Source of the DNA: an uncultured virus (IMG/VR IMGVR_UViG_3300025000_000001)
Lineage: Duplodnaviria > Heunggongvirae > Uroviricota > Caudoviricetes
Virus record (IMG/VR): IMGVR_UViG_3300025000_000001
Direction: 5' to 3' (one strand)
Length of the DNA stretch: 64,000 nucleotides
Shown here piece after piece: positions 1 to 64,000 of this stretch. Under the pieces are notes generated by a model, which worked only from the letters and a program-made list of their open reading frames with translations, did no database searches and had not been told where the DNA came from. Numbering within the stretch: the first letter of the stretch is position 1; every line of letters starts with the position of its first letter. Position numbers and translations under genes: made by a program.

Positions 1-730
1 TTCCCCTGCAACCCATTTCCCAGGCTTTAATAAATGCTTTCTTTACTGTTTCTCTTTGAGTGTGGTTTGGGAAATTGATCGTTTTGGAAACGCCAGAATC
101 AACAAATTTTTGAGATGAAGCCTGAGTTTTTACATGCTCTTCCCAGGAAACTTCCCTTGCTCCATTGGCGGAAACGGCACATCTAAAATATTCTTTGGAG
201 GCCAAGTCATTTTCGAATTGATAGCTTCCGGTTTTATCATTGCGAACCGTGATCTCACTAAATACGGGTTCAATTCCGCTGTTGCATCCGGCGATCAGGC
301 TGATGGTTCCCGTAGGAGCAATCGAAAGCAGAGTAATGTTTCTTCTTGGGACTGGAAGATTATTGCACCATTCGGGAACCCCAAACTCTTGCCCCATCTT
401 TATGGATTCATCTTCTGCGATTTCATACATGAATTCTAAAACTTGTTCTAGTTTCGCTAAAGCTCGATCTGAGCCATAAGATATTTGCTTTCGAAGATAG
501 TAGTCTGCAAGACCCATGATACCAAGACCAATTTGACGAGATTTCTTGGACACTTCCTCAATGCCCAGAGTTGGAAATACGTTTTTATCAATTACTGCAT
601 CTAAAAATCTAACTCCTAACCTTACAGATTTTTCAAACAGTTTCCATTGAAACTTATTTTCATCGTCTAAAAATTTTGAAATATCAATTGAACCTAAGTT
701 GCAGGAACCATTCGGCGGTAGAGGTTGTTC
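1..730 (-). CDS. nrdJ: Class II (B12-dependent) ribonucleotide reductase, exon 2 (runs off the window start)
   Basis: Minus-strand translation from 730 gives EQPLPPNGSCNLGSID...IGLGIMGLAD...IAPTGTISLIAG..SGIEP. It joins exon 1 NPCG to rebuild the catalytic NPCGEQPL motif. Not in the ORF track. Confidence 0.93.
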
Positions 731-957
731 CAATTTTGTTATCTTGAGAGTTTTTTATCTCTCAATTCTTTATGTCGCCATAAAGTTCGGCATATGTTTT
801 AAGGCTTTCGCCTTTCGGATACTCTTGGAGGGATTATATTTATTCACCCTCTATGCTCTAGCATGACTGCCCACCTTGCGAAATTGGACAGTTTATGTCG
901 GCGTTATCCTCTAGGGATTTTCACCGATATTACCCGATTTTAATGCGGCAAACTTTT
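731..957 (-). ncRNA. Group I self-splicing intron in nrdJ (227 nt, no homing endonuclease ORF)
   Basis: Interrupts NPCG|EQPL. The 5' exon ends in U (GGU) and the intron ends in G. P1 pairs GCGGU with GCCGC including a U-G wobble at the splice site. P3-like UCGGGUA/UAUCCGA and P7-like GCAUA/UAUGC pairings are present. Confidence 0.92.
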
Positions 958-1758
958 ACCGCATGGATTGCTTGCTTCAATTTTTACACCAGCATAACGG
1001 TATGGGGTATTGTTGTTTATGCTATCAAAAAAAATCAGGCCAGGTTCTCCGTTTTTCCAAGCGCCTTCAATAATCATATTAAAAATATCATCTGCATTAT
1101 ACTCATCATAATAAACTCTTCCAGATTCAAAATCAAAGTAAGTTTTATATGTTTCCTTGTTTACAACCTTTCTCATAAACTCATCATCTACAACAACCGA
1201 GATATTTGTGGTTGTCATCTTTCCTTCTTCTTCTTTTGCTGTTATGAATTTAATGATGTCTGGATGATAGACAGACATTGTTCCCATCATTGCCATTTCT
1301 CGAAAACCAGATTGGGTCATGGCTTTCATATCGTGACAAATTGTATCGAAAAATTTGATAGGCCCACCGGCGTATCCGTGAGCCGAACCTTCCACTTGAG
1401 AATTTTCTGGCCTAATGTGAGATAGGGTAGTTCCGCAACCGCCACCCTTCTTAGCAATTAGTGCAAAATCCAACTTGGTTTTATAAATTTCTTGAATGGT
1501 ATCTTCAAAGCCAACAACAAAGCAAGCTAAAAGACCTCCATTTTTTCTACCGGAATTTACTAGGCAAGGTGAATTGGGAATGAAATATCTGTTGAGCATC
1601 ATTTCCCTGGTAAGTTCTTTATCTTCGGTGTTTTCCTCAAGAACATAATCTATTACTCTATTCGTAACGTCATTCCAGGTGGTTTCCCCTGGAGAAAAAT
1701 AACGCTTCTTTAGGATATTCATTGCAACATCAGAAATTGGTTTCTTTTCTACAAACAC
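958..1758 (-). CDS. nrdJ: Class II ribonucleotide reductase, exon 1
   Basis: Motifs ILKKRY, FIPNSPCLVN, LACFV, GGGCG, HPDI, NISV, AWKNGEPG and SNPCG. Confidence 0.93.
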
Positions 1759-2106
1759 TTATTCCTCCTTATCTACCATTAACATTTTTACAATTTCTAC
1801 CAAATCAAATAGTTGCCAATAAACATCACTAAGATTATTGTCAACGTCTCTACCTTCTTGAATAGCGTTCTTTAAATATGCCAAAAAATCTAGCCCCTCC
1901 TCAAGAGCGTCTTTCAAACTATCTCTACCATTAAAAGGCTGTAAAGGAATCTTATATCTTTCAATACCGATCTTGTCTCTGCGTTTCATTTCTTCAATAA
2001 TATCTTCTGTGAAAAAATGTTCGGGACGACTTCTGTAATCTTCAATAACCAAATCCCAAGTTGGAACACTATTATTGGCAACTGGTTCAGGTTGAAATTC
2101 TTCCAT
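1759..2106 (-). CDS. Conserved phage protein (PLQPFNGRD..DALEE.LD motif), possibly an all-alpha nucleotide pyrophosphatase-like fold
   Basis: ORF abuts its neighbours; acidic helical motif; nucleotide-metabolism context. Confidence 0.45.
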   Translation of the reverse strand: MEEFQPEPVANNSVPTWDLVIEDYRSRPEHFFTEDIIEEMKRRDKIGIERYKIPLQPFNGRDSLKDALEEGLDFLAYLKNAIQEGRDVDNNLSDVYWQLFDLVEIVKMLMVDKEE

Positions 2107-3093
2107 TTATTCCATCTCCTTTTTCTCTAATCGAAATGATCCATCGATTGATTCTAAGAACGAACGTTCTTCGATTTCTTTATAACTCCAAGCTCCTAAA
2201 ATTGTACAAGCCGATCTGATACCCCAGATATATTCATCCAAAATATCCTTTAGAGGTCTACGATCACCTTCCAAAATTGTTTCATACCCTTCAATAGATT
2301 TTACTTCTTTGCCTGTTTCGAGATGATTTCTCAAGCTCGCCATTCCGAACAGAGTTCCATCGTTGTCTGCTTCTAAAGAGTTTGCAATTGGACTTCCCAA
2401 CATAACGAAATCAGCACCAGCAGAAAATGCCTTTACAACATATCCCGGTTCAGTCAAACCACCATCACAAATCAGACCAGGAATGTCATAGCAATCATTG
2501 AGGGCAACCAGCGTATTTCTTCCAATTCCGCTAACTTTTCGAGTGGAACAATTTGATCCATTCCCAATTCCTAAGCGAATAAAATCATACCATTCTGACA
2601 AAAATTCAGAACCATCTCTAGTAATGACATTGCCAGCCATCAACTTTACTTCTGGAAATTCTTGCCGCAAGATAGAGCCTACGGTTTCCAAAACGCTCAA
2701 ATAGCCTGGAGCAATGTCACAACACAAAACGTCAGCGCCATGTTCTACCGCAAATTTTGCAATCTCATATTCTTCGTTGACAAAATTGTTTGCACCAATT
2801 GCTACGCCAAACCTAACCCCAGATTGTTGAACTTCCCAAATAGATTCTTTTCGATTTTCTAAAGTATCAAAACGATGAAGAATACCAAAGCATTTATTCT
2901 TTCCCATTTCGATTACTAATTCAGGACACGATACGCCTTTCATTGGAGATGAAAAAATTGGGTATAACCCCAGAAAATCACTCTCCAAAGAAACCTCTGT
3001 TCTACTAGAAAGATCAGACTTTCCAAATCGTGGAACTACATGAAAATGATCATAATCATTTTTATACACCGATATTCTCCTTTGCCAACTCAA
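2107..3093 (-). CDS. IMP dehydrogenase / GMP reductase family protein (no CBS domains)
   Basis: Motifs SSPM, GILHRF, MAGNV, catalytic loop GIGNGSNCSTR, ICDGG, GADFVMLGS, FGMAS and GIRSACT. Confidence 0.9.
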   Translation of the reverse strand: MSWQRRISVYKNDYDHFHVVPRFGKSDLSSRTEVSLESDFLGLYPIFSSPMKGVSCPELVIEMGKNKCFGILHRFDTLENRKESIWEVQQSGVRFGVAIGANNFVNEEYEIAKFAVEHGADVLCCDIAPGYLSVLETVGSILRQEFPEVKLMAGNVITRDGSEFLSEWYDFIRLGIGNGSNCSTRKVSGIGRNTLVALNDCYDIPGLICDGGLTEPGYVVKAFSAGADFVMLGSPIANSLEADNDGTLFGMASLRNHLETGKEVKSIEGYETILEGDRRPLKDILDEYIWGIRSACTILGAWSYKEIEERSFLESIDGSFRLEKKEME

Positions 3094-3733
3094 AAATTTC
3101 AGAATCTAATTCAATTCCAGTATAATCCATTTCATTCATTTTACACCACTTTCCAAGAGAACCAACTCCCATAAATGGGTCAAGAATTTTATCAGCTTTT
3201 CTCACAAACGGAGTGATAATTCTATCATAGAGTTTTAATGGCTTTTGCCAGCGAGCCAAGTGGCCGTCTGATTTTTTTACTCGCTCATTGCTGCTGGTTG
3301 TTAGTACAACATCGTCAATCCAGGCCGTTGCCGTTTTTGTCATTCTGCCAGATGGATTTAATTTAGTGTTTGCAGTTGCTTTTGGAACCTGAATTTTATC
3401 AGAAAAGAAATTCCAATTTGTTCCATTACAATAGATCAAGATGTCGTCATAGCATTGATGAAATCTATTTCGTGGATGATTGCCCCACTCACATTTTTGA
3501 ACGAGATGATTTACTACAGTAAGTCCCAGCATCTTGATAAAACTATCTATCTCTGAAACAGTATGCCAATCGGTTTGAACGATGAATATTCCGTTTTCTT
3601 TTAGAAATGTTTTGTACTTAAAAGCCCATGAAAAATCAGTATTTTCATAAATCATATCACAATAGATCAGATCATGTTCTTCATCGGTTTGAAAAAGTAA
3701 ATTATCAATATTTAGAAGTTTCATTTCATCCAA
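3062..3733 (-). CDS. DNA N4-C/N6-A methyltransferase (beta class)
   Basis: N-terminal DLIYCDMIY (motif IV variant); C-terminal QKP and ILDPFMGVGS SAM-binding motif. Confidence 0.85.
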   Translation of the reverse strand: MDEMKLLNIDNLLFQTDEEHDLIYCDMIYENTDFSWAFKYKTFLKENGIFIVQTDWHTVSEIDSFIKMLGLTVVNHLVQKCEWGNHPRNRFHQCYDDILIYCNGTNWNFFSDKIQVPKATANTKLNPSGRMTKTATAWIDDVVLTTSSNERVKKSDGHLARWQKPLKLYDRIITPFVRKADKILDPFMGVGSLGKWCKMNEMDYTGIELDSEIFELAKENIGV

Positions 3734-4245
3734 TTTTCATATTATCAAAATCTGCTAAAGTTTTACTTCTCTTGGTAAAAGTTTGCATCTCTGCTAATTT
3801 CACATAACGTAAGTTCTTTTTCCATAATCTGCCAAGATACAATTTCAAAAACCCTTTAAAGATGTGTCTGGAAAAATCTTTTGCCAGATTTGGTTCATCA
3901 ACCAAAGTCAAAGATTCTTTGCTAAAACCAGCAACATATTTAGCAGATTCTTTATCTTGTAAAATCAATTTGTCTTTCTTCATTTGAAAAATTCCTCATC
4001 AATCTCAGGCCAAAACTGCGTCTTATGACCGCAATCAGGACACACAATGTCCATTAAATAAATAAACTTGTGGTGATATTCGTCATATAATTCACTTTGG
4101 TTCCACTCTATCCATTCGGAATAAACTTTACATGGATATTTTTTTGGTTCTCCATAATGATTATGGTGTTGACACATTTCTTCATCTAGTTTATTCTTAT
4201 AACCTTCAAAATCTTCTAAACTTAATAAGAGCAAAATTTACCTCC

Positions 4246-4761
4246 TTAAAACGGCAAAAAATATTCATCAATTCCTCTGTTGAAAACAGAAATATCAAAA
4301 AGATAATCTTCCCCATCTCCATATGCGTCCAAAACAAGAAATTCGCTGTTTTCCAAATCATTCAATCTAGCCCAATAAATATCGTACTCCATCGGAAGGT
4401 TGTCGCCAACAACAAAGACGATTCTGCATTCAACCTCTTCGTCTCTTTGGAGCCTGTAATAGCTATCGAACTGATATTTCTTAACTGTCAAATATTTTCC
4501 CTTCAACTTGTATTTTGTGTATAGGGATGATAAACTTTTTACTTCAACTCGCATCAAAAACATTGTTCTGGACGAATCATGGTAAACTTCTAAGTCTGGA
4601 CAGATATATGATTGGTCTTGAATTGAAATTATTTGTGCCAATTCGTTTCCGTTTTCATCATATAGCGAATATCGATCAACATAATACTCTTCTAACTTTA
4701 GAAGGGCGGAAACTAAATCCTCAGCAATCCTTCCCTTTTTTAATTTCTTTTGATCAACCAT
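4246..4761 (-). CDS. PD-(D/E)XK restriction-endonuclease-like protein (paralog 1)
   Basis: G..AE helix, CPDLEV, RVEVKS. Confidence 0.7.
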   Translation of the reverse strand: MVDQKKLKKGRIAEDLVSALLKLEEYYVDRYSLYDENGNELAQIISIQDQSYICPDLEVYHDSSRTMFLMRVEVKSLSSLYTKYKLKGKYLTVKKYQFDSYYRLQRDEEVECRIVFVVGDNLPMEYDIYWARLNDLENSEFLVLDAYGDGEDYLFDISVFNRGIDEYFLPF

Positions 4762-5214
4762 AGATGTTTTTTATCAGTTTTTTTCTAAATTCTGATCGAG
4801 TATTTTCAACAAAATTCTCACTACCGTTGTCTCTTTCCCACTCCTCAATTTTTGAGAAAAGGGTTTCGTAACAGAGAAGAAGCCTTTCTAGGCGAGATTC
4901 AAACCTTATACCATTGCCAATTTCTGTGTTTCCTGTAATGTAATCCCTATTGTCTTGAATGAATTTTACCAAAACTGGAAAGAGATTTTTGATATGTCGG
5001 CCTTGTTTCGGAGTATATTTTTGTGCGCTCATTCCAAACAAAAAATGAAAGTTACACAAATCGGATAACTCTACCAATTTTCCAATTGAGGCCATTGCTA
5101 ATTCTTCTTTCATTGCCGATTCCTCCATGTTAAATAAATTCTCCTTTCTGCAATAATAATACCACAGAAAGGAGAAATTGTCAAGGGATAGTTATCCCAC
5201 ATTTATCCCACTTT

Positions 5215-5585
5215 TTAGAAGGGAATATCCCACACAGTATTATCAGGAGGCTGAACGTTTGAAACTTCTGGTTGAATTTCCTTCTGCTTGGGAATATGCT
5301 TTTCTACCCCGTAGACGATCAACTCCTGCCGCCAACCGTTTGTACCATCTTGTTTCTTATACTTATTGCGTTTCATCTTTCCAGAGATGGATAAAAAGTC
5401 TCTTTCCTGATAACTCATAAACTTAGTGATGTTAGCAGCGCCGAACACCGTTGCGAACCAGTCGCTGTATTCCCGTTCACCATCCTGATTCAATTCGCTG
5501 GTTGATAACTTTACAACCAGGCAATTTTCTTTCTGCTCAAAGATAGACCAGAAGGTGCGTACTGATCTTTGAATTTGATAGCCAT
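5215..5585 (-). pseudogene. ssb: Single-stranded DNA-binding protein paralog with a 1-nt frameshift near 5556
   Basis: AAGGAG RBS and ATG at 5585 (MAIKFKDQYA). The SSB-like sequence TFWSIFEQKENCLVVKLSTS...SDWFATVFG...DIPF continues in the -1 frame and aligns with 14582-15025. Confidence 0.75.
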
Positions 5586-6444
5586 TATTTTCTCCTTACA
5601 AAATTAATTGTTTTTATTGTCCAATTCTGCAATAGTTATTGCAAATGCAAGATTAATTGCAAAGCCATCGTTATTTTACGATAAAGCCCCATTCTCCCAA
5701 TCCCATTGCACAGAAAGATTTTTAGTGTTATACTCGTTGCCATCATCGTCATAAAAGGTCAATCCAGTAAAACTATTTTCTGCTAGGTTTATAACTTTAT
5801 TGACTTCTAAAAGGTCTGTAACTTCTACATCAAAATCAAAAGAACAGAATACTTTGATTTTCATTTTACAAGCCTTTTCAAAATACTAATCGGTGCAGTC
5901 TGCATTCCATATTGGTACATAACTGCGCCATATTCATCTACCCAATAGAAATAGACAATGTTCTCGTTTGAACTAAAGAGCAGAATTGGCAACTTAGAAA
6001 CAATCGATTCTAAATTTAATACTTCATCAGTTTTCAAATAGTCTTTTACTTCTTCAACAATTTCTTTTGCTTCCATAATTGCCCTAATGTTCATTTCCCT
6101 GTTTTTAGATCGAGACAAGATGTTATCTATTTTTTTGGAATAGTCTTCTTTTTCAGGATGGTTATTTCTAACTAGAGCCGCTTTTACTTCCAGAAGACAT
6201 TCCGAATTATATTTTCGTCTAAGTGTATCAATTTTTATTGAAGTCATAAAACCTTTCTTTGATTATTCAAATCTGTTGAAAAGGGTTTCGTGGTTCCAAA
6301 CATACTTTCCGACATTATCTTCATGAAAGTAAATCTGAAGTTCAACGCTATCTTCTGGATGAGCGTTTTCATAGTCCAAAAGCAATTGTGACAGCTTTGC
6401 TAAAAGCCTCATTTTATCGGGTGAATTTGTCATTTTTACTCCTT

Positions 6445-6861
6445 TTATTGCAGTAATTTAGAGATTTCTGCAAGTTCTAGTTCGATTTTCTTATCGCTGG
6501 ATAAGCGAGATTCTAACTTTTCTTCCAGTAGGCGCAGCTTATCTTGCTCTGCTTTTCGGTTAACAATCGCCATCCGAGAAGTCAAATCCTGCATCCAGTC
6601 AGCCAAAGAGAAACCAGAAATTTGAAATTCGTTCTGTAGGTTTAACTTTGCAGCAGACATCAGTAAAGAATTTAACTTTACCATAAGATAAACAATCTGT
6701 TCTTTTGAAATAACGTTTAAGTTATAGCGTTGTCCATCCAATTCCAGCGAGCAATTTGTTACAGGCGTGAAGCGTTCAGTCGCCTTCAATAGAGCTTTCT
6801 TTTCGTCAATCTTAGACTTCAACTGTAAAATTACATCATCATTTGAAATTTTTTCAGACAT
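6445..6861 (-). CDS. Conserved phage coiled-coil protein
   Basis: 138-aa ORF with RBS, directly downstream of 6876-7973. Confidence 0.6.
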   Translation of the reverse strand: MSEKISNDDVILQLKSKIDEKKALLKATERFTPVTNCSLELDGQRYNLNVISKEQIVYLMVKLNSLLMSAAKLNLQNEFQISGFSLADWMQDLTSRMAIVNRKAEQDKLRLLEEKLESRLSSDKKIELELAEISKLLQ

Positions 6862-6875
6862 TTTATTTTCCTTTA

Positions 6876-7973
6876 TTATGCCGATTTTCCGTTTGCTAAG
6901 TATTTTTTGGTTACACGAACAAATTTATATTTGGACATCAAATCACCTAGTGTTGTCCAACTGGTTGTCCAACCGCTTGTATATTGGCTGGGCAGTCGAT
7001 TACTTACTCCATAATAATTTTCTACGGGATACATTTTGCAACTGGTAAATTCTCTAAGAGTCTTGGAGCTGTAATCCCTTGTGTTGACTTCGATTTCACA
7101 ATCATACAAAGTTCCGTCTAATGCAACAATGGCCTGAAGTTTGTTGTTCCAGTAATTATAATAATCCCCATTGTGCTTGATCAATTCTTCTGCTGTTAAA
7201 ACCTCATATTCATACTTGCTCGGATCGAGAGGAGAATAAAAGGTTTGATGTTCTAGGGCTTCCATGATTTCGGGATATTCGGAATGAGGTTTGCTATCAA
7301 CAAATTCAATCATTGAGGATAAAGAAGAATAGTGTTTCCACTCGGTAACTTTGCCATTTTCAAACTTTGCGAAGCAAAAACGTTTTACAATCTTCTTGTC
7401 TTCTCGCCAAGAATAGTAATCATAGTAATCAAAATATCCCAAATAAATCAAATTCTCATCATTCTTGTTTTTATAGGTAGCACCTAAGACGATATTTTTC
7501 TTGTTGATTTTATCAGGATTATTTCTCTTATCAGAATACTCAGTCAGTCTAACATAATCTGGCGAAGATGTTGGAATTAGAAGTAAATCGCCACCATCCC
7601 AACCATATACAAATTCGCCCTCTAATCCCTTGCCTTTAATAGAACTTGTATTTTCAAGAATATATAAAAGGTTCTCGATTGTAATTTCAAATTCAAACCC
7701 TCTTGGGTCATAAACTCTTGAATAGGCTTGACGATGATTCCCCCAATCACCAGAGTAATCACCCACCTTTTTGTTTAGAACGAATCCTTCTGTTGGCAGA
7801 TTCTCATATTCATCAGCCTCAATGCTATCATTTCGCCAGTTGTTCCAACTGGGTTCTTTTCGAATTTTACCCTTTTCGTCATAGTAGATTACATAAGCCA
7901 GTTTTCCGGTATAAGTATCTTTTCGTTCCTGGTAGCCAATTCTAATCTTTTTTGGAATAAAAATTTTATTCAT
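6876..7973 (-). CDS. Conserved large-phage hypothetical protein
   Basis: Long ORF with N-terminal motif IPKKI.IGYQER.DTYTGKLAYVIYYD, which I recall from large phages. Confidence 0.65.
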   Translation of the reverse strand: MNKIFIPKKIRIGYQERKDTYTGKLAYVIYYDEKGKIRKEPSWNNWRNDSIEADEYENLPTEGFVLNKKVGDYSGDWGNHRQAYSRVYDPRGFEFEITIENLLYILENTSSIKGKGLEGEFVYGWDGGDLLLIPTSSPDYVRLTEYSDKRNNPDKINKKNIVLGATYKNKNDENLIYLGYFDYYDYYSWREDKKIVKRFCFAKFENGKVTEWKHYSSLSSMIEFVDSKPHSEYPEIMEALEHQTFYSPLDPSKYEYEVLTAEELIKHNGDYYNYWNNKLQAIVALDGTLYDCEIEVNTRDYSSKTLREFTSCKMYPVENYYGVSNRLPSQYTSGWTTSWTTLGDLMSKYKFVRVTKKYLANGKSA

Positions 7974-8245
7974 TAAATTTCCTTTTCGCATTCCAGATCA
8001 TTTTTACATCCTGGACAAGTCACTTTCCAAATCCTAATCGTTTCCTCGGTAATTTCGAAATTCTCATCGCGTTTATTGCGCGTCCAAGTAATTGGTAAAA
8101 CTTTATCGCCGTCTTCTAAGATCACCCTAGTCCCACAAACATCGCAGGTTCCTTCAGCCCCTTCAAAATCACAACAATATTGTATCTTTATTTTCTCTCT
8201 CCTTTCTAGTTGATAGAAAGAGTATATCATAAAAGTGATATTTTG

Positions 8246-8716
8246 TCAACCCCCAAAACGTTCCTTTACAGCAATATTACAAAGATCATCCACCCTATCG
8301 TTGCCAGCATTATTAGAGTGGCCTTTAACTTGAATAAATTCAATGTTCTCAAACCGTTTGATTTCACGTAATAACTCCATCCACAAGTTTTTATTTTCTA
8401 CTTTCTTTTTCTGAGCATTGATCCAGTTGTTTTTAATCCAATTTTTAGACCATTCGTTTATTCCTTTTACTAGATATTGGGAGTCTGAATAAACAGTAAA
8501 GCTGAAACCTTTTGGGTTGTTGATTCTTTGAAGTGCTTTTAAACAAGAAAGTAGTTCCATGACGTTATTAGTTGTGTTTTCTGCTATTCCAGAATCTTCT
8601 ACGATGTATCCGAAATATTCTATATGATAAGCCCAAGCTCCAACGTTTTCTTCGTTTTGGTTGCCTTTACAGCAACCATCACAGTAAATTAAAACTGGTT
8701 TTTGTTTTGATTTCAT
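8246..8716 (-). CDS. rnhA: Ribonuclease HI
   Basis: Motifs IYCDG, TTNNVMEL, YSDSQY, VENKNLW, VKGHS and GNDRVDDL. Confidence 0.95.
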   Translation of the reverse strand: MKSKQKPVLIYCDGCCKGNQNEENVGAWAYHIEYFGYIVEDSGIAENTTNNVMELLSCLKALQRINNPKGFSFTVYSDSQYLVKGINEWSKNWIKNNWINAQKKKVENKNLWMELLREIKRFENIEFIQVKGHSNNAGNDRVDDLCNIAVKERFGG

Positions 8717-11292
8717 TCTTCCTCTTTCAACGTTTGGGGATTGACAATCTCATATCCAGTTAACCAGATATCAAACTTGTCAGGAATATCTTCCCAACCA
8801 GATTCGGTTTTACGAACAGAGTTTTTCTTTTCAAAATATTTACACAAAACAATATCTCCTGGGTTGATAGGATTGTTTTCAAAGAGGTTCTTTCTAATTT
8901 TCAACGTTGCTGTAGTTCCTTTAGCCAAACAGTAAATTTCAATCTTTGGAGAATATTTGATTTCAATTTTATTGACATAAACATACTTCGGATTGAGTTT
9001 GAAAGTAGAAGCGACTCTTCCTAAGATAACCACATTGGCTCCGATCTGATGTCCAATGGGGAGGGATTCGTTTGGGAGTTCGCTGTATAACTTACGCAGT
9101 TCTTCCATACGCTTATCCTTTGATTTCTGAGTTAACTTGGCAGTATATTTATTCTTGCCTTTGCGAAATTCCTCAAAGATTGTCAGTAAACGTTTATTTT
9201 TTCCATACTTTGAAAAATAATTCACCAGAATAAGGTCTTCAAACTTAGATGAAACTAGACCATTATCTTCGGCGTAAATTAACATTTCCAAAAAGTCAGT
9301 ACCCTCAAACTCTCTTTGCAGGCGAATCAGATTGCCGACAACCTGATTGCTTAGGTTTTTTATACCATCCAACTTGTTTAGAAGTTCTTCTCTGTCTGTA
9401 GCGTCCTGTTCTTCTGCTTCTGATTTTGGCATTTCGAGAAATTCATCGTCTACAAACGGAATGAATTCGTAATCGTCATCTTTTATCTTTTCAATGTATT
9501 TTAATACGTCAGATAGATAATATTCGTAGTTTATGTCGTAGTTTTCAAAAGGAACTCGATCATCATAGTCATTCAAAATTCTAACTTTATTACCAACCAT
9601 AAGACCAATTTCATTACCTCGAACCTTATGCCGCTTGATGAGCGTTCCTCCACCTACAGACACATAAAAACGATTATTCTTTTGTAAGTTAATTACCGAT
9701 CCATCTTCTTTATGGTATTCTAGTTGAAAGTCAGAACCAGTTTTCTGAGAAATACAAAAGTCGAAAATATCATGGGATGATCTCAAAGTTTCTTCTACGG
9801 GTTTTTCGTTGATAAAATATTCGTACATACACTTTGGAACAATCGGATGGATATAACCTTTATTGAGTTCTACTTCTCGCAAATATCGACCCTTCTCTTT
9901 TGTTTTCCCATCTGGTTTTTTGGTAACATAATTGTTAACGTCAGATCGAACATATAAATCATAATCAGTATATTCGAGAGAAAATCCGGTTGATTGTTCC
10001 CATTCTTTACAAACTTCAAAATAGCTACTTTCCAGATTGCGGGGAATCTTAGAAACAATACCGTCCGTATTAGCTGAGATAACTCGAATACCCGCCAATA
10101 CCAGCGATTCTATCAACATCAAAAGATACAATTGACCCGAAACAGTTACACCTAAAAGTGCCTGAGCATCTTCTAGCCAAAATGTGCTGCTGTTTAGCTT
10201 ACCAAAAATTGAGTTAATAGTAATTTTTAATCCTTCAGCTTTTACTTTATTTCCAGATTTTTTGGCATCAATACGTTCTTGTGTAAGTTTAGTCAGAATC
10301 TTTGTAAAATCTTCTCCGAGATGTGCTGGTCGAATGTTGTTCTTAATCATCATGCTAGGATAGTATGAACTCGCGTCGCAATCTCTAATTATGTATTCTG
10401 AATCGGATACAAACTTTCTAGGATCATCATCGCTGTGCAATCCACCAGAACCCATTTTGTATGAAGTTCCACCAAATTCAAACACTTTGGTATATCCGAA
10501 ATTCTTTTCCTGCCGAACCAAAGTATTTTCTACCTCTCGCTTAACTCTCTTCAGGCGATTTGTTTTGAATTCGATTCCGCTTCCAAGACAATATCCAACC
10601 AGTAAACGAGAGTGGGTTGTTCTAAGACCCTTGAGCTTAGATAATTCTATACCCGATTCTTCAACGTATAGCTTTTCCAGAATAAGATTTCCCATTTTAC
10701 TATCGCTTGCGGAAGAAAGGTCTACACCAAACAATTCTCCAACATCTTTTCTCAGTTTTATCTTATCTTGAATTCTATCAAACAATTTTCTAGTTATCTG
10801 AACATCGTTTAAGTTGTATGACAAAATTGTTTTTACATCTGATTCTTTTACTGTGGCGTCGTAATTCAAAGGTAAGTCTTGAATTTTATACCAATTCAGA
10901 TTAATACCAACCTGTTTCAAACCAGTAAGGCCATCAAAAGCCATGATCTTCATCAGATCAACATCTTTCCAAGATCGTTTGGCCGTTCTAATCTTTCTAA
11001 TTCTTCCGTCAAATCTGGAAGAATCTGAGATGAGAGAAGATGATAGATCGAATATTTCTTCTGGAATGTTTACTTCGGTATTGAACATGGCTGCTAAAAC
11101 AGCACCGTCATATTCTAGGTTATTGTATCCAATTAGAATTAAATCTTCTTGTGATAGAAACTGTTTCATTGCTGGCGTTTCATCAGTTCCATCAAACAAA
11201 ACAAAAGATCGAACTTCTTTGGTATCAACACTTTCAAATGTTGCACAAAAGAAGTTGGGGAATACTTCAATGTCATAAACGTACTTAGGCAT
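8713..11292 (-). CDS. Family B DNA polymerase with 3'-5' exonuclease and a C-terminal DnaE-like HhH/OB extension
   Basis: ExoI YDIEV, ExoII GYNN..YD, ExoIII YNLNDV; polymerase motifs DASSYYP, K...NSIFGK and ANTDG. Confidence 0.9.
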   Translation of the reverse strand: MPKYVYDIEVFPNFFCATFESVDTKEVRSFVLFDGTDETPAMKQFLSQEDLILIGYNNLEYDGAVLAAMFNTEVNIPEEIFDLSSSLISDSSRFDGRIRKIRTAKRSWKDVDLMKIMAFDGLTGLKQVGINLNWYKIQDLPLNYDATVKESDVKTILSYNLNDVQITRKLFDRIQDKIKLRKDVGELFGVDLSSASDSKMGNLILEKLYVEESGIELSKLKGLRTTHSRLLVGYCLGSGIEFKTNRLKRVKREVENTLVRQEKNFGYTKVFEFGGTSYKMGSGGLHSDDDPRKFVSDSEYIIRDCDASSYYPSMMIKNNIRPAHLGEDFTKILTKLTQERIDAKKSGNKVKAEGLKITINSIFGKLNSSTFWLEDAQALLGVTVSGQLYLLMLIESLVLAGIRVISANTDGIVSKIPRNLESSYFEVCKEWEQSTGFSLEYTDYDLYVRSDVNNYVTKKPDGKTKEKGRYLREVELNKGYIHPIVPKCMYEYFINEKPVEETLRSSHDIFDFCISQKTGSDFQLEYHKEDGSVINLQKNNRFYVSVGGGTLIKRHKVRGNEIGLMVGNKVRILNDYDDRVPFENYDINYEYYLSDVLKYIEKIKDDDYEFIPFVDDEFLEMPKSEAEEQDATDREELLNKLDGIKNLSNQVVGNLIRLQREFEGTDFLEMLIYAEDNGLVSSKFEDLILVNYFSKYGKNKRLLTIFEEFRKGKNKYTAKLTQKSKDKRMEELRKLYSELPNESLPIGHQIGANVVILGRVASTFKLNPKYVYVNKIEIKYSPKIEIYCLAKGTTATLKIRKNLFENNPINPGDIVLCKYFEKKNSVRKTESGWEDIPDKFDIWLTGYEIVNPQTLKEEE

Positions 11293-11485
11293 CAATATCA
11301 ACTCCGTTTACAAACACAGCATACGGCTCATTATCCCATCCCTCGTTTAGATTTTCTTCATAATACTCGACGGTAACGGTATAATACCCACTGTTTAAAT
11401 TATAATTTACATATATCCGACGATCTTTCAATGATTTTGATGTTTTAATAGCTTCGTTCATTGCTTGTTCGTATGTAGAGTACAT
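11285..11485 (-). CDS. Small hypothetical protein, tandem paralog A
   Basis: Shares MY.T...A...A, YV.YN, YY, GWD..P.A.F..G with 11499-11690. Confidence 0.7.
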   Translation of the reverse strand: MYSTYEQAMNEAIKTSKSLKDRRIYVNYNLNSGYYTVTVEYYEENLNEGWDNEPYAVFVNGVDIDA

Positions 11486-11498
11486 TTTAGACTCCTAG

Positions 11499-11690
11499 TT
11501 AAACTTCTTTTCCCGAATTAAAGATTGCAACTGGATTCAAATCCCATCCCCCAGTTTCTTCATCGGGATAGTATCCTTCACTTACAAAAAACCAATCGCC
11601 GCTTCGATTATATGAAACGTAAACATATTCTCCGGTAAATTTAGATTCGCTCTCGGCAAACTTCAGCGCATCGTCCAACGTGTTATACAT
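11499..11690 (-). CDS. Small hypothetical protein, tandem paralog B
   Basis: GGAGG RBS before ATG at 11690; similarity to the adjacent gene. Confidence 0.7.
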   Translation of the reverse strand: MYNTLDDALKFAESESKFTGEYVYVSYNRSGDWFFVSEGYYPDEETGGWDLNPVAIFNSGKEV

Positions 11691-11780
11691 ATTTCCTCCA
11701 AGTGAAAATAAAATCCTAGTCAAATGACTTGTATATCAATCAACTAGGATTCTATCATAAAATCTTGGTTTTGTCAAGGG

Positions 11781-12566
11781 TCAACCTGAGAAATATTTAC
11801 AGGTTCCATCACCAAAACTACATAGGTTTTCGCAATAAAATTTATTGCCGTTACTCGTATTCCCAACAAATTCTTCTTCTTGATTGATTTCTTCAATTAC
11901 TCCCAAGAACCATTCAACAGCCTCTTGTGCTTTCACTGGATCAAATATTTCAATGTGAGTTTTACCGTTTACAATAAACCAGACATGAATTTCATCAATC
12001 GCAATTCCCTGAGTTTGCCAAACGAAATAACAATAGAGGTAGAATTGCCGCAAATAATTCAACATTTTGGTGGAGTCTAATTTTCCGTTGGCTTTATATC
12101 CATTTGCGGTTTTAAAATCTATCAGAATATTCTTTCCGGTTGATTTTTCTCTAAGAACTAGATCGGGCTTTACTGTCAACTTAATTCCGTTATGCTCAGT
12201 TTTTATATCTGCTTCGATCAGCAATATTTCCCATAGAGTTTTATCAAAGGTAAAATTCTCAAAGAAATTCAATCCATTGTTATAATAGTTCTCAGCAGCA
12301 TTTTTGATAAATCTCGGAAACGGTAAATATACATTTTCTGTATATTTACTGATATAGAAATCTTTTAACTCTGAGTGTTCTAGTTCACCTGAGAAGTATT
12401 TTTCTAGGATAAGATGACAATATGATCCAAATTGGCCCCAACAATTTTGTCTACGTTCTTCTGATTCAATGTAAGTTAAGTAAAAATTCTGCTTACAACC
12501 TTCAAAGTTTGTGACAGAAGAAAAGGAATAACGCATATTGTCGAGAATGAAATCATAACTAGACAT
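11781..12566 (-). CDS. Cas4/RecB-like PD-(D/E)XK exonuclease
   Basis: SFSS....EGC, GSYCH.ILE, KPDLV, LIDFKT, QFYLY and a C-terminal C..LC.....C cluster (probable Fe-S staple). Confidence 0.85.
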   Translation of the reverse strand: MSSYDFILDNMRYSFSSVTNFEGCKQNFYLTYIESEERRQNCWGQFGSYCHLILEKYFSGELEHSELKDFYISKYTENVYLPFPRFIKNAAENYYNNGLNFFENFTFDKTLWEILLIEADIKTEHNGIKLTVKPDLVLREKSTGKNILIDFKTANGYKANGKLDSTKMLNYLRQFYLYCYFVWQTQGIAIDEIHVWFIVNGKTHIEIFDPVKAQEAVEWFLGVIEEINQEEEFVGNTSNGNKFYCENLCSFGDGTCKYFSG

Positions 12567-12568
12567 TT

Positions 12569-14491
12569 TTATTCATCCTCTGCCCATTCCGGTTCTTCTA
12601 TATGAACGTTTGGATCATCTGTTCTCAATGGCGAATCATCCGTGTTCCAAGCATATCTCTTCCAAAGTTCTTGGGGATCAGTATAAAACCTAAGAGACGG
12701 AACATCAAAATATACATTAACGCTTCCCAAAGTTCCGGTGTATCGATTCTTGATGATTGAGATTCTTTGGTCATGCTCGATTGGTTCTCCTCCTTTTTTA
12801 CCGGGCCTACCCCTTTTTTCTTCATCTGAATATCTATGTACCGCAATCGCGTACTGAGAAAGGTTTCCGATGTCACTAGAGCCAGCAATGTCATACAAAT
12901 TAAGTCTGTTGTCCGATCCAATTCCGGGTTTTTTTGGGTGGCTGACTAATACCACTAAAACGTTGAATTTGGCGGCAAAACCCTTCAATTTAATAATCAA
13001 TTCTTTTTGTTTTTGCCAAGTGTTAGTATCATTTGTTCCGTCTATCCCGATGGTTGTAAGATTATCAAAAATGACAACTTTCACTCCAAATCTGCGAACA
13101 ACCGTTTCCGCTCGATTCAGAATACTAACGAGGGAATTATCGTCTTCGTTGTCATATGCCCAGATTCTTCCTTTTGCCCAATCTTTAATCTTTGCTTTTA
13201 CTACAGGTTTTACCGATCTGATATGATTGTTTTTCATGGAAATATTCTCTCTACCAGCAGCCTGGCAATAAATCCAAGAGCGAAGGATTGGTTTAGGCAT
13301 TTCTCCTGAGAAAATAAAGACATCTTGGCCTTGATCTAGTGGCTGCAAAACAAAAAGTTGATTTAATAAAGACGATTTTCCCGCTCCTGGCCGACCAGTT
13401 ATTAGAACTACGCTTCCAAAAACAAATTTATAAAGCATGTCATCCAATCCGCTGATTCCAGTGAACAATCCCGGTGAACTTTCGATATCAAAATCCTCTA
13501 CGTCATTCAAATCAACAACGTTCTGTACGTCTACTTGCTGTGCGTTTGCGATAAACTCAAGAACTTTTTCTTTGCCAAAGTTATATAAAACTTCGTTGGC
13601 ATCTTTCACTCGAATCAGTCTTTCCCCACTATCAATTTGAAGGGGAAGATCAACATATTTCGTTCTCCAAGCCCCAAGCCGAGAAGTTACTTCTCTTCGC
13701 ATGTCCAATCCAGGTTTATCGTTATCTGACCAAACAATGATTTCCGAGAACTGTTCCAACCAATCAAAATTTTCCTCAATCCATTTGTAATTTCCTGCCC
13801 CAAACGGAACGGAGACTGCGTTCAGGTAGCCAGATTCGATAATTGAAATCAGATCACCTTCGCCTTCACAAATACAGAGAGGCTTCTCTGGATTAATGCG
13901 ATTCATATTGTATAAAATATTTTTAGTAGAGGCGTCTTTTTGCGCCCAAAACTTATCCTCTCCTTTGTTTACCTTTCTGGATGGTCGATATTTAACCATC
14001 GTTAAAACATCCCCGGTGTCATAATAATTTAAAACGGTGTTTCCGCGAGAGTCTTGTTGAACGTCTAAGTAATCGAGAGTTTCTTTAGAAATTCCACGAA
14101 TTTTCCAATATTCCTCAACCTTTGATCTATCTTCAGAAAAGTCATATTTCGGATATTTATAATCCTTGTCTGTTTTCAATCCCTTTTCAGAGAAAGAAAA
14201 CTTAATTCCTTCTTCACTCAACAGTCTTTCTGCGGCAGAGATAAATGACAATTTATAAAATCCAATATAATGATCTAAAATGCCATATCTCTTTCCACAA
14301 GAAAAACATTTGAAAGCAAAATCTTTATTGCTCCAAATAAAACTAGGCGTATTTTCTCGATGAAATGGGCAACAACCCTTCATGGAAAGTTCGTCCCATC
14401 CTTCAATCTCTAAATCTTTGGCAATCAAGGTTGCCGCTTTTTCTCCATATTTTTCTTTAGCTTCAATAAGTAATTCTTTTGGGATCAGCAT
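12569..14491 (-). CDS. DNA primase-helicase (Zn finger, TOPRIM and DnaB-like SF4 helicase; T7 gp4/Twinkle-like)
   Basis: CCPFH...CFSC, CEGEGD, SDNDKPG, KDANE, Walker A GRPGAGKS, FDNL, VSHPKK, DIAGS and KNR. Confidence 0.93.
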   Translation of the reverse strand: MLIPKELLIEAKEKYGEKAATLIAKDLEIEGWDELSMKGCCPFHRENTPSFIWSNKDFAFKCFSCGKRYGILDHYIGFYKLSFISAAERLLSEEGIKFSFSEKGLKTDKDYKYPKYDFSEDRSKVEEYWKIRGISKETLDYLDVQQDSRGNTVLNYYDTGDVLTMVKYRPSRKVNKGEDKFWAQKDASTKNILYNMNRINPEKPLCICEGEGDLISIIESGYLNAVSVPFGAGNYKWIEENFDWLEQFSEIIVWSDNDKPGLDMRREVTSRLGAWRTKYVDLPLQIDSGERLIRVKDANEVLYNFGKEKVLEFIANAQQVDVQNVVDLNDVEDFDIESSPGLFTGISGLDDMLYKFVFGSVVLITGRPGAGKSSLLNQLFVLQPLDQGQDVFIFSGEMPKPILRSWIYCQAAGRENISMKNNHIRSVKPVVKAKIKDWAKGRIWAYDNEDDNSLVSILNRAETVVRRFGVKVVIFDNLTTIGIDGTNDTNTWQKQKELIIKLKGFAAKFNVLVVLVSHPKKPGIGSDNRLNLYDIAGSSDIGNLSQYAIAVHRYSDEEKRGRPGKKGGEPIEHDQRISIIKNRYTGTLGSVNVYFDVPSLRFYTDPQELWKRYAWNTDDSPLRTDDPNVHIEEPEWAEDE

Positions 14492-14524
14492 ATTTTCACC
14501 TTTATTACCTCTCATTCTAATATT

Positions 14525-14556
14525 TAGGCCGAAGGAAAACGAATCCCTTCGGCCTA
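14525..14556 (-). terminator. Intrinsic terminator-like hairpin after ssb
   Basis: Perfect 11-bp stem TAGGCCGAAGG / CCTTCGGCCTA. Confidence 0.65.
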
Positions 14557-14581
14557 TTTTACCAGTTATTTTTCTTGTGAG

Positions 14582-15025
14582 TTAGAACGGAAGTTCTTCT
14601 TCCTTATCTTCAACCTCATTGGAAAATGGCTCGTCATCATCCTGCTCAAACTTAGGATGCGAAGTCTTCTTTGCGGAAGATTTCTTAGAAGATTCCGCAG
14701 GTTCATCTTCGCTTTCTGAGAAATTGAAAACCGTGAATTTCGGAGTCTTTGCGTATTGAACATCGCCGTTCTTATCGGTATACTTTTCTTTAGCGAAAGT
14801 TGCACCCTTCAAAAAGATGGTAACGCCGCCCTTATCAGGAATTTCTAAATCCTGAAGTTTTTCGTAGGCTTTACCAACAAAATTTGCAAGCCAATCACTA
14901 GCAACATATTCTTCGCTTTTCTTATCTTTACGGGAGGAACCAAGTTTTACAACTGCGAATTTTCCCTTATCTTCAAAGACGCCCCAAACACGAACTCGCT
15001 GACCATCGGCAATATTTAGAGACAT
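14582..15025 (-). CDS. ssb: Single-stranded DNA-binding protein
   Basis: OB-fold-like N-terminus; acidic tail ending EEELPF; lies between the Sak4-like ATPase and the primase-helicase. Confidence 0.85.
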   Translation of the reverse strand: MSLNIADGQRVRVWGVFEDKGKFAVVKLGSSRKDKKSEEYVASDWLANFVGKAYEKLQDLEIPDKGGVTIFLKGATFAKEKYTDKNGDVQYAKTPKFTVFNFSESEDEPAESSKKSSAKKTSHPKFEQDDDEPFSNEVEDKEEELPF

Positions 15026-15028
15026 AGT

Positions 15029-16048
15029 TTATTCCTTTTCCTTTTTATTCGAAACCTTATTTGAAACCAAAACTTCCAAAGCAACAATTAGATTGTTTAG
15101 AGTTTCAACGGACTTGATCTTATTGGGATTACCCGATTCTCCAACATGGGATTTTACAGTCTTCATCAATTCATCATTCTTTGAACCGCCAAGCTCCTTG
15201 ATGAGACTAATCGCTTTTTCTTGCAAATCCTTTAGACTTTTTTCTTCTTCTTCTCGCCGTTCTTCATCACTTTTCTTTGTGGCAACGACCTGTTTTTCAG
15301 TATCTACAGCTTCATCCAACCACTTCATCAAGTCTTTGCCAACTTGAGGTGTAATCTTCACATATTTTTGATCGAAAATAGAGGTGCGATCCTTGCTGCC
15401 AAAAGCGGTATGTTCACTATCAATGTCCAAAAAAGTAGTAAACTCGAATTCCATCCCATCTCGTTGAACTGGGTTCATACCGAGTTTCTTTACAATGGTC
15501 TTACCCTGGTCGTTCTTTTCTTGAACATATTCTGTCTTAGAACGCATGGTTGCAATAATGTGCATTTTTGATTGCAACATAACATCCACAAAACGATTGT
15601 GCATTGGGGTAACTTCACGCCAAGCGGTATAGCTGTTCCCACTCTTCTTAGTGGCAGTACCTTGCTGTTCCAGTAAACCGCCCTGACCAGCCCAAAGATG
15701 CGTAGTGCTATCAATAATACAAACTTCAATGAAGTTTTCCTGGCATAGTTCAATTGCTGAAACATATTTTTCTGCGGTAAAGGGTTGGGTCAAAGTAACA
15801 ACATTGTATTCGCCAATCCGAAGATCATCTACAACCTTGTTTACATAGAGTTCACCGCTGCCGTTTTCGGTATCAATAATCGCCACTTTTTCCCAAAGTT
15901 CTTCCGAAGAAAGTTTGGGGTACTTCTGTTTTAGAAGACCGTAAGCAATCAACAGAGAGCCGAGAGTTTTACCCCCACCACTAGGCGCAGACATACCTAG
16001 ACGCAAATACGCCCGACTACGTTGAGCCTTTTTAAGTTCTAATGCCAT
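15029..16048 (-). CDS. Sak4-like / AAA_24 single-strand annealing ATPase
   Basis: Walker A APSGGGKT, IDTENGS, IIDSTTHLW, HIIATMRSK and QRDGMEFEF; adjacent to ssb. Confidence 0.88.
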   Translation of the reverse strand: MALELKKAQRSRAYLRLGMSAPSGGGKTLGSLLIAYGLLKQKYPKLSSEELWEKVAIIDTENGSGELYVNKVVDDLRIGEYNVVTLTQPFTAEKYVSAIELCQENFIEVCIIDSTTHLWAGQGGLLEQQGTATKKSGNSYTAWREVTPMHNRFVDVMLQSKMHIIATMRSKTEYVQEKNDQGKTIVKKLGMNPVQRDGMEFEFTTFLDIDSEHTAFGSKDRTSIFDQKYVKITPQVGKDLMKWLDEAVDTEKQVVATKKSDEERREEEEKSLKDLQEKAISLIKELGGSKNDELMKTVKSHVGESGNPNKIKSVETLNNLIVALEVLVSNKVSNKKEKE

Positions 16049-16428
16049 TTAATTTTCTCCTTTAAGAATTGAAATTTTCTGAATAACCATTTCTGGATCA
16101 CAAACAATATCAGCACCTTCATTAACCCCCATTCCAAAATGAATCAAACCAAAATCGTCTTTTAGTTCTCTTGCCAATTTTGTTCTTCGGCCAACATGAA
16201 TTAACATTAGTTCAATTAATTCATCTTCTTCAAATTTATGAATTTGCTTTTCGGCATATTCATAGGAACTGAAGCCTTTCGGTCTGCAATTCCAAATTTT
16301 CAGACCCTTTTCTGAAAGAAGCCTATCTAGTTGTTTTTCGGCCTTTGGAGGGCCAGATAATAAAATAACAATTTTGTTTCTCATTTTTCATTGTTTTCCT
16401 TTCTGTAGTGTGTTGTTTTTCGTACTAG

Positions 16429-16502
16429 CGCACTCGACAGGGGACGATCCTGCATACCTTTGGCTTAGAAGGCCACTGCTCCTCCAATTGAGCTACGAGT
16501 GC
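16429..16502 (-). tRNA. tRNA-Arg (UCU)
   Basis: Acceptor stem GCACTCG/CGAGTGC; D arm TAGCTCAATTGG; anticodon loop CT-TCT-AA; atypical T loop ATCGTCC; no encoded CCA. Confidence 0.85.
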
Positions 16503-16508
16503 ATAAGG

Positions 16509-16581
16509 CTCCCAGATTAGGACTTGAACCTAAAAACCAATCAGTTAACAGCCGATTGCTCTACCATTGAGCTACCTGGGA
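16509..16581 (-). tRNA. tRNA-Asn (GUU)
   Basis: Acceptor stem TCCCAGG/TCTGGGA; loop CT-GTT-AA; GGTTCAAGTCC. Confidence 0.92.
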
Positions 16582-16588
16582 ATATTTT

Positions 16589-17020
16589 TACGGAATAGAG
16601 GAATGAAATAAACTATTTGCTAATAACCTTCACAGAAGGCTTTACAGGCTCATTGAAAGTCAATTCAACAGTAAGTAGACCATTCTCCAAGAACCATTCT
16701 ACTTCTCTCAAAGACTTCACATAAAATGAAGTAGAGAACTGAAATAATTTGTCCAAACTCTCATTTTTAGTAGAAGCAGAAACCTTCAATAGTTGAATGT
16801 TTGGATTGTCGGTTGCATCAACATCAATATTGACATCTTCCTTATTGACACCAAGAGCATTCATAACCACCAGCAATTTGCCATCTTTTTCGATTGTCTG
16901 ATACCCCCGACTTTCGTGAAAGGGGCGACGGAACCAATAACTATCAGAAGTGAAAAAATCGTAAAGTGTAGTCATATCATTTTCCTCCAAAATTATAAAT
17001 TATTGTTCCTCTATTCCGTA
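16589..17020. repeat. 15-bp perfect inverted repeat flanking hsp20 (16589-16603 and 17006-17020)
   Basis: TACGGAATAGAGGAA and its reverse complement TTCCTCTATTCCGTA. Confidence 0.9.
16613..16975 (-). CDS. Small heat-shock protein (Hsp20 / alpha-crystallin family)
   Basis: ALGVNKEDVNIDV, LKVSA and LENGLLTVEL motifs; GGAGG RBS. Confidence 0.8.
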   Translation of the reverse strand: MTTLYDFFTSDSYWFRRPFHESRGYQTIEKDGKLLVVMNALGVNKEDVNIDVDATDNPNIQLLKVSASTKNESLDKLFQFSTSFYVKSLREVEWFLENGLLTVELTFNEPVKPSVKVISK

Positions 17021-17021
17021 G

Positions 17022-17118
17022 TGGGTGTAAAAGGATTCGAACCTTTACTATTTAGTGCCTTGCGAGGGTCTTCTCCTTATAAGAGAGAGGCTTTCACCTG
17101 AATTTAAGCTATACACCC
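17022..17118 (-). tRNA. tRNA-Ile (UAU) with an unusually long (about 25 nt) variable region
   Basis: Acceptor stem GGGTGTA/TACACCC with discriminator A; anticodon stem TCTCT/GGAGA; loop CT-TAT-AA; GGTTCGAATCC. Confidence 0.82.
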
Positions 17119-17179
17119 GATCTAACTTTCCTAATTCTATCACACTTTCAAAATCCTGTCAAGGGTCAGTTTTGCCCAG

Positions 17180-17261
17180 TCGAGAAGAAGGGGGTCGAAC
17201 CCTTATGCCTTTCGACGCATGATTCTAAGTCATGCCTGTCTGCCAATTCCAGCACTTCCCG
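17180..17261 (-). tRNA. tRNA-Leu (UAG)
   Basis: Acceptor stem CGGGAAG/CTTCTCG; GGAATTGGCAGAC; stem CATGA/TCATG with loop CT-TAG-AA; variable arm; GGTTCGACCCC. Confidence 0.92.
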
Positions 17262-17332
17262 GTTTTATATTTATACTCTTTTCAAATCAAAACAAGTATA
17301 AAAGTCAAGGGTGATTTCACTATCAAAAACTA

Positions 17333-17812
17333 TCAGGTTTCGGAATAGAAAGAAGAAAAGTCAGTTTCGAGATATTCAACGCGCCAAACATAGTGTTCTC
17401 TCTTATCGCCTGGAAAATATGCTTTTCCTAAGCTAGACTTACTCTCATTCAAATTATCTAAAGTGTTCCAATACCATTCTTTTAAACCAATGATGTAGAA
17501 TACAATTCTGACTGGTATCTTATCTGATTTCTGTATTGTAATATAATCCTCAAAGTGCGTTACGGGAATGGTTACACCAAATCCATCATAGAGTTTCTGT
17601 AGTGTTTTTACTTCAATTCTAAGAATAACTTCTTGTCCATTGTTGTAAACCACAATATCTGGACAGGCGCAATCTTTGTCTTCAACTTTTACACATTGAG
17701 TTCCGTTTTCGTCCTGAAAAACTTCACAGGATATTCCTTTCGCCTGTAATCTTTCTGCGAATTTAGTTTCCCAAACTCTGCCTTCTCTGAGTTTTTTAGC
17801 GAAAGAACTCAT
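17333..17812 (-). CDS. PD-(D/E)XK restriction-endonuclease-like protein (paralog 2)
   Basis: EGRVWE, CPDIVV, RIEVKT, PVRIVFY. Confidence 0.7.
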   Translation of the reverse strand: MSSFAKKLREGRVWETKFAERLQAKGISCEVFQDENGTQCVKVEDKDCACPDIVVYNNGQEVILRIEVKTLQKLYDGFGVTIPVTHFEDYITIQKSDKIPVRIVFYIIGLKEWYWNTLDNLNESKSSLGKAYFPGDKREHYVWRVEYLETDFSSFYSET

Positions 17813-19805
17813 ATCAATCTTCTTCCTGTAGGTTTTCACGATACATATCAAACCACTCAATAAAGGCAATGCAAACTCTTACTTGTTGGGTATTCAGAAC
17901 CGCTTCATTCGGAATAACTTTATGAAAATATTTCGCAGCGTAAACACACATGCGATTTAACTTTTCAAGTTCAATAAGGTCATATTTGTTTGATACAATC
18001 TTACCGGCGCATTCTGCTTGAAGATTGCTGACGGAATTCATCAAAAATAAAAGCATCATATTTTTTGATAAATTCACATATGCTTTGTGCTTATTTTCAA
18101 AATCAAATACAAGATTTCCATATCTGGTAATTACTTTGTCGCCCTTAAAAATAATCTTTCCATTTTCGTGAATCATATTTACTCCTTTCAAATTGTGTTA
18201 CGATAGACTAGAATACGTAACCTTCCGTCACATCTAGCATTGGTGAACAGATGATAATTCAAACAAATAAAGTATAAATATATCTGATCACCAGACTAAC
18301 CCTCCGACCATAAGCCATATCTTGTCGATTCAAGACCGTTACCACAACTGTAGCTAGGGTTAGTTTTTCCTAAAAAGATATTGAAGTTATCTCAATCTCC
18401 AAAATCATTGTACCATAAAAGACTTATTTTGTCAAGGGTGAAATTACTCTGATAATCTTGAAATCGTAAGGAACGCCTTTTCCAATCAATCCTTCTGAAA
18501 ATATGAAATTCTGTGTCAAATCTGTTTCTTCATCTGTGTTCAGAGAAAGATTCTCACTTAAAAAATCTTTTCCAGAAATTTCAATTTCATAAACATCGGA
18601 ATATTCCTTATCTGTATCAATGCCACAAACAGAAAACTTCAATCCATTACAAAGAACAACAGTCCACCCCGTATCCAGAACTTTGGCATACGTTTCATGT
18701 TCGCTGTCATCAATTACGATTTCAATTCCGTAGCCAAGATCAAAAAGGTTCTTCATTTTCGGTAAGGTAATGGTTTCCAAAGAATCATTCTTGTCAGAGA
18801 AGTGTAGATTGTAAAAGTCATCTGGAACTTCAACGATTTCAAAACCATAATCATCCATCTCTAGGACTCGGTCAATGGCTTCTTCTGAATCCTCACAACT
18901 AACTAAATAATGTTTCATAGTTTAATCTTCCCAATCTCTTTCTTCTTCCCTGCTCAAATCATCTTCTGCAAAATCTTCAGAAATATCTTCTCCGTTCATT
19001 TGCAGAAAACAATCCTTATAACCAGAACGATAAGCGTCTTCTAAGACGCGTCTAATTCTTGATCTTTGATCTAGGCTTAGATACTGATAATTTAAAGCAG
19101 CATCCATCTCTTCCATAAATTTAGTAACCAACATTGTTCAAAGCCTCCCTCAATCGTTTTTCTAAGTAGTTTGCTCGCTGATTCATCATAGAACAAACTT
19201 TCGGAGTTTCCCTCCGATTTTTATAAGTATAAATACGCAATTCACTAATCTCAGTTTCCAAAACTTTTACAGCGTTTCGAACTCGAAAATGAGACTTATT
19301 CGGATGACTTGCAATGAAGTCGAGCAGAACATGATTGGTGGTGTCCATAATTCTCCTTTTTAGTCAGACCAACTTAAAATTTTATTTCGAAGTAAATCAA
19401 ACAGTCGAAACATTGCTAGATCGTGAGCATTTCGCCAATTGTCTGTACATTCAGCGTAGAAAAGTTTCTTCTCCCAGTCCATAGGAACGAATAATTCTTC
19501 TGTCATTGGATATTTATTGTAGTATGGCAACATATTAACATCTTCATAATATCCAGAAAGAAGATTCTGAATAATCTCTAACGCCTGAGAAATTTCAGAA
19601 ACAATTTCGTCTGACCTGGCGTTATAAGCCTTATCGCTTTCAAAGAAATCTCTCATGCAAGAAAGTTTCAAAGCAATAACTTTCAGTAGATGATCAGCAT
19701 CCCAGTCTTTGTCGGTTGCCAAAATAGGGCCAAACTTGGTAATGTTCTGAACGTACAAATTACTGTCAACCTCATCTGGCAACTCAATTTCGATTTTAAT
19801 TTTCT

Positions 19806-20657
19806 TCATTGTTCCTCCGGTAAAGTTTGACCACCAACAACACGATTTAGAGATTTATCGCTAATCCCACGCAAGTAAATTTCAGTAGTGCTAAAATTAG
19901 CGTGGCCCATTGCTTGCTGAATAATAAAACCATCCACGCCATTTTCCATTAGCTCATGAGCAAATGAGCGCCGAAGTGAATGGGGGCTAATGCTCTTTTC
20001 CTTGATTCCCGCTCTCTCGCAAATGGCGTTAATTCTCCAAGCGACAGCGCCGTTGGTCAACTTTCCACCACCACGATCAGAGACGATCAGATATTCTTCA
20101 TCTGGATTATTTCGAACAAATTCAGCGGTGAGCTTGTACAAAAACTCATTCATGGGAACTTTTCGTTGCTTGTTCCCTTTACCCCGAATTTTAATAAATC
20201 TGCTCTTGAAATCAACGTCTGCAACCTTGATATTGACCGTTTCTTCCTTACGAGAGCCGGTATAAAACATCAGAGCCAACATAAGTCTTTCATTGTCGGT
20301 CTTGCAAACCCGAAACATCTTATCTCGTTCTTCGTTAGTCAGAACATCATGGACATCTTTCGGAACCTTAAGTTCCTTGATTTTGAAAACACTGTCAATA
20401 TATTCGTTGTTTAAGAGCCACATATTGAAAGCTCGAATAGAACGAATATCGGCATTGATGGTTGAGTTCTTCAACCCCTCGTCCTGTTTTGCCTTTACAA
20501 ACTTAGACATCACATCGCGAGATTTGATCAACTTGTACTCTTCAAGAGTATCTATTTCCATGATACTCACAAACTCAGTCAAAGCCTTTTCGTAAATGTC
20601 GCGAGTTCGCTTCGCCTTGTCTAGCAACCCTGCTAAATATTCATCAAGTTCTTGCAT
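19806..20657 (-). CDS. Tyrosine recombinase (XerC/XerD-like)
   Basis: Intact catalytic set: TGSR..E, GKGNK, HSLRR, MGH, TTEIY; SAM-like N-terminal domain. Confidence 0.95.
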   Translation of the reverse strand: MQELDEYLAGLLDKAKRTRDIYEKALTEFVSIMEIDTLEEYKLIKSRDVMSKFVKAKQDEGLKNSTINADIRSIRAFNMWLLNNEYIDSVFKIKELKVPKDVHDVLTNEERDKMFRVCKTDNERLMLALMFYTGSRKEETVNIKVADVDFKSRFIKIRGKGNKQRKVPMNEFLYKLTAEFVRNNPDEEYLIVSDRGGGKLTNGAVAWRINAICERAGIKEKSISPHSLRRSFAHELMENGVDGFIIQQAMGHANFSTTEIYLRGISDKSLNRVVGGQTLPEEQ

Positions 20658-20710
20658 ATCTATCTCCTTTGTTTATCTTGACAATATTTTAGCATAGAAA
20701 TTTCTATCTG

Positions 20711-21166
20711 TCAAGAGGCAATTTTGTCAAATTTAGTTGAGTTTGGTTGTTCCCACCAATCATTTTCATTATATAAATAAACATATAAGTCTAATTTATA
20801 ATAAATAGCTAAGTCCATCATTCCCTTAGTACCTCTGGACTTTCCATCCCAAAAACATAAAACATAGTTTTTACCCCCTCTATTTGCCTCTAGGAGCCTC
20901 GCCATGACCTGATTACGGATCATTCCGGCCTGTTTACCATATTTGTTCCAATCAGCCTCTATGACCGTTGTGGTGAAGCCTTTGGCCTTTCCAAATTCAT
21001 ACGCCAGAGCATCAGCGCCTCTAGCGCCACCAGAAACAATTTGAAATTCTTCCCTAGTTATACCAGGATTTTCATCTTTTATTTTCTGCAAGAAGGAAAT
21101 TACGATTTCTTTAAATCTGGAATAGTCAGTAAAATCTCTGCTGCCAGCAATGAGTAAATTAATCAT
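20711..21166 (-). CDS. SLOG-superfamily protein (DUF2493/YspA-like)
   Basis: IAGSRDF, IVSGGARGAD, ADW.KYGK.AG.IRN and FWDGKSRGT. Confidence 0.88.
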   Translation of the reverse strand: MINLLIAGSRDFTDYSRFKEIVISFLQKIKDENPGITREEFQIVSGGARGADALAYEFGKAKGFTTTVIEADWNKYGKQAGMIRNQVMARLLEANRGGKNYVLCFWDGKSRGTKGMMDLAIYYKLDLYVYLYNENDWWEQPNSTKFDKIAS

Positions 21167-21866
21167 ATTGAATCGTATGCCAGATATTCATAAAGATTCT
21201 TTTGCATTCTTCGTCTTCTGAATTATGCCAACGATCATTGGCGATCTGAGAAATAATCTCAATCAATTCATCGTCACAGATTAACTTTTTGGTTTCAGAA
21301 ACTTTTACATAGACTTTTAGGACGTTTGAAATTTCTTTGGTATCCATTAGACTTTCTCCCTATCCAATAGTATCACAAACCTTCATTTCTGTCAGGTGAC
21401 TAAAATCTATTGTCAACTCTATCACCAACTTAAATTTTTCCGTATTTTCCAAAATAGGAACGCCATAAGCGTCATATTCCTCTGTTGCAATCCTTAAAAA
21501 TTGGATTTTTGCATCAAAATAAGTGTCATCTCTTTTAAGCATATCTATCACATGAGTCAATTGCTTCTCTATTTTTGCCTTATCGGAGGTAGACAACTCA
21601 TATTTAACTAATTCTTTAAACATTGAATTCTTCTTTATCAATCCATTTTAGAGGAAACTGAGGTTCGGGATAATCTTTCAAAGGTTTATAATATATCAAT
21701 AAAGAATAATAAATATCCCACTTGTCAGAATGAGACAGTCTTTCTTCACAAGTTTTACAAAATCCAACCATCAAACTCGAAGAAGAAATAACCACCGCTG
21801 TAGACAGAACAGGCGTGGCATTTTTTCTAGGGTGTAAGATACATCTAACCTTTTTCATTTCTTCTC

Positions 21867-22391
21867 CTAAAAATTAATCTTTATTGGTGTAAGAGCATCT
21901 AAACTAGGGATAAGGGCGAATTTCTGTAAGAGTTTTGCTGTCATGCGGGCATCATATAATGCGTTGTGTGCATTTTCTACGGGAATACCTGCCTTTTCGC
22001 ACGCAAAAGCCAAATTGTTCTTTTCTCCAGGCCAATATTTTCTAGCCAACAAAAGTGTGTCGATTGATTCTGTAAATCTAAATCCTCTTTCGTTTAGAAA
22101 GCCACAGTCAAACTTAGAATTATGATTGACCATAACATTTCCAACGAACATTCTTGCAAGATCGTCCAGAACATCGTCTATCAATCGGCCTTTAGAAATC
22201 ATCTCTCTCGTAAATCCGTTTACCTCAAGAGCTTTGTCATCTACAACCTTGTAAGGATAATCTTTTACTACAGAATAATAATGACCAACTGGAGTCAAGT
22301 CTTCAGATAAAAATACAACCGCAACAGAAACGATTGCGCCAGTCTGAGGATACAAACTGCCTGTTTCGAGATCGCACACAGAGTAGATCAC
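21867..22391 (-). CDS. DEDDh 3'-5' exonuclease (DnaQ-like)
   Basis: DLETG, HNSKFD, IDTL and HNALYDA. Confidence 0.92.
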   Translation of the reverse strand: MIYSVCDLETGSLYPQTGAIVSVAVVFLSEDLTPVGHYYSVVKDYPYKVVDDKALEVNGFTREMISKGRLIDDVLDDLARMFVGNVMVNHNSKFDCGFLNERGFRFTESIDTLLLARKYWPGEKNNLAFACEKAGIPVENAHNALYDARMTAKLLQKFALIPSLDALTPIKINF

Positions 22392-23259
22392 TATAATTCT
22401 CCGAAAAATTCGTCCAACGTCTTTTCACCATAACCAAGAGCGGCCATACACACTCTTAATTTTTGAAAAACCGTATCCGTTTCTCTTCCGTCAAGCCACA
22501 GATCAAATTCCCTGTGAACTTTGGTAATCATCTTTGTTTCAGGATTATATAGACTAAACTTCAGCACATACTTATCGTTATTTTCGTTTTTCATATTTAT
22601 TCACTCCTTATCATATTATATATTTGTGTTCTAACTCGTAACAGGATTAGTAAATCTTACCATAACATCATATGTCGCTTTTTTACAATTACAACTCGCA
22701 ACAGTAAACTCATCACCTTTAGTTTTATAATATGCTCTTAGTCTATTGACAGTTTCTTTCGATATCAAAACATTCATACCAAAATAACTTCTTTCCCCGT
22801 TGAGTCGGTGACGTTCTATTTCTGAAATCATAACATCAAAGGTTTTCATTTTGTAATTCCTCTATAAAGTTTAGTTGTTCATAAGTCAGTTGAGGAACTT
22901 CCAAGTCTTGCTTCTTTGAAGAATAATCCTCTAGGGTTTCACTTATTTTAATTAAAATTCCATCTTCAGAAAAAATTCTATATGAGCCAGGACATACTTC
23001 AGTGATAATTTCGGGGCGACCAGTAATTGTTTCTCTGCGATATCGAATATTATGTTTTCTCATTCTGCAAATAGAAAGACCATTGTATCTTCTGGCCGAT
23101 TCTGGAACAACATAGCGGAGAACAAATTCGTGTGCGCAATCAGGGCAGATAATTTTGTTTGGCATATTTCTTTATTTTTCCTTATTTTTGTTAGAATTGT
23201 CTGGAATATAACCAAAATTAGTCACATTCCAGACAAATTCTAGGGATAAAAGTTTAGTT

Positions 23260-24009
23260 TTAGCGATTTCGATTGTTTTGGTTGTGAAACTCGGCTTCCG
23301 CCTGCTTTAGTACGTCTAAACGCCGTCCAGGGGGTGTTTTTTCTTCTTTGGTAGAAACAGTCTCTAAGACTTGCCGAATTGTAGTCGTAAAGACTTCTGC
23401 AAAACCACAAATCAAAAACGTCCCAATCACGGCAATTGCAGAAACCAGATTATATAAAAGGGGAATTTCTTGGAATTGGCTATTGCCAATCATCAAGAAC
23501 ACCGGACTAACATCAAGGGTTGTGTCAATCAGCCAGATAAAGGCTCCCAAACCAATAGCAACCCAAACGTCTGCTGTAACTTTGTGCGCTCGAATTTGTT
23601 TCCACTTATTTTTGATAACGGCAAAGAAAAATATCTGTGCCGCCGCAAAGGTTAAGCTGAAAGCAGAGCCGAACCAGACAGAGCTAACTCCAAAGGCTTC
23701 CAAGTTTTTACCAAATAGAACGGACATGGCGATACCACCCATTACAACGTCCATTAGGTTTGCCAGAGCCAAGCCACCAAACAAAATGATAACCTTCATA
23801 AAGTCCAGAAAAATTTCCAGATATTCCAAAGAGGTTGCCCAGATGTTTCTTTCTTTTCTAGCTGGGGTTTGGTTTTGATATGCTTGTTGAGGTTTTTGGT
23901 TTACCTTCGGTTGATAACTGTTCGGTTTTTGAGGTCGAGTTTCCTCAAAATGATTGGGGTCAAACTGGGGGATGTAACGAGATTCTTTTTCATTCGGTTT
24001 CTGAAACAT
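23260..24009 (-). CDS. Multi-pass membrane protein with a Q/P-rich N-terminus
   Basis: About four hydrophobic segments. Confidence 0.65.
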   Translation of the reverse strand: MFQKPNEKESRYIPQFDPNHFEETRPQKPNSYQPKVNQKPQQAYQNQTPARKERNIWATSLEYLEIFLDFMKVIILFGGLALANLMDVVMGGIAMSVLFGKNLEAFGVSSVWFGSAFSLTFAAAQIFFFAVIKNKWKQIRAHKVTADVWVAIGLGAFIWLIDTTLDVSPVFLMIGNSQFQEIPLLYNLVSAIAVIGTFLICGFAEVFTTTIRQVLETVSTKEEKTPPGRRLDVLKQAEAEFHNQNNRNR

Positions 24010-24021
24010 TCTAATTCCTCT

Positions 24022-24270
24022 CTAAATTATACAAATTAAAAATGCAATAAATATTGCAAGAATTAAAAGAGCCTTGATTTCTTTGATTAGTTTACACCTC
24101 AGACCCTTTCCTGGTTCTTTTTCATGTGCCGAAAAGGGAACTGAGCCTCTTTCGTTTCCCCAAACTTCATGCCCGCCAGTCGTTCTCAGATGTTCTAGTC
24201 CGTTATCTTTCGAATACTTGCGAAAATCATCCCAGGTTTTACACTCCTGTAAGTTCTTCTTTTTCGACAT
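24022..24270 (-). CDS. HicA-like (dsRBD-fold mRNA interferase) protein with a C-terminal hydrophobic tail
   Basis: GL...RTTGGHEVW...VPF..H.KE..KGL...LIK pattern; ends in LLILAIFIAFLICII. Confidence 0.65.
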   Translation of the reverse strand: MSKKKNLQECKTWDDFRKYSKDNGLEHLRTTGGHEVWGNERGSVPFSAHEKEPGKGLRCKLIKEIKALLILAIFIAFLICII

Positions 24271-24967
24271 CTTCATCTTCCTTCAAAAGATCGTCTAATT
24301 CTTTCTCAGATAATTTCTTAACTGAGCCAGCAAATTCAACGCTATGTGATTCCAGAAAAATCACAACCAAGTCCAACAATTTATCCGCAACTTCTTGAGT
24401 TGAGTTTTCTAAGAGCATCGATAATTCGAAATAGGTTTTATTTTCTTCAGTCATGCGAAACATCCTTTTTATTCGTTCCAATGATTGATCAGGGTTCCAA
24501 CGGTAAGGCCAACTATTGCCAAAGTAAAAATTACAACAATCGTAAAAGGAATGGTATACTCAGCATTACCTCCTTTGCCGAAATTAATCCAATCGTATTG
24601 AGACATTTTCGCAAGAGAAATTCCGTAAATTGATCCCAAAATGAAAGTTAGTAAAAACTTTATTTTACCCATTAGAGTCGTTTTCATTCTTTTTCTCCAA
24701 GACTTCAAAAATCATTCTCGCAAACCAGAGCGGAATTACAAAGGTTACAGAACTTCCCTCTTTTCGTTCTCTTATCCCAAGACCGGGGTCAAAGGCATAC
24801 ACAAACAGTTCTGGAAAAATTTCTTCAAACTTATTCTTTGCGGCAAGATATGTGTCAATTTTTTCTTTTGCGTTCATAATTTCCTCTTTCGTGATTTGTC
24901 GCCTTTTCTCATTTGGTGACGATAGTATAACACAAAATACCCCTGTTGTCAAGGGTATTTTGAAAGT

Positions 24968-27574
24968 CTATTTCAAAGATCGGTTAATTTCAGAACCCAA
25001 TCTTGATGCCGTCCGAATGTTCTCGTTTTCCAAAGCCACATTAAAACGCCCTTCGATTGCTCTAGCTTCAGCCATTTTCAACTGTTGTCGTCTAACAATT
25101 TCTTCCTCACATGTACCAATATAATACACATAGAAAATCCTGTTCTCTAAGGTTGAATTAGCACGATAACCACGCCTAGAAGCCTGGGATACAACGTTTA
25201 CATGGTAACTTGGAATGTAGAAAATATAAGTAGGACACCAAGTTAGATTGATGCCAACATTGACTAATTTCGGGTTACTGATAAAAACATCGTTTGATTC
25301 AATGTTCTTCTCAATCAACTCTTTGCGATCAATCGGAGAAACGCTTGGGCGCAACCAAAAAACCTTGAAACCTTCTTTCTCAAGAATTCCTTTTAGGCGT
25401 TCAGGAATGTTCTTGCCGCGCATATACTGGCCTTTTTCACTCTCGCCGCTGAAATCAGTGTACACCCAAACCTTACGGTTTTCAGACTTTTCTTTGCGGA
25501 TTAACTCGATCAGTTCTCGCTCTTTCTGCAAGAGGTTTTCTGGATTCAAATTGGCTGGGTTAACAATTTCACTTTCTTCACCCTTTTCGATTACAATTGA
25601 ATGCCAGCCAAAAGGATTGTTTACATAATGTCTCTGCAAACTGTCTTGATACATCTTGTAATTGTAAGAGTTTGCATCTTGCAAATCTTTTCCAAAGCGG
25701 TTTTCAGCAATTTTCAATTCTTCATCTGGTACAACGGGGATATATTTTTCGACTAAATCAGGAAGATTATTTCCAAGATCATCCAGATTTGCAAAGATAT
25801 AATTTTCAGCCAAGAACTTTGTAAAACAGACGGGGTTTACACCTTCAATTTCTTTGAATTGACTATCTGAAATCTGGGAGCGTCCGCGCCGATGATAATA
25901 TCGCTTATCATCTACGATTTTACTTGTTGCCTGTAATGTTCCGTACTTCTTTACAAATTCTTCTTTTTCTACAACACCATCTTCAACCATTTTTTGAGAC
26001 ATTAATCCCATTAGAACATTGTGCAAAGATGAAGAATATCCATTGTTAGAAGTTCCAGACAAGCAAATAACTTTATCACCGTGATTGAAAACTGTCCTTA
26101 TGGCGGTTCCAATAATACTATCTGAGTTATTAGATTCATGTGCTTCATCAGCAATCAGGAAATTGAAACGAACACCTTTTACTTTGATGTAATTTATTAA
26201 AGATGTTTTCTTGGTCTTATCGTATGTCTGCTGCCAGAGAACAGAATCACAATTTCCACATTTATAATTTGATTTTCGTGGTTGACCAACAAAATCATCG
26301 GCCTTAAAAAATACATCTTCGGACTTTCGATTTTCATTTTGTAAGGCTCGGCCACAATTCGGACACTGAGCAAACTCGATCAGAACTTCTCGTTCTACAG
26401 CCTCAGTAAATCTTGACCAGCTATATCGTTTTTCCTGACTTTTTACTTTCAGTTTGCGAGAAATATTACGAACACCACCAACCAACTTGCTATCCAACTT
26501 GAAAGTTTCCTTACCAACAAGGTAAAACGTTGGTTTTACAGGCTTCGGATTATAATTTCGAATAAAGTCAACCGTAGATCGGATGACATGAATTTCCGCT
26601 TCATCGTCAATGCTATCAATGATTTCTTTTTGCCATTGCTTCAAAGTAATTGCTGGCGCTACAATTAAAACATCATAATTCGTTTTTCCGTTCTCTTTTG
26701 AGAGCGAGTGAATGGCTTTCACGCTTAGACTGGTTTTTCCTACGCCCATTTCTGCACCCAGATACAATGACTTAGATCGGCGTAAAACTTCAATAGAAGA
26801 TTGAATAATTGAAACCTGTCCATCATAAGGTTTGATTTTTCCCTCAAACATAAATGGACTGATTCTGTTTGGATCATACAAAACTTGAATATTTTCCTTT
26901 AGTTTATTTCGAATGACATTACTAAATTCAAAAATATAATCTTCCATGTCTTCAATCTTATCCCAGTCATATTCGCTGGAAAATTCTGGAAGCCTGAAAG
27001 ACCCAAGTTTACCAAGAAAAGTATTTACATCAACAAAGTACACTTTCAGATTTTCAAACTCTGGATTGTTGGTAACGACTGAAATTTCAGAAACCCAAGT
27101 ATAAGATGATGAATAGTACGAATTTGATGCTTTAGTTTCTTGTAAACCAATCATTCGTTCTACTAATTCTTCGTTTACTGGAATAAAATGCTTTGCTCGC
27201 AAAAAATCAGTAATTTTCTTGATCTTAGAACTTCCATCCCAATCAAAAATATACGAACCCACTTCCGAGTTCGAAATTATCGTGTGAGTAAATTCTCCAG
27301 CCCGATCAAACTTATATCGCCATCGAACACCAGAAGTATTCAGTTTTAAGGAATAATCCTCATTCTCTCTATCTCGAAGTTCCACGCTAATTCCGCCAAA
27401 TCTTTCTCCAGAAGAAATCACAAAATCGCTCGCAACTTTTTTAGTGCGAACATTGATATCGATCAGAGAAATCAAGACTGGTAAATTTCCATGTAGCACC
27501 AACAAATCTGCTGAACAATTTACAGTAGATTTATTTCCGTTAGTTCGAACATATGGCATTGAAATTTTACTCAT
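24968..27574 (-). CDS. SNF2-like SF2 helicase/ATPase with a Zn-ribbon insertion
   Basis: EMGVGKT, IVAP, CPNC...CGNC, ADEAHE, LSGT, VGINL and QASRRGYR. Confidence 0.9.
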   Translation of the reverse strand: MSKISMPYVRTNGNKSTVNCSADLLVLHGNLPVLISLIDINVRTKKVASDFVISSGERFGGISVELRDRENEDYSLKLNTSGVRWRYKFDRAGEFTHTIISNSEVGSYIFDWDGSSKIKKITDFLRAKHFIPVNEELVERMIGLQETKASNSYYSSSYTWVSEISVVTNNPEFENLKVYFVDVNTFLGKLGSFRLPEFSSEYDWDKIEDMEDYIFEFSNVIRNKLKENIQVLYDPNRISPFMFEGKIKPYDGQVSIIQSSIEVLRRSKSLYLGAEMGVGKTSLSVKAIHSLSKENGKTNYDVLIVAPAITLKQWQKEIIDSIDDEAEIHVIRSTVDFIRNYNPKPVKPTFYLVGKETFKLDSKLVGGVRNISRKLKVKSQEKRYSWSRFTEAVEREVLIEFAQCPNCGRALQNENRKSEDVFFKADDFVGQPRKSNYKCGNCDSVLWQQTYDKTKKTSLINYIKVKGVRFNFLIADEAHESNNSDSIIGTAIRTVFNHGDKVICLSGTSNNGYSSSLHNVLMGLMSQKMVEDGVVEKEEFVKKYGTLQATSKIVDDKRYYHRRGRSQISDSQFKEIEGVNPVCFTKFLAENYIFANLDDLGNNLPDLVEKYIPVVPDEELKIAENRFGKDLQDANSYNYKMYQDSLQRHYVNNPFGWHSIVIEKGEESEIVNPANLNPENLLQKERELIELIRKEKSENRKVWVYTDFSGESEKGQYMRGKNIPERLKGILEKEGFKVFWLRPSVSPIDRKELIEKNIESNDVFISNPKLVNVGINLTWCPTYIFYIPSYHVNVVSQASRRGYRANSTLENRIFYVYYIGTCEEEIVRRQQLKMAEARAIEGRFNVALENENIRTASRLGSEINRSLK

Positions 27575-28898
27575 GTGATAATTCCTTGATTTTGATTATT
27601 CCCTGTTGATCGGCGTACAGAACGTTTAGATAGGGAAGTGATTGTTTTGTAACTTTACTTTCTGTAACTACGTTCCCTTCGTCATCGTTGTATTCTTTTT
27701 CGTCTGTTTTGATGACGGTCTTTACGCCACCGATTGCAATATGGCGGGGGTTTCCTTCTTCATTCATTTCTGCGTTAATGTATCCAGAAGCGATAATGTT
27801 TGCCAGTTCACTAGACTTTGGTTGACGCGGCATCGTCAGTTTCTTTACGCCGTTATCTTCAATGTCTACTTTTTCTTTTAACCATTTCCACGCTAGAGAT
27901 TTCGAACTGCTGACATATTTTTCTTTCTTCTGAACGTATTTGAAATTTTCAAAAATACTCTTTAGATCGACGTTCGGAAAGTTGATATAATATCTGGAAA
28001 TTTCTTCATACTGTTTCAAAGTAAAATTCTTAGGAAACGTGAGCCAATTTTTCCACTGACGAAAACTTTCTTGATATTTTCCAGTCTCATAAGCATTACT
28101 AGTATCTGTTGGAGTTTTTGCAGTTGCGTAAACTACGATTTGACTGTACTTCTCAAATTCGTTGGGATTGACTTTATACATTCCCCGAACATCAAAGAAG
28201 CGACAAATCAAATCTAAGCAATCCTCAACGTCATCCTTTCGAAGAACCATAATAATCGGAGAACCGTAATCGCTATTATAAGCCTGATGATTTTTCTCTT
28301 TCAGATATTCTCGTTCTAAAATCATTCGAAGATAACGCCTGGCGTTTCGCTCATTATTACTGGAATGATAGGGAGGATTGAAAAGCATCATTCCAACAAA
28401 TCGCTTTGGAAGTTGAAGTTCTTCAAAAGAAGTATTGTAACATAAATCAGTTTGTTTCTTTGCTTTTTCAAACCGACCTTCTTCAATCTCATTTGCGATC
28501 AGAGTAATTCTGTTCCGATGTTCACTCGGAATAAAACCAGTCCAAACCTTCAACCAATCACCTTCACCGGCAAATAGATCAACAATATTGGTTTTCTTGC
28601 CCTCATATAATCCAGGATATTCAATTTTGATAAACTCTGGAATTTTCTCATATTGACCAGAGATCAAAAAGTGTTCGTAAACAGAATAAACAGGAGAGAC
28701 ATCGTTATCTAAAGCATTCGAGATAAGACGACTCATAACAAGAGAACCACCAACGGCTTCAATTAGATGGTGATTATTTCTGAAAGAATAATAATCAACG
28801 AATTGTAAATTGCAAACTACCCCGATCATACGGTAAGTCTCAATTGGATCAGTGGGGTAGAACAGCATTTTTGAAGTTGAGTGTAAATCTGAGGCCAT
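27567..28898 (-). CDS. N6-adenine methyltransferase-like protein (DUF6094-like) coupled to the SNF2 helicase
   Basis: FYPTD, DLFAGEG, ANEIE and FNPPY; overlaps the helicase start. Confidence 0.8.
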   Translation of the reverse strand: MASDLHSTSKMLFYPTDPIETYRMIGVVCNLQFVDYYSFRNNHHLIEAVGGSLVMSRLISNALDNDVSPVYSVYEHFLISGQYEKIPEFIKIEYPGLYEGKKTNIVDLFAGEGDWLKVWTGFIPSEHRNRITLIANEIEEGRFEKAKKQTDLCYNTSFEELQLPKRFVGMMLFNPPYHSSNNERNARRYLRMILEREYLKEKNHQAYNSDYGSPIIMVLRKDDVEDCLDLICRFFDVRGMYKVNPNEFEKYSQIVVYATAKTPTDTSNAYETGKYQESFRQWKNWLTFPKNFTLKQYEEISRYYINFPNVDLKSIFENFKYVQKKEKYVSSSKSLAWKWLKEKVDIEDNGVKKLTMPRQPKSSELANIIASGYINAEMNEEGNPRHIAIGGVKTVIKTDEKEYNDDEGNVVTESKVTKQSLPYLNVLYADQQGIIKIKELSHE

Positions 28899-28946
28899 AA
28901 AATTCTCCTGTGTTTTTGATTTCTCTTAGTATATCACACATGGCAA

Positions 28947-28975
28947 AAACTGTCAAGAGGTTATCTTGACAGTTT
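28947..28975. terminator. Hairpin whose stem contains the -35 box of the MTase/helicase promoter
   Basis: AAACTGTCAAGA-N5-TCTTGACAGTTT. Confidence 0.6.
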
Positions 28976-29593
28976 GATAAAATATTGCTTTTAGTTTTCT
29001 ACTACGCGGGAGGAACGATCACAGGAGGAAAGACGACTATACAGGGATTATCACGAACGTCACTTTCAGTAAATCCTGCGGCCTCAAGCAGAGGCGTTAG
29101 TTGAGTAATTCCAACTAAAACTCCCAAGATGGGATCATCGGTATAAGTTCCCTCAAAAGCGTTCTCTTCTGGTAAAATTGAATATGAAGTAGCTAGAGTA
29201 TCTGAAGCGATAATAACTTGGTATGATGGGTTTTGACGCTCAAGATAATTGATCCAGTCTTTTACGGTTGCCATAATTTCTCCTTGTGTTTTTTTTGATT
29301 GTTGAATTGGATTGGAATATATCCGCTCCATTGTAGTAAACATACTGAAATTGATCTTTTTAAAATTTAGAAAACCCAACGTAAATTTCAAAATTTGTCG
29401 GAATTTCGGAAACAACCCTTTGAAATTTATAATCTCCACAATTCTGATCGGCTAGAAACTTAGCTGAAAGTTCATCCCTAGCCAGAACCGTTGCTATAGC
29501 GTACTGATAGTTGTAAGAATATAACAAACAGTACAACTTTATTTCTTTGTTTTTTGATCCGAAATCAAACATTTCGCTCCTAAAATGATCTTT

Positions 29594-30295
29594 TTATTTG
29601 ATCTTATATAAAACTTCAACGGTTTTATTTCGACCAGTTTTACTATTCATATCTTGCTTGCTTTCATATTCCCAAACAATCTCACAGAAATCTGGAACGT
29701 TACGAGAATATTCAGACACATATATATGCAGTCTTTTTGATTGTTCTTTTAACCACTCATAAAATTCAAGATGATCAAACTCCCCAACCAGAGAAGAGTA
29801 GCTGGTGGTTCCTTTGTACGGAATATCGCAATAAACAAACCAACCATCAGGAATTTTTACCTTTTTGTAATCTTTAGATATAAACTCAACGTTTTCTAAG
29901 GTTTCAAACTTTTTTAACAAGGAATTTGCTGCATTCAAACAAAAATTTCTTTCTGAATTTTCTCTGGCGTATCCTCCCCACCACTTTCCACCGAAAGACA
30001 CGCCAAATCCAGCGAAACCGTAAAGAGCGGGATTAACTTTATCTGGATTATTTTTTATATAAAGGTATTCTTCCTCGCTCATTTTTAAAGGTGGTTGCCA
30101 GCCAGATTTTAGACCATTGAAGATTTGAATCAGGTAGTAGTGCTTATCATTTGCAACTCGGCATTGAGAATTTATTCGACTGATGACGTTGCACGATCCA
30201 CAGAATAGATCAACAAACGGATGCCCCTTGATCTCAGAGTTCAAAAACTCAGAAATGGGCTTTGCAATTTTGGCCTTACCACCGAAATATCTCAT
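29594..30295 (-). CDS. DNA adenine methylase (Dam / D12 family)
   Basis: MRYFGGK, DLFCGS, VYCDIPY, FDH.EF and YVSEY. Confidence 0.9.
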   Translation of the reverse strand: MRYFGGKAKIAKPISEFLNSEIKGHPFVDLFCGSCNVISRINSQCRVANDKHYYLIQIFNGLKSGWQPPLKMSEEEYLYIKNNPDKVNPALYGFAGFGVSFGGKWWGGYARENSERNFCLNAANSLLKKFETLENVEFISKDYKKVKIPDGWFVYCDIPYKGTTSYSSLVGEFDHLEFYEWLKEQSKRLHIYVSEYSRNVPDFCEIVWEYESKQDMNSKTGRNKTVEVLYKIK

Positions 30296-31603
30296 ATTTT
30301 ACCGCCTTCTAAAACCCTAATTTTATTTCTCTAAGCCCCACAGGAGGGACAATTGTTGACCTTATTGTAATCATATCGGCTTCCGCAATATGAACAGGTG
30401 TGCCTTTTATTGTTGGTGTTTCGAACAACGGCGTATTTGTGAGATATCACATGAGGTTCCAATATTTTATAGAACCTTTCAGCCATTTCATTTTCTTCAA
30501 GACTATTTAAAGAATTGCTAGGATCAGATAAAAATTGTCTTTGAATTTCTTGATAACCGATCTTGGCATTCATCTCTTCAGTCCAAATAAAAGAAAAATA
30601 TCCAATCATTTGAGAATATGCCCAGTTTATAATCGGGGCATAATTGCTAAAGTCATCTTTTTCCTTACCAGAAAGTCTATATATTTCTTTCATCATTGCT
30701 GAGGCAAGGATTTTTTTCTTGTCCCAGAAAGACAGTTCTTTTCCGCCATCCTCGAATTTACAAAACAACAAATTTTCGTATCCCATGAGACTCAAAAAGT
30801 GTCGGATATAATCCTGAAATTGTAAATAGATTAGAGTTTGTTTGTTTAAGTGGTCTAGCTTCAATTTGTTTGTTTCAAATACTGTGTTGATCATATATTT
30901 TATTTCTCAATTACTCAAATCAAACCAGTCAACTCTTGGGTCTGCAAAGTTGTTTTTTGGACAATGATGATTCTTTCTTGGATCATACTCTTCTTGGCAA
31001 AGATCGCAAGTAGGAAATCCATACGCTGGAAATTCTTCTGGTTTTTCAAAGAATTTAGAAATAATTTCTTTCAGTCTTTGTAAACAAGGATTGCAAATAT
31101 CGGAATCTGCCCACCGTTCCCTTTGAGCGACCCAGTTTGTCAAATCTAAGTCTAAAACCATCGTATCAAGAAAGTGTTCATTATTGCTTTTCTTGCCGCA
31201 AATATCACAAGTAAAAGTTATTTCTTTTGACATGCTGTTCTTTAATATCCTCCAAGTTTTACTTCTACTCTGCACCCAGGATAACCAACCTTTAGCCATT
31301 CGATCAATTCATCGACTGCTGGCATGATCTTTATAGCATGACCAAACATATCTCTTGCCTCAAACGAATCGCTCTCAGGAATATAGACAATCGAAAAATT
31401 CATTCGCTCATCTCTACATAATAAACGTGGTTTGCAACTCCGTCACCAACCCTACGATAAATTCGATATCTACCATTTTCACAGTTTGAAGAAACTGTAT
31501 ACCCATTCCTATCTATAAACTCTTGAAATTGACTGGAACTCATAACAGGATGACTAAACCCTCGTAAATCTGACACAATATATTCCATCATTTTATTATC
31601 CTT

Positions 31604-32065
31604 TTAGCAACCATAATCGAAGATTAAAACTGTTTCGTTTTCAACAAACCAATTTCTTAAGGTGTTTGTAGTTTTGGGATCATTATCAAAATCAACATCC
31701 CAAACATTGATTTCGTCTGCAACTTTTTCTAACTGATCCCAATATCTTTCATCTTTGTTTTTAGAATAGTCTATGTTCTTTTTTGGCTGAACAAGAAAAT
31801 CTCCTAAGTCAGAATGTCCAAAAAATAGAACCGGCACAAGATGTTTTCCAACATCTGAGTCCTTATACTTTTCCCATCTTAAGAATTCGTCTTCACATTG
31901 GCAACCAGCAAATCCTTCGTTCCCCCCGTCTACCTTGACAACGTATTCATCAAGAAAAAATATTCTTCGACTGTGTTCTACTCTTGGATCAAGAAAAGAA
32001 AAGTAATCCTTTCCTTCAAAAACGATTCTATCTGAGCAAATTTTAATCTTAGAAAAATCTTTCAT
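31604..32065 (-). CDS. Small protein-kinase-like fold protein
   Basis: YVVKV (beta3 Lys), QCEDE (alphaC Glu), D...N catalytic loop and IFDYG. Confidence 0.55.
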   Translation of the reverse strand: MKDFSKIKICSDRIVFEGKDYFSFLDPRVEHSRRIFFLDEYVVKVDGGNEGFAGCQCEDEFLRWEKYKDSDVGKHLVPVLFFGHSDLGDFLVQPKKNIDYSKNKDERYWDQLEKVADEINVWDVDFDNDPKTTNTLRNWFVENETVLIFDYGC

Positions 32066-32118
32066 GATTCTTTTCCTTTCGATTAGTATTTTACCACGAA
32101 GAAACTATGTTGTCAAGG

Positions 32119-32700
32119 TCAACTGAAATTCTGCTCAAAAAACTCAAGCCAAGAACTATGAATCATAATTGCTCGATCCTTCTTACCATAATTATACATA
32201 TACCAGCCATCCGAAGGGGTTTCGCAAACTCGGATGTACTTTTTGTTCCTCAAGGCCAGAATTTCGGATTGCCACTCACTATCCTCAAAACCGAAACAGT
32301 CATCAGATAGCAAATCATCTTTAACCTTGACTCTAAAGGTTCTTGCCTGCCACCCAGCATTCTCAACCGCTTCAAGAAACTTAGTCATGTTTCCAAGAGC
32401 TTTTTTGGAAATACACATTGCTACACCCTTTTCTGGGTCAAATTCGTCGTTTTCTCCACATAAAACTGTGGTTTTAGACCCATCTTCCCAATTGACAATT
32501 GTCATTGGAGGATTGAAGATAACTTTATTAATTTTCAGTGGTAGAGTCTCTGGAAACTTGATAGTACATCCCCAACTCACAATCCCCGGTAACGCCTTCC
32601 AATTTCCATTCGCATCAACATATGAAAAACTAACAGAATTACTACTACCGCCATCATTACTCACATTGCTCATACTATTCACGCTGCCCAACGTTGCCAT
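32119..32700 (-). CDS. Conserved phage hypothetical protein
   Basis: Motif KVIFNPPMTIV.WEDGSKT.V.C...D.FDPEKG.AM. Confidence 0.65.
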   Translation of the reverse strand: MATLGSVNSMSNVSNDGGSSNSVSFSYVDANGNWKALPGIVSWGCTIKFPETLPLKINKVIFNPPMTIVNWEDGSKTTVLCGENDEFDPEKGVAMCISKKALGNMTKFLEAVENAGWQARTFRVKVKDDLLSDDCFGFEDSEWQSEILALRNKKYIRVCETPSDGWYMYNYGKKDRAIMIHSSWLEFFEQNFS

Positions 32701-33352
32701 AATTTCTCCTTATTGATTAAAACTCATTCGTTTGATCACATCATTTTTTCCAGTCTGAGGATTAAACTTAGACAGAAAAGAATTTGCTTTGAATCTCGGA
32801 TGATCCTTTTCATATCTTTCGATTGCGATTTCATCCGAGTCTTCGTGGAATTCATAAGAATTCCATTTGTTTTTCCAGTAGTATACGATATACTTATTCA
32901 TAACAATAGTTTATCACAGATGATAAATTTTGTCAAGAGTTTTCTTGAGTCTCATCTCCGCTTAGATGACTCGCCCAAACCATGATTGCAGGAGCGACAA
33001 CCAAAACAATTGAATAGAATTCGGCAGTGTAGGCTTTTACAAACCATACTAGCCCCAAAGATAGTCCGATTAAGACCACAATCAGCAAGAAATACTTTAC
33101 ATACTCGATAACATATGACAAGAAAAGATTCATTTTATATTCTCCTTTATGATTCAGATTCAACTGGTTTATAAACAAACTTGATATATTTTTCTAAAAC
33201 ATCTTCCTCAAATTGAATTAGAGAAAGTGCTTTTCGTGTATTAGTATCGCCCAAAGGTTCTATCTCGAAAGTCATCAAATCCTTTGTGCTACCATCCTCC
33301 ATAACCAAACACAAACTAGCGGTTAAAATTTCTTTTTTCATACTCAATCCTT

Positions 33353-34450
33353 TTAGTGAAACTCAGTTGCATTTTTACGAGTTAGATAATCTGTAGAAAC
33401 AGATTTCAGAATTTTGCGTCCAATCTTGGGATTGAAGTTTTCCTCGATGGGCTTAATTACGCAGCCTTCACGAATTTGAGTGGGGCAGATTGGGTCTTTG
33501 CCGTCCGTATGACGTTTGACAACATCTTCGCTGTATGGGCCGATATAAAGTTCTGGAACGGTTTTCAACCCATAGTCTTCACAAAACTCTTTGACATCAA
33601 ACCAATTTAGATATTTTCCGTCTTGCTTGATGTCAAAAACCGCGAACTCAAGATGGTCTAACCCATATGTTAAATCCTGAACGTTTGATCCATTGTGTTT
33701 GCCGTAGATTTCTCCGTAAACAATGGTGTTATCTGGCAACCATTTTTCGAAGTTATACTGCTTACCGATTTCAAACCAGATATTCTTTCCGTAGTAAGTT
33801 TTACTTTTTTCAGAACGCAATTGCACGTTGTGAGAGCCGTAAACATATTCCTGAGTTTGGCGAAGAATGTTTATTTTGAACCAGGATTTTGCTTGCTCCA
33901 AAAAAGTCTTATATCCGGCTTTTGGAATAGGAAGCCTAGAATATCTTGCGTTTCCTCCGTGGATTTTAAGAGTCACCACAACCATTTCGCCATCTTCAAA
34001 CACATCATTGAAGTTTTTTATATTTTCAATATCTGTATAGCGATCAAAATAGGGATTCAACTTGCGTTTTGATGTCGGGTTAGCTTTCATGCTTTGGGAT
34101 TTTGGTTCTTCTGGCTCCCATTTGGTAATGCCCATTTTTTCTGCAACGTTTTCCCCAATGCTGAAATTTGGAGCAACAGGAAGAACCAACCCTTCGCTCA
34201 GATAACCACGAAGTTTCACTGTTCCGGTTCGACCATTATTATTCTTCAGATAAGTAATCTCATATTGATCAATCAGATTCTTTGGCAGAATAGAATCAGG
34301 AGGAATAAATACAACTAAATCTCCAGGCTTATATTGGCCCTTAACGATAATCGTCTGCCAACCTTTTACTTTAGCCAATTCCAAACGATCAGCATTTGGG
34401 TGGACATTTACTTCGTCAATCTTGCAAACTTCAACAATCAAACTACTCAC
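33353..34450 (-). CDS. ATP-dependent RNA ligase, DRB0094 (Rnl5) family
   Basis: N-terminal OB domain HPNADRLE; motif I KIHG; YGEIYG, FDI, REGCVIK and LKSVS..YL. Confidence 0.92.
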   Translation of the reverse strand: MSSLIVEVCKIDEVNVHPNADRLELAKVKGWQTIIVKGQYKPGDLVVFIPPDSILPKNLIDQYEITYLKNNNGRTGTVKLRGYLSEGLVLPVAPNFSIGENVAEKMGITKWEPEEPKSQSMKANPTSKRKLNPYFDRYTDIENIKNFNDVFEDGEMVVVTLKIHGGNARYSRLPIPKAGYKTFLEQAKSWFKINILRQTQEYVYGSHNVQLRSEKSKTYYGKNIWFEIGKQYNFEKWLPDNTIVYGEIYGKHNGSNVQDLTYGLDHLEFAVFDIKQDGKYLNWFDVKEFCEDYGLKTVPELYIGPYSEDVVKRHTDGKDPICPTQIREGCVIKPIEENFNPKIGRKILKSVSTDYLTRKNATEFH

Positions 34451-34785
34451 TTTTTATAATCTCCTTTAAAGTTTGAACACCTACACTAATCATTACACCT
34501 ATAGCAATAATGAGCGCAATGATTATTGCAATAATCATAAGAATTAGCAAAATGCTCAATAGAAAATTTATAATCATCGCCATAAATACTTCCTTTTACT
34601 TGATGTTCCTTACTGCCTGTGCCAAATTATGAATTGCGTTTCCGATATTTTCGGCATACGTGTCGTTTATTCCCATATTCTTAAACGCAAACATCAGAAA
34701 AAATACGAACCCAACGCCAGAAACAGCAGACGCCAAATTGTTGATCGCAGATGCAATATTGTTTAGAGCTTTTATTTCTTCCATT

Positions 34786-35544
34786 TTATTTCCCTTCAAT
34801 CATAACGTTACAAGCTCGTTCAATATCTTCCTGTGTCATCGACCTACCAGAAGTATTCAACATAATAAAATAACGAGCCTGTTGAAATATATCTAAGCCT
34901 TCAGTTTCACTAATAGAAACATGATAGTTTTCAAAATGTGATCTATCTCGAAGCGACAAGTCGTTGAAATAAAGACCATTCCAAGAAAGATTGTTTTCAT
35001 AAAATTCCAGAATTGCAGACAAACGTTGTTTGCCATCTAAGATTTCATAACTTTTATCTGAATAACTCGGATTTTTGATAAATGAAAATTTTCCAATATC
35101 AATGTTCTGAAAGATCGAAGAAATCAATTTTTCTTTTTCTTTCCTATTCCAGACATATCCTCTCTGATATGGAGGATTCATCTCGCAACCAAAAACATAG
35201 ACTTTGCTCAGTAAACCCATGATATCAGCATTGATTGTATTAAACCAGATATCCTTATTTTCCACAATCGTAGATTGAATCTTTGGAAATGGCCGAACAT
35301 GATACCACCAAGCATATTGTTTTCCAAACTCATGCCCCTTACTTTTCTCATAAGTCACTTCGTAGATTTTATAATCTTCGCTGTGCCAAGTAATATGGCA
35401 ATTTTCGTGCATTCCAAATACAATCGATTCGCCTATTTCAAAAAAGTAAGTTGGTTCTGGAGTTAACCCATAAGGCCAAGAAATCATTGATTCTAAATTG
35501 CTGGCGTGTCTTTCTTCAGGTGTTGAAATTTTTTGTTTTGCCAT
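34786..35544 (-). CDS. DUF262 (ParB/Srx-like) domain protein
   Basis: PPYQRGYVW, LI.SI, EILDGKQRL and FIMLN. Confidence 0.88.
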   Translation of the reverse strand: MAKQKISTPEERHASNLESMISWPYGLTPEPTYFFEIGESIVFGMHENCHITWHSEDYKIYEVTYEKSKGHEFGKQYAWWYHVRPFPKIQSTIVENKDIWFNTINADIMGLLSKVYVFGCEMNPPYQRGYVWNRKEKEKLISSIFQNIDIGKFSFIKNPSYSDKSYEILDGKQRLSAILEFYENNLSWNGLYFNDLSLRDRSHFENYHVSISETEGLDIFQQARYFIMLNTSGRSMTQEDIERACNVMIEGK

Positions 35545-35612
35545 TTTTACCTCTTATGAAAATCTACTTTTATCGTTCAATGATTACATTCTACCACAAC
35601 ACGAAAAATCTG

Positions 35613-35894
35613 TCAAGGGTTTTCCTCAACAAATTCTTCATGTTCCTGAATTTGGTATTCCTTCTTTTTATAGTCGATAACGTACCAGAAGTGATTGGTT
35701 CTGATGGACTTATGAAAAATAATTGGGGTTTCTCCGTAGACCTCAGAATCACCCTCTACATGACAACTGGGATGCGTCCAGACTGCTAAAACCGAAGTTT
35801 TATATTTATCTTGGCAGTATTCAAAGCCACGCTTTATTTTCTGTTCCAGAGTGCGCTTTGGGTCATTATCAAACCACATCATTCCTGTTGCCAT
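35613..35894 (-). CDS. Hypothetical protein resembling a family I recall from Anaerolineae
   Basis: GMMWFDNDPKRTLEQKI.R...Y..KY.....V..HP. Confidence 0.55.
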   Translation of the reverse strand: MATGMMWFDNDPKRTLEQKIKRGFEYCQDKYKTSVLAVWTHPSCHVEGDSEVYGETPIIFHKSIRTNHFWYVIDYKKKEYQIQEHEEFVEENP

Positions 35895-36964
35895 TATTTA
35901 TCCTCTGGATATGGCGTACTCCAAACAGGAAATGTGCGCCACTTGCCAGGGCTTACTTTAGACACATCGTAACGATAAATTTTGGCAGTATAAGTTACTT
36001 CTTTTTCAACATAGTCAACTGGTTCTTTTGGAACATCGTATTCCATTTCTTCTTCATATAACCAGTCAAAAATTGTAAGATACTCTTTGCTCTGACAATG
36101 TGGACATTCTTCAAAATCCACGTTACCGGGATAAAGAGAAAGGGCGGAACCGCTGAATAGCAAATGCCCGTTCCGACAAAATATGGAAACATCCGGTGCG
36201 CTCACTTACTCCTCCCATCCGAAATCATCTTCTTGGTCTTCTTCTTCAAAATCTGAATAAAAAGACTCGCTCAGATCATAATCACATTGAGGGCAAAAAA
36301 TATAACGATCATCAACTTCTAGGCCGCAGCCAGGGCAGATTTTAGACATTATCTTTATCCGCTTCCAAGAGAAGTTTTTTCAATCGCTCATAATCACTTG
36401 AACTAATTCCAATAGGGAGAAGCAAGCAATCCAGTGTTACCTCGGCATAATCTGCAACTTGTTCTGCAAACCGAACATCACTAACTCTAAAGATAGCGCC
36501 GCCTTCAGTTTCAAAAAATTTCACTTCCATCTTATTTCTCCTCTTTGTAATAATAACTTTTCAACGGGATATACTTCCCATCTTCAATTTCAATCATACA
36601 ACCAGCAACGATAGAATATTCGTAATTGACCTCCATATATCCAGCAGTTATTCTGCAAGAGTTTGCGGCTAAAGCAAAAGACAAAGAAAACAAAACGACA
36701 AGAAAAACTACCACGCTGATAATTTCAACATAAAAATCTTCGATTAAGGCTTTGATGAAATCACGCATAAAACATTCCTTTTCTCTATTCTTCTTCTGGA
36801 TATCGTTCTTTTTTCAAATCGTAAGCGTATTCAATTCCGGGCCAGTTATCAACACCGGCATCTTCCAGGCATGACAACCAATCTAAACGCTTTCCCAAAC
36901 GATCATATTCCTCCTTAGTCAAAGTTACAGAGCCGTTATCGTGTGTAAACATTTTATTTTCTCC

Positions 36965-38191
36965 TTATTCTACACTTTTAAAGTTATAAATCGGCTTGAT
37001 CACATCAATAATTTCAACTGTGTCTTGAATATTATCAATGATTTCTTGCATGGGCTTATAAGCCATAGGTGCTTCATCCAGGGTAGATTCGTTTACGGTT
37101 GTAGAAAAAACACCCTCCATCGAACTTGAGAATTCCGACATGGAAAGGCTTCTCTTAGCTTCCATTCTACCCATCAGTCTACCGGCCCCATGAGGGGCAG
37201 AAAAATTCCAATCCGAATTTCCTTTTCCTTTAGCAATAATGCTTCCGTCGCGCATATTGATTGGAATAATCAATTCCTCGCCTTCGTATGCCGAAACAGC
37301 ACCTTTTCGAATAATACCATCGTGAAAACTAATGTAGTTGTGAATTGTTTCAAATTCTTCATGGTCTTCTAAATTCGACCCAAGCAATTCTTCCAAAATC
37401 ACGTTTGCCATAGTTTTACGATTCAAAGAGGCATATTCTTGGCAAACTTCCATATCATGAAGATATTGATCTCGATTAAGTCCCTCTAGGAAACACAATT
37501 CTTTCGGATATTTTGGTTGTAATTCAGAATAATATTCCTCTATTTCTTTTAATTTAGATGAAATAAGATGTTGTTTTCCTTCCTTTTTTAAAGATTCAAT
37601 TGCTTTATCTCGCAAATCCTTCAAACTAAAAGAAGATTCTTTGCAAAAGTCTACGGCAACATCCTGATAAAAATCTGCAACCTGCTTTCCTAAATTCCTG
37701 CTACCAGAATGAATTACCAAATATACATCTCCATAATCATCCATGTCTAATTCGATAAAATGATTTCCCCCTCCTAAAGTTCCAATGGCCCTGTTGAATT
37801 TGTTTATGTTTTTCAAATAGTCAAAACAAAACAAAGACTCGATCTGTCCAAATCGAACAAGAGAACTTTCGTAAATGTTGTGTCCGCTAGGAATTGATTT
37901 GTGAATAAACGAATCTAATTCATTTAGATCAACGCCGATGTTTCCTAATTTTACAACCTGCATTCCGCAACCAATATCCACGCCTACAAGATTTGGAATT
38001 ACCTTCTTTCCCAAGTCTGCCGTAAATCCAATAACACATCCAGCACCAGCGTGAGTGTCCGGCATGATTCTAACTTTTGCTCCAGAAACAAAATCCTGAT
38101 CCAACAGCTTAACAATCTGAGAACTTGCAGTTTCTTCAATGTTGTCCGTAAAAACTTTGGCTGAGTTGTATTTTCCGTGTAAGATTTTCAT
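36965..38191 (-). CDS. rtcB: RtcB RNA ligase
   Basis: MPDTHAG, VGVDIGCG, GTLGGGNHF, HSGSR, HNY, RKGA, SAPHGAGR and DEAPMAYK. Confidence 0.96.
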   Translation of the reverse strand: MKILHGKYNSAKVFTDNIEETASSQIVKLLDQDFVSGAKVRIMPDTHAGAGCVIGFTADLGKKVIPNLVGVDIGCGMQVVKLGNIGVDLNELDSFIHKSIPSGHNIYESSLVRFGQIESLFCFDYLKNINKFNRAIGTLGGGNHFIELDMDDYGDVYLVIHSGSRNLGKQVADFYQDVAVDFCKESSFSLKDLRDKAIESLKKEGKQHLISSKLKEIEEYYSELQPKYPKELCFLEGLNRDQYLHDMEVCQEYASLNRKTMANVILEELLGSNLEDHEEFETIHNYISFHDGIIRKGAVSAYEGEELIIPINMRDGSIIAKGKGNSDWNFSAPHGAGRLMGRMEAKRSLSMSEFSSSMEGVFSTTVNESTLDEAPMAYKPMQEIIDNIQDTVEIIDVIKPIYNFKSVE

Positions 38192-38223
38192 TAGTTTTTC
38201 CTTTCTGCAATTATTCTATCACA

Positions 38224-38703
38224 TTATCTTCTTCTTGTCAAGCGTTTTGGTAAACTATCTGCAAACCAATGCAGAAAGTCTGCAAATGATAATCCCGCAA
38301 AAATTCCTAAAAATAAAACCAGGTGCCAATCCTCATAAATAATCCAACCTTTCCAATAGAATATTCCAATCCACCAAAAGAAAAACAGGATTCTGATTGC
38401 TGTTGAAACAATTGGAGTGTGTGTCCAAAAAGAACGATGATGTTTACGAAAAATCGATCCATAGACAGAACTTAAACCATAGAACAGGTGGCCCGCAACG
38501 GGTATTTTGTTGACCATCCTAGATTCTGCATTGCTGGTTCCCATGATATCTAAATCAGGATCAATTAAAGCCCCTAACCCATACCCTAACATGACACCAC
38601 AAGCCTCTACGGGGTGATTTAAGTAGAACAGATAAGTAGTTGCCCCAATAGTCGGAATCCATCCAAACTTCCAAAATTTAAAGTGTACGGCTCCCGATGG
38701 CAT
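38224..38703 (-). CDS. DUF2227-like metal-binding membrane protein
   Basis: MPSG..H, PDLD, HRSFWTH, LH..AD and TM segments. Confidence 0.8.
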   Translation of the reverse strand: MPSGAVHFKFWKFGWIPTIGATTYLFYLNHPVEACGVMLGYGLGALIDPDLDIMGTSNAESRMVNKIPVAGHLFYGLSSVYGSIFRKHHRSFWTHTPIVSTAIRILFFFWWIGIFYWKGWIIYEDWHLVLFLGIFAGLSFADFLHWFADSLPKRLTRRR

Positions 38704-39483
38704 TAGGATTCTTCAACCCAAGTGATCGGAGTTACCTTATAATGCTTGTAAACCAAATTGCTTTCCATCCAATTGTCAGCAGTCTTTAGATCATCAAATT
38801 GAATTAACATGAAACTGTCACCAGATTGAAGTAAATATGTTGGTGTGCTTTTGAAATTGTGACCGCGAACGGCTACCGACCCGTATTCCTCATCAACGTT
38901 TAAAAAAGTTAGGGTTCCCGCCCTTCTTGACCTTAATTTGTGAACGGTTACATCAGCCATTTGCAAACTCCCTTAATTGATCTTTGAATTTCCGAATAGA
39001 ATCTTCATTGCAAATAGTAATTTCAAAAAGAGAAAACTCCTTACCCATTAAAATTTTGGCTGCTAAAATCAGACGATTCTTGATTGTTTTAAAAATTCCA
39101 TCTTGTTTAACGTAAAATCCAAGAGGATAATAATTGACGGTCAAAAACCAATAATCCTCAAGACCATCTTCTTGTAATTCTAAAACACCACAACCGCAAT
39201 CACATTTTTGAATCATTTTTGTTCTCCAGCATCAGTTTCTACCCATTCTAAAAACTCAGGATACACAAAATCTTCTGGCGGCTCATCCAATTCTGTTTCT
39301 AAATAAAAATGAAGTTGAAGTTCTTCGCTGTTTTCAACTTCGGTAAAAGATAGTCCGACACCACAATTCGAACAAAGGAAAAATCCATCAACCAAAACCT
39401 CGTTGCCACAGGAACAAATCATTTTGGCGGCATATCCGTAAACTCTAGTGGAACGCCCCTCGAATTCTTTAATAGTCGTTCTT

Positions 39484-39681
39484 TTAGACATCTTCTCCGT
39501 CCTTTTTGTTGTCGGTCTTATAAAAGCCTTTTCCTTTGAAAGAAATCCCAAATAAAGATGGAACTTTCTTAGCGTTTTTCTTACACTCAGGGCATTGAAT
39601 TTCTGTCAAACTATCCGCAAATGGTAAAACCATCTCAAAATTATGCCCACAAGAGGTACATTCATATTCATAAATCGGCAT
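39484..39681 (-). CDS. FmdB-family zinc ribbon protein
   Basis: MPIYEYEC..CG..FE, CPEC and FKGKGFYKTD. Confidence 0.9.
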   Translation of the reverse strand: MPIYEYECTSCGHNFEMVLPFADSLTEIQCPECKKNAKKVPSLFGISFKGKGFYKTDNKKDGEDV

Positions 39682-39688
39682 TTTTATT

Positions 39689-40003
39689 TTACTCCTTGCT
39701 TTCTTCAAATCCTGCAAATACAAATATTGGTAGAAAATGGAATCCTATAGATTCTGCAAATTCGTCCGATTCAAACATAGTTCTCTTGCCCTCGCAATAA
39801 TCTTTTACGTCTTGCGAGCATTCTACCACCCACCAATCTCCATCCATAATATCATCGTCCGAAATATTCTCTGTATACGAATATCTTTTAATAGCGCCGA
39901 TGGGAGTTTTCGATTCAATTAGGTTTGTTTTCCCATCTTCAACATCTCTATAAACTCTTTGAAAATATTCTTTGCTCCTATTCCAAATATACCACTTTTT
40001 CAT
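39689..40003 (-). CDS. Hypothetical protein, tandem paralog of 40014-40316
   Basis: KWYIWN, LIE..TP..A, GDWWV. Confidence 0.7.
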   Translation of the reverse strand: MKKWYIWNRSKEYFQRVYRDVEDGKTNLIESKTPIGAIKRYSYTENISDDDIMDGDWWVVECSQDVKDYCEGKRTMFESDEFAESIGFHFLPIFVFAGFEESKE

Positions 40004-40013
40004 GTTCATTTGT

Positions 40014-40316
40014 TCATTCCTTACGTTTAAAAACAATTGTTGAGAAACAAGGATAAAAGTAGACTCCATTTTTCTTCGCTAAAACATCAGAGATAAGACC
40101 GAATTCATCTGCGGAGTTGTGTTTTTCTGGCAATACATACCAATTACCATATAGGATAAACTCATCGTCTTCCACATTGCGCCAATAACTCAATCCGATA
40201 TTCAAAGCCTCTTCTGGAGTATTGGCCTCAATCAGTTCTTCATCCCCCGCTTCTACGCTACTTACAATTTCAGCAAAGAAAAAGTTTGTAGAATTCCAAA
40301 CATACCATTTTGCCAT
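40014..40316 (-). CDS. Hypothetical protein, tandem paralog of 39689-40003
   Basis: KWYVWN, LIE..TP..A, GNWYV. Confidence 0.7.
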   Translation of the reverse strand: MAKWYVWNSTNFFFAEIVSSVEAGDEELIEANTPEEALNIGLSYWRNVEDDEFILYGNWYVLPEKHNSADEFGLISDVLAKKNGVYFYPCFSTIVFKRKE

Positions 40317-40480
40317 TTTATTCTTCCTTATAAACTACCAACGACCATAAATTTTGTTTCAATTCCCGATCATATTTTACTTCTACACCAGATGGAAATT
40401 CCTCTGAAGGGAGCCATCCATAATGGATTACGTTTAGTAATTGTTGTTCTAATTCATCTAAACTGAATCCGTTGATAACT

Positions 40481-41185
40481 TTAGCAAGAGTCATGTCTAG
40501 TTCCTTTTTTGAATATGTACAAGTTTTCGTGATCTACCCGTAATTCTCGATTAGCACCAAAACGATTTCGGGGAGTTTCGATTTCAACAGTTTTGATCCA
40601 ATCGAAACCCATATAGATACAAGTTCCTAAATGGAAGTCAGATACATTCTGAATTTTTCCTTTCCGGATATGATCTGAGACATTCAAGAAAAAGTATCCG
40701 TTTGGTTTCAAAACTCTCCAAAGCTCATTCCAGGATTTAATGTGAAAGTTACAATATTTACCTTCATAATTTCCGTCCCATTGAAATTGTCCTGAATTAT
40801 TTGGATGAAGATCGCGGCCAAGCATGTGCTTATACGTGTTTCTTCGACTGCCATCTTTGGCGTTATGATGATCAGACATGCGATTCCCATAGCAACAGCT
40901 TGTTATCGCAAAGTCAAAAAAGCCATCACTGAATCTCAGACGCAAAGCGTCACCCAAAACTTTAACACAATCATCTGGGCATTGTTCCAACCATTCTAAC
41001 TCGATTTCGTTTAGCCATAAGTTTTCGTGGGGGATTACGTTTGCTAATTTTCCCACACCGGCAAAAGGGTCTAAAACACATGCTTCTGGAAACCAGAGAG
41101 GTTCAATTTGTCTCTGAATTTCCGCCAATATTGAGTCTGTAAATTTAGCAGGATGTTTTACTTTTTTATCTTCGATAGAATTCAC
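40481..41185 (-). CDS. DNA methyltransferase (SAM motif N-terminal; motif IV variant TSCCY)
   Basis: HPAKF, LDPFAGVG, EIE, GDA, AITSCCYGN and RVLKPNG. Confidence 0.8.
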   Translation of the reverse strand: MNSIEDKKVKHPAKFTDSILAEIQRQIEPLWFPEACVLDPFAGVGKLANVIPHENLWLNEIELEWLEQCPDDCVKVLGDALRLRFSDGFFDFAITSCCYGNRMSDHHNAKDGSRRNTYKHMLGRDLHPNNSGQFQWDGNYEGKYCNFHIKSWNELWRVLKPNGYFFLNVSDHIRKGKIQNVSDFHLGTCIYMGFDWIKTVEIETPRNRFGANRELRVDHENLYIFKKGTRHDSC

Positions 41186-41187
41186 GA

Positions 41188-41535
41188 CTATCTCCGTAAA
41201 AGAGTGACCTTATCTTCCACGCCGAGGTCGCTTAGACTGAACGAAAACCCTCGTGTGTTTGACCAAATTTTCGGAAATAAATAGTGCAAAACCATGTCTA
41301 AATCATCGAAATAGAATCGAGTTCCATCAGAAACTTCTACTTCCCGAAGATTCTCTAATGAAATACAATTGATTTCCATATCAAAATCTCTCAACGCAAT
41401 CCGTTTGTGTACGTCTGCTGATTTTTCTGAATAACACACAAGAGTGGTCGAAATACCGTTTTTAGCATCGTCTTGCAGGAGAGACAGTAATTTATAAGTT
41501 TTTCCGGTTGATCTATCGCCTAAAATGATGTTCAT
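41188..41535 (-). CDS. Small P-loop NTPase-like protein
   Basis: Walker A GDRSTGKT; Walker B-like FYFDDLD. Confidence 0.55.
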   Translation of the reverse strand: MNIILGDRSTGKTYKLLSLLQDDAKNGISTTLVCYSEKSADVHKRIALRDFDMEINCISLENLREVEVSDGTRFYFDDLDMVLHYLFPKIWSNTRGFSFSLSDLGVEDKVTLLRR

Positions 41536-43009
41536 TTCAATTACAATCCTTTTACTAAAATTCTTCTCGTATTTTTTGAATTACTTTAATTATACCATAC
41601 ACTAATACTAAAGTCAAAAACAGCATTAATGCAACCACCATAATAAATAAAATTACGTTCGCAACATATATCATCAAAGAAAGAATCGACATCATAAGTT
41701 CCTTTTATTTTTACTATTTGAGTATTTTAACAAACTATGATTTCCCGACGAATATCTTAAAAACCGCATTCTGCCAATCGGTTTCCAATTTTGGGAACTC
41801 TGTATTTAACGCTTCCGCAACTTTAATCCAAAAATACGAAACAAGTTCGGGAGAAGATTTCTCTACTGATACGCGAACATGTTCCAGCGTTGACACCATT
41901 TCCCGATGTTCGTCTCTTGGAAATTTCTCCAACATTTGGGTAATAACGTCATATAAACATCTCATAGTTTTCGCCTTTCATAAATTTCATCTTTTATTTC
42001 TTGATAGATTTTCCGGCATCAGAACCAATCCAAATACTACCAGCCGGTTTTACAACTTCCTCGTTGAAATCACAAAAAATATTGACGGCACACTTTGGAC
42101 ACACAACGGTCGTCTTAGAAAACATTGTCGTTGGAGGTGAGAATGTATTCCCGCAATCACAGGTTATCCGCCATTTATTTGTTCTTCCGTCAATGGACAA
42201 TCCTAAATAATCAAGTTTCATTTTTTCGACTCTAAATTGTTCTTTACCCAATTTGTAAAATAAGGAGCAACTCCCCTAACAGCCATCTGTTCTGATAGCT
42301 CAATAAACTCCTCTCGCCAGTGCCAAGCAAGCATTTTCCAACCTCGTACTTCCTTTTTGATCATTGCGTAGCACGTGAAAAATCCAGCAAAGAAAGACCA
42401 GATCGCCAGCAATCCAAGTGTCAAAATATATGTTTCCATAATTTTACCTATACACCTTTTGCGCTTGATCTCGATATTCTTCTCGAACTCTCCGAAGAAC
42501 ATTATCATCCGTCAAACCATGACTAGAAAAATTCCGCCTATAAACCGTGTATGTTTGATTAGCTTCTAAGATTTTCAGCCAACCAACCTCAACCATTAGA
42601 TTCAACGTTTCGTCAAGTTCTTCGATTGGGAGGTTCTTTCCTACCTCTGGGCGATTTAGAATGTGCCTTTGAAGCATATTGCTTGTAAGATAATCATGCT
42701 TATCTAAACATTGACCAGCAAATAAGAAAACGTTATGTTTAAGCACTATTGCCTCGCACAGCAAGAGCAAACAGGATCGCCACCCAGATAGTTGCAAGTC
42801 GTAAGATTGACCTTTACTCGCCTACAAATCGAGCATTTTACAACAAACACATCATCTGATTCGAGCATTGGTTGCAAATCCCCAATATTAGTCAGTCCAA
42901 AAAACTTTACTGCATCACGTTCTAAAGTATTTTTTCGCATAGTAGTATCTCCTTTTCTTTAGAGTTTTATTGGGGCACAGGGTAAACGCCCCATACCCCA
43001 TTGTTGAAA

Positions 43010-44041
43010 TTAGCGACCTAAATTTACTTCGGCGTATTCTGCGAGAACATTGTAAGCCCGTTCTGCAATTTTTGCACGATTACCAAAGAGAATTGAATTC
43101 TCAATGGGCTTTTTTACGACGCCAGAATGTGTCGTCATTTCAGTTATAGAATTCATCAGCCCCCAAACATTGGGTCTGATATCAGTTCCGGCAGAAGAAA
43201 ATAAGTAATAAGCCAAATCTCGGTTTTTTGTTGCTTCCGCAATCTTTTCGTCTCGCTTGACAACTTGCTCTGCCTTGATGACTTCGGGCTGAAAATCCTG
43301 AACGTTTTCTGGATTTGGAAAAATATTGAAAAGCAAGCTGTAAACTTCTTCTTTTGATTGCAGAGCGACCTTAGCCATGTTGTTGAACGTTGCAGAAACA
43401 TCCGACAATTTATCGTTTGCTTTTTGCTGGATGTGAGCCATCCACAGTGCGAGATCGCGTTCGGCAGTTTTTGAATTATGCTTAGACATCATCAAGCGAC
43501 GATTGGTTTTAGAATTGTCTGCTTCTGCACGTTGAACGGCCAACACCAGAGTATTAAGACATACGACGCGTTTTGAAACAAAATAGAGAGAGTTTCCCAA
43601 GACCCCATCGTAGCCTGCGCGAAGCAGGCCATATGTTCGCACAACATCATAATTGTCAACGGTAATTGGGTCTAAGACCCAGGTAACAAATAATTGGCCT
43701 CCATCATCAAGGATGCCGAGAGTTTCAACCGGAGCGCCGCAATGTTCATCGTAGATGCGAGCTATGTCAATCGGTTGAATAACCTTGTAATCCTTCCCGA
43801 CAGTTCCTAGATTTCGTTCTTTGGGATCGGTGGGAACTGGCGACCTCACAACGAAGCGATCACCGATTGCCGCCATTTCGCCGTTGAGTTCACCGAATAA
43901 GTTACGAACTTCGACACTATAAGTTCCCATCTCCTCCATAGTTTCAACCGCTGTGCGCGGACGAAGATTGCAGATACCTTTTTTGTGCCATTCGGCAGTT
44001 TCAGACCGACTATAGAACATATTCCCAAGAATTGAATCCAT
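43010..44041 (-). CDS. DUF932-family phage/plasmid protein
   Basis: AEWH..G, LGTVGKDY.VIQ, ETLG.L..G, RVVCLNT and WGLMNSITE. Confidence 0.85.
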   Translation of the reverse strand: MDSILGNMFYSRSETAEWHKKGICNLRPRTAVETMEEMGTYSVEVRNLFGELNGEMAAIGDRFVVRSPVPTDPKERNLGTVGKDYKVIQPIDIARIYDEHCGAPVETLGILDDGGQLFVTWVLDPITVDNYDVVRTYGLLRAGYDGVLGNSLYFVSKRVVCLNTLVLAVQRAEADNSKTNRRLMMSKHNSKTAERDLALWMAHIQQKANDKLSDVSATFNNMAKVALQSKEEVYSLLFNIFPNPENVQDFQPEVIKAEQVVKRDEKIAEATKNRDLAYYLFSSAGTDIRPNVWGLMNSITEMTTHSGVVKKPIENSILFGNRAKIAERAYNVLAEYAEVNLGR

Positions 44042-45934
44042 TTGTTTTTCCTTTCTAAATTTGTTTTATCTAACTTGATAATCAAATTATACTACCAAAC
44101 TATTATCTTGTCAAGGGGGAAATCTATTATCAATCTTCCAAAATGGTCTTATTTTTAGCCAGTATTTTTTCATAAGACTAAGTTTGATCTGATGTATCTT
44201 ATTTCTCAGTGTAAAGAATCTAAGGTCATCATTATCGGAATATCCCCAAACACTAGAAAAAATACCAATTCTTTCTGCATAAGCACCATAACTTTCATAG
44301 TAATCATAGCAGCGATTTATCAAGCAATGTTCGTATTGTTCTTCTGTGTATGCGCCACCCTCGCCCAAGTAAACAGTCAAATCAGTTTCACCACCACAAA
44401 TGGGGCAGCAGCCTTTTAGTTTCATTCTTCATCTCCAGGGCATTCTAAGCAAGATAAAACGTATCTTTCGTGTGCTTTAGTATCCCAAGTTTCTTTTTCG
44501 AAATCAAACCAACCATTTACAAAAGCGGCTTCAACAGGATCGGCCATTCCGCAAACTTTACAAATATTCCCAGGCCAATCCCAAGTCCATTTATGAGCCA
44601 TTTTTAGAGTCTTATTATAGGGTTTCGCCGTTTTCTTCATTATTATTCCTCTCATTTCTCCTCTTCGATTTCCTTACTAATTTTTGAGTAAGCAGCAACT
44701 CCATGATTCTGTAGTGTTTCCGCAATTGCAGAAAGATTTTTTTCAAGGAAATCAATTTGTTCGTCTTTTTGCTTAATGAGCACCAATAGATACAAAATAT
44801 AAGAAAACCAACCCAAAATTAAGGCGATAATTCCAAAAATTAAAACATCCATTTTTACACATCCTTAAAGTCTTTTTCTGAAGCACGATCAAAAATAATT
44901 TGATGATCAGGAAACATCCCTAAAAGATAATCACATAGGGAATGAATATTTTTATCTCTTGTAAAATATCTTCCGTTGCCGGAAGGAAAGAAGGCAACAT
45001 AATCCTCAGAAAATTCTCTTTTTTCAATCCATATTTCTAGTTTCATTTTACCCATCCTCACGCAAGACCCATTCCAGGTTAAAAATTATTGCTTCTAATT
45101 TATGTACTAATTCCGTATAATTATCGTGTGGACGTTTATGATAAAATTCAACAGCGCGCTTCAGGTCTTCAATTCTATTTTCAATATCTCGTTTAGTTTT
45201 CATTTATTCATTTCCTAGCACCCAATTCAAAGCTAAAATCATGGCAGATAACTTTAAGATTTCTTCATCATTCTTAACAGATGGAGGATTTCCAATCTTT
45301 ACAGCAATAGCAAATCCGAGATCGCCCAACTTGGCTAAAATCTCATCTTCGGTTTTCATTTTCTTTAACCTTCAAACATCATTGATAAGAAAATTGTCGC
45401 TTTCGACATACTCAGAATCCTCTCGATAAAGCCAAATTGGATTATCCGAATACATCCTTCCGCTTATTTCCAAAACATATTCATAGATCGGAACACCCCA
45501 ATCCCATCTGGTATTTCCGGTTCTATGAAATTTTATAAATTGCTTAGTCATAAAACCTCACTTTTACCACGCCATTTCATAATTGAATAAATGTCAATAA
45601 AGAAATTCTTATTAACGTGTCTTTGGAAAAATCCATTAATTCTTCCGATAAGCCACCAGACTTCGAATTGAAAGTTTTTGTATTTTAGTTTTTTAACGTG
45701 ATAATCACGTAAGATTTCTTTCCGCTCAACCAACCTTTCGATTGCGCTCATATACGGATGGGAAAGAGAATATTTACTTCTCTCGGAATCTTCTCTCCAA
45801 GAAGGTAGCGTTTCCCAGTCCATCGGTTTCTCAACAGGAAAATCATTGGGCCATTTCCAATGATTGAACACGTCCCACCACTCTATCAATTTTTCTTCGG
45901 AAAAATCTTTCAACTGAATCATGTTTTACTCCTC

Positions 45935-46405
45935 CTACTTTACAGGCCAATAATAAGGTAAAGTTACACCTTGTTTAGTAACTTTAATTGGAACAGCCGG
46001 TTTTTCAGTCCAGCCGAATTCAGAATACCAATCATAGTCTTTATACAGTAAAGATGAACGATGAGAAGAGTGAAAGCGATAGTCACCTAGCCAGAGTGGA
46101 TAATTCTTGTTTCCTCGATAAGAATTTACACCATATTCGATATAATACTCAAGAAACTTTGGATGCAGAGTGTCTTTATAACCCCTGCGAACCCATTCTT
46201 GACACATATCCATTCCGTATTGAGCTAGAGCCAAATCAAAACCTTCCCACATTTTGAAAGCGGGGTGGTTACGCCAGCCCTTTTGTTCGGGTTTCCCCAT
46301 CAAGAGAAGCAATTGATAAGCCTCTACTCGTTGCTTTCCTAATCGTCTCATGTCTAAACATTGTGCTGATCGGATGAAACTTTCATATGGTAAAAATGTT
46401 TGCAT
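45935..46405 (-). CDS. MSMEG_6728-family protein (pyrimidine dimer DNA glycosylase / DenV-like)
   Basis: MQTFLPY, LD.RRLGKQRVE, W.NHPA..MW, EW..RGY.D, H.SHRS.LL.KD and YYWP. Confidence 0.88.
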   Translation of the reverse strand: MQTFLPYESFIRSAQCLDMRRLGKQRVEAYQLLLLMGKPEQKGWRNHPAFKMWEGFDLALAQYGMDMCQEWVRRGYKDTLHPKFLEYYIEYGVNSYRGNKNYPLWLGDYRFHSSHRSSLLYKDYDWYSEFGWTEKPAVPIKVTKQGVTLPYYWPVK

Positions 46406-46491
46406 AATCTTTTTCCTTTCTATACGATTATACACCCGATAGATTATTTTGTCAAGGCTTTTTGGTTCCACTATCAGGTCAACCAACAAAC

Positions 46492-46947
46492 CTATTCATC
46501 AAAAACTTCTCGAAGATTTTCATAATCCCAGAAATAAAATTCTTCCGTATAACTGTGAATATTCTTGGAAAGATAAGTAAGCGATTGATAAAAAATTCTG
46601 TGACCATTTTCTGTATCAACTACGAAAAATAGATATACAGGCATCTTACTAATTTTGCCAACCCTGCGATAACTTTTGAAATAACTTATCTCGATTCCAA
46701 GAGTATAATTTCCATTAAATTCTCCAAAGGTAGACTTGTGCTTGACCTCAACCCAACTGGTTATTTCATCGGTTTTGAATACTATGAAATCTGGCGCAGG
46801 ATAATTCTTTCCATTTTTTCGATAAACTTTTTGTCCGACTCCTGGTCGGGGAACAATTGGAATTACAGACCATCCGTCGTTTAGAAGATACTCTTCAACA
46901 ATATCTTCCCCAATTCTCCCAAAATCCAACCGATTATTGAATGTCAT
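46492..46947 (-). CDS. PD-(D/E)XK restriction-endonuclease-like protein (paralog 3)
   Basis: FGRIGE, APDFIV, WVEVKHK, MPVYLFF. Confidence 0.75.
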   Translation of the reverse strand: MTFNNRLDFGRIGEDIVEEYLLNDGWSVIPIVPRPGVGQKVYRKNGKNYPAPDFIVFKTDEITSWVEVKHKSTFGEFNGNYTLGIEISYFKSYRRVGKISKMPVYLFFVVDTENGHRIFYQSLTYLSKNIHSYTEEFYFWDYENLREVFDE

Positions 46948-49113
46948 AACCTCGCCATCCATCCGTATTTTTTGAAGAATCGCTTGAACCTGGGAATATT
47001 GTCACCCCTGTAAAAAATAATAGTCCTATCCAGCTTATCTGCATCCAACTCTTTTCCTACATATTTAACGCAAAACAGCATGGCTGAAAAGGATGATAAT
47101 AACTTAGGCAGTCGGGCATCAGACAAACAGGAATTATTCAAGATGAGAATCTCATCTTTGTCAGGGGAAAATCCTTTTTTCTCAACATTTTTAGAAACAA
47201 ATTCATCTGTAATTTCTGGAAGGAATGTAAACTTTCCTAAGACTTTCAAGTCTTCATTTTCGCCAAAAACATCAATAAAAGATTCATACAACGTGTGCTT
47301 CACCGAATTCAATTCATCTTCTGGTTCCATGTTTTCTCCTTCATAAAATAAACCTTTTCTCAACACTTCTTCTTAACTTCTTTTAGTAATTTTATTGCAT
47401 AATCTAATGCGTTTTCAATCGCATCTTCTCTGGAGGTAACATCAGTTACAGGAAAAGTCATAGATGACTCTTCGTCAAAAGAATGTTTTCGATGTACCTC
47501 AACGTCTATACCCTTTTCTCCACCTTCATTTCCAGTATCAGAAGAAAAATCTCGAAGGCGAATTGTAATTATGTCTCTAAAACTAGGTCTAATTGGATCA
47601 GCCATTTTTCGTAATTTGTCACCTTTCTATAAAAATTGACGATTAACGATTATCAAATAGTTCTTTTATTTAGTCGGTAATCTTGTCTAATACCCAGAAC
47701 AAAAACACGCAAGGCCCAGGAAGAACCATCGCAATATAAACAAAGAGGGGTAGAGTCCCAAAAGACTCACCAATCATTACTGCGATAACGAAAAAGAGTA
47801 AGAAGAACAGAAGACCACCGGCGATACAAAGATATAGTTTTACCCATTTATTGATTTTCATTTCTTGGCCGCCATCACATAAGAAGAGATAAGAATAAGC
47901 AACCAAACAATCACAGAAAGACACCCGCCAACAAAAGATTCAAAAATAGAACACCCCGAATTTAAAACCATTTCATACACATATCGAAACACAAGGAGAG
48001 AAGAAAGAACTGAAAGAGAGAAGGTAAAAAATAATTCCATTTTTAATTTTCCTTTTTAGAACTATTATTAAACTCATCGAACATTTCGAATAGTTCAGCA
48101 AAGTTTACTACTCGAATATTATCACCATTGGTCATTGCCTTGATCATAAGGCAATTTTTACTTTCACAGAATTTTAGAAATTCTACCAAGAAGTCAAACA
48201 CGATTTCTTTTCTACGTTCAATATAATTCATTTAGTTTCAGCCTTTTCAAAAATTTCTAATGCCACATCGAAATCAGTTCCAGCATATACAATCTTGAAA
48301 TTACTACCAGCAAGATTGATTACCTTCCAAATGCGAGAACCTTTTTCCCAATATAAACGATGAGTTATACCGGATATATAAACATAAGTATCATCGCTTT
48401 GTAAAAGTCGAATAAGATTATTCTTCATCCAAACCTCCGTTTTCGACATATTCTAAAATTGCATCAGTCATATTTTTACCCTTATAAACAAGATTATAAC
48501 TCGCGCTGATATCCGAGAACTCATTTTCAATATAAATTCTTTCAACAACTCGATAGATTCCTTCGGAACAAACGGACAGAGAAATTCTACCGTTGGCAAT
48601 AGTTCGCGGGCCTTCCGCAGACTTAAACCATTCTAAATTACTTTTTGCAGATATTGATATCATTTCAGTTTTTCCAAATCACGAATTATTTTTAGAATGC
48701 TGGATATTTCTTCTTGCATAGTATCGTTCTGAGAATTCAACTCTTTGACAAGCGGGTCGTTTTCATCCATATCTTTCATTGCTTCTCTGATAATTGGTAT
48801 AAGGCGCTTTTTCGCTTGCCTGTAAGTCTCTTTACTGTTTTCATTTTCTTCTGGGTAATTCACTTTTTATTTCCTTAAACTTTCCTTAGTTCTTACTTGC
48901 GATTTATAAGAACTTTGGACATGATAACGGCCAGCATATATAGAACGACGCGTTCAAATGACGGACTTTCAGGATATGCAAGAATATAAAAACTAGTTAA
49001 AATCAAACCACTCAGAGCAGCAAACGTATTTTCGAATTTCATTTTTATTATCTCCTTTTCTTATCTACAAGTATTTTATCATGTTTCTTTCTATCTGTCA
49101 AGGGGTAAAAACA

Positions 49114-49142
49114 TAAAATCCCCGTTTTAGGCGGGGATTTTA
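49114..49142. terminator. Intrinsic terminator hairpin
   Basis: TAAAATCCCCG-loop-CGGGGATTTTA after the 49152 stop codon. Confidence 0.75.
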
Positions 49143-49151
49143 ATAGAATAT

Positions 49152-50276
49152 TTAGTTTCCTTGTAAACCGTTTTTGAGCATCCATTCTTTTCGTACTTTG
49201 GAAACATAGCCCTTTTTGCTTTTTACATACTCGGAAACAAATTCATTGTTTCTATATTTCTTTGGCAACTCTGCAAGAGCCATGCTTTTGCAGATGTGGG
49301 TAACACCTGGAATTTGATTTGTTTCTTGATATATGGTATTAATTGTTTCTAAAATAAATTCTTTGCTCGCAGAGTTGGAAATAGCCCTAGAAACTTCCTC
49401 TGGCAACTCGGAAACATTGTTCTCTTGTTCTACCGAAGTTCGTCCATCTTGTTTCCTAAACTGAGTAGAGGACTTGTGGGAATAGTCTGGAACCTCATCT
49501 GTTTCAACAGCGAAAGAAGGAGTTTGAGCGAAGGAAGTATTTCCAAAATTACTCTTTTCCCAATTTACATATTGCATTTTCCAGTTTCCAAATTGTTGTC
49601 TAGCAATTTTCAACCAATCTTTATATTCTACTTCGTATCTTTGATCTTCTCGTTTAGTTTCCTTGTCTAGTTCAAAGTGATACGATTCTTTTTTCATTTC
49701 ATAAGTCACCATCTCAACTCCCGCCATATCGCCGGAAACCCATTCTAGGGCGGTAATCAAAGCTAAGGAAACCGCCAGCACCCAATCAATAGCTAAAGTT
49801 GTAGATTGTAAAAGTTCGCCAGCACCAGAATTCATCAAGCCATTAAAGGATTGCCCGAAACCGGCAACCAAGCTAATTGCGGCAGCAACAAAAACCCCAA
49901 TGGTCAAAGATTGCTGAGAAACCTTTCGTTTGACATAGGCTGAAGTAAAAGCAAGAGCAACCAATCCAATGTTTACCGCTCCCAAAGCAAAAATAGATTC
50001 AATGGTTGCAAATTGGGGGCTTGCTCCGCTATTTACGGCAACCCGATAAATAATGTCATAAACTCGCATTCCACTAGCGCCAACGGCGCAAATACCAGCA
50101 CTAATTGCCAGCCAAAACTTCAAAGACAATTGGGGATGTCTTGTAAAAACATCCTTCTTTTCTGGGGGAGGATTCCTGGTTGAATAATCTTGCAGATAAG
50201 CATCAAACTCATAATCCCTTTGATCGAGATATGAGTTTAATCTACGCTTTTTTTCATCGTGATTAATTTCCGCCAT
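49152..50276 (-). CDS. Multi-pass membrane protein with coiled-coil and soluble C-terminal domain
   Basis: About four TM segments; AGGAG RBS before ATG at 50276. Confidence 0.7.
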   Translation of the reverse strand: MAEINHDEKKRRLNSYLDQRDYEFDAYLQDYSTRNPPPEKKDVFTRHPQLSLKFWLAISAGICAVGASGMRVYDIIYRVAVNSGASPQFATIESIFALGAVNIGLVALAFTSAYVKRKVSQQSLTIGVFVAAAISLVAGFGQSFNGLMNSGAGELLQSTTLAIDWVLAVSLALITALEWVSGDMAGVEMVTYEMKKESYHFELDKETKREDQRYEVEYKDWLKIARQQFGNWKMQYVNWEKSNFGNTSFAQTPSFAVETDEVPDYSHKSSTQFRKQDGRTSVEQENNVSELPEEVSRAISNSASKEFILETINTIYQETNQIPGVTHICKSMALAELPKKYRNNEFVSEYVKSKKGYVSKVRKEWMLKNGLQGN

Positions 50277-50349
50277 TATTTCATTCTCCTGTAAACACAA
50301 CTCTCTTGACAGAATTTCCGCCAAGAGAGTATTTGAATTTTAGATAATC

Positions 50350-50856
50350 CTAGTCGGTGATTGTCCCGTAGGATTCGGTATAGTCCTGGGGAGAATTTGC
50401 ACTCGTTACCTCCCGTCCAAAATCTTTGGTAAACGCCGGTTGATTGGTTTCTTTTTTGTTTCCCTTAGAAACAAAAATCAAAGCTGTCACTCCAACAATA
50501 ATCAGACCGATCCCCCAAACGAGAGCGACCATAAAACCAGCAGTCATGGTCTGAGCCGCATCTCCAGATTTGGCAACTTCAACAATCGCAGTATATCCGG
50601 CAATACTTACTTCGGCCACCGTCTCATTGCCGTTGTTGGCAACGTCTGCTACGGTGTCTAGTGCCCGATTTTCAAAGTCTTGCTCAACGGCGACTTCGCC
50701 GTCAATTTTTGCAAGTTGAACGGCAAGATCGTTATCAAGAACCGCCTGGGTTGCAGCCAGAGCCATCTCTGTCTGACTGTCTAGTTGCACCATCATGTTG
50801 ATCCCAAAAAAAATCAATCCGCCTAAAACTAATAATGCCAATAATCTCCAAAACAT
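50350..50856 (-). CDS. Two-TM Ala/Val-rich membrane protein
   Basis: AGGAGG RBS before ATG at 50856; N- and C-terminal TM helices. Confidence 0.7.
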   Translation of the reverse strand: MFWRLLALLVLGGLIFFGINMMVQLDSQTEMALAATQAVLDNDLAVQLAKIDGEVAVEQDFENRALDTVADVANNGNETVAEVSIAGYTAIVEVAKSGDAAQTMTAGFMVALVWGIGLIIVGVTALIFVSKGNKKETNQPAFTKDFGREVTSANSPQDYTESYGTITD

Positions 50857-50857
50857 C

Positions 50858-51019
50858 CTATTCCTCCTTGACTTCGGTTTTCTTTGCAGTTTGGTTCTTG
50901 CGCCACTGTTCGGCATCAACAGCAGCCCAATACCCAAGCCCCTTGTCGCCACTATTCAGGCGACGGCGAATAACTTCCGCCTGCTCACGAACTGGATACG
51001 AACGAATTGCCTTTGTCAT
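50858..51019 (-). CDS. 53-aa hypothetical protein (below the ORF-track cutoff)
   Basis: AAGGAG RBS; MTKAIRSYPVREQAEVIRRR...VKEE-stop; promoter upstream. Confidence 0.6.
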   Translation of the reverse strand: MTKAIRSYPVREQAEVIRRRLNSGDKGLGYWAAVDAEQWRKNQTAKKTEVKEE

Positions 51020-51391
51020 CTGATTTCTCCTTTTCAAAATTTATCGAAACTTCATAGATTCTAACACAGATATTCCAATCTGTCAAGTAAATAAAAGGCC
51101 AATTTTAGAATTACAGATTGGGGTTATTGACCGTTAAGATGCCTTCTATTTCAGCCATAAGCCATTCAATATCATACCGATGATCTGGGGTGACAGCATA
51201 CCAAGTTTTAGCGCATTGAGCAACTGATACAACCCCATTCACGGAGCGAATAATATCAATCACATTGCCGTCAGCCCACACATAAAGTAGATTGTCAATC
51301 AATTCGCCAGTCACAGAGTTGTAAGCAAATTCTACTAAAATTTCTTGTTTCTTTCCATTATTCATTTTCTTTTTCCTTTATAAAAGAGTTA

Positions 51392-51952
51392 TTATATATA
51401 TTTTTCAATTTTGAACGGATATTGATTTAGAGTTTCAAAATCTTTTATGTGAAATTCTATTGCCGGTTTCCCGCTAAACTTTACAATATTTCTATCGCCT
51501 GAAATTTTATTTAACACAAGAACATCTTGGTAATGAATGTTGTATAATCCGTCTTCTTGCGGCATTACTAGAAAAACAAGCGTTGTAAATTTAGTCTTTT
51601 TGGCAACAGATACATAGCCATTGAAATTCTGGCGATTAATTTTTATTAGGTTGAGAGGATAATTGAACCCTTTGGATTCTCCCCATCGAAATTCACCTTG
51701 TGGATTTTTGTAAAAAAGAATGTCTGGCATTGCCGCTCGAATTATTTTTCCATCGTGATCAGTGAATTTAAGAAGCGGCCCATGAACATCTTCTACTGGT
51801 GCAATATATTCACAGCGAGAATATTCCTCTATCATATCGGCGTTCAGGGTTTCTCTGTTCCTGTCGCCAGCAGCAAATCTATATCCGAAATGTTTCTCTA
51901 AAAAATTAATCAAAACCTCCTGCATCATATCGCCAAAATCATTGCTGTTCAT
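51392..51952 (-). CDS. PD-(D/E)XK restriction-endonuclease-like protein (paralog 4)
   Basis: DFGD..Q, MPDILF, WGESKG. Confidence 0.65.
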   Translation of the reverse strand: MNSNDFGDMMQEVLINFLEKHFGYRFAAGDRNRETLNADMIEEYSRCEYIAPVEDVHGPLLKFTDHDGKIIRAAMPDILFYKNPQGEFRWGESKGFNYPLNLIKINRQNFNGYVSVAKKTKFTTLVFLVMPQEDGLYNIHYQDVLVLNKISGDRNIVKFSGKPAIEFHIKDFETLNQYPFKIEKYI

Positions 51953-52664
51953 GCGATAAAATCCTTGACCGACTCCTCTTGAAGTTTCAAGCGCAATGTC
52001 TCTACATCAACTTCTTTAGAAAGTCTTTCGGTAACTTCGATTTCTTTCTGATAAACATTCCAAACAAGTTCATCAAACGTAATCCAAGTGAAATCATCTT
52101 TATGAGAAAATTCTACGCATTCAAAGTCACTAATCATTCCAGTAAAAGCAATTTTTTGTTTTGGGGTATCGTTTGATTGCCAGGAAAAATATTTCTTTTT
52201 GACAACATCTTTCTTGTTGCTGTACTTTTCAATCAGAGAATGAACCTGGATGTATTGCTGAGTAATCTTAGTCCATTCATCCTTTTCACTAGAAAGCCCA
52301 AAGAGATTTGAAACAGTCATTAGAGCATCATAGATTTCAGATTTGTTCATAAAGCCTCCTTATTTGACATACCCAAGTATACCGCGAAAGTTCATTTCTG
52401 TCAAGAGCCAATATTCACTAAATGCTAAATTTTATTCATACCACTTGCTAAAAATTTCGTTGGGAATATACTCTACTTGTTTCTGTGTGTGATTGTTTTT
52501 AGAAACTCGATAGAATGACACTGATGGGGAAGTTTCCAATAAGTTGCAAAGAAAATAATAGCAACCCTTGTCACTGTTTTCCGGCAAATATATCTCGTAA
52601 TTTCCGCCATAAATCGTAAATGTGCTAAACTTAAGCATTCTTCTAAAACTCCTCTTTTATGATC

Positions 52665-53171
52665 CTAAACAATATCGAACAGACTAAACATCTCTTGTGA
52701 AAGTTGTTCCGAATGAAAGAATATGTAGGCTTCCTCGTTTTTATCATTGGCGTCTTGAAACATTTCTCTGTGCGTTTCCATCTTTTTTATCTCAGATAGC
52801 CTGCACCAGAATATTTCGTAGTTGTCTTTATCGCCAATGAAGTATACAATTTTCACAGGAACTTTTTCTTTTCTCTGAACAATGTCATAACTGTTGAAAC
52901 TTCTTTGTTTTAATGCCAAAAATCCGCCATGTTTATAGAATTCCCGCCTACTTTTTACCTCTATCAGCAACAGAAGTCTTCCCTTGTTCTCGGATTTGTT
53001 TTCTATATCTGGATATGCTACAAGATATTTTCCGTAATTTTTATGCTGTGCTACAGTTTCGCCATCACTATCCAAACACACGAACTTAACATATTCTCCA
53101 TCACCATAAAAATCAGATAAACGGATTATCTCATCTTCCGCCCAATTTGATTTATTGAATTTATAAGCCAT
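52665..53171 (-). CDS. PD-(D/E)XK restriction-endonuclease-like protein (paralog 5)
   Basis: WAE, YPDIE, LIEVKS, VPVKIVYFIGD, IFWCRL. Confidence 0.7.
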   Translation of the reverse strand: MAYKFNKSNWAEDEIIRLSDFYGDGEYVKFVCLDSDGETVAQHKNYGKYLVAYPDIENKSENKGRLLLLIEVKSRREFYKHGGFLALKQRSFNSYDIVQRKEKVPVKIVYFIGDKDNYEIFWCRLSEIKKMETHREMFQDANDKNEEAYIFFHSEQLSQEMFSLFDIV

Positions 53172-55069
53172 ACTTCTTCTTCTTTTCTTCAATTCTTTTT
53201 GAGCGTTCTTCAATTTCTTTGGGGGTGAGAATATCGGACAACTTTGGTAATTCGTAGTCGTCCAACCCCAATTCCGGATGATTTTTTGAAAAGTCAGGGT
53301 CATTTAATTCGTATGACAAAACCAAGTCTTCATCAGATTCCAATACTGCAACATTTGCGAAAGCGTCAGTTTCATCGGCTTCACGAATACCAGCAGACCA
53401 GGTTAGCTTTAGAATATCCTTGAGCGTATATTTTTCGTAGACTTTATGAATGTTCAACATCTCATACCACTGTTCAAACGTCAACTTTTCCATATTTATC
53501 CTCCTAAAATCAATCACTTATTCTATGATAAAAGGTTTCTTTTGTTTACTTGACTATTTTACCACATTATTTTGTGGTGTCAATAAGGAATTCTCCCTCT
53601 TTCTTAGTGGTGAAATATTCTACAAAGCATCGAGCATTACCGGTAGGAGTTTCGCTTTCATATCGAAAGGTTTCAAAAAACTTAGTTTCTGAATTGTAAT
53701 GAGAAATATCCTTGATGGTATAAGACTTCGCGCTATTGGGGGCGAAATGTTTTGCTTTCGAGTGAAATGATTTCATAATCACATCTAAATCTGCAATTTC
53801 TTGCACACCCAGAACATAATACCAATCCGACATTCTGCCATCAACTCTAATTATCATATGTTTATCCCAACCATTGAAAACTGCCATCAATAGCATCTTC
53901 AAAATTGAGAAATTCCAGAATATCTAGCTCTTCATCGCTGAAGGTTTTGCCACCAACAACAATTTGAAGTTTTTCATCATCTTTACGCATCCAGGTATCT
54001 TCAAAGAGAGTTGACCATTCATCATTCCCAATTGATTTTAAAATTTGAAAAACAGCTTTATACTTAGCATTCTTAATCATTTCAAAACCTCCTCATAAAA
54101 AGAGTATTTCATTTGTTAATCCTCTCGACGACCATAATTATTATAAACGCTGTCTTCTTCAACCCAGGGGGTTCTACAATTTCCACAAGTCCACTCAGCA
54201 CAAGAGCAAGTTCCAATGTGATAAACATCGGGCCAATCAGTCAGAATTTCATCATCTGAATATTCTTCTGCGCCATCAGCCAAGCCATCAGAATTTACCA
54301 TGCGAACTCCATCCTGCATATTTACATACCGCCAGTTATATGCGGAATATTTATTGCAAGCGGCGCAAAATTCTATTTCTTCAAGTTCTACCAGACGATC
54401 AAATACCGCTTTGGTATTGAGAAAAAAATCATCTAAGTCCCAAATTTCCTGCGAAGTCAAAGATGCAATGGTTGTCATTTGATTTACTCCTGTCTGAATG
54501 TTTTATTTATTGAATGTATTATACACCCGATATTTATTCTTGTCAAGAGGGAAATTTATTCATCGTGCTGGGGCTGATCCTATTTGTTTTCTTCGTAAAA
54601 TTTTTTATTGACACTTTTTAGAGCAACAAAATCATCAGGCGAAATTCCTTGAGTCAGCATGGCTGCAAGCAAGAATCCATCAAAGAATTGTTGAGCATAG
54701 TCACTTCGATGATTTGTGTAAATTTTTGACATGTCTTCGACAATATCATCATATGAAAGTTGCATTTCACTCTCCTCTCGCAGCATGTTGGATTGTTGAC
54801 CAGAAATCAAAGATAATTTGCTCCGTAACTGGAATTCCAACATCTGAGAGAAAATCCTTCAGAAGAAGTTCTACGCCAACCCCAGAAACTTTCCACAAAA
54901 GAAAGTTTGCTAAGGCTTGCTTTTGCTCCTCTAGGGGGATTTTCTTATTGGTGAATTCTACAAATCCGTGAACATTGTCATAAAATCGAAGTTTTTCCAT
55001 TTGATTTACTCCTTATTTCTTATACTCAAAGTATAACCGATAACTTCAATCCTGTCAAGAGGTAAAATA

Positions 55070-55101
55070 AAACTGACTAGAAATCAATTCTAGCCAGTTT
55101 A
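55070..55101 (-). terminator. Terminator-like hairpin
   Basis: AAACTGACTAGAA / TTCTAGCCAGTTT, followed by a T-run on the minus strand. Confidence 0.6.
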
Positions 55102-56512
55102 TGTATCAAATTACCAAATTTACAGTAAAACGCCACAAAAGCCTTCCTGGTGGCAAACAGAGGGTGTTTTCGTAAAGTTTTGCATGGGTAAAATGTTATT
55201 TTTACTCAATCGTATCTTCTTCTTCATCCTCTTCAAAAACAAAGGTTGGCAAAATCAGATAAGTTAAATGTTTTGGGGCGCGACCATCCTCTAAGCGTTC
55301 TTGTAAAACCTCGGTAGCACGAACCATACTGACAAATCGCTCCCTACAAGGTTTTGGAAAAACCTCAGAGTTATAACTATCGTGGATAGCACCCCCAAAA
55401 CCTAAATGAAAAATACGATACCAAACATTGTGTAATAGACTATTACGCATTGAAAGCTCCTTCAATAGACTCTGCAAAACTTTCTTTATAATCATCAACC
55501 CAAACTAGCTCCCAAGTTGAACAATTTACAACCCGATATTTAGTATTCTTTTTCGGTTTGCTCTTATAATGCCAGGGCCATCGAATAAGAAATTCCGTAC
55601 AATCTTCATCCAAATAGCCCACAACATCGTTTTTCTTAGCAAGAAGTTTTTTATCATGCTCTGAAACATATTGGGAGCGCAAATTTTCATCAGTTGTTGG
55701 CTCATATCGAACGTAAATTTTCATAATATCGCTCCTAAAAGTCTGGTTTTATTCCGGCCAACCACCGGGTCCAGTTTCCCAACTATTTAAAGTCTTAGGA
55801 AACCGGTAGTTAGTTTTCTTGGACGCTTTCTTCAATCCTTCAATGTTGAAATGATTTTTGGCCGCTTCAAGGGTTACTTCTCGCAAAGTTTTCCCATCCC
55901 AAACATACCATTTAGTTTTAGGGTATATGTTCGCTTCAAAGCGATACCACTCGCTGCCTTCAAACCAAATATCAGTTCCGTATTTATCTAATCCCCAAAC
56001 AAAACTTTTGCCAGCATTCGCATTGATTTCTTCGATGTCGTAAGCAAAATCGGTTTGATGAAACTTGACAGTTTCGGCTACAATTTCAGTCATTTCTCGC
56101 AAAAGTTCTTTGTTCATTTCAATCTCCTTTTCGTTTGATTGAATATATTTTACACCCGATTGGGTTTCCTGTCAAGAGGGAAAACCCAACCAAACCGGCA
56201 TTCCCCAAATTCCAGTGGAGGCATGACGTAAAACGATCAGCAGTAGGGCCACAATCAATAAAAATGCTATAAATGAGAGAGCGGTTTTCATAACTTATTC
56301 CTTTTCCCAAAATCCGGTTTCGATTACAAAAAATTCATCAACTCCTCCGCTAGAAAACATTCCAAATCCTTCGGAATAGTAACCAACGGCTAGGGGATTT
56401 TCCTTCAGAAAAGAAAATACTTCATCTTGAGTCATAATAGCATCTCTGAAATTTGACATATTTTCTGTGGGTACAATTCTAACCAGCATATCAACCTCCT
56501 AAAATGTAGTTT

Positions 56513-56845
56513 TTATTCAATCTCATCCAGATTTGAAATTTTACCCAGAATGTTTTCTACTTCTGTTTCGTTTAGCCATCCCAAAACATCATCAGTAATC
56601 GGAGTAGAATAGTCCAATTCGCCGGTGTGATTGGTTACTGCGAGTTCCCACAAGCCTTTTTCACGCCCATAGGAAAACCGGTGTCTAACCACACTAGCGC
56701 CGCGCCCATTGCTAAAACGAAAAACATACTGAATGCCGCCATGCAAATTATTTTCCTCAGCAAACGGAAATCCAAACTTGATTTTACCATTGACAGCATC
56801 ACAAAAATCATCAAACAATTTATCCGCTTCATCTTGATCAATCAT
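56513..56845 (-). CDS. Conserved phage hypothetical protein
   Basis: F.NG.GASVV....SYG...GLWELAV...TPITDDVLGWL. Confidence 0.65.
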   Translation of the reverse strand: MIDQDEADKLFDDFCDAVNGKIKFGFPFAEENNLHGGIQYVFRFSNGRGASVVRHRFSYGREKGLWELAVTNHTGELDYSTPITDDVLGWLNETEVENILGKISNLDEIE

Positions 56846-57269
56846 TTTATTTTCTCCTAGTAAATTCGTTCTTTTATCTAACTGAATATATTTTACTCGA
56901 TTATTCTTATCCTGTCAAGGATAAGTTTATTCTAGCTCGTATCCCAACTTTCGCAATTCCTCATCACACCACTCTTTTCCGCTTCCTGCTGGCCCAATCT
57001 TCCAGTTCAGATTATCAAAGGAATCACCAGAACATTCAAGATTTCTAATTCGTGGATAAATATCTCCGGCGAAAGCATAGCGATTCGCAACATCTCGATA
57101 ATCGCTTCCCTCTATAACTCGGATTGAATAATACTCATAATTAGGAATTTTCATCCAGGGTGAAAGTTTCATTTTTACCTCCATCAAACCATTGTTTTAT
57201 TCTTCACTAAATATATTTTACCATAGATCGGCAGGGGAGTCAATCCCCAATTTCGAAAAATATTTTCCC

Positions 57270-57560
57270 TTTAATACTATTAAATATATAGTAGTATTAT
57301 ACTATTAGTATTATATATTCTTTTATTAAAGGTATTTAATTAAGTATACTATACTAGTAGTATTAGTATAATTAAAATAGTAGTAGTAGGGGCTGTGGAT
57401 AACTTTTTTGAAAAGGTAAAATCCGCCTAATATACCCCCATATATGGGGGTTAATGCCTGTTTTTAGACACTAACCCCCATATATGCCTGTGGATAACTT
57501 TTGATTTTCTGTGGATAACTTTCTAATAACTGTGGATAACTTTCTAATAACTGTGGATAA
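57270..57560. promoter_or_regulatory. oriC-like replication origin: AT-rich unwinding element, DnaA-trios and five DnaA boxes
   Basis: TGTGGATAA (= TTATCCACA) at 57394, 57489, 57510, 57531 and 57552; (TAG)4 plus a GGGGC spacer next to the first box; about 110-bp AT-rich tract; long intergenic gap. Confidence 0.85.
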
Positions 57561-60500
57561 GTCATCCGGGTAAAACCTCCGTTTTATCAGATGAAAATGG
57601 TCAACTTTGGGTAAAATTGATTTTTTATCCACTGGTAACAGTGTAAAACCATGAACCGATAATTACAGATAGCCCCAATTTCTTTATAGACTTTTCAATC
57701 TCGCTTCCATTCGGAATAATCACAACAATTCTATCTCCAACGGCAGGGGTAATTTTATGCCCGTTGGGAAGTGGATATTTATCGCCCCAGGGAACTTTAC
57801 TTCTGTACTCCGGAAGGCTATACCAGTTATGATCTTCTGCTAAGTAGATTAGTCGCTCTTTCATTTTACCTCCAGGATGTTAGGGAAGTTTTCACCCTCT
57901 CCGAAATCTTGCCAGAACTTGAAATCTGCATATCCCTTAGTTAGCATTTCGCTAACCGGACAAACTACCTGATAATTATCGTGATTAGTCCAGGCTTTTC
58001 CTGCTAAGGTGTGAGAGCCATCGTCTTCAGCAGACTCGCTTTCTACGATGACTATACATTCGCTCAATTGACCTAAAACATCAGCGACAATAACTCCCCA
58101 GCCATTAGTCCAGTATCCTTCAGTCAAATCCCAAAAGACACAATCAGAGCCTTTCTTCTTCAAATCTTCTCGAATTTCTTTCTTTTCAATCCGATCAGCG
58201 ATCAATCGGATTCGCAGAGTTTGACCGTTGTTTTTCTTGATAAATTTTACTTCCATTTTCGTTCTCCTTATTTAGTGATAAATATATTTTACCACAATTT
58301 ATTCTGCTGTCAATAGTGAGTTTTATTCCATTTCAAAGCCGGAATTCTTAGCACAAGAATAACAATAAAACTTTTTGTCTTCAGAGCCATAGTATCTTGC
58401 AACCATTTCACAGAAGGAACACTCCCAAGAATTTATTGGTACAATATGGCTGTGAAGTTTTTTTCCAACAAATTTGTATTTTGATGTGAGCCATAAAAGT
58501 TTTTGAGTCATGTTCTTACTCCTTTATTCATTCGATAAATAAATTATACTACAAATCAATCCTGTGTCAAGAGGGAATTTCCGCCAATAATTTAATATCA
58601 AATTCAGGTTTTATCCCATGACACTACAAGCCATTCTGAGGCTGTTTGGAATAATATACGTCAATTGTATACTATTCAATACAAAAAGCCCCCAGAATCG
58701 TTTCTGGAGGCTTGTAGAGGCATGTTTTTGTATTTCTGCCATTATTCTAAACAAATAAGGCTTGATATTCTGAATCAAAATCAATTACAATTTCAGGTTT
58801 GCCAGCCCACAAATCCCACATCCGGTCTTCAATTTGCCAAATTTCTCCAGGCTGAACTTGCAAATACTCATATCCCTTTCGGAGATTCAATTCAGTCCAT
58901 TCTTTTCCGTTCGGCTGAGGCTTGATCTTTTCGTAGAATGCGCCATCTAATTCTAGCATCAGTTTTTCGGCTTGACTTCGAGAGTTTACATTAACTGAAG
59001 TCACAGAGAGATAACCGTTTTCCTGAATGACTCTAACCGACTGAGGGAATACAACCCGATAGAAATAATCTCGTTTCATCTTACCTTTCCTTATAACCTT
59101 CTGCTACAAGTTTAGAAGTAAATTCCGCCAACCTTTTCTTGTTCTTGAAGATTTTTAGATCAAAGAATTCGCTTCCATCTTTGTGAGTTTTTTCGCCATC
59201 ATGGAAACTAACAGAATATTTGGATGTTCCGATTCCGTATTGGGTATAAAAAACTTTGTTTGAAATGCTCATTTTAGTCATCTCCTAAAACTTGTTTGCA
59301 ATAAGAGTGTAATTCCTCTATTTCGTCTTCTGATAACTTCCTACCGGAATAAGTCATGTTGTAAACCTTCTCGACAATATCCCTAAGATCAGAAGATAAG
59401 GTAATCAGTTCTCCAAGAGTTGAGTCGCTAGAACTTCGGTAAAACCTAATCCAGTCCGTCAAGCTCATTTCGTGTAACTGTTTCATTTTATTTTCCTTCT
59501 TCATCCTCTTGCACTAATCGGGCATTCAAATCCCACACAATCGAATCGATTTCATCGTAAGATTTGGCAGCATAAAGAGCATGTGCCAACTCGGTAGCAT
59601 AATCTGCTACAGCACCAGAACCAAATAGACAATACAAAGCCCTTGCTACATCGTATTTTGTGGTTTCGCGGCTGTCAAATTGATCACTCAGGGGAATAAC
59701 TTCGATTTTGTGTACAGTTTCAATGGTTAAAATTGGTTTCATGCTAATTTTCCTATTCAATCGTAGTGGTATGAATGTTAGTCGCGCCGATATCAAGCAA
59801 ATCTTGATAAAAATTATTGTACTGTTTCGCGCTCCAGGTAGGGACAATCTGCCAACGTTTGCGCCCATCCCTGTCAGTCCATTCAAAACGAGTTTTAGCA
59901 TTCATGGCCCATCTCCTTTATCAAATGTAACTTTTATTCTAATCCGCTTCATAGACCTGTTTAGCGCCGCCGCGACCCAATTTGCCGGATTTTAGAAAAT
60001 TGAAAGAATGCTCTGCAATCCAGTGAGAGTCTGAAGTTAATTCTACATTCGGAATGCCGCCAGGATAAATACGCATTACCCGATCTAAATTCTCTACGGT
60101 CAAGCGATAAATAAAAGCCGCTTTGACTTGCTTTATCTGGTCAGGTGTTAGATTTTCGCCTTTCACTAATTTACCCATTTGATTTAACTCCTGTTTGCTT
60201 ATCTTTTGTTTCTAACTCTTGATATATTATAAACCAAGAGTTTTATTTTGTCAATAGTCAGTTTCGGAAACCTTGAAGATAAAAACTTCAGACCCTTCGC
60301 GATTCCGAACGACTGCCCGATATTCATTGATTCCAATGGATTCTAGGGTAAACTTTCTGGAATAGTTTTCTTCAATATATTCACTGATTGAAAACACTAC
60401 ATCGTCCGTTGTTGAAAACTTATCCAGCGAAATTTCAGCATAGTAAACTTCAACTTGTGTCATGTTTTCCGCCATTATTTAGATTGTAGCAAAGAAATCC

Positions 60501-62764
60501 GCAAACTTGCAGAGAGTATTGTAAGTTCCAACGGACATTCTAACTCCGGTATTAGGGATTCCAGTCCGCAAATACCAAGCGTAAATTTTCAAATACCACT
60601 TTGAGAGTAATTTACGTTCAGCAGGTGTAAATTGGGCCAAAAATTCACGCTTACCGCGTCCATAATTTTTGTGGTCGTAAGTTTCAACAATCACAAAGAG
60701 GCGTTTAATATAATCAGAACCAAAAACAGTGACGGTTTTTACACCGCGAAAGTCTACTTGTGGATCGTCTTCATCACTCCGCAAATATTGGAGGGTTTCA
60801 TCGTTCATGTAGAAATTATTCATAACGTCATTCAGGACAGTTTGTTTACCCATTTTTATCTCCTTATCGTTTGATAATTCAATTATATCATATATTCGCC
60901 AGAATGCAAGGTTAAAAGGGCATCAATTTTCCGCCAATATTTACCATAAACAGGCATTCATAATTTCGACGGCTGATTTCAAGGTAATGATACCATCCGA
61001 ATCATATTTAATTCCAGAATCAGATGTATAGTCCAGAAAGAAATCTTTAGAGCGGATTAACGGCAAAACATCCGAAGGGCTAAGTCCCTTGTTTTTCGCC
61101 TTAGTATACCCGATGATGTATCCCCTAATTTCCGCTTTTAATTCATTTGATAAAGTTAGCATGTTTTACTCCTTTTTACTCCTAATTTCCGCCATAAAAT
61201 AGCATTTTTAGATATGTGTACCAGAAGGGTTAAACTCTTTTTCTTTTCCTTCACCCTTCTTAATGGCGTAGTTTATGATCTTCTTCATTTCTGCTAAAGT
61301 TCCGACAAATGGGGGATATGAATTGTAAACAGAATCTTTGCGAAAGAATAAAAACCAATCTCCAGTTAATGAATTCTGTACAATCTCAATACCCTTATAG
61401 TCTACCTTGTTTTGCGCCATGATTACTCCTTGAACATCCGATCAAAGTAGATTTGTGAAACTTCAAATTTCCAGTCTTCAGACTGAGAATCAAGCCAGTC
61501 TCTAAAATACGCCATAGAATCAAGTTTGGTTGCATTCTCTGTTAGTGGCCCTTCAGCATAGCAGAGATTGAAAAGTTCTTCTAGCACATCGTTATATTCT
61601 TCAGGTGAGATATCCATTTTTGCTCCACTAAATGACAGTTTTATTATCCGACTTTGACAAAAATCTTGACAGTTCCCATTGCTGGATTTATCGCCATTAA
61701 TTCAATTCGATAACGAATTTCGTTATCACCAACAATTAAATCTCCGGCAAAAATTGCCATTTCTTCACTGGTAAAATGTTCTAAAAATCCGACAAAATTT
61801 GAAGTTTCAAATCCGTTTTCGTAAAATAAAATCTTCATTCCGTTTACTGAAGTCATTTTTTATTTCCTTTCTACTATGATTATACCGCGATTTGCGCCTA
61901 CGTCAAGAGTCAATTTCTGCAAAGTCACTGAAAGCCCATTCAACCCACTTGTTAAACATTTCATCCCACTCTGCCGGGTCATCTGGAATTCTGATTCCTT
62001 TTTCTGCGTACCATGCTAAGGCGTGGTCGTTCATTGTCGTTTTTGAGTTGTCCATTTTGCGCCTATGTCCTAAAAACAAAGATGACTATAGAATTTCACG
62101 GCATAACTCAGGCTTGAAAATTCTTTAACTGTTTTTCCATTGATATTTAATCGAAAAACCTGATAATTCGAGAGATAGTCTTCAATTACAAAAACGTGGA
62201 AAAGTTCTTTATTACCATATTGATTAGCTTCAGCCGCCAGAAGTACACTATATTCACCCGACAAATCGTTATACTCAGTCATTTTTTAGCTCCTATTTTT
62301 CCGCCATAAAATACTTCTTTGATTATTCCGACTAAAACGATCAGAATTCCCCCTAAAATCCTGATTTTATTAATCTAAAGCCTTCGAAATTGCCATGCGC
62401 GCGGCAGTTTTCAAAATACAAGTTTGCCCGGCCTGAGTCAAGAAATCTCCGCATTCCTTTAATTCTTTGCCGGTTTTCCCCCAATTTAGACGCATTGCCA
62501 AATTATCCCAAGAATTCAACGGGATATTATTCAGGTGTGCATCAGTTTTGAATTTAGATTCCAGATTTTCAATTCCAAAGTTTGAGACAACGGCAGAAAC
62601 GAATTTTCCGGCAAATTGCTCATAATACTGGTTGAAATTGCATTCCTGACTCAGATATTGTTTTCGCGTGTACATTTTTGTCTCCTTAGATTTCTGTTTC
62701 TACCATACTCCAATTTCTTCTTAAAGTATAGCAGATTTTTGGTATATGTCAATGGTGAACTTTG

Positions 62765-63238
62765 CTAAAAATCGAAGTTGTCCCAACCTTTAGCGCCTTC
62801 CCATTCTGGAAGGCGGCGAATTGCCCAGTCCTTAATCCATTCGAGAATTTTCTTGGCTTGCGATTTCTCCCAACCTTCAAACTCACAACTCTGGTAATCA
62901 ATGCAGGAAATAGCCTTCAGGCATTCAATGGATGAAATCTTTGGGGTGAAAACAAACTCATAAGGATGTGTAGAAACAGAACTATTGTACAAATCGTTGA
63001 CGCTTTTATAATTCGCCTTAATCAAAACTTCGCCCAATTTCTGCAAATCTTTAACGTTGTCAAAATTGTAAATCTTGCGCCCCAGACGAATCCGATAAAG
63101 ATTGTGGGCATTTGACCAAGATAAAACGGCGTTGATCGTAGAATCCTGTACAATGAATGCGCTCATTTCTAAAATTCTCCTTTTATTATCTGAATTGGTT
63201 ATAAATTTTACTCTATCGAAGTTCCAAAGAGTATCCAT
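62765..63238 (-). CDS. Conserved phage hypothetical protein
   Basis: LI.AN..SVN..Y and LKAI.C.DYQSCE...W..S.A; the true start may be the ATG at about 63166. Confidence 0.6.
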   Translation of the reverse strand: MDTLWNFDRVKFITNSDNKRRILEMSAFIVQDSTINAVLSWSNAHNLYRIRLGRKIYNFDNVKDLQKLGEVLIKANYKSVNDLYNSSVSTHPYEFVFTPKISSIECLKAISCIDYQSCEFEGWEKSQAKKILEWIKDWAIRRLPEWEGAKGWDNFDF

Positions 63239-63332
63239 GCTAGATTCCGACTTATGAATTGCCGGACAAAGGGATTTGTTACCCTTCAGAACTTCTAACA
63301 GTAAACTTTATTCTTGAATATAGTTTACTTGA

Positions 63333-63638
63333 TTATTCCGAAATTGTCAATACCCAATTTTCGGGTAGATTGTCCTCTATTCCATATGCCCAATTCGCAC
63401 TATTTTCCTCTTCATCATCATAAACGGCGCAAACTTCAAGGTAAGTACCAAAATCATGGGGAAAAGATTTAATAGTGAAATATCCAATTACATCTTCTGG
63501 CGTAGGAAACAGAGACTCTAACAGTGATTTGAAACGGCGCGCCTCCTCTAGCATTGCGGGCATATAGTTTTCTTTGTCGGTAACACAAACACAGTTTTCG
63601 TTAACCGGGGAAGTTCCAAGAGTGATATAATCTCGCAT
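63333..63638 (-). CDS. Conserved phage hypothetical protein
   Basis: MRDY..LG..P..E.C, KSFPHDFGTYLEV and E..LPE.W. Confidence 0.65.
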   Translation of the reverse strand: MRDYITLGTSPVNENCVCVTDKENYMPAMLEEARRFKSLLESLFPTPEDVIGYFTIKSFPHDFGTYLEVCAVYDDEEENSANWAYGIEDNLPENWVLTISE

Positions 63639-63685
63639 GATCAAAATTCCTTTTATCCTTATCTGTTTTATTTTTCGATGATTGA

Positions 63686-63714
63686 AGTATAAGCGATATC
63701 TTTTGTTTTGTCAA
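63686..63714 (-). promoter_or_regulatory. sigma70-type promoter (leftward)
   Basis: TTGACA-17 bp-TATACT on the minus strand. Confidence 0.8.
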
Positions 63715-63864
63715 GCGGTTTTATAAACTCATTTTATACCAGTTTTACGCCCAAAAAAGCTAAAATCAGTCTGTTTTGAGCGCATAAATCGCTTATTTCA
63801 TTTATGTTTAACGCCGGTTTTTGTCGGTAAAATAGACCAGGTTTATCAGATTTGAAAAAAAGAC

Positions 63865-63892
63865 TTGACATTATAGGCGATTTGTGTATAAT
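63865..63892 (+). promoter_or_regulatory. sigma70-type promoter (rightward, divergent)
   Basis: TTGACA-N16-TATAAT with an extended TG. Confidence 0.8.
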
Positions 63893-63924
63893 ATGATCAT
63901 ATTCAATAAACAGGAGAAACGATC

Positions 63925-64000
63925 ATGGCAAAAATTCACCCGAATTATACTAAATACCCCGGATTTTATAACAAAAATGGGGATTTAACTTATTTTGCGT
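63925..64000 (+). CDS. Start of the first plus-strand gene (partial)
   Basis: AGGAG RBS, then ATG; open to the window end (MAKIHPNYTKYPGFYNK...). Confidence 0.7.
   Translation, partial: MAKIHPNYTKYPGFYNKNGDLTYFA

Follow-up and report, generated by a model that had tools for sequence, protein, structure and literature searches.

A putative cross-family replicative DNA polymerase of uncultured phages, with a family B core and a DnaE-type C-terminal tail

Replicative DNA polymerases of families B and C have unrelated folds and are usually assigned to separate replication systems. For DnaE, passages of PMC3919608 place a (HhH)2 module after the fingers, an OB domain C-terminal to it and an internal beta-clamp-binding motif between the two; a further C-terminal domain follows the OB domain in most DnaE1 and is absent in DnaE2. 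Exchange of polymerases has been described in the Caudoviricetes, where, according to the main text of that study, non-homologous polymerases are swapped in a fixed slot and the neighbouring genes stay, each swap concerning an entire gene, with PolA and PolB exchanged for one another and PolC giving way to PolA (Virol J 2024, PMC11348598).

Two kinds of phage polymerase come closest to the chimeric protein reported here. The DnaE polymerases of large Bacillota phages and of uncultured phages have a catalytic part consisting of PHP, DNA_pol3_alpha and fingers, where the chimera has a family B core instead, and their genes lie in the same slot, after primase and helicase genes; their tails are 27–35% identical to the chimera tail, and in gp96 of Geobacillus virus E3 and the 1102-aa ORF of MT835469 the tail shows the same (HhH)2-helical-OB order with no further C-terminal domain. 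The tail-less family B polymerases of PHROG 1252, present in crAss-like phages (e.g., crAss002) and Seurat/CAjan-like coliphages, have the exonuclease-plus-polymerase core in common with it (30–33% identity over residues ~5–607), the closest tail-less IMG/VR sequences being 33–40% identical; these proteins end at about 607–632 aa, whereas the chimera continues into a tail.

The gene is located on the minus strand of the window, the whole 64,000-nucleotide stretch of uncultured-virus DNA that was analysed. It forms a single 862-codon ORF without interruption (8713–11301), of which 8713–9390 holds the final ~225 codons and the stop; the ORF as listed begins at TTG 11301, three codons before ATG 11292, and the latter is the start of an identical (100%) 859-aa database protein, P0003, which is present on 18 contigs, the longest comprising 134,910 bases. 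The same protein is also encoded, at 100% identity, in a 26.8-kb IMG/VR record. The presence of a PolB core and a DnaE-like tail in one protein is confirmed: no stop or frameshift, which the earlier note had named as a possible refutation, separates the two parts, the strings it quoted (LDGIKNLSNQVVGNLI, FEGTDFLEML, LVSSKFEDLILVNYFSKYGKNKRLL and GDIV...W...Y) were all found in the translation, and its acidic linker corresponds to an acid-rich stretch after residue 609, the length of which varies among relatives by about 25 residues in an alignment of the C-terminal regions. A megablast search of positions 8000–12000 against deposited phages gave no match, and Rfam revealed four tRNAs only in the window. 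Coordinates of all features are collected in Table 1.

Table 1. Features of the chimeric polymerase gene and its neighbours, with positions in the window and residues counted along the 862-codon ORF.
Feature	Positions	Strand	Basis and remarks
Fused primase-helicase	12569..14515	(-)	Pfam DnaB_C, Zn_ribbon_DnaG, Toprim; upstream neighbour
PD-(D/E)XK nuclease	11781..12566	(-)	Pfam PDDEXK_1, E 1e-12
Chimeric DNA polymerase gene	8713..11292	(-)	ATG 11292-11290, stop 8715-8713
Family B polymerase core	9475..11289	(-)	Residues 5-609; 3'-5' exonuclease part and polymerase part
Polymerase motif A region	10357..10383	(-)	Residues 307-315, D..D..SSYYP; D307, D309, S312, Y314, P315 invariant (46 sequences)
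Polymerase motif B region	10198..10227	(-)	Residues 359-368, KITINSIFGK; K359, N363, S364, G367, K368 invariant (46 sequences)
Polymerase motif C region	10060..10071	(-)	Residues 411-414, NTDG; N411, T412, D413, G414 invariant (46 sequences)
Acid-rich linker	9397..9474	(-)	Residues 610-635; read off the translation
Five-helix (HhH)2 module, DnaE type	9157..9396	(-)	Residues 636-715; model, structural alignment, HHH_6 of relatives
Two connecting helices	9001..9156	(-)	Residues 716-767; basic stretch EKTK.KR conserved in PolB and DnaE tails
OB-fold domain, DnaE type	8716..9000	(-)	Residues 768-862; five strands, helix after strand 3
RNase H gene	8246..8716	(-)	Pfam RNase_H, E 1e-32; start codon overlaps polymerase stop codon

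Residues 5–609 make up an entire family B polymerase, comprising a proofreading exonuclease part as well as the polymerase part. The core matched PHROG 1252 ("DNA polymerase") with E 2e-142 over profile positions 53–654 of 663, and this match stops at residue 609, in agreement with the core end near residue 605 given by the earlier note. A profile built from 46 relatives reached 27 solved sequences at E<=0.01, all of them family B or plain "DNA polymerase" entries, with an archaeal family B polymerase (8s84_A, E 2.4e-8) as the best and E. coli Pol II (E 4.9e-4) among them; the NCBIfam Pol II models gave E 3.4e-6, below their cut-off. The motif A, B and C regions, with their catalytic aspartates, are listed in Table 1, and the motif B region aligns to residues 481–601 of solved family B polymerases. 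In the exonuclease part, all 46 sequences share the residues of the N-terminal 3'-5' exonuclease motifs, namely D10 and E12, N60 and D65, and Y162, N163 and D166; a weak RNase_H_2 superfamily match covers residues 25–177. Pfam PF00136 (DNA_pol_B) showed no match in the window protein at E<=10 and matched just one of the 46 relatives (E 0.002); the family is too divergent for this model, so the family B assignment rests on profile similarity, conserved motifs and exonuclease motifs. Neither a PHP domain nor a Pol3 catalytic core (DNA_pol3_alpha, fingers) was found by Pfam in the window protein, both being present in the syntenic phage DnaEs, and the protein is therefore no DnaE, only its tail being DnaE-derived. 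A DnaE catalytic domain was likewise not detected in any of five related records, four of which are at least 90% complete.

Judged by sequence, the tail occurs only at the C-termini of DnaE polymerases or in relatives of the chimera, and its likeness to DnaE exceeds chance by far. Searched on its own by tblastn against 50,697 phage records, it matched 35 (best E 8e-19), 29 annotated as PolIII alpha, DnaE or DNA polymerase, five unannotated and one hypothetical; in all 35 the match ends a DnaE-type gene, where annotated. HMMER against 1.84 billion proteins yielded 446 matches at E<=0.001 (175 at E<=1e-10), and a domain scan of 48 long sequences not previously known as PolB, taken from the best 150 of these 446, found Pfam DNA_pol3_alpha and/or DNA_pol3_finger in 45, two further PolB chimeras and one protein with HHH_6 only. 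Both searches thus lead to the ends of phage DnaEs, as the earlier note had anticipated. The tail also matched the C-terminal part of PHROG 405 ("DNA polymerase", 1190 positions) at positions 869–1045 (E 2e-4) and the end of the 1102-aa DnaE of MT835469 (30% identity, E 3e-22), and the consensus of 77 PolB tails agrees with that of 42 DnaE tails collinearly over the full length. Pfam on the window's own tail found neither HHH_6 nor an OB family, giving only a weak Phage_tudor match (E 0.14), whereas HHH_6 was detected in 28 of 46 relatives (best E 5.9e-11), the (HhH)2 module can be aligned with the part of phage DnaEs that carries HHH_6, one relative (P0055) carries a precomputed PF01336, and the predicted fold shows both an (HhH)2 module and an OB barrel. 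The profile of the chimera family reached no DnaE of solved structure at E<=0.01; it is therefore through structure, with the DnaEs of phages as intermediates, that the tail is tied to cellular DnaE.

In the AlphaFold model, residues ~636–862 (pLDDT 95.7) are arranged as five helices, two further helices and an OB barrel. The (HhH)2 helices span tail residues 2–8, 17–29, 35–44, 52–57 and 67–79 (block pLDDT 85–98), and the connecting helices span 90–106 and 114–125. A structure search of the tail model covering 48,161 chains ranked three DnaE chains on top, all over their (HhH)2+OB region: 2hpi_A (Z 9.5, rmsd 5.0, 172 aligned, residues 877–1122), 7pu7_A (Z 9.1, rmsd 4.5, 184 aligned) and 5fku_A (Z 8.9, rmsd 6.2, 176 aligned, residues 820–1071). 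Each of the three spans tail residues 1–216 or more, the alignments running on through the OB region up to 1122 in 2hpi_A and 1071 in 5fku_A, and the remaining matches concern the OB part only (OB-fold matches at Z 6.7–8.2). Foldseek, which the earlier note had proposed as a check, also placed 7pu7_A first among PDB entries (E 7e-5), and the top BFVD matches were phage DnaE proteins. A C-terminal domain after the OB fold is not present, the protein ending ~8 residues past the last OB strand, and the syntenic phage DnaEs likewise end after OB. By both sequence and predicted fold, the proposed joining of a family B core to a DnaE-type (HhH)2/OB tail is upheld. A sequence search of solved structures with the tail led to designer pentatricopeptide repeat proteins (E 2.7e-4) through many weak repeated stretches, a match which we judged to be a helical-repeat artefact.

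The chimera is a conserved family in a wide set of uncultured phages. Among the homologues listed, 70 of 120 cover at least 93% of the query at full length with 39–56% identity. It is absent from the deposited phage records that match, as not one of these 959 reaches 80% coverage of the query. Within the family, tails are 32–47% identical and cores 44–53%, and invariant or near-invariant positions occur in both halves of the tail (46 sequences). Three lineages have cut the tail down to its OB part, most of the HhH half being deleted in three different ways, so that this half is dispensable; the OB part is kept in every reduced relative (750–780 aa). In the core tree, all PolBs with a tail fall into a single clade (SH-aLRT 90), which lies within the diversity of tail-less PolBs. 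The OB-only forms branch off before the full-tail forms, so that on parsimony alone the OB part would have come first and the HhH part afterwards, and monophyly of the OB-only forms, a group named after the tree had been seen, was weakly rejected (p-AU 0.029). In MAGs, the chimera was found only on short contigs assigned to five unrelated phyla, which are probably mis-binned phage DNA.

Chimera phages and DnaE phages have two different replication-gene contexts in common, and in each the polymerase occupies the corresponding position. The gene found upstream of DnaE in MT835469 shares 42% identity (E 2e-173) with the primase-helicase of the window, and the gene lying there between primase-helicase and DnaE shares 31% (E 5e-33) with the nuclease, the order primase-helicase, nuclease, polymerase being identical in both. 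Among 14 IMG/VR loci with a 41–43% identical primase-helicase, DnaE follows directly downstream in 12, and the other two end just past the primase-helicase. The second context was found in another chimera lineage (L037, a complete 137.7-kb record), which reveals the order DnaB, DnaG, RecJ, polymerase as in Geobacillus virus E3, with identities of 42% for RecJ (E 4e-140), 35% for the primase (E 1e-65) and 35% for the tails (E 4e-24). The earlier note had asked whether related phages carry DnaE at this locus, and MT835469, the 12 IMG/VR loci and the Geobacillus virus E3 context answer in the affirmative. None of 51 tail-less PolB loci has any chimera-type neighbour at E<=1e-4, and for 8 of the 14 full-tail rows in the core tree, neither a primase-helicase nor a nuclease of the window type lies within 10 kb. 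The window also encodes an AAA_24 protein at 15029–16048. A DnaQ-like exonuclease at 21867–22391, considered as a leftover of a DnaE/epsilon pair, was rejected, as a search of four DnaE-phage records and of G002 yielded no homologue.

We consider it probable that the protein is a replicative polymerase and a cross-family chimera, its parts joined by a flexible acidic linker, in which a PolB core replaced a DnaE core in place, the tail being kept as a DNA-binding or docking module. The ancestor would have been a phage replicating with DnaE; a core from a tail-less phage PolB lineage would have taken the genomic place of the catalytic PHP-Pol3 portion, with the 3' end of the DnaE gene retained, and the chimera would then have spread, now occupying at least two kinds of DnaE-type replication module. 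Replacement in place, as put forward in the earlier note, is supported by the synteny, and from the architecture, homology, fold, synteny and conservation described above we infer the order of events, including the route of formation, and the biochemical role.

The alternative that deserves most attention, although we regard it as rather unlikely, starts from an ancestor with a split DnaE, in which PolB replaced the whole catalytic gene and was later fused with a separate tail gene of ~300 aa downstream. Stand-alone tail proteins do exist: the tail matches positions 52–293 of the 299 of PHROG 11119 ("DNA polymerase", E 5.5e-13), in BFVD it is best matched by the 299-aa "DNA polymerase III alpha subunit" that Lactococcus phage LW81 encodes (E 1.3e-14), and many of the HMMER tail matches are 200–300 aa long, though most of these may be contig-end fragments. 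Inteins or HNH genes often interrupt phage DnaE genes, and the documented in-place swaps concern, in the main text describing them, whole genes (PMC11348598). Against such a route, each of the 24 IMG/VR loci that encode a PolB with a tail has core and tail in one ORF, none of the IMG/VR loci showed an intermediate in which a tail gene of its own lies behind PolB, and the syntenic DnaE relatives examined are unsplit.

An origin outside the slot is also conceivable, and we rate it as unlikely. A PolB phage would have taken the DnaE 3' end from a co-infecting phage or from its host, the finished chimera later displacing whole DnaE genes, so that the present synteny would reflect later swaps and not the place of origin. 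The occurrence of the chimera in two unrelated module types fits this scenario, and the PolB tails of the window and L037 are 46% identical to each other, compared with 30–35% to the DnaE tails of their syntenic partners, which suggests that the chimera was complete before it spread. In the best tail tree, PolB and DnaE tails are intermingled (six changes, at least two forced by its starred branches), a result that does not show a single fusion, but monophyly of the PolB tails was not rejected (p-AU 0.20). No PolB-phage background could be found, however, as shown by the 51 tail-less loci without chimera neighbours, and spread by later swaps is compatible with replacement of the core in place and does not exclude an origin there.

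As regards its function, the tail is most likely a DNA-binding or replisome-docking module, a role that we infer, and it may have been kept for a job in which the catalytic core has no part. The HhH motifs would most likely hold the duplex product and the OB fold the single-stranded template; the tail may also dock a replisome partner, and it would raise processivity as in DnaE. A more tentative suggestion is that the DnaE tail acts as a portable "socket", an autonomous DNA-holding and partner-docking module that accepts family C or family B engines, with the tail sequence possibly serving as a homology arm, the OB fold as the indispensable contact and the cores being exchanged repeatedly; such repeated exchange between chimera and DnaE phages would explain the interleaved PolB and DnaE tails of the tail tree. 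As for a role as clamp adaptor, a DnaN-type clamp is encoded in two of five related records, once directly after a PolB+OB gene, and none was detected in the complete 137.7-kb chimera record or, by tblastn, in the 64-kb window. A Q..LF-like clamp-binding consensus was absent from the consensus lines of 77 PolB tails and 42 phage DnaE tails on visual inspection. Docking to the acidic C-terminus of the primase-helicase was rejected as a general reason for the tail, since that primase-helicase had no match in five chimera records, two of them at least 90% complete.

That the tail is instead a functionless remnant on its way to loss is very improbable: three lineages did delete most of HhH, each in its own way, and the tail evolves somewhat faster than the core, but it is in frame and folds with high confidence in the model, it is kept in 70 of the 120 homologues listed, even where identity is as low as 39%, both of its halves hold invariant or near-invariant positions, and every reduced form retains the OB part. 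A merging of two genes by assembly or gene calling, for which we found no supporting point, is scarcely credible given the identical 859-aa protein on 18 contigs and an architecture recurring in dozens of divergent clusters and 15 IMG/VR loci.

The chimera is a naturally occurring protein that joins a family B engine to family C accessory domains, and one phage replication slot can hold either of two unrelated polymerase engines. Its two parental forms live on in phages whose neighbouring genes are the same. With the chimera, one can ask which functions of the replisome belong to the DnaE tail and whether these depend on the catalytic core at all. In the literature searched by full text, we met no PolB reported to carry such a tail, although supplements may mention one.

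Compared with known systems, the locus agrees with the sense of swapping used in the main text of the Caudoviricetes study, non-homologous polymerases occupying the same slot between homologous flanking genes in two contexts (PMC11348598). In contrast to the whole-gene swaps described there, it is the catalytic part only that would have been exchanged here, from PolC-family to PolB with a family C domain pair retained, so that polymerase swapping in phages would take place at the level of domains as well as of entire genes; none of the words fusion, C-terminal, OB-fold and DnaE is used in that main text. The same logic has been proposed for the C-terminal domain of eukaryotic family B polymerases, for which passages of the source describe PolB as replacing the polymerisation domain of archaeal PolD DP2 with the old C-terminal domain retained (Nucleic Acids Res 2020, PMC7544198). 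The PolD-derived domain is described there as Zn-binding, helical and binding the B-subunit, and the event as ancient, cellular and inferred from deep phylogeny only, whereas both parental forms of the chimera survive in related phages, making it a living parallel to the proposed core replacement. Family B polymerase has also been combined with HhH motifs in engineered phi29 polymerase-HhH chimeras, with better salt tolerance and replication performance as announced in the title (Microb Biotechnol 2021, PMC8313265). Those proteins are man-made and contain no OB domain; the phage family described here is their natural counterpart and may yield processive enzymes of practical use.

The minus-strand span 8713-9390 forms the 3' end of the polymerase ORF, the translation of which contains all strings quoted by the earlier note and displays no internal stops, so that core and tail are indeed parts of one protein. 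A database protein of 859 aa, starting at an ATG three codons into the ORF, is 100% identical and is recorded on 18 contigs, the longest with 134,910 bases; an IMG/VR fragment also encodes the window polymerase at 100% identity. There is very little doubt in our minds that the protein is a real chimera of a family B polymerase (PolB) core and a DnaE tail. The earlier observation is confirmed, and its interpretation, a cross-family chimera possibly formed when PolB replaced the catalytic core of an ancestral phage DnaE in place, is supported. The window contains a phage replication and nucleotide-metabolism region with a G+C content of about 36% and nearly all genes on the minus strand. The stop codon of the polymerase and the start codon of an RNase H gene overlap, an arrangement suggestive of coupled translation.

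Features of the window and of a related locus
Feature	Position	Strand	Remarks
Ribonucleotide reductase large subunit, two ORFs	2-733; 940-1758	-	about 200 bases apart
Polymerase stop/RNase H start overlap	8713-8716
Chimeric polymerase ORF	8713..11301	-	single 862-codon ORF
PD-(D/E)XK nuclease	11781-12566	-	context A; then two small ORFs, then polymerase
Primase-helicase	12569-14515	-	context A; upstream of polymerase
Primase-helicase C-terminus	12569-12650	-	acidic stretch plus aromatic residue, …EEPEWAEDE
AAA_24 ATPase	15029-16048	-	PHROG 1366
Four-tRNA cluster	16429-17261	-	just upstream of replication module
DnaQ-like 3'-5' exonuclease	21867-22391	-	stand-alone; Pfam RNase_T, E 2e-21
RNA ligase	33353-34450	-
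RtcB-type tRNA-splicing ligase	36965-38191	-
DnaN-type beta clamp, locus L028 (record G006)	12695-13831		379 aa; Pfam DNA_pol3_beta, E 5e-25

By sequence, the N-terminal 610 residues are classified as a family B polymerase. PHROG 1252 (“DNA polymerase”) matched residues 5-609 (E 2e-142, profile positions 53-654 of 663), in agreement with a core end previously placed near residue 605, while the Pfam DNA_pol_B model gave no match to the window polymerase. At E<=0.01, a profile built from 46 relatives reached 27 solved sequences, each entered as family B or simply as “DNA polymerase”, with 8s84_A as the best (E 2.4e-8) and E. coli Pol II at E 4.9e-4. The core is 30-33% identical to deposited genes of crAss-like and Seurat/CAjan-like phages annotated as DNA polymerase or DNA polymerase B, and the residues that we take to be exonuclease motifs I-III and polymerase motifs A-C do not vary among the 46 sequences. 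The core is intact and conserved; the acidic linker following it is variable.

The last approximately 227 residues are a DnaE tail. Searched alone by tblastn against 50,697 phage records, the tail hit 35, all of large phages of Bacillus, Clostridium/Clostridioides, Geobacillus and relatives, and the expected match to phage DnaE was borne out by 29 annotations as PolIII alpha, DnaE or DNA polymerase (five unannotated, one hypothetical). In three of these records the tail aligns to the very end of a DnaE protein (1014, 1036 and 1102 aa) with Pfam PHP, DNA_pol3_alpha, fingers and HHH_6, and the alignment begins inside HHH_6. HMMER, run exhaustively against 1.84 billion representatives, gave 446 matches at E<=0.001, and among the best 150 the aligned part is always at the C-terminal end. 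Among these 150, known PolB chimeras left out, 48 matches of at least 561 aa were scanned with Pfam; DNA_pol3_alpha and/or fingers are present in 45, in many cases together with inteins, one has HHH_6 alone, and two match no Pfam family. PHROGs revealed both of the latter as PolB chimeras and matches of intermediate length as fragments of PHROG 405 or PHROG 1252 proteins; no third kind of core was found among the scanned tail matches. The consensus of 77 PolB tails agrees with that of 42 DnaE tails over the whole tail. Inteins carrying LAGLIDADG or HNH domains, one or two per gene, interrupt many tail-bearing phage DnaE genes (P0129, P0141, P0153, P0216 and P0224 among others), in several shortly before the tail.

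The window's own tail falls below Pfam HHH_6 detection, but HHH_6 was detected at E<=0.01 in 28/46 family members (best 5.9e-11) and is a precomputed assignment in 21 of the 120 listed homologues; the OB fold is present in the model. The tail model, predicted from the 46-sequence alignment with a mean pLDDT of 95.7, starts with five helices, continues with two longer ones and closes with a barrel of five strands, the third of which is followed by a helix. Its top three matches among 48,161 representative chains are the three DnaE chains, namely 2hpi_A of Thermus aquaticus (Z 9.5, rmsd 5.0, 172 aligned, residues 877-1122), 7pu7_A of M. tuberculosis (Z 9.1, rmsd 4.5, 184 aligned) and 5fku_A of E. 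coli (Z 8.9, rmsd 6.2, 176 aligned, residues 820-1071), each alignment covering tail residues 1 to 216-219; all other chains listed match the OB part alone, with Z <=8.2. For this predicted model the Z values are moderate; what counts is that the DnaE chains rank first and that no other chain listed covers both modules. Foldseek, a check proposed in the earlier note, likewise returned 7pu7_A (E 7e-5) as the only PDB match at E<=0.001, and four of six BFVD matches at that threshold are named, all as DnaE-type phage proteins. Compared with the DnaE order in the available text of PMC3919608 (PHP, Pol3, (HhH)2, clamp motif, OB, C-terminal domain), the tail spans (HhH)2 through OB and the C-terminal domain is absent.

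The genomic background of the chimera is that of DnaE phages, and related phages with DnaE at this locus, as anticipated, were found in two gene contexts. In context A, record MT835469 has the gene order of the window with a 1102-aa DnaE as polymerase; primase-helicase (42% identity, E 2e-173), nuclease (31%, E 5e-33) and polymerase tail (30%, E 3e-22) all match. Primase-helicases 41-43% identical to that of the window occur in 14 IMG/VR loci, in 12 directly upstream of DnaE, while the other two loci stop just beyond the gene. The chimera loci L022, L041 and L044 show the arrangement of the window (48-57% identity). In context B, the order helicase, primase, ssDNA exonuclease, DnaE of Geobacillus virus E3 recurs as DnaB, DnaG, RecJ and chimeric polymerase in L037, from a record of 137.7 kb rated 100% complete, with matches in RecJ (42%, E 4e-140), primase (35%, E 1e-65) and tail (35%, E 4e-24). 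In contrast, none of 51 tail-less PolB loci shares a window neighbour at E<=1e-4, and a DnaE catalytic domain is missing from all of five related records (four with a completeness of 90% or more). The DnaE-phage background is the main support for replacement in place; we consider it probable that the chimera arose by replacement in a DnaE slot. An AAA_24 ATPase, 52-67% identical in many chimera and PolB+OB loci, is more conserved than the polymerase and always lies a few kb upstream.

The PolB tails of the window and L037 (46% identity) resemble each other more than either resembles the DnaE tail of its syntenic partner, which suggests few fusion events and subsequent spread of the finished gene. 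In the best tree of 85 tails (40 PolB, every second of 77, and 45 DnaE, with 64 unclassified fragments left out), PolB and DnaE tails are interleaved, with at least two changes required by the starred branches; monophyly of the PolB tails is nevertheless not rejected (p-AU 0.20).

The chimera represents a conserved family. The polymerase has 208 homologues at E<=0.001; 70 of the 120 listed show at least 93% query coverage, 39-56% identity and 841-947 aa, and none of 959 matching deposited phage records reaches 80% of the query. Three forms of the polymerase ORF were distinguished in 76 IMG/VR loci: core only (~600-630 aa, 51 loci), core with OB (751-782 aa, 9 loci) and core with HhH and OB (859-894 aa, 15 loci, among them the record of the window itself and one whose ORF is cut at the N-terminus); one locus is cut by a contig end. 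In the core tree (69 rows, without the fragments L044, L050, L071, L085, L088, L095 and L096 and without L030, which is identical to the window), tail-bearing forms are one clade (SH-aLRT 90) nested among tail-less PolB, full-tail forms are one clade (94), and OB-only forms are three lineages basal to it. Parsimony on this tree would place the gain of OB before that of HhH; a constraint uniting the OB-only forms, a group named after the tree was seen, is weakly rejected (p-AU 0.029). The OB-only proteins keep a remnant of the second hairpin (NKLGKNQL versus FSKYGKNKRLL) and of the helix following it, and the deletion pattern differs in each of the three lineages; we therefore take them to be, probably, independent reductions of a full tail. 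The OB part is never lost among tail-bearing forms.

The available text of PMC3919608 describes these modules in DnaE as a tandem HhH that binds DNA and an oligonucleotide-binding domain, on either side of the clamp motif. Tethered to the end of the PolB thumb, the tail would hold duplex product and template strand and raise processivity, the manner in which engineered phi29-HhH fusions are reported to act (PMC8313265); we see an even chance that DNA holding or processivity is its role. The tail might also dock a replisome partner, although nothing found here supports this. No clamp-binding consensus is visible in the 77 PolB or 42 DnaE tail consensus lines, and a DnaN-type clamp is encoded in only two of five related records, once directly downstream of a PolB+OB gene: in G006, a 165-kb phage record with terminal repeats, a bacterial-type clamp adjoins a family B polymerase. 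The window-type primase-helicase has no match in five other chimera records. Its acidic C-terminal end, which presumably resembles the polymerase-binding acidic tail of T7 gp4, has counterparts in relatives upstream of DnaE ending in …DEEEIYG…. The polymerase, with its own exonuclease domain, coexists with a stand-alone DnaQ-like exonuclease. A homologue of this exonuclease (46% identical) lies immediately downstream of the L041 chimera, but four DnaE-phage records and G002 yielded none.

Elsewhere in the window, the two reductase ORFs correspond to successive stretches of PHROG 84 (positions 507-766 and 201-489), and Rfam revealed no intron family between them; a split gene, an intron that escaped recognition or a frameshift could each account for this. 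A four-tRNA cluster is also present, and the RNA ligase and the RtcB-type ligase, encoded close together, may form a pair for tRNA repair.

A PolB with a DnaE tail is not described in the literature searched in full text, supplements aside: the words fusion, C-terminal, OB-fold and DnaE are absent from the main text of PMC11348598, and DnaE, OB-fold, HhH and helix-hairpin-helix from the available text of the family B polymerase survey PMC7544198. The latter discusses a comparable scenario for PolD DP2, whose polymerisation domain alone would have given way to PolB while its C-terminal domain was kept. The in-place swaps among tailed phages in the main text of PMC11348598 (PolA with PolB, PolC to PolA) concern whole genes, whereas the window chimera is a swap at the domain level. 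Swapping as such was already known; what is new here is a domain-level, cross-family polymerase swap.

What the first reader, a model, noticed from the sequence alone, without database searches (positions are those of the whole stretch)
23247..62369. Recurrent TAAAA-N6-TTTTA palindrome at gene junctions: candidate cassette-recombination site or global operator
Seen: perfect copies, all with an exactly 6-bp variable spacer, start at 23247, 28978, 29581, 30310, 49114, 51092, 55189, 55736, 56500, 57571, 57612, 61195 and 62354. One-mismatch copies start at 6247, 34583, 41981, 52419, 54096, 56861, 57184, 58598, 59921, 61628 and 62307, and inside promoter spacers at 8230, 11758, 18416 and 60230. Often the motif begins with the upstream gene's TAA and runs into the next RBS (e.g. 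TAAAACCAGACTTTTAGGAG, TAAAAACTACATTTTAGGAGG). The dam gene is flanked by one copy on each side. Known: tyrosine recombinase core sites are inverted arms around a 6-8 bp spacer, and an intact Xer-like recombinase is encoded at 19806-20657. Inference: an integron-like system that inserts or shuffles single-gene cassettes in the accessory region, or the operator of a dimeric regulator. I scanned junctions more closely than coding sequence, so the enrichment needs a formal test.
Basis: partly seen in the sequence, partly recalled or inferred. Interest (0 to 1): 0.85.

Follow-up and report, generated by a model that had tools for sequence, protein, structure and literature searches.

The report
Palindromic gene-junction joints in a phage
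A strict 16-base palindrome (TAAAA, any six bases, TTTTA) recurs between the small genes of this groundwater phage; in distantly related Bacillus phages the same motif marks where genes have been swapped, so it is probably a built-in joint for gene exchange, though the protein that reads it is unknown.

Summary
There are 22 perfect TAAAA-N6-TTTTA copies against 0.9 expected, and no other spacing from 0 to 20 has more than 2. Density at gene junctions is about 7 times that in coding DNA. All genes lie on the minus strand, and in 8 of 22 copies the leading TAA is the upstream gene's stop codon.

This scan has already reported the motif in SPbeta-like Bacillus phages. I checked that on six of them, each with 30-36 copies. 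Homology breakpoints pile up at the motif edges. Each copy keeps its own six-base centre, in the same order, even where both flanks are unrelated: 92 such pairs, and 347 identical centres against at most 25 by chance. Host chromosomes and five control phages lack the motif.

The window's phage is only a remote relative of SPbeta. Partial relatives of it share SPbeta's terminase and YonO-like polymerase genes. The window also encodes a Xer-like recombinase with all catalytic residues.

Best reading (0.45): crossover joints read by a dimeric phage protein. Main rival (0.3): a regulator's site that recombines passively. No close relatives of this phage exist, so nothing here is shown directly, and the recombinase link is untested. 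My searches found no paper that describes the motif.

The parts
6401..6416 (.). motif copy, centre (minus strand) TGAGGC
   Evidence: Scored inside ORF 6263-6433 by my model. Also the only copy in the 26.8-kb record of the same phage.
20858..20873 (.). motif copy, centre ACTATG
   Evidence: Inside ORF 20711-21166 (SLOG-domain protein), about 200 bp upstream of the recombinase gene.
23247..23262 (.). motif copy, centre CTAAAC
   Evidence: Its TAA is the stop codon of gene 23260-24009.
24652..24667 (.). motif copy, centre TAAAGT
   Evidence: Its TAA ends ORF 24665-24952.
26523..26538 (.). motif copy inside a gene, centre CCAACG
   Evidence: Lies within the SNF2-type helicase gene 24968-27574.
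28978..28993 (.). motif copy, centre GCAATA
   Evidence: Intergenic. A TTGACA promoter-like site follows before gene 27567-28898.
29581..29596 (.). motif copy, centre AGATCA, downstream flank of dam
   Evidence: Its TAA is the stop codon of dam (29594-30295). GGAG follows directly, and the next start codon is 8 nt on.
30310..30325 (.). motif copy, centre TTAGGG, upstream flank of dam
   Evidence: The dam start codon is 14 nt after the motif.
32461..32476 (.). motif copy inside a gene, centre CCACAG
   Evidence: Within ORF 32119-32700.
35787..35802 (.). motif copy inside a gene, centre CTTCGG
   Evidence: Within ORF 35613-35894.
45551..45566 (.). motif copy across an overlapping gene junction, centre GTGAGG
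   Evidence: Spans the 4-nt overlap of genes 45548-45922 and 45372-45551. The centre is ribosome-binding-site-like, and the last A is the A of the ATG.
49114..49129 (.). motif copy, centre CGGGGA
   Evidence: Overlaps a terminator-like hairpin (49142-49114) and precedes promoter-like site 49101-49073.
51092..51107 (.). motif copy, centre TTGGCC
   Evidence: Lies 5 nt upstream of promoter-like site 51086-51058.
52644..52659 (.). motif copy, centre GAGGAG
   Evidence: The ribosome-binding site lies in the centre, and the ATG is 5 nt after the motif.
55189..55204 (.). motif copy, centre ATAACA
   Evidence: Its TAA is the stop codon of gene 55202-55498.
55736..55751 (.). motif copy, centre CCAGAC
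   Evidence: Its TAA is the stop codon of gene 55749-56117. GGAG follows directly.
56500..56515 (.). motif copy, centre ACTACA
   Evidence: Its TAA is the stop codon of gene 56513-56845. GGAGG follows directly.
57571..57586 (.). motif copy, centre CGGAGG
   Evidence: In the non-coding stretch just upstream of four DnaA-box-like repeats.
57612..57627 (.). motif copy, centre AATCAA
   Evidence: Its TAA is the stop codon of gene 57625-57864. One metagenome contig stops matching the window at 57619, inside this centre.
61195..61210 (.). motif copy, centre ATGCTA
   Evidence: Its TAA is the stop codon of gene 61208-61420.
62354..62369 (.). motif copy, centre TCAGGA
   Evidence: Starts directly after the stop codon of gene 62370-62675.
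63170..63185 (.). motif copy, centre GGAGAA
   Evidence: The ribosome-binding site lies in the centre, and the ATG of gene 62765-63166 is 3 nt after the motif.
19806..20657 (-). Xer-like tyrosine recombinase gene, the candidate reader of the motif (unproven)
   Evidence: Pfam Phage_integrase 1.4e-35. Closest solved relative is XerA/XerC-like 4a8e, E 1.2e-29. The R, K, H-x-x-R, H and Y catalytic positions are all present. It is one of only three window ORFs with a match in SPbeta-like phages (YomM-position protein, E 1.1e-7).

Best explanation
The copies are binding sites for a symmetric dimer of a phage-encoded DNA-binding protein. Two 5-bp arms lie one helical turn apart around a free 6-bp centre, which is the layout of a tyrosine-recombinase core site. 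They act as fixed crossover joints at gene borders. When related phages meet in one cell, DNA is exchanged at copies with the same centre, so whole genes or small gene groups are swapped without damaging their neighbours. Because the centre is free, it can carry the stop codon, ribosome-binding site or start codon of tightly packed genes.

Shown: the motif, its exact spacing and its junction bias in this window; breakpoints at the motif and conserved centres in SPbeta-like phages; and restriction of the motif to the phage.

Inferred: that the same process acts in this phage, that a protein reads the arms, and that the protein is the Xer-like recombinase (19806-20657) or a YomM-family relative.
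For: In the window:
- 22 copies against 0.89 expected, and only at N6.
- About 7 times denser at junctions. 17 of 136 junctions carry a perfect copy: 11 of 56 in 44-64 kb and 0 of 31 in 1-20 kb.
- The centre is not self-complementary (5 of 22 at the inner pair, read), and all 22 centres are distinct.
- The motif is kept even where it must overlap a stop codon, ribosome-binding site or ATG.

Same motif in six SPbeta-like phages:
- 30-36 copies at N6, 4 or fewer at N3-N9 otherwise.
- blastn homology ends pile up at the motif edges. 125 of 213 left ends fall at -8..+3 and 86 of 197 right ends at +16..+23, among ends within -60..+76 of a copy.
- 384 of 850 motif junctions have a breakpoint within 25 nt, against 1096 of 5270 other junctions. 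This is pooled over non-independent genome pairs.
- The centre is identical in 63 of 67 left-only and 62 of 73 right-only homologous site pairs.
- 347 identical-centre pairs among 16,991 compared, against 4.1 (uniform) or 13.6 (letter-shuffled, maximum 25) expected. In 92 of them neither 50-nt flank is homologous.
- 36 of 45 shared centres have more than one flank family. Order is identical (Spearman 1.00) among the four records that share a start point.
- In such pairs identity falls to background within about 5 nt of the motif.

Phage-specific:
- A Virgibacillus genome has 28 copies within 126 kb around its YonO prophage. The whole genome has 76, against 67 for the reversed control.
- Four other host genomes are at or below control.
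- SPO1, a crAss-like phage, P23-45, Emery and TR-TP1 give 0, 0, 0, 0 and 4 (control 5).

Lineage link:
- Partial relatives of the window phage carry 2, 2 and 4 copies (expected about 0.1-0.2), and the complete relative G006 carries 1.
- Two of these relatives (G003, G006) share terminase, a YonO-like polymerase and other genes with SPbeta-likes; G003 also has a YomM-like recombinase and a tape-measure protein.

Candidate enzyme: Xer-like, with all catalytic residues.
Against: - Nothing is shown directly for this phage. No close relatives were found in four scans, and no joined forms appear in four metagenome runs.
- Only 5 bp per arm is conserved, and the window's flanks show no consensus. That is short for Xer-type sites.
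- 39 viral loci with related recombinases (22-36% identity) show no N6 excess: 5 against 6.9 expected. Only one locus has 3 copies.
- All relatives, including G006 with a single copy, encode such recombinases.
- SPbeta YomM and YopP have Lys where the second catalytic Arg should be. MrpR, of the same fold, is a non-catalytic repressor (PMC10516654, abstract and passages). In this phage group the fold may therefore only bind DNA.
- Most breakpoints lie at junctions without the motif. The test restricted to SPbeta 83-134 kb is weak (p = 0.049, 0.012, 0.15, 0.78, 0.047).
- Laboratory phi3Ts x SPbeta hybrids crossed over inside long identical blocks of 1.4-18 kb. Ordinary homologous recombination is therefore enough to make hybrids, and those events cannot be placed at the motif.
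- Five to eight window copies lie inside coding sequence.
Confidence: 0.45

Rival explanations
1. The motif is the site of a dimeric phage regulator or architectural protein that acts on gene expression at each gene border, for example as a roadblock, insulator or silencer. Recombination at the copies would then be a passive by-product of short conserved identity, as proposed for the promoter/stem-loop cassettes of T4-type phages.
For: - Half-sites one helical turn apart around a free centre fit many helix-turn-helix operators as well as recombinase sites.
- Copies sit just upstream of genes, over or next to ribosome-binding sites.
- Three promoters (8245, 11773, 18431) carry cAAAA-N6-TTTTA in their spacer, and three perfect copies lie just upstream of promoters.
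- In this phage group a recombinase-fold protein is a proven repressor (PMC10516654, abstract and passages; bioRxiv 10.1101/2025.11.27.690993, section 5).
- Breakpoints are also common at junctions without the motif.
- Laboratory hybrids arise by ordinary homologous recombination.
Against: - A regulator that ignores the centre gives no reason for each copy's six-base centre to be kept, in order, where both flanks are unrelated (92 pairs; 27 of 45 centres vary on both sides).
- Most copies are not in promoters.
- Pfam and PHROGs found no candidate regulator among the window's proteins.
- The known SPbeta repressor box is a different, asymmetric 26-bp sequence (bioRxiv 10.1101/2025.11.27.690993, section 5).
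Confidence: 0.3
2. No dedicated protein is involved. The AT-rich palindrome is a fragile or template-switch-prone DNA structure (hairpin or cruciform) that stimulates breaks or strand switching. Selection then keeps only recombinants joined at gene borders.
For: Between two relatives (G003:41963 and G004:24167) the flanks are collinear but the six-base centre is the exact reverse complement. Hairpin-mediated inversion would produce that result. Two metagenome contigs stop matching inside a centre (57619, and 60239 in a one-mismatch copy).
Against: - The 5-bp stem with a 6-nt loop is unstable: mean +0.21 kcal/mol with DNA parameters and +1.48 with RNA parameters.
- Structure alone does not explain the invariant TAAAA/TTTTA letters, the exact N6, or the absence of other palindromes.
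- There are 0 flips among 239 homologous site pairs in SPbeta-likes.
- Breaks at the centre should scramble the centres, yet they are conserved.
- The two loose ends are 2 of 27 and close to chance.
Confidence: 0.1
3. The motif acts in RNA as a small hairpin or protein site at the start of each cistron, controlling translation or mRNA processing.
For: In at least 4 of 22 copies the centre holds the ribosome-binding site, and in 3 more GGAG follows directly. The 40-nt minimum-energy fold contains the stem at 9 of 22 copies. In the one-mismatch class the first T fails 12 times and the last A once, so there is an asymmetry along the transcribed strand.
Against: - The hairpin energy is positive.
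- The distance to the start codon varies from -1 to over 400 nt.
- In SPbeta the motif sits 20-35 nt before start codons and never over the ribosome-binding site.
- An RNA role does not explain conserved centres or breakpoints.
- The one-mismatch asymmetry can come from TTTTATG start codons and promoter spacers.
Confidence: 0.07
4. The motif is a compositional by-product of stereotyped junctions: a TAA stop, an A-rich stretch, a ribosome-binding site, a T-rich stretch and then ATG.
For: Gaps of 12 nt between genes are common in my gene model. Several one-mismatch copies and two copies in a relative read TAA-AA-ribosome-binding site-TTTT-ATG.
Against: - N5 and N7 have 0 and 1 copies against 22 at N6.
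- Markov order-4 models trained on junction DNA expect 0.56 against 14 observed.
- Only 1 perfect copy ends in a real ATG, and the TAA is a real stop in only 8.
- Coding copies are also 12-20 times enriched.
- SPO1 has none.
Confidence: 0.03

Closest known systems
Core sites of Xer-type tyrosine recombinases (dif, difH, archaeal dif)
   Same: Inverted arms around a 6-bp centre. A Xer-like recombinase with full catalytic residues is encoded in the window. The known need of many tyrosine recombinases for identical centres in both partners would explain why exchange keeps each copy's centre. That requirement is established knowledge, recalled and not tested here.
   Different: Xer sites are single per replicon with roughly 11-bp arms (recalled). 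Here there are 22-36 copies per genome with only 5 conserved bases per arm and a different centre at each copy. No binding or cleavage has been shown.
Heterospecific lox/FRT sites used for recombinase-mediated cassette exchange
   Same: Many sites share arms but differ in the centre, and exchange of the DNA between two matching pairs would give the observed pattern of conserved centres in conserved order with variable cargo. This comparison was also drawn in earlier notes of this scan.
   Different: That system is an engineered use of Cre and Flp, and no natural phage system of this kind is known to me. The enzyme here is unidentified.
PeSL cassettes (promoter-early plus stem-loop) of T4-type phages
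   Same: A short repeated intergenic element between small early genes of a large phage, proposed to mediate modular gene shuffling.
   Different: PeSLs are longer promoter-plus-hairpin units that recombine by homology. Here only 3 of 22 copies adjoin a promoter, the hairpin is unstable, and the conserved island is only about 16-21 bp.
Integron attC/attI cassette system
   Same: Single-gene-scale cassettes bounded by palindromic sites, together with a tyrosine recombinase.
   Different: There is no attC-like structure. Many cassettes have their own promoters. No site is duplicated. The sites are not arrayed next to the recombinase gene.
Stoperators of cluster A mycobacteriophages (L5 repressor; recalled)
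   Same: Two to three dozen copies of a short site in short intergenic gaps across a phage genome.
   Different: Stoperators are asymmetric, oriented and fully specified 13-bp sites bound by the immunity repressor. Here the site is a palindrome with a free centre, and no repressor is known for it.
SPBRE / MrpR (SroF) operator of SPbeta-like phages
   Same: A repeated intergenic element of the same phage group, bound by a recombinase-fold protein (PMC10516654, passages).
   Different: It is a different sequence: an asymmetric 26-bp A/T-rich box bound by a monomer, at about ten promoters (bioRxiv 10.1101/2025.11.27.690993, section 5; PMC10516654, passages).

Membership tests
Tyrosine-recombinase core site (Xer/dif-like) | Two inverted binding arms around a 6-8 bp centre | tested here: met
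   TAAAA / TTTTA with exactly 6 bp between them; 22 copies at N6 and 2 or fewer at any other spacing.
Tyrosine-recombinase core site (Xer/dif-like) | Arms of roughly 11-13 bp with conserved sequence | tested here: not met
   In the window only 5 bp per arm is conserved and the flanks show no consensus. In SPbeta-likes there is weak extra conservation at -6, -4, -1, +4 and +6.
Tyrosine-recombinase core site (Xer/dif-like) | A cognate recombinase with catalytic R-K-H-R-H-Y | tested here: inconclusive
   A Xer-like protein with all six positions is encoded, but nothing ties it to the motif. 39 loci with related recombinases show no motif excess.
Tyrosine-recombinase core site (Xer/dif-like) | Recombination products joined at the site | tested here: inconclusive
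   Met in SPbeta-like phages. For this phage there are no close relatives and no joints in four runs.
Tyrosine-recombinase core site (Xer/dif-like) | Protein binding and strand cleavage at the edges of the centre | not testable with these tools
   Needs EMSA or footprinting and an in vitro or in vivo recombination assay.
Integron | attC sites: imperfect palindromes of about 60-140 bp with conserved outer cores (recalled definition) | tested here: not met
   The sites are 16 bp with no conserved flanks.
Integron | Promoterless cassettes in an array next to the integrase gene and a common promoter | tested here: not met
   About 20 near-consensus sigma-70-type promoters lie among the cassettes. 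The copies span 6.4-63.2 kb, while the recombinase gene is at 19.8-20.7 kb.
PeSL-type regulatory cassette | An early promoter joined to a stable stem-loop at each copy | tested here: not met
   3 of 22 copies adjoin a promoter. The stem energy is positive.
SPBRE / MrpR operator | Matches the published box sequence | tested here: not met
   The published 26-bp box is asymmetric and unlike the palindrome (bioRxiv 10.1101/2025.11.27.690993, section 5).
Operator of a dimeric regulator | Palindromic half-sites about one helical turn apart | tested here: met
   The centre-to-centre distance of the arms is 11 bp (read from the motif).
Operator of a dimeric regulator | Position overlapping or next to promoters of the regulated genes | tested here: not met
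   Only 3 perfect copies lie next to promoters. Four one-mismatch copies lie in promoter spacers (8245, 11773, 18431, 60245). Most copies are between a stop codon and the next ribosome-binding site.

The most novel reading that the evidence does not exclude
A broad group of large phages carries a natural cassette-exchange system. The group includes SPbeta-like Bacillus phages and this remote groundwater relative, linked by YonO-type polymerase and terminase genes. A Xer/YomM-family recombinase would exchange DNA between co-infecting genomes only at 16-bp core sites whose six-base centres match. The two to three dozen different centres per genome would then work as positional addresses that keep gene order while allowing any gene between two addresses to be replaced.
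Probability: 0.3. Interest if true: 0.9.

Novelty: new variant of a known kind. Interest (0 to 1): 0.75.

Why it matters
Phage genomes are mosaics, and how unrelated genes come to be swapped cleanly at gene borders is a long-standing question. A short palindrome with a position-specific centre that marks the swap points would give that question a concrete, testable mechanism. It can be tested in SPbeta, a genetically tractable Bacillus subtilis phage.

This window adds four things:
- The motif is not confined to Bacillus prophages. It also occurs in a remote groundwater relative with a different replication module.
- It survives even where genes are packed so tightly that it must overlap stop codons, ribosome-binding sites and start codons.
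- This lineage keeps a recombinase with a complete active site.
- If the centres do act as addresses, they could also serve as natural orthogonal sites for genome engineering.

Tried and rejected
- **Close relatives of the 20-64 kb region.** megablast against phage records found nothing. tblastn with the helicase found only 25-28% hits. IMG/VR scans with the 390-aa protein, the helicase and the recombinase found nothing. Both metagenome scans found nothing. No whole genome is held.
- **RNA evidence.** No RNA holder is listed among the runs.
- **Reads.** Four runs of Logan contigs show no joints, indels or variants. Loose ends fall in a centre at 2 of 27 places, which is near chance.
- **SPBRE/MrpR as the explanation.** Rejected, because the sequence is different.
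- **PamR.** Rejected, because its site is different.
- **YonO promoter.** Rejected. YonO starts one late operon upstream of yonK (PMC5467207, passages), whereas the copies lie mostly in early regions.
- **Host-factor regulon.** Rejected, because host chromosomes are at control level.
- **Shared small binding protein between the window and SPbeta-likes.** phmmer gave only RNR, the recombinase and one weak hit (48418-48663 against YotI, E 5e-4).
- **Pfam and PHROGs.** No regulator was found, and most of 44-64 kb has no family match.
- **Laboratory hybrid phages.** Their crossovers lie in long identical blocks and cannot be resolved.
- **Precise cassette deletions leaving one site.** A flank-matching script found 0 at my thresholds. 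Hand inspection shows three candidate cases, each with additional changes.
- **Literature.** No paper describing the motif was found in searches for TAAAA/TTTTA/phage/inverted repeat, SPbeta/palindrom/intergenic/recombination or YomM/SPbeta (0 papers). Lazarevic et al. 1999 is not in the library and could not be checked.


Full report
**The observation**

The pattern TAAAA-N6-TTTTA occurs 22 times in the 64-kb window. Dinucleotide shuffles give a mean of 0.89 and a maximum of 3 in 100. A scan of spacings from 0 to 20 gives 22 at N6 and 2 or fewer at every other spacing. An unbiased scan of all 4- and 5-mer palindromic dyads ranks it first by a wide margin (Poisson p about 7e-22).

Of its 15 one-mismatch copies, 14 are confirmed. 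The copy at 61628 is not. The one-mismatch class is only mildly enriched, with 32 at N6 against 8-23 at other spacings.

**Where the copies sit**

All convincing ORFs lie on the minus strand, and GC skew is negative throughout. Read on that strand, the motif's TAA is the stop codon of a real upstream ORF of 77 codons or more in 8 of 22 copies.

I built a crude gene model of my own, with 137 genes of at least 50 aa covering 84% of the window.
- 14 copies touch junction DNA and 8 are scored as coding.
- Markov models of order 1, 3 and 4 were trained separately on each compartment. They expect 0.31-0.56 junction copies and 0.41-0.64 coding copies.
- The motif is therefore enriched everywhere, and is about 7 times denser at junctions.
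- 17 of 136 junctions carry a perfect copy: 11 of 56 in 44-64 kb, 6 of 49 in 20-44 kb, and 0 of 31 in 1-20 kb.

**Anatomy of the motif**

- The centre is not self-complementary (5 of 22 at the inner pair), and all 22 centres differ.
- The flanks show no consensus in this window.
- The position relative to translation signals varies. The ribosome-binding site lies inside the centre in at least four copies, and GGAG follows the motif directly in three.
- One copy spans a 4-nt gene overlap, so that its last A is the A of the ATG.
- Three copies precede sigma-70-type promoters.
- The 5-bp A-T stem with a 6-nt loop is not stable. Mean energy is +1.48 kcal/mol as RNA and +0.21 as DNA.

**What the phage is**

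The window is the early and replication part of a large phage. It encodes:
- a family-B DNA polymerase, a primase-helicase, RNase H and ribonucleotide reductase;
- RtcB and an RNA ligase;
- several DNA methylases, including dam;
- a Xer-like recombinase.

It also carries four tRNA genes. Most small proteins in 44-64 kb match no family, and about 20 near-consensus sigma-70 promoters lie among them.

No close relative exists in the collections I could search. One 26.8-kb record is the same phage. The runs that hold it are groundwater and soil metagenomes.

**The lead from earlier notes, and my test of it**

Earlier notes of this scan report the same motif in SPbeta-like Bacillus phages. They read it as 'addressed' crossover joints. 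I treated this as a lead and tested it on six full genomes: SPBc2, phi3T, SPR, Goe12, Goe11 and SPbetaL1.

1. *Copy number.* Each genome has 30-36 copies at N6, against 4 or fewer at other spacings and about 2.2 expected.
2. *Breakpoints.* In all-against-all blastn, the ends of homology pile up at the motif edges. 125 of 213 left ends fall at -8..+3, and 86 of 197 right ends fall at +16..+23.
3. *Junction test.* 384 of 850 motif junctions have a breakpoint within 25 nt, against 1096 of 5270 other junctions. This is pooled over non-independent genome pairs.
4. *Restricted test.* Within SPbeta's early arm the contrast is weaker (p = 0.049, 0.012, 0.15, 0.78, 0.047). Most breakpoints lie at junctions without the motif.
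5. *Centres at one-sided junctions.* Where only one flank is homologous, the six-base centre is still identical in 63 of 67 left-only and 62 of 73 right-only pairs. The centre therefore does not travel with either neighbouring gene.
6. *Identical centres overall.* Among 16,991 site pairs, 347 have identical centres. Chance gives 4.1 (uniform) or 13.6 (letter-shuffled, maximum 25). In 92 of them neither 50-nt flank is above the null similarity.
7. *Shared centres.* Of 45 centres shared by two or more genomes, 36 have more than one flank family and 27 vary on both sides. Their order is identical in records that share a start point.
8. *Extent of the island.* In those pairs identity falls to background within about 5 nt of the motif.

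I regard the core claim of the earlier notes as confirmed for SPbeta-likes. The 16-bp copy, centre included, is a conserved island at which unrelated DNA is joined.

**Limits of that evidence**

Laboratory hybrids of phi3Ts and SPbeta crossed over inside long identical blocks of 1.4, 3.3, 4.9 and 18.2 kb. Some of these blocks begin or end at a motif copy, but the events cannot be placed at the motif itself. Ordinary homologous recombination is therefore enough to make hybrids.

I found no clean case of a cassette deletion leaving one hybrid site. Three candidate cases seen by eye each involve additional changes.

**The motif belongs to the phage, not the host**

- In a Virgibacillus genome, 28 copies lie within 126 kb around its YonO-type prophage. 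The genome total of 76 is close to the reversed-pattern control of 67.
- Four other host genomes are at or below control.
- SPO1 (a Bacillus subtilis phage), a crAss-like phage, Thermus P23-45, Brevibacillus Emery and Thomasclavelia TR-TP1 have 0, 0, 0, 0 and 4 copies (control 5).

**How the window relates to SPbeta-likes**

Directly, hardly at all. Of 196 window ORFs, phmmer links only three to SPbeta-like ORFs: ribonucleotide reductase, the recombinase (E 1.1e-7, to the YomM-position protein of Goe12), and one weak 81-aa hit.

The link runs through distant relatives of the window (primase-helicase 41-43% identical).
- G003 and G006 share the large terminase with SPbeta-likes (E 5e-155 and 1e-147).
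- They also share a YonO-like polymerase (G006, tblastn E 3e-34), a YomM-like recombinase (G003, 4.5e-46), a tape-measure protein and other genes.
- These relatives carry 2, 2, 4 and 1 copies of the motif (expected about 0.1-0.2 each).

The motif is therefore probably an old trait of a wide YonO-phage group, unevenly kept.

**The candidate reader**

The window's recombinase is Xer-like. Its best solved relative is 4a8e at E 1.2e-29, followed by XerA, XerD and XerH. It has all of R, K, H-x-x-R, H and Y, as do the G006 and G003 proteins. SPbeta YomM and YopP have Lys at the second Arg position, and MrpR lacks the set.

The link to the motif is unproven.
- All relatives have such genes, whatever their motif count.
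- 39 viral loci with recombinases 22-36% identical show no N6 excess within 10 kb: 5 against 6.9 expected. One locus has 3 copies.

**What it is not**

- *Not the SPBRE/MrpR operator.* That is an asymmetric 26-bp box bound by a monomer.
- *Not a YonO promoter.* YonO starts a single late operon.
- *Not a by-product of stop, ribosome-binding site and start spacing*.
- *Not integron-like in structure*.

**Verdict**

The best-supported reading is a protein-read crossover joint at gene borders, whose free centre doubles as a positional address (confidence 0.45). The main rival is a regulator's or architectural protein's site that recombines passively (0.3). For this phage the mechanism is inferred from SPbeta-like phages. 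The enzyme, and whether any catalysis takes place at the site, remain open.

The scan has reported this motif before on other DNA. I found no published description in my searches, but the 1999 SPbeta genome paper could not be read.

Noticed in passing
window 57488-57560: Four DnaA-box-like repeats (TTATCCACAG on the minus strand), three of them at 21-bp spacing. They lie in a roughly 300-nt non-coding gap directly beside motif copies 57571 and 57612. This could be a phage origin or a DnaA-titrating site.
   Followed up: partly
window, minus strand; e.g. 62306, 61194, 58586, 52609, 50323, 50275, 41127: A second recurrent word, TGGCGGAAA(T/A). It has 6 perfect 10-mers, and 18 copies with one mismatch or fewer against 4.85 expected. 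Most are intergenic, and twice it directly follows the palindrome (TTTTA-TGGCGGAAA). Function unknown.
   Followed up: partly
G003:41963 versus G004:24167 (loci L029 and L039): Two related phages have collinear, similar flanks, but the six-base centre of the shared motif copy is the exact reverse complement (GTCATC versus GATGAC). No such flip occurs among 239 homologous site pairs of SPbeta-like phages.
   Followed up: partly
G006:48527-51220 and G003:3332-6133: Distant relatives of the window phage encode YonO-like single-chain RNA polymerases (tblastn E 3e-34 and 1e-5 against SPbeta YonO). They also encode an SPbeta-type large terminase. The window itself holds no such gene, so it may lie in the unseen part of the genome.
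   Followed up: partly
window 44000-64000: About 20 near-consensus sigma-70-type promoters (cccTTGACA-N17-TATAAT, many with TG before the second hexamer) lie on the minus strand among small genes without family matches. This is the pattern of a host-takeover early region.
   Followed up: no
window 8230-8245, 11758-11773, 18416-18431: Three promoters in the replication region share the form TTGACAAAA-N6-TTTTATG-n-TAnAAT. They carry a one-mismatch copy of the palindrome (C for the first T) in the promoter spacer.
   Followed up: no
window 33353-38191 and 16428-17261: An RNA ligase, RtcB and a GmrSD-N-domain protein lie close together, with four tRNA genes nearby. One of these is a 98-nt tRNA-Ile(TAT) call. 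This suggests a tRNA-repair or counter-defence module.
   Followed up: no
window 57619 and 60239 (runs X11, X9): Single metagenome contigs stop matching the window inside the centre of a perfect copy (57612-57627) and of a one-mismatch copy (60230-60245), then continue with unrelated sequence. The other loose ends lie elsewhere, so this is close to chance.
   Followed up: partly
SPbeta-like phages, positions -6, -4, -1, +4, +6 around each copy: All copies share weak extra conservation outside the 16 bp; identity at +6 is 0.89 between any two copies. This hints at a longer site of about 28 bp in SPbeta-likes. The window's copies do not show it.
   Followed up: partly

Follow-up and report, generated by a model that had tools for sequence, protein, structure and literature searches.

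The DNA analysed here, a window of 64 kb with 138 open reading frames (ORFs), comes from a large environmental phage and includes a non-coding gap of 437 bp (57188-57624) between two early genes. Both flanking ORFs are small, lie on the minus strand and belong to no known family: the upstream one encodes 79 aa (57625-57864) and the downstream one 86 aa (56927-57187). The gap contains all five perfect DnaA boxes of the window, together with a GC spacer, DnaA-trios, an AT-rich tract, a long inverted repeat and a promoter-like site.

DnaA boxes, trios and the AT-rich tract

The five perfect boxes (TTATCCACA, starting at 57394, 57489, 57510, 57531 and 57552) are all on the minus strand and span 167 bp; shuffled sequences contained 0.78 such boxes on average, and none of 100 shuffles reached five. 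When one mismatch was allowed, the window was not enriched (17 boxes observed, 20.4 expected), and the signal is therefore the cluster of perfect sites. Four of the boxes form an array (57489-57497, 57510-57518, 57531-57539 and 57552-57560, each in the context G-TTATCCACA-G), whose exact 21-bp phasing had been noted in a preliminary description of this DNA and is borne out; the array is the top tandem repeat of the window (period 21, score 104). The fifth box (57394-57402), adjacent to the trios, starts 95 bp from the nearest array box. Distances from start to start are thus 95, 21, 21 and 21 bp, or about 9, 2, 2 and 2 helical turns, which places all five boxes on one face of the helix. A box with one mismatch, TTATCCACT, lies on the plus strand in the opposite orientation (57625-57633), at the stop codon of the upstream ORF.

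Next to the fifth box, on the minus strand, is a GC spacer of 4 bp (GCCC, 57390-57393), and beyond it are DnaA-trios on the plus strand (57375-57389): four with the consensus 5'-TAG-3', that is 3'-GAT-5' (57378-57389), and a looser fifth NAN trio, AAA (57375-57377). The 12-mer formed by the four consensus trios (minus strand, CTACTACTACTA) is unique in the window, with 0.00 copies expected. The preliminary description had read the spacer and trios as GCCCC followed by TACTAC; the letters are the same, and the frame that fits best is instead the box, GCCC and four repeats of CTA. The trios run into a tract of TAC/TAT-type repeats (57270-57377), a candidate duplex-unwinding element with 87% A+T (the same value holds for 57270-57379) and an internal repeat of period 14 (57285-57319). 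Within it, positions 57278-57377 are the least stable 100-bp duplex in the 64 kb (z 5.3, compared with 3.2 for the runner-up). All elements listed in the preliminary description were found where it had placed them.

Inverted repeat and promoter-like site

The palindrome (57435-57450) and partial copy (57474-57486) that had been described between the two groups of boxes are both real, and they are better seen as a single 21-nt inverted repeat occupying 48 bp (57439-57486) between the four-box array and the unwinding module. In this repeat 57439-57459 pairs with 57466-57486; the arms are 90% complementary, 6 nt separate them, and no box lies inside. The predicted folds are strong both as RNA (-38.1 kcal/mol, z -7.0) and as DNA (-13.9 kcal/mol, z -5.0), and an Rfam search of the repeat returned no family at threshold. 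At the far end of the gap, directly after the AT-rich tract, a promoter-like site on the minus strand (TTGACT, 17 nt, TG, TAAAAT; 57215-57243) agrees with 10 of 12 consensus positions and has an extended -10 element. It faces away from the tract and into ORF 56927-57187, and the early region around it holds, over 20 kb, 16 minus-strand promoter sites that match 11 or more of the 12 positions.

These features could be read as transcription signals, the hairpin ending the upstream early transcript and the AT-rich tract acting as an upstream promoter element, with the resemblance to bacterial origins incidental or secondary. The strength of the hairpin on the transcribed strand, the promoter-like site after the tract, and the location in a stretch rich in promoters, with a co-oriented ORF on either side, would all suit such a reading; however, no U-run follows the hairpin, terminator prediction did not pick it up, DnaA boxes and trios are missing from every other promoter gap of the window, and the five phased boxes would be left unexplained, so that we consider it quite improbable.

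Comparison with bacterial chromosomal origins

The unwinding module of bacterial oriC, the basal unwinding system (BUS), was reportedly defined in Bacillus subtilis incC by Richardson in 2016 and 2019. The B. subtilis incC module is also treated by Pelliciari 2021, where the rules for finding a BUS are a box with at most two mismatches, a spacer of 0-16 bp and at least three consecutive NAN trios (consensus 3'-GAT-5'), and where the GC-rich gap between box and trios is about 4 bp on average (PMC8287927). The phage module falls within these rules: the box at 57394-57402 has 0 mismatches to TTATCCACA, the GCCC spacer has 4 bp, as published and as in the bacterial copies described below, and four GAT trios and one AAA follow, in the prescribed orientation to the box. 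An unstable AT-rich region (z 5.3) adjoins them.

Moreover, 45 bacterial species, drawn from several phyla, carry the 25-nt core (box, spacer and trios) with every letter the same. It adjoins dnaA and/or dnaN in 34 of them, with box and trios arranged and oriented as in the phage and lying on the coding strand of the neighbouring genes. Five NAN trios is the commonest number among the bacterial copies (24 of 45), and A+T after the trios reaches 0.87 in the phage, compared with a maximum of 0.85 among the 45. The phased upstream boxes and the co-oriented neighbours are further points of likeness. Judged from these matches, the presence of an oriC-type unwinding module in the gap is strongly supported, both by the published rules and by the identity of its core to the 34 copies beside dnaA or dnaN.

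To call the module complete, as the preliminary description did, is nevertheless an overstatement, given that a second box (at most two mismatches) abuts the first in 43 of the 45 bacterial copies; in the phage, with its single box, the best upstream 9-mer has three mismatches. Such a tandem pair is present in 57% of predicted origins and is not obligatory, and the published program accepts single-box modules; of the two B. subtilis boxes, it was the upstream one that strand separation in vitro required (PMC8287927). Also in B. subtilis, reversing the boxes inactivates incC, and helically phased upstream boxes act at a distance (PMC6669920).

The phage module thus departs from bacterial origins in three ways: there is no abutting box, there is no nearby dnaA or dnaN (its neighbours are the two small family-less ORFs of the phage), and the similarity is confined to the vicinity of the core. 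In addition, the phage has a long inverted repeat separating the array from the module, and as a replicon it has a primase-helicase and a polymerase of its own. Homology to bacterial origins over a longer stretch was considered and rejected: similarity to the 45 loci stops at 28-37 nt (37 nt in the best match), and upstream of the core at most 13 of 30 positions are identical, which is not above background (bacterial pairs reach 20 at their 95th percentile).

Replication genes and genome context

Two replication genes are recognizable on the minus strand of the window. A fused primase-helicase of the gp4 type (12569-14515; PHROG 239, E 1.6e-89; Pfam DnaB_C, Zn_ribbon_DnaG and Toprim) is present, as the preliminary description had stated; its label of PolB for the polymerase is at most putative: the phage DNA polymerase ORF (8713-11301) matches PHROG 1252 only (E 2.2e-142) and gave no match in Pfam or among PDB sequences. 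A profile search for DnaA, DnaN, Rep, DnaD and helicase-loader families found none in the 138 ORFs, so that there is no competing phage initiator within the window; this answers, for the part of the genome covered, the suggestion that the phage be searched for a dnaA or rep gene of its own.

The window is part of a larger genome, since a 26.8-kb fragment of the same phage, which is the nearest record and lacks the module region, is rated 20% complete; a DnaA-like protein or another origin could be encoded outside the window. The same origin might then be bound by a phage protein with a DnaA-type DNA-binding domain in place of host DnaA, and pelagiphages of the HTVC010P type do encode such a domain (PMC8477408). 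We give this a small chance: Bac_DnaA and Bac_DnaA_C match none of the 138 ORFs in 64 kb that include the replication genes, and to engage the trios a protein must have the AAA+ domain, as full-length DnaA does (PMC8287927).

GC skew, which had been proposed as a check, does not mark an origin here: it stays negative throughout the window and does not turn at 57.3 kb. All genes are on one strand, and a replication skew signal may be masked.

Six records are related to the phage by the primase-helicase (about 41-43% identity); they have zero to three scattered boxes and no cluster, four of the five from IMG/VR being incomplete (17-45% by CheckV estimate). Going by these six, the module would not be an old feature of this replication system. 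Searching for close relatives through a neighbouring 131-aa ORF gave one weak match in viral contigs and none in metagenome contigs, and the double-palindrome pattern was found at eight loci in metagenome contigs, all of them unrelated (GC 0.46-0.64, no BLAST match).

Public contigs from four runs show no differences from the window sequence and break solely inside the 21-bp box repeat. Sequencing depth is about equal on the two sides of the repeat in every run (74.3/78.8, 6.6/8.1, 5.2/6.0 and 6.3/5.8), and the boxes from 57394 to 57539, the trios and the AT-rich tract are on a single public contig of 40,314 nt that continues into phage genes. The preliminary description had named a chimeric join with a host oriC as the case that would overturn it; this is unlikely, given the single 40-kb contig and the end of origin similarity by about 37 nt.

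More broadly, the locus might be an inert piece of a host origin, recombined or mis-joined, without function in the phage. Its core is identical to bacterial origins, the public contigs break within the box repeat, and the module is missing from the relatives, as such a passenger or artefact would have it. Against this stand the linkage of module and phage genes on one contig, with equal depth across the repeat and no differences in four runs, the lack of any dnaA or dnaN remnant, and similarity to the 45 origins that in no case exceeds 28-37 nt. The regularity of the 21-bp phasing and the extreme A+T content point to selection, and we hold an inert or artefactual locus to be very improbable.

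Comparison with other DnaA-binding loci

Helper DnaA boxes are found in Rep-dependent plasmid and prophage origins such as those of P1 (oriR), F, pSC101 and RK2, which rely on their own Rep proteins and iterons. Like these, the phage is a mobile replicon with consensus boxes, predicted to recruit host DnaA, beside an AT-rich opening region. It differs in that the window encodes no member of a Rep family among its 138 ORFs and in its DnaA-specific trios. The gap has neither an adjacent Rep gene nor iterons besides the DnaA boxes, its repeat families being the boxes, the palindrome pair and the AT-rich repeats, and the locus does not fit the Rep/iteron type.

DnaA-titrating loci, such as datA of Escherichia coli and the DnaA-box clusters of B. 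subtilis, are not known to have an opening module. They share with the phage gap a cluster of high-affinity boxes outside oriC, but the phage boxes are adjoined by trios and an unstable tract, and the locus does not fit a class defined by boxes without an opening element.

Similar in its boxes is the array of the Lactococcus 949-group phages (AM4, AM5, LW81 and P1048), likewise large phages, which has 21-bp phasing, the same flanking context and a place in a large non-coding gap, and which is 79.7% identical to the phage array over 74 nt. The 949-group loci, in contrast, have no GC spacer or trios after the boxes, and they are accompanied by six iteron-like repeats of about 22 nt. A box cluster without trios is also present in phiCDHM19.

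Trio-less clusters of this kind raise the question of whether the boxes serve to bind host DnaA, and so to alter the host or read its state, rather than to replicate the phage. As a sink, the phage genomes would take up DnaA while they replicate and so halt new rounds of host replication; as a sensor, occupancy by DnaA would tune the neighbouring early promoter. Besides the 949 group and phiCDHM19, this reading can draw on the five high-affinity boxes within a host-polymerase early region (with its 16 minus-strand sites), on the promoter-like site directly after the AT-rich tract, and on the distant relatives that replicate without a box cluster. We find it unlikely, however, since neither a sink nor a sensor needs a spacer and trios in exact origin geometry or the least stable duplex alongside, and since the 25-nt identity with chromosomal origins spans exactly the opening part.

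Sets of DnaA boxes are conserved in 25 T5-like phages, in the injection-stop region, where they are embedded as pairs, 3 bp apart, in the IRC/IRD inverted repeats of a terminal repeat and where the authors argue against a role in replication (bioRxiv 10.1101/866236). The two kinds of locus have in common several consensus boxes, repeats, palindromes and a non-coding stretch among the early genes of a large lytic phage. The phage boxes, by contrast, are 21 bp apart, outside the inverted repeat and accompanied by trios, which are not described for the T5 regions; there are no pairs of the T5 injection-stop type. For T5 it was proposed that membrane-bound DnaA grips the boxes and pauses or positions the incoming genome, and the phage site, likewise among early genes, could be an entry or membrane-anchor signal of this sort. 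That is the least probable of the explanations considered here: the role in T5 is itself a proposal (bioRxiv 10.1101/866236), the arrangement of the boxes is a different one, and an opening module would not be needed.

For megaphage G, software predicted an 'OriC' with DnaA boxes, spacer, DnaA trio and AT-rich region; this is an automatic prediction in sequence of 52-58% A+T, and the passage reporting it makes no comparison with bacterial origins (PMC12484599). In the present phage, by contrast, the sites are perfect and phased, and they share the exact letters of chromosomal cores.

A candidate DnaA-fired origin

The anatomy of the gap, the identity of its core to chromosomal origins and the instability of its tract are direct observations, and from them we infer DnaA binding, strand opening, looping, helicase entry and use as an origin. 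On sequence grounds we lean towards reading 57188-57624 as an oriC-type module at which DnaA opens the DNA, most likely a phage replication origin, and we consider it plausible that this origin is fired through host DnaA.

We hypothesize that host DnaA-ATP would first fill the five perfect boxes, all of them on the same strand and the same face of the helix. The four-box array would serve as a loading platform, bending or looping over the 48-bp inverted repeat to the fifth box, from which a DnaA oligomer would cross the 4-bp GC spacer to the plus-strand trios and part the strands. Opening would then extend into the neighbouring tract of 87% A+T. Into the resulting bubble would enter a helicase, either the gp4-type primase-helicase of the phage, for which single-stranded DNA suffices, or the host helicase, brought in by DnaA, and finally the phage polymerase would take over.

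Phage origins are to our knowledge mostly unknown, and where the mechanism is understood, replication starts from a phage initiator, from transcription or by recombination. An origin fired by DnaA alone, through a bacterial box-spacer-trio module, would link phage replication to the master switch of the host cell cycle. Mechanistic work would also gain a naturally occurring minimal module with a single box, and the question arises whether a gp4-type helicase can enter a bubble opened by DnaA.

Similar modules in other viruses

In viral contigs, paired boxes are common, with 41 loci at a spacing of 22 bp (compared with 21 bp in the window). Four other viral records gather their perfect boxes at one locus (10 of 11, 7 of 7, 4 of 4 and 4 of 5), and the spacer-trio pattern is present in the clusters of the first three; the last record is complete, with terminal repeats, and no trios follow its phased box array. 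A core match in Lactobacillus phage LpeD proved spurious, being a tRNA-like stretch without a box.

Flanking ORFs were tested at nine trio-bearing viral loci, 60 in all: dnaA and dnaN are absent from the set, which does include several phage genes for replication or recombination. Modules similar to that of the phage, with box, spacer, trios and AT-rich tract, are present in several unrelated viral contigs. A literature search on DnaA boxes and trios in phages, prophages, the 949 group and Microviridae found no tested trio-bearing phage origin.

It is possible, and we put it forward tentatively, that a phage with its own helicase-primase and polymerase starts replication through host DnaA at a stripped-down, single-box chromosomal module, that DnaA opens the DNA and the phage helicase loads itself without the host loader, and that copying of this module is a recurrent trick of unrelated phages. 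Should the copies in gokushoviruses and in the unrelated contigs prove functional, mimicry of origins may be a general strategy that has been overlooked, and the module could mark origins, and possibly lifestyles, in metagenomic phages. The gokushovirus copies are in a non-coding gap of two single-stranded DNA genomes of 4.8-5.5 kb, where the module could let the double-stranded form persist in the manner of a mini-chromosome.

Structure of the module

The DnaA boxes, inverted repeat, GC spacer, DnaA-trios and AT-rich tract lie within 57188-57624, the largest gene-free gap seen in the 44-64 kb region, flanked by two co-oriented ORFs without a known family. All elements listed in the preliminary description were found again in the window. 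The perfect DnaA box TTATCCACA occurs five times in the 64 kb, always on the minus strand and within 167 bp, compared with a mean of 0.78 perfect boxes in shuffled windows, none of which (0/100) reached five. One-mismatch boxes are not enriched (17 observed versus 20.4 expected), and hence the signal is a cluster of perfect sites. From the trio-proximal box (57394-57402) through the four-box array (57489, 57510, 57531 and 57552), start-to-start distances are 95, 21, 21 and 21 bp, or about 9, 2, 2 and 2 helical turns at 10.5 bp per turn, which aligns all five boxes along one helical face. Going along the minus strand from the innermost box, the spacer GCCC comes first and then four CTA repeats, which read 3'-GAT-5' on the plus strand; a looser fifth trio is next, and after it some 110 bp with 87% A+T. 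The trio 12-mer occurs once in the window, and by nearest-neighbour energy no other 100 bp of the window is as unstable as 57278-57377 (z 5.3; runner-up 3.2). The palindrome and its "partial copy", initially taken for separate elements, are both present and belong to one 21-nt inverted repeat, whose arms are separated by 6 nt and whose strong fold has an energy of -38.1 kcal/mol as RNA (z -7.0) and a z of -5.0 as DNA.

A chimeric join of the module to phage DNA, raised earlier as a possible fusion with a host oriC, is unlikely. In four runs whose labels are groundwater and soil metagenomes, the public contigs show zero differences from the window. Their only breaks fall inside the 21-bp repeat, where assemblies from 31-letter words would be expected to stop; depth is nearly equal on either side of this repeat in all four runs, and in the deepest run the shared 31-mer is covered about twice as deeply as the sequence flanking it. 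A single contig of 40,314 nt spans 55500-57538, and with it the boxes at 57394-57539, the trios and the AT-rich tract.

Comparison with bacterial origins

The basal unwinding search program of Pelliciari et al., as described in PMC8287927, looks for a box with at most two mismatches, a spacer of 0-16 bp in which about 4 bp form a GC-rich gap, and three or more NAN trios; the phage module agrees with all three rules. Scanning one genome per species across 185,579 species, we found the exact 25-nt core (trio-proximal box, 4-bp GC spacer and four CTA trios) in 45 bacterial species of several phyla, and this identity with bacterial origin cores strongly supports the claim of an oriC-style unwinding module. 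When the longest open frame to either side was translated, 85 frames in total, the core proved to lie beside DnaA at 31 of the 45 loci and beside the beta-clamp alone at three more, so that 34 adjoin dnaA and/or dnaN; at five, all Chloroflexota, it lies beside dnaG, and at six (one truncated, one without a frame long enough) the flanks hold none of these genes. In the five Chloroflexota loci (L045, L047, L054, L071 and L076) dnaA and dnaN are not adjacent, and further boxes lie downstream. At the origins beside dnaA/dnaN, just as in the phage, the core shares its strand with the coding sequence of its neighbours, and an AT-rich stretch comes after it; the box-to-trio orientation is thereby verified empirically.

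With five trios the phage has the number seen most often in the bacteria (24 of 45), and its post-trio A+T content (0.87) lies above that of all 45 bacterial copies. However, a second box (at most two mismatches) abuts the first in 43 of these 45, whereas it is absent from the phage, where the best candidate has three mismatches; to call the module complete is an overstatement. The difference matters because, in the B. subtilis pair, it was the upstream box that strand separation in vitro depended on (PMC8287927); the published program itself, according to the same article, accepts single-box modules. Similarity to the bacterial loci ends within 28-37 nt, that of the upstream flank is at chance level, and no dnaA or dnaN remnant was found in the flanking ORFs or among the window's 138 ORFs. 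An inert captured fragment would account for the boxes, but seems improbable, as it leaves unexplained the exact chromosomal opening geometry adjoining the window's least stable DNA. In the phage the 10-mer GGCGGATTTT, in window 57403-57427 (minus strand), starts 25 nt upstream of the box next to the trios. One Clostridia genome (L070) has it at equal distance, and there a second box fills the positions between it and the core box; the sharing may be due to chance, since upstream identity overall is not above background.

Proposed function

On balance we favour, with some caution, the reading of the module as a DnaA-dependent opening site, most likely the phage replication origin. Host DnaA is the simplest candidate binder of the boxes: a search for the phage's own dnaA or rep gene returned none, as DnaA, DnaA DNA-binding domain, Rep, DnaD and helicase-loader families were absent from all 138 minus-strand ORFs in the window. 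Because some phages encode a DnaA DNA-binding domain (PMC8477408) and the window covers part of the genome, the boxes might instead be bound by a phage-encoded DnaA-type protein from beyond the 64 kb, which we think improbable. The anatomy is what we observe, and from it we infer each step of the module's action as the most economical reading. DnaA-ATP would occupy the phased boxes; the four-box array could cooperate across the inverted repeat with the box nearest the trios, B. subtilis upstream boxes being reported to act in a helically phased manner tolerant of distance (PMC6669920); a DnaA oligomer would extend onto the trios, melting would spread into the AT-rich tract, and a helicase, the phage gp4-type enzyme or the host's, would enter. 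Against an origin role stand the missing abutting box, the relatives without the module, and the GC skew of the window, which does not turn at the site, although coding on one strand may mask a turning point.

Sixteen minus-strand promoter-like sites, all matching the consensus at 11 or more of 12 positions and five at every one, lie between small ORFs in window 44001-64000, and this run of small ORFs separated by such sites suggests that 44-64 kb is an early region transcribed by host RNA polymerase. The boxes could be a DnaA sink or sensor amid early promoters, which is unlikely, or ordinary transcription signals, which is more doubtful still; both account for the boxes, but neither for the opening geometry.

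Occurrence in other viruses

DnaA boxes are already known in phage and plasmid origins. T5-like phages have conserved DnaA-box sets (bioRxiv 10.1101/866236), and a DNA-entry signal as proposed for T5 would again explain the boxes but not the opening geometry; we give it very little credence. For phage G, software-predicted boxes, spacer and trio are in print (PMC12484599). Our literature searches turned up neither a trio-bearing phage origin that had been tested nor a phage site compared with chromosomal origin cores.

The module is not shared by primase-helicase relatives (41-43% identity). Perfect boxes number 1, 0, 0, 3 and 0, without a cluster, in five related IMG/VR records (one complete, four rated 17-45% complete), and the closest GenBank record, a 176-kb "Bacteriophage sp." (primase-helicase identity 42%), has one, likewise unclustered. 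Among unrelated viral contigs, the box-N4-CTAx3 pattern yielded 17 stretches versus five for the reversed pattern; ten of the 17, representing eight distinct sequences, pack three or more perfect boxes into 600 bp. Three records behind trio-bearing loci keep their boxes at a single locus (10/11, 7/7 and 4/4), and the 60 flanking ORFs of nine such loci include YqaJ, RecT, DUF1351, DUF1064, terminase and Rha, with no dnaA or dnaN. In three unrelated IMG/VR contigs (L091 2915-3060, L104 2883-3060 and L089 2600-3030) an array of boxes leads into a tandem box, a 4-nt spacer, CTA trios and then AT-rich DNA; the neighbours are phage genes (YqaJ, DUF1351, RecT, DUF1064 and a Spo0A_C-like ORF), with no dnaA or dnaN within 3 kb.

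Arrays without trios also occur. A complete record with terminal repeats, from a paired-box scan, has four of its five boxes in one phased array with no trios after it, and Lactococcus 949 group phages have trio-less arrays. Lactococcus phage AM4 (KY554771.1; L001 2150-2900) has an 870-bp non-coding gap with about six iteron-like repeats of about 22 nt; as in our phage, the gap also contains a 21-bp phased DnaA-box array, plus three more boxes, but no trios come after them, and AM5, LW81 and P1048 share this array. Clostridium phage phiCDHM19 (L143 2495-2545) has four DnaA-box-like 9-mers 11-12 bp apart, without trios, between an integrase gene and a regulator gene.

Two gokushoviruses, single-stranded-DNA phages of 4.8-5.5 kb, KT264804.1 (L142 380-520) and KT264798.1 (L128 520-760), have similar elements in their non-coding gap, in the order several DnaA-box-like 9-mers, tandem box, GC spacer, five CTA trios and AT-rich tract; in KT264804 a promoter-like site precedes the next gene. 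The same queries matched further microviruses, and we found no literature linking Microviridae with the DnaA box.

Gene content of the window

The window (36% G+C; minus-strand ORFs cover 91%) encodes a DNA polymerase, exonucleases, RNase H, ribonucleotide reductase, RNA-repair enzymes and four tRNAs, together with a fused primase-helicase, in keeping with the gp4-type enzyme proposed earlier. A 26.8-kb viral contig identical to part of it is rated 20% complete. The 862-aa polymerase (8713-11301, minus strand) strongly matches PHROG 1252; since it matches neither a PDB sequence nor, at E 0.001, any Pfam family, its earlier label "PolB" is unconfirmed. Amid the replication genes, a 283-aa Xer-like tyrosine recombinase (19806-20657, minus strand) could serve dimer resolution of a circular plasmid-like form, or phage integration. 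A 55-aa ORF (36785-36952, minus strand) matches the T7 gp5.9 RecBCD-inhibitor family (PF25708; E 7.9e-17). Large phages use tRNA-repair kits against host anticodon nucleases, and the RNA ligase, GmrSD_N-like ORF and RtcB (33353-38191, minus strand), with the four tRNA genes (16428-17261), look like such a kit.
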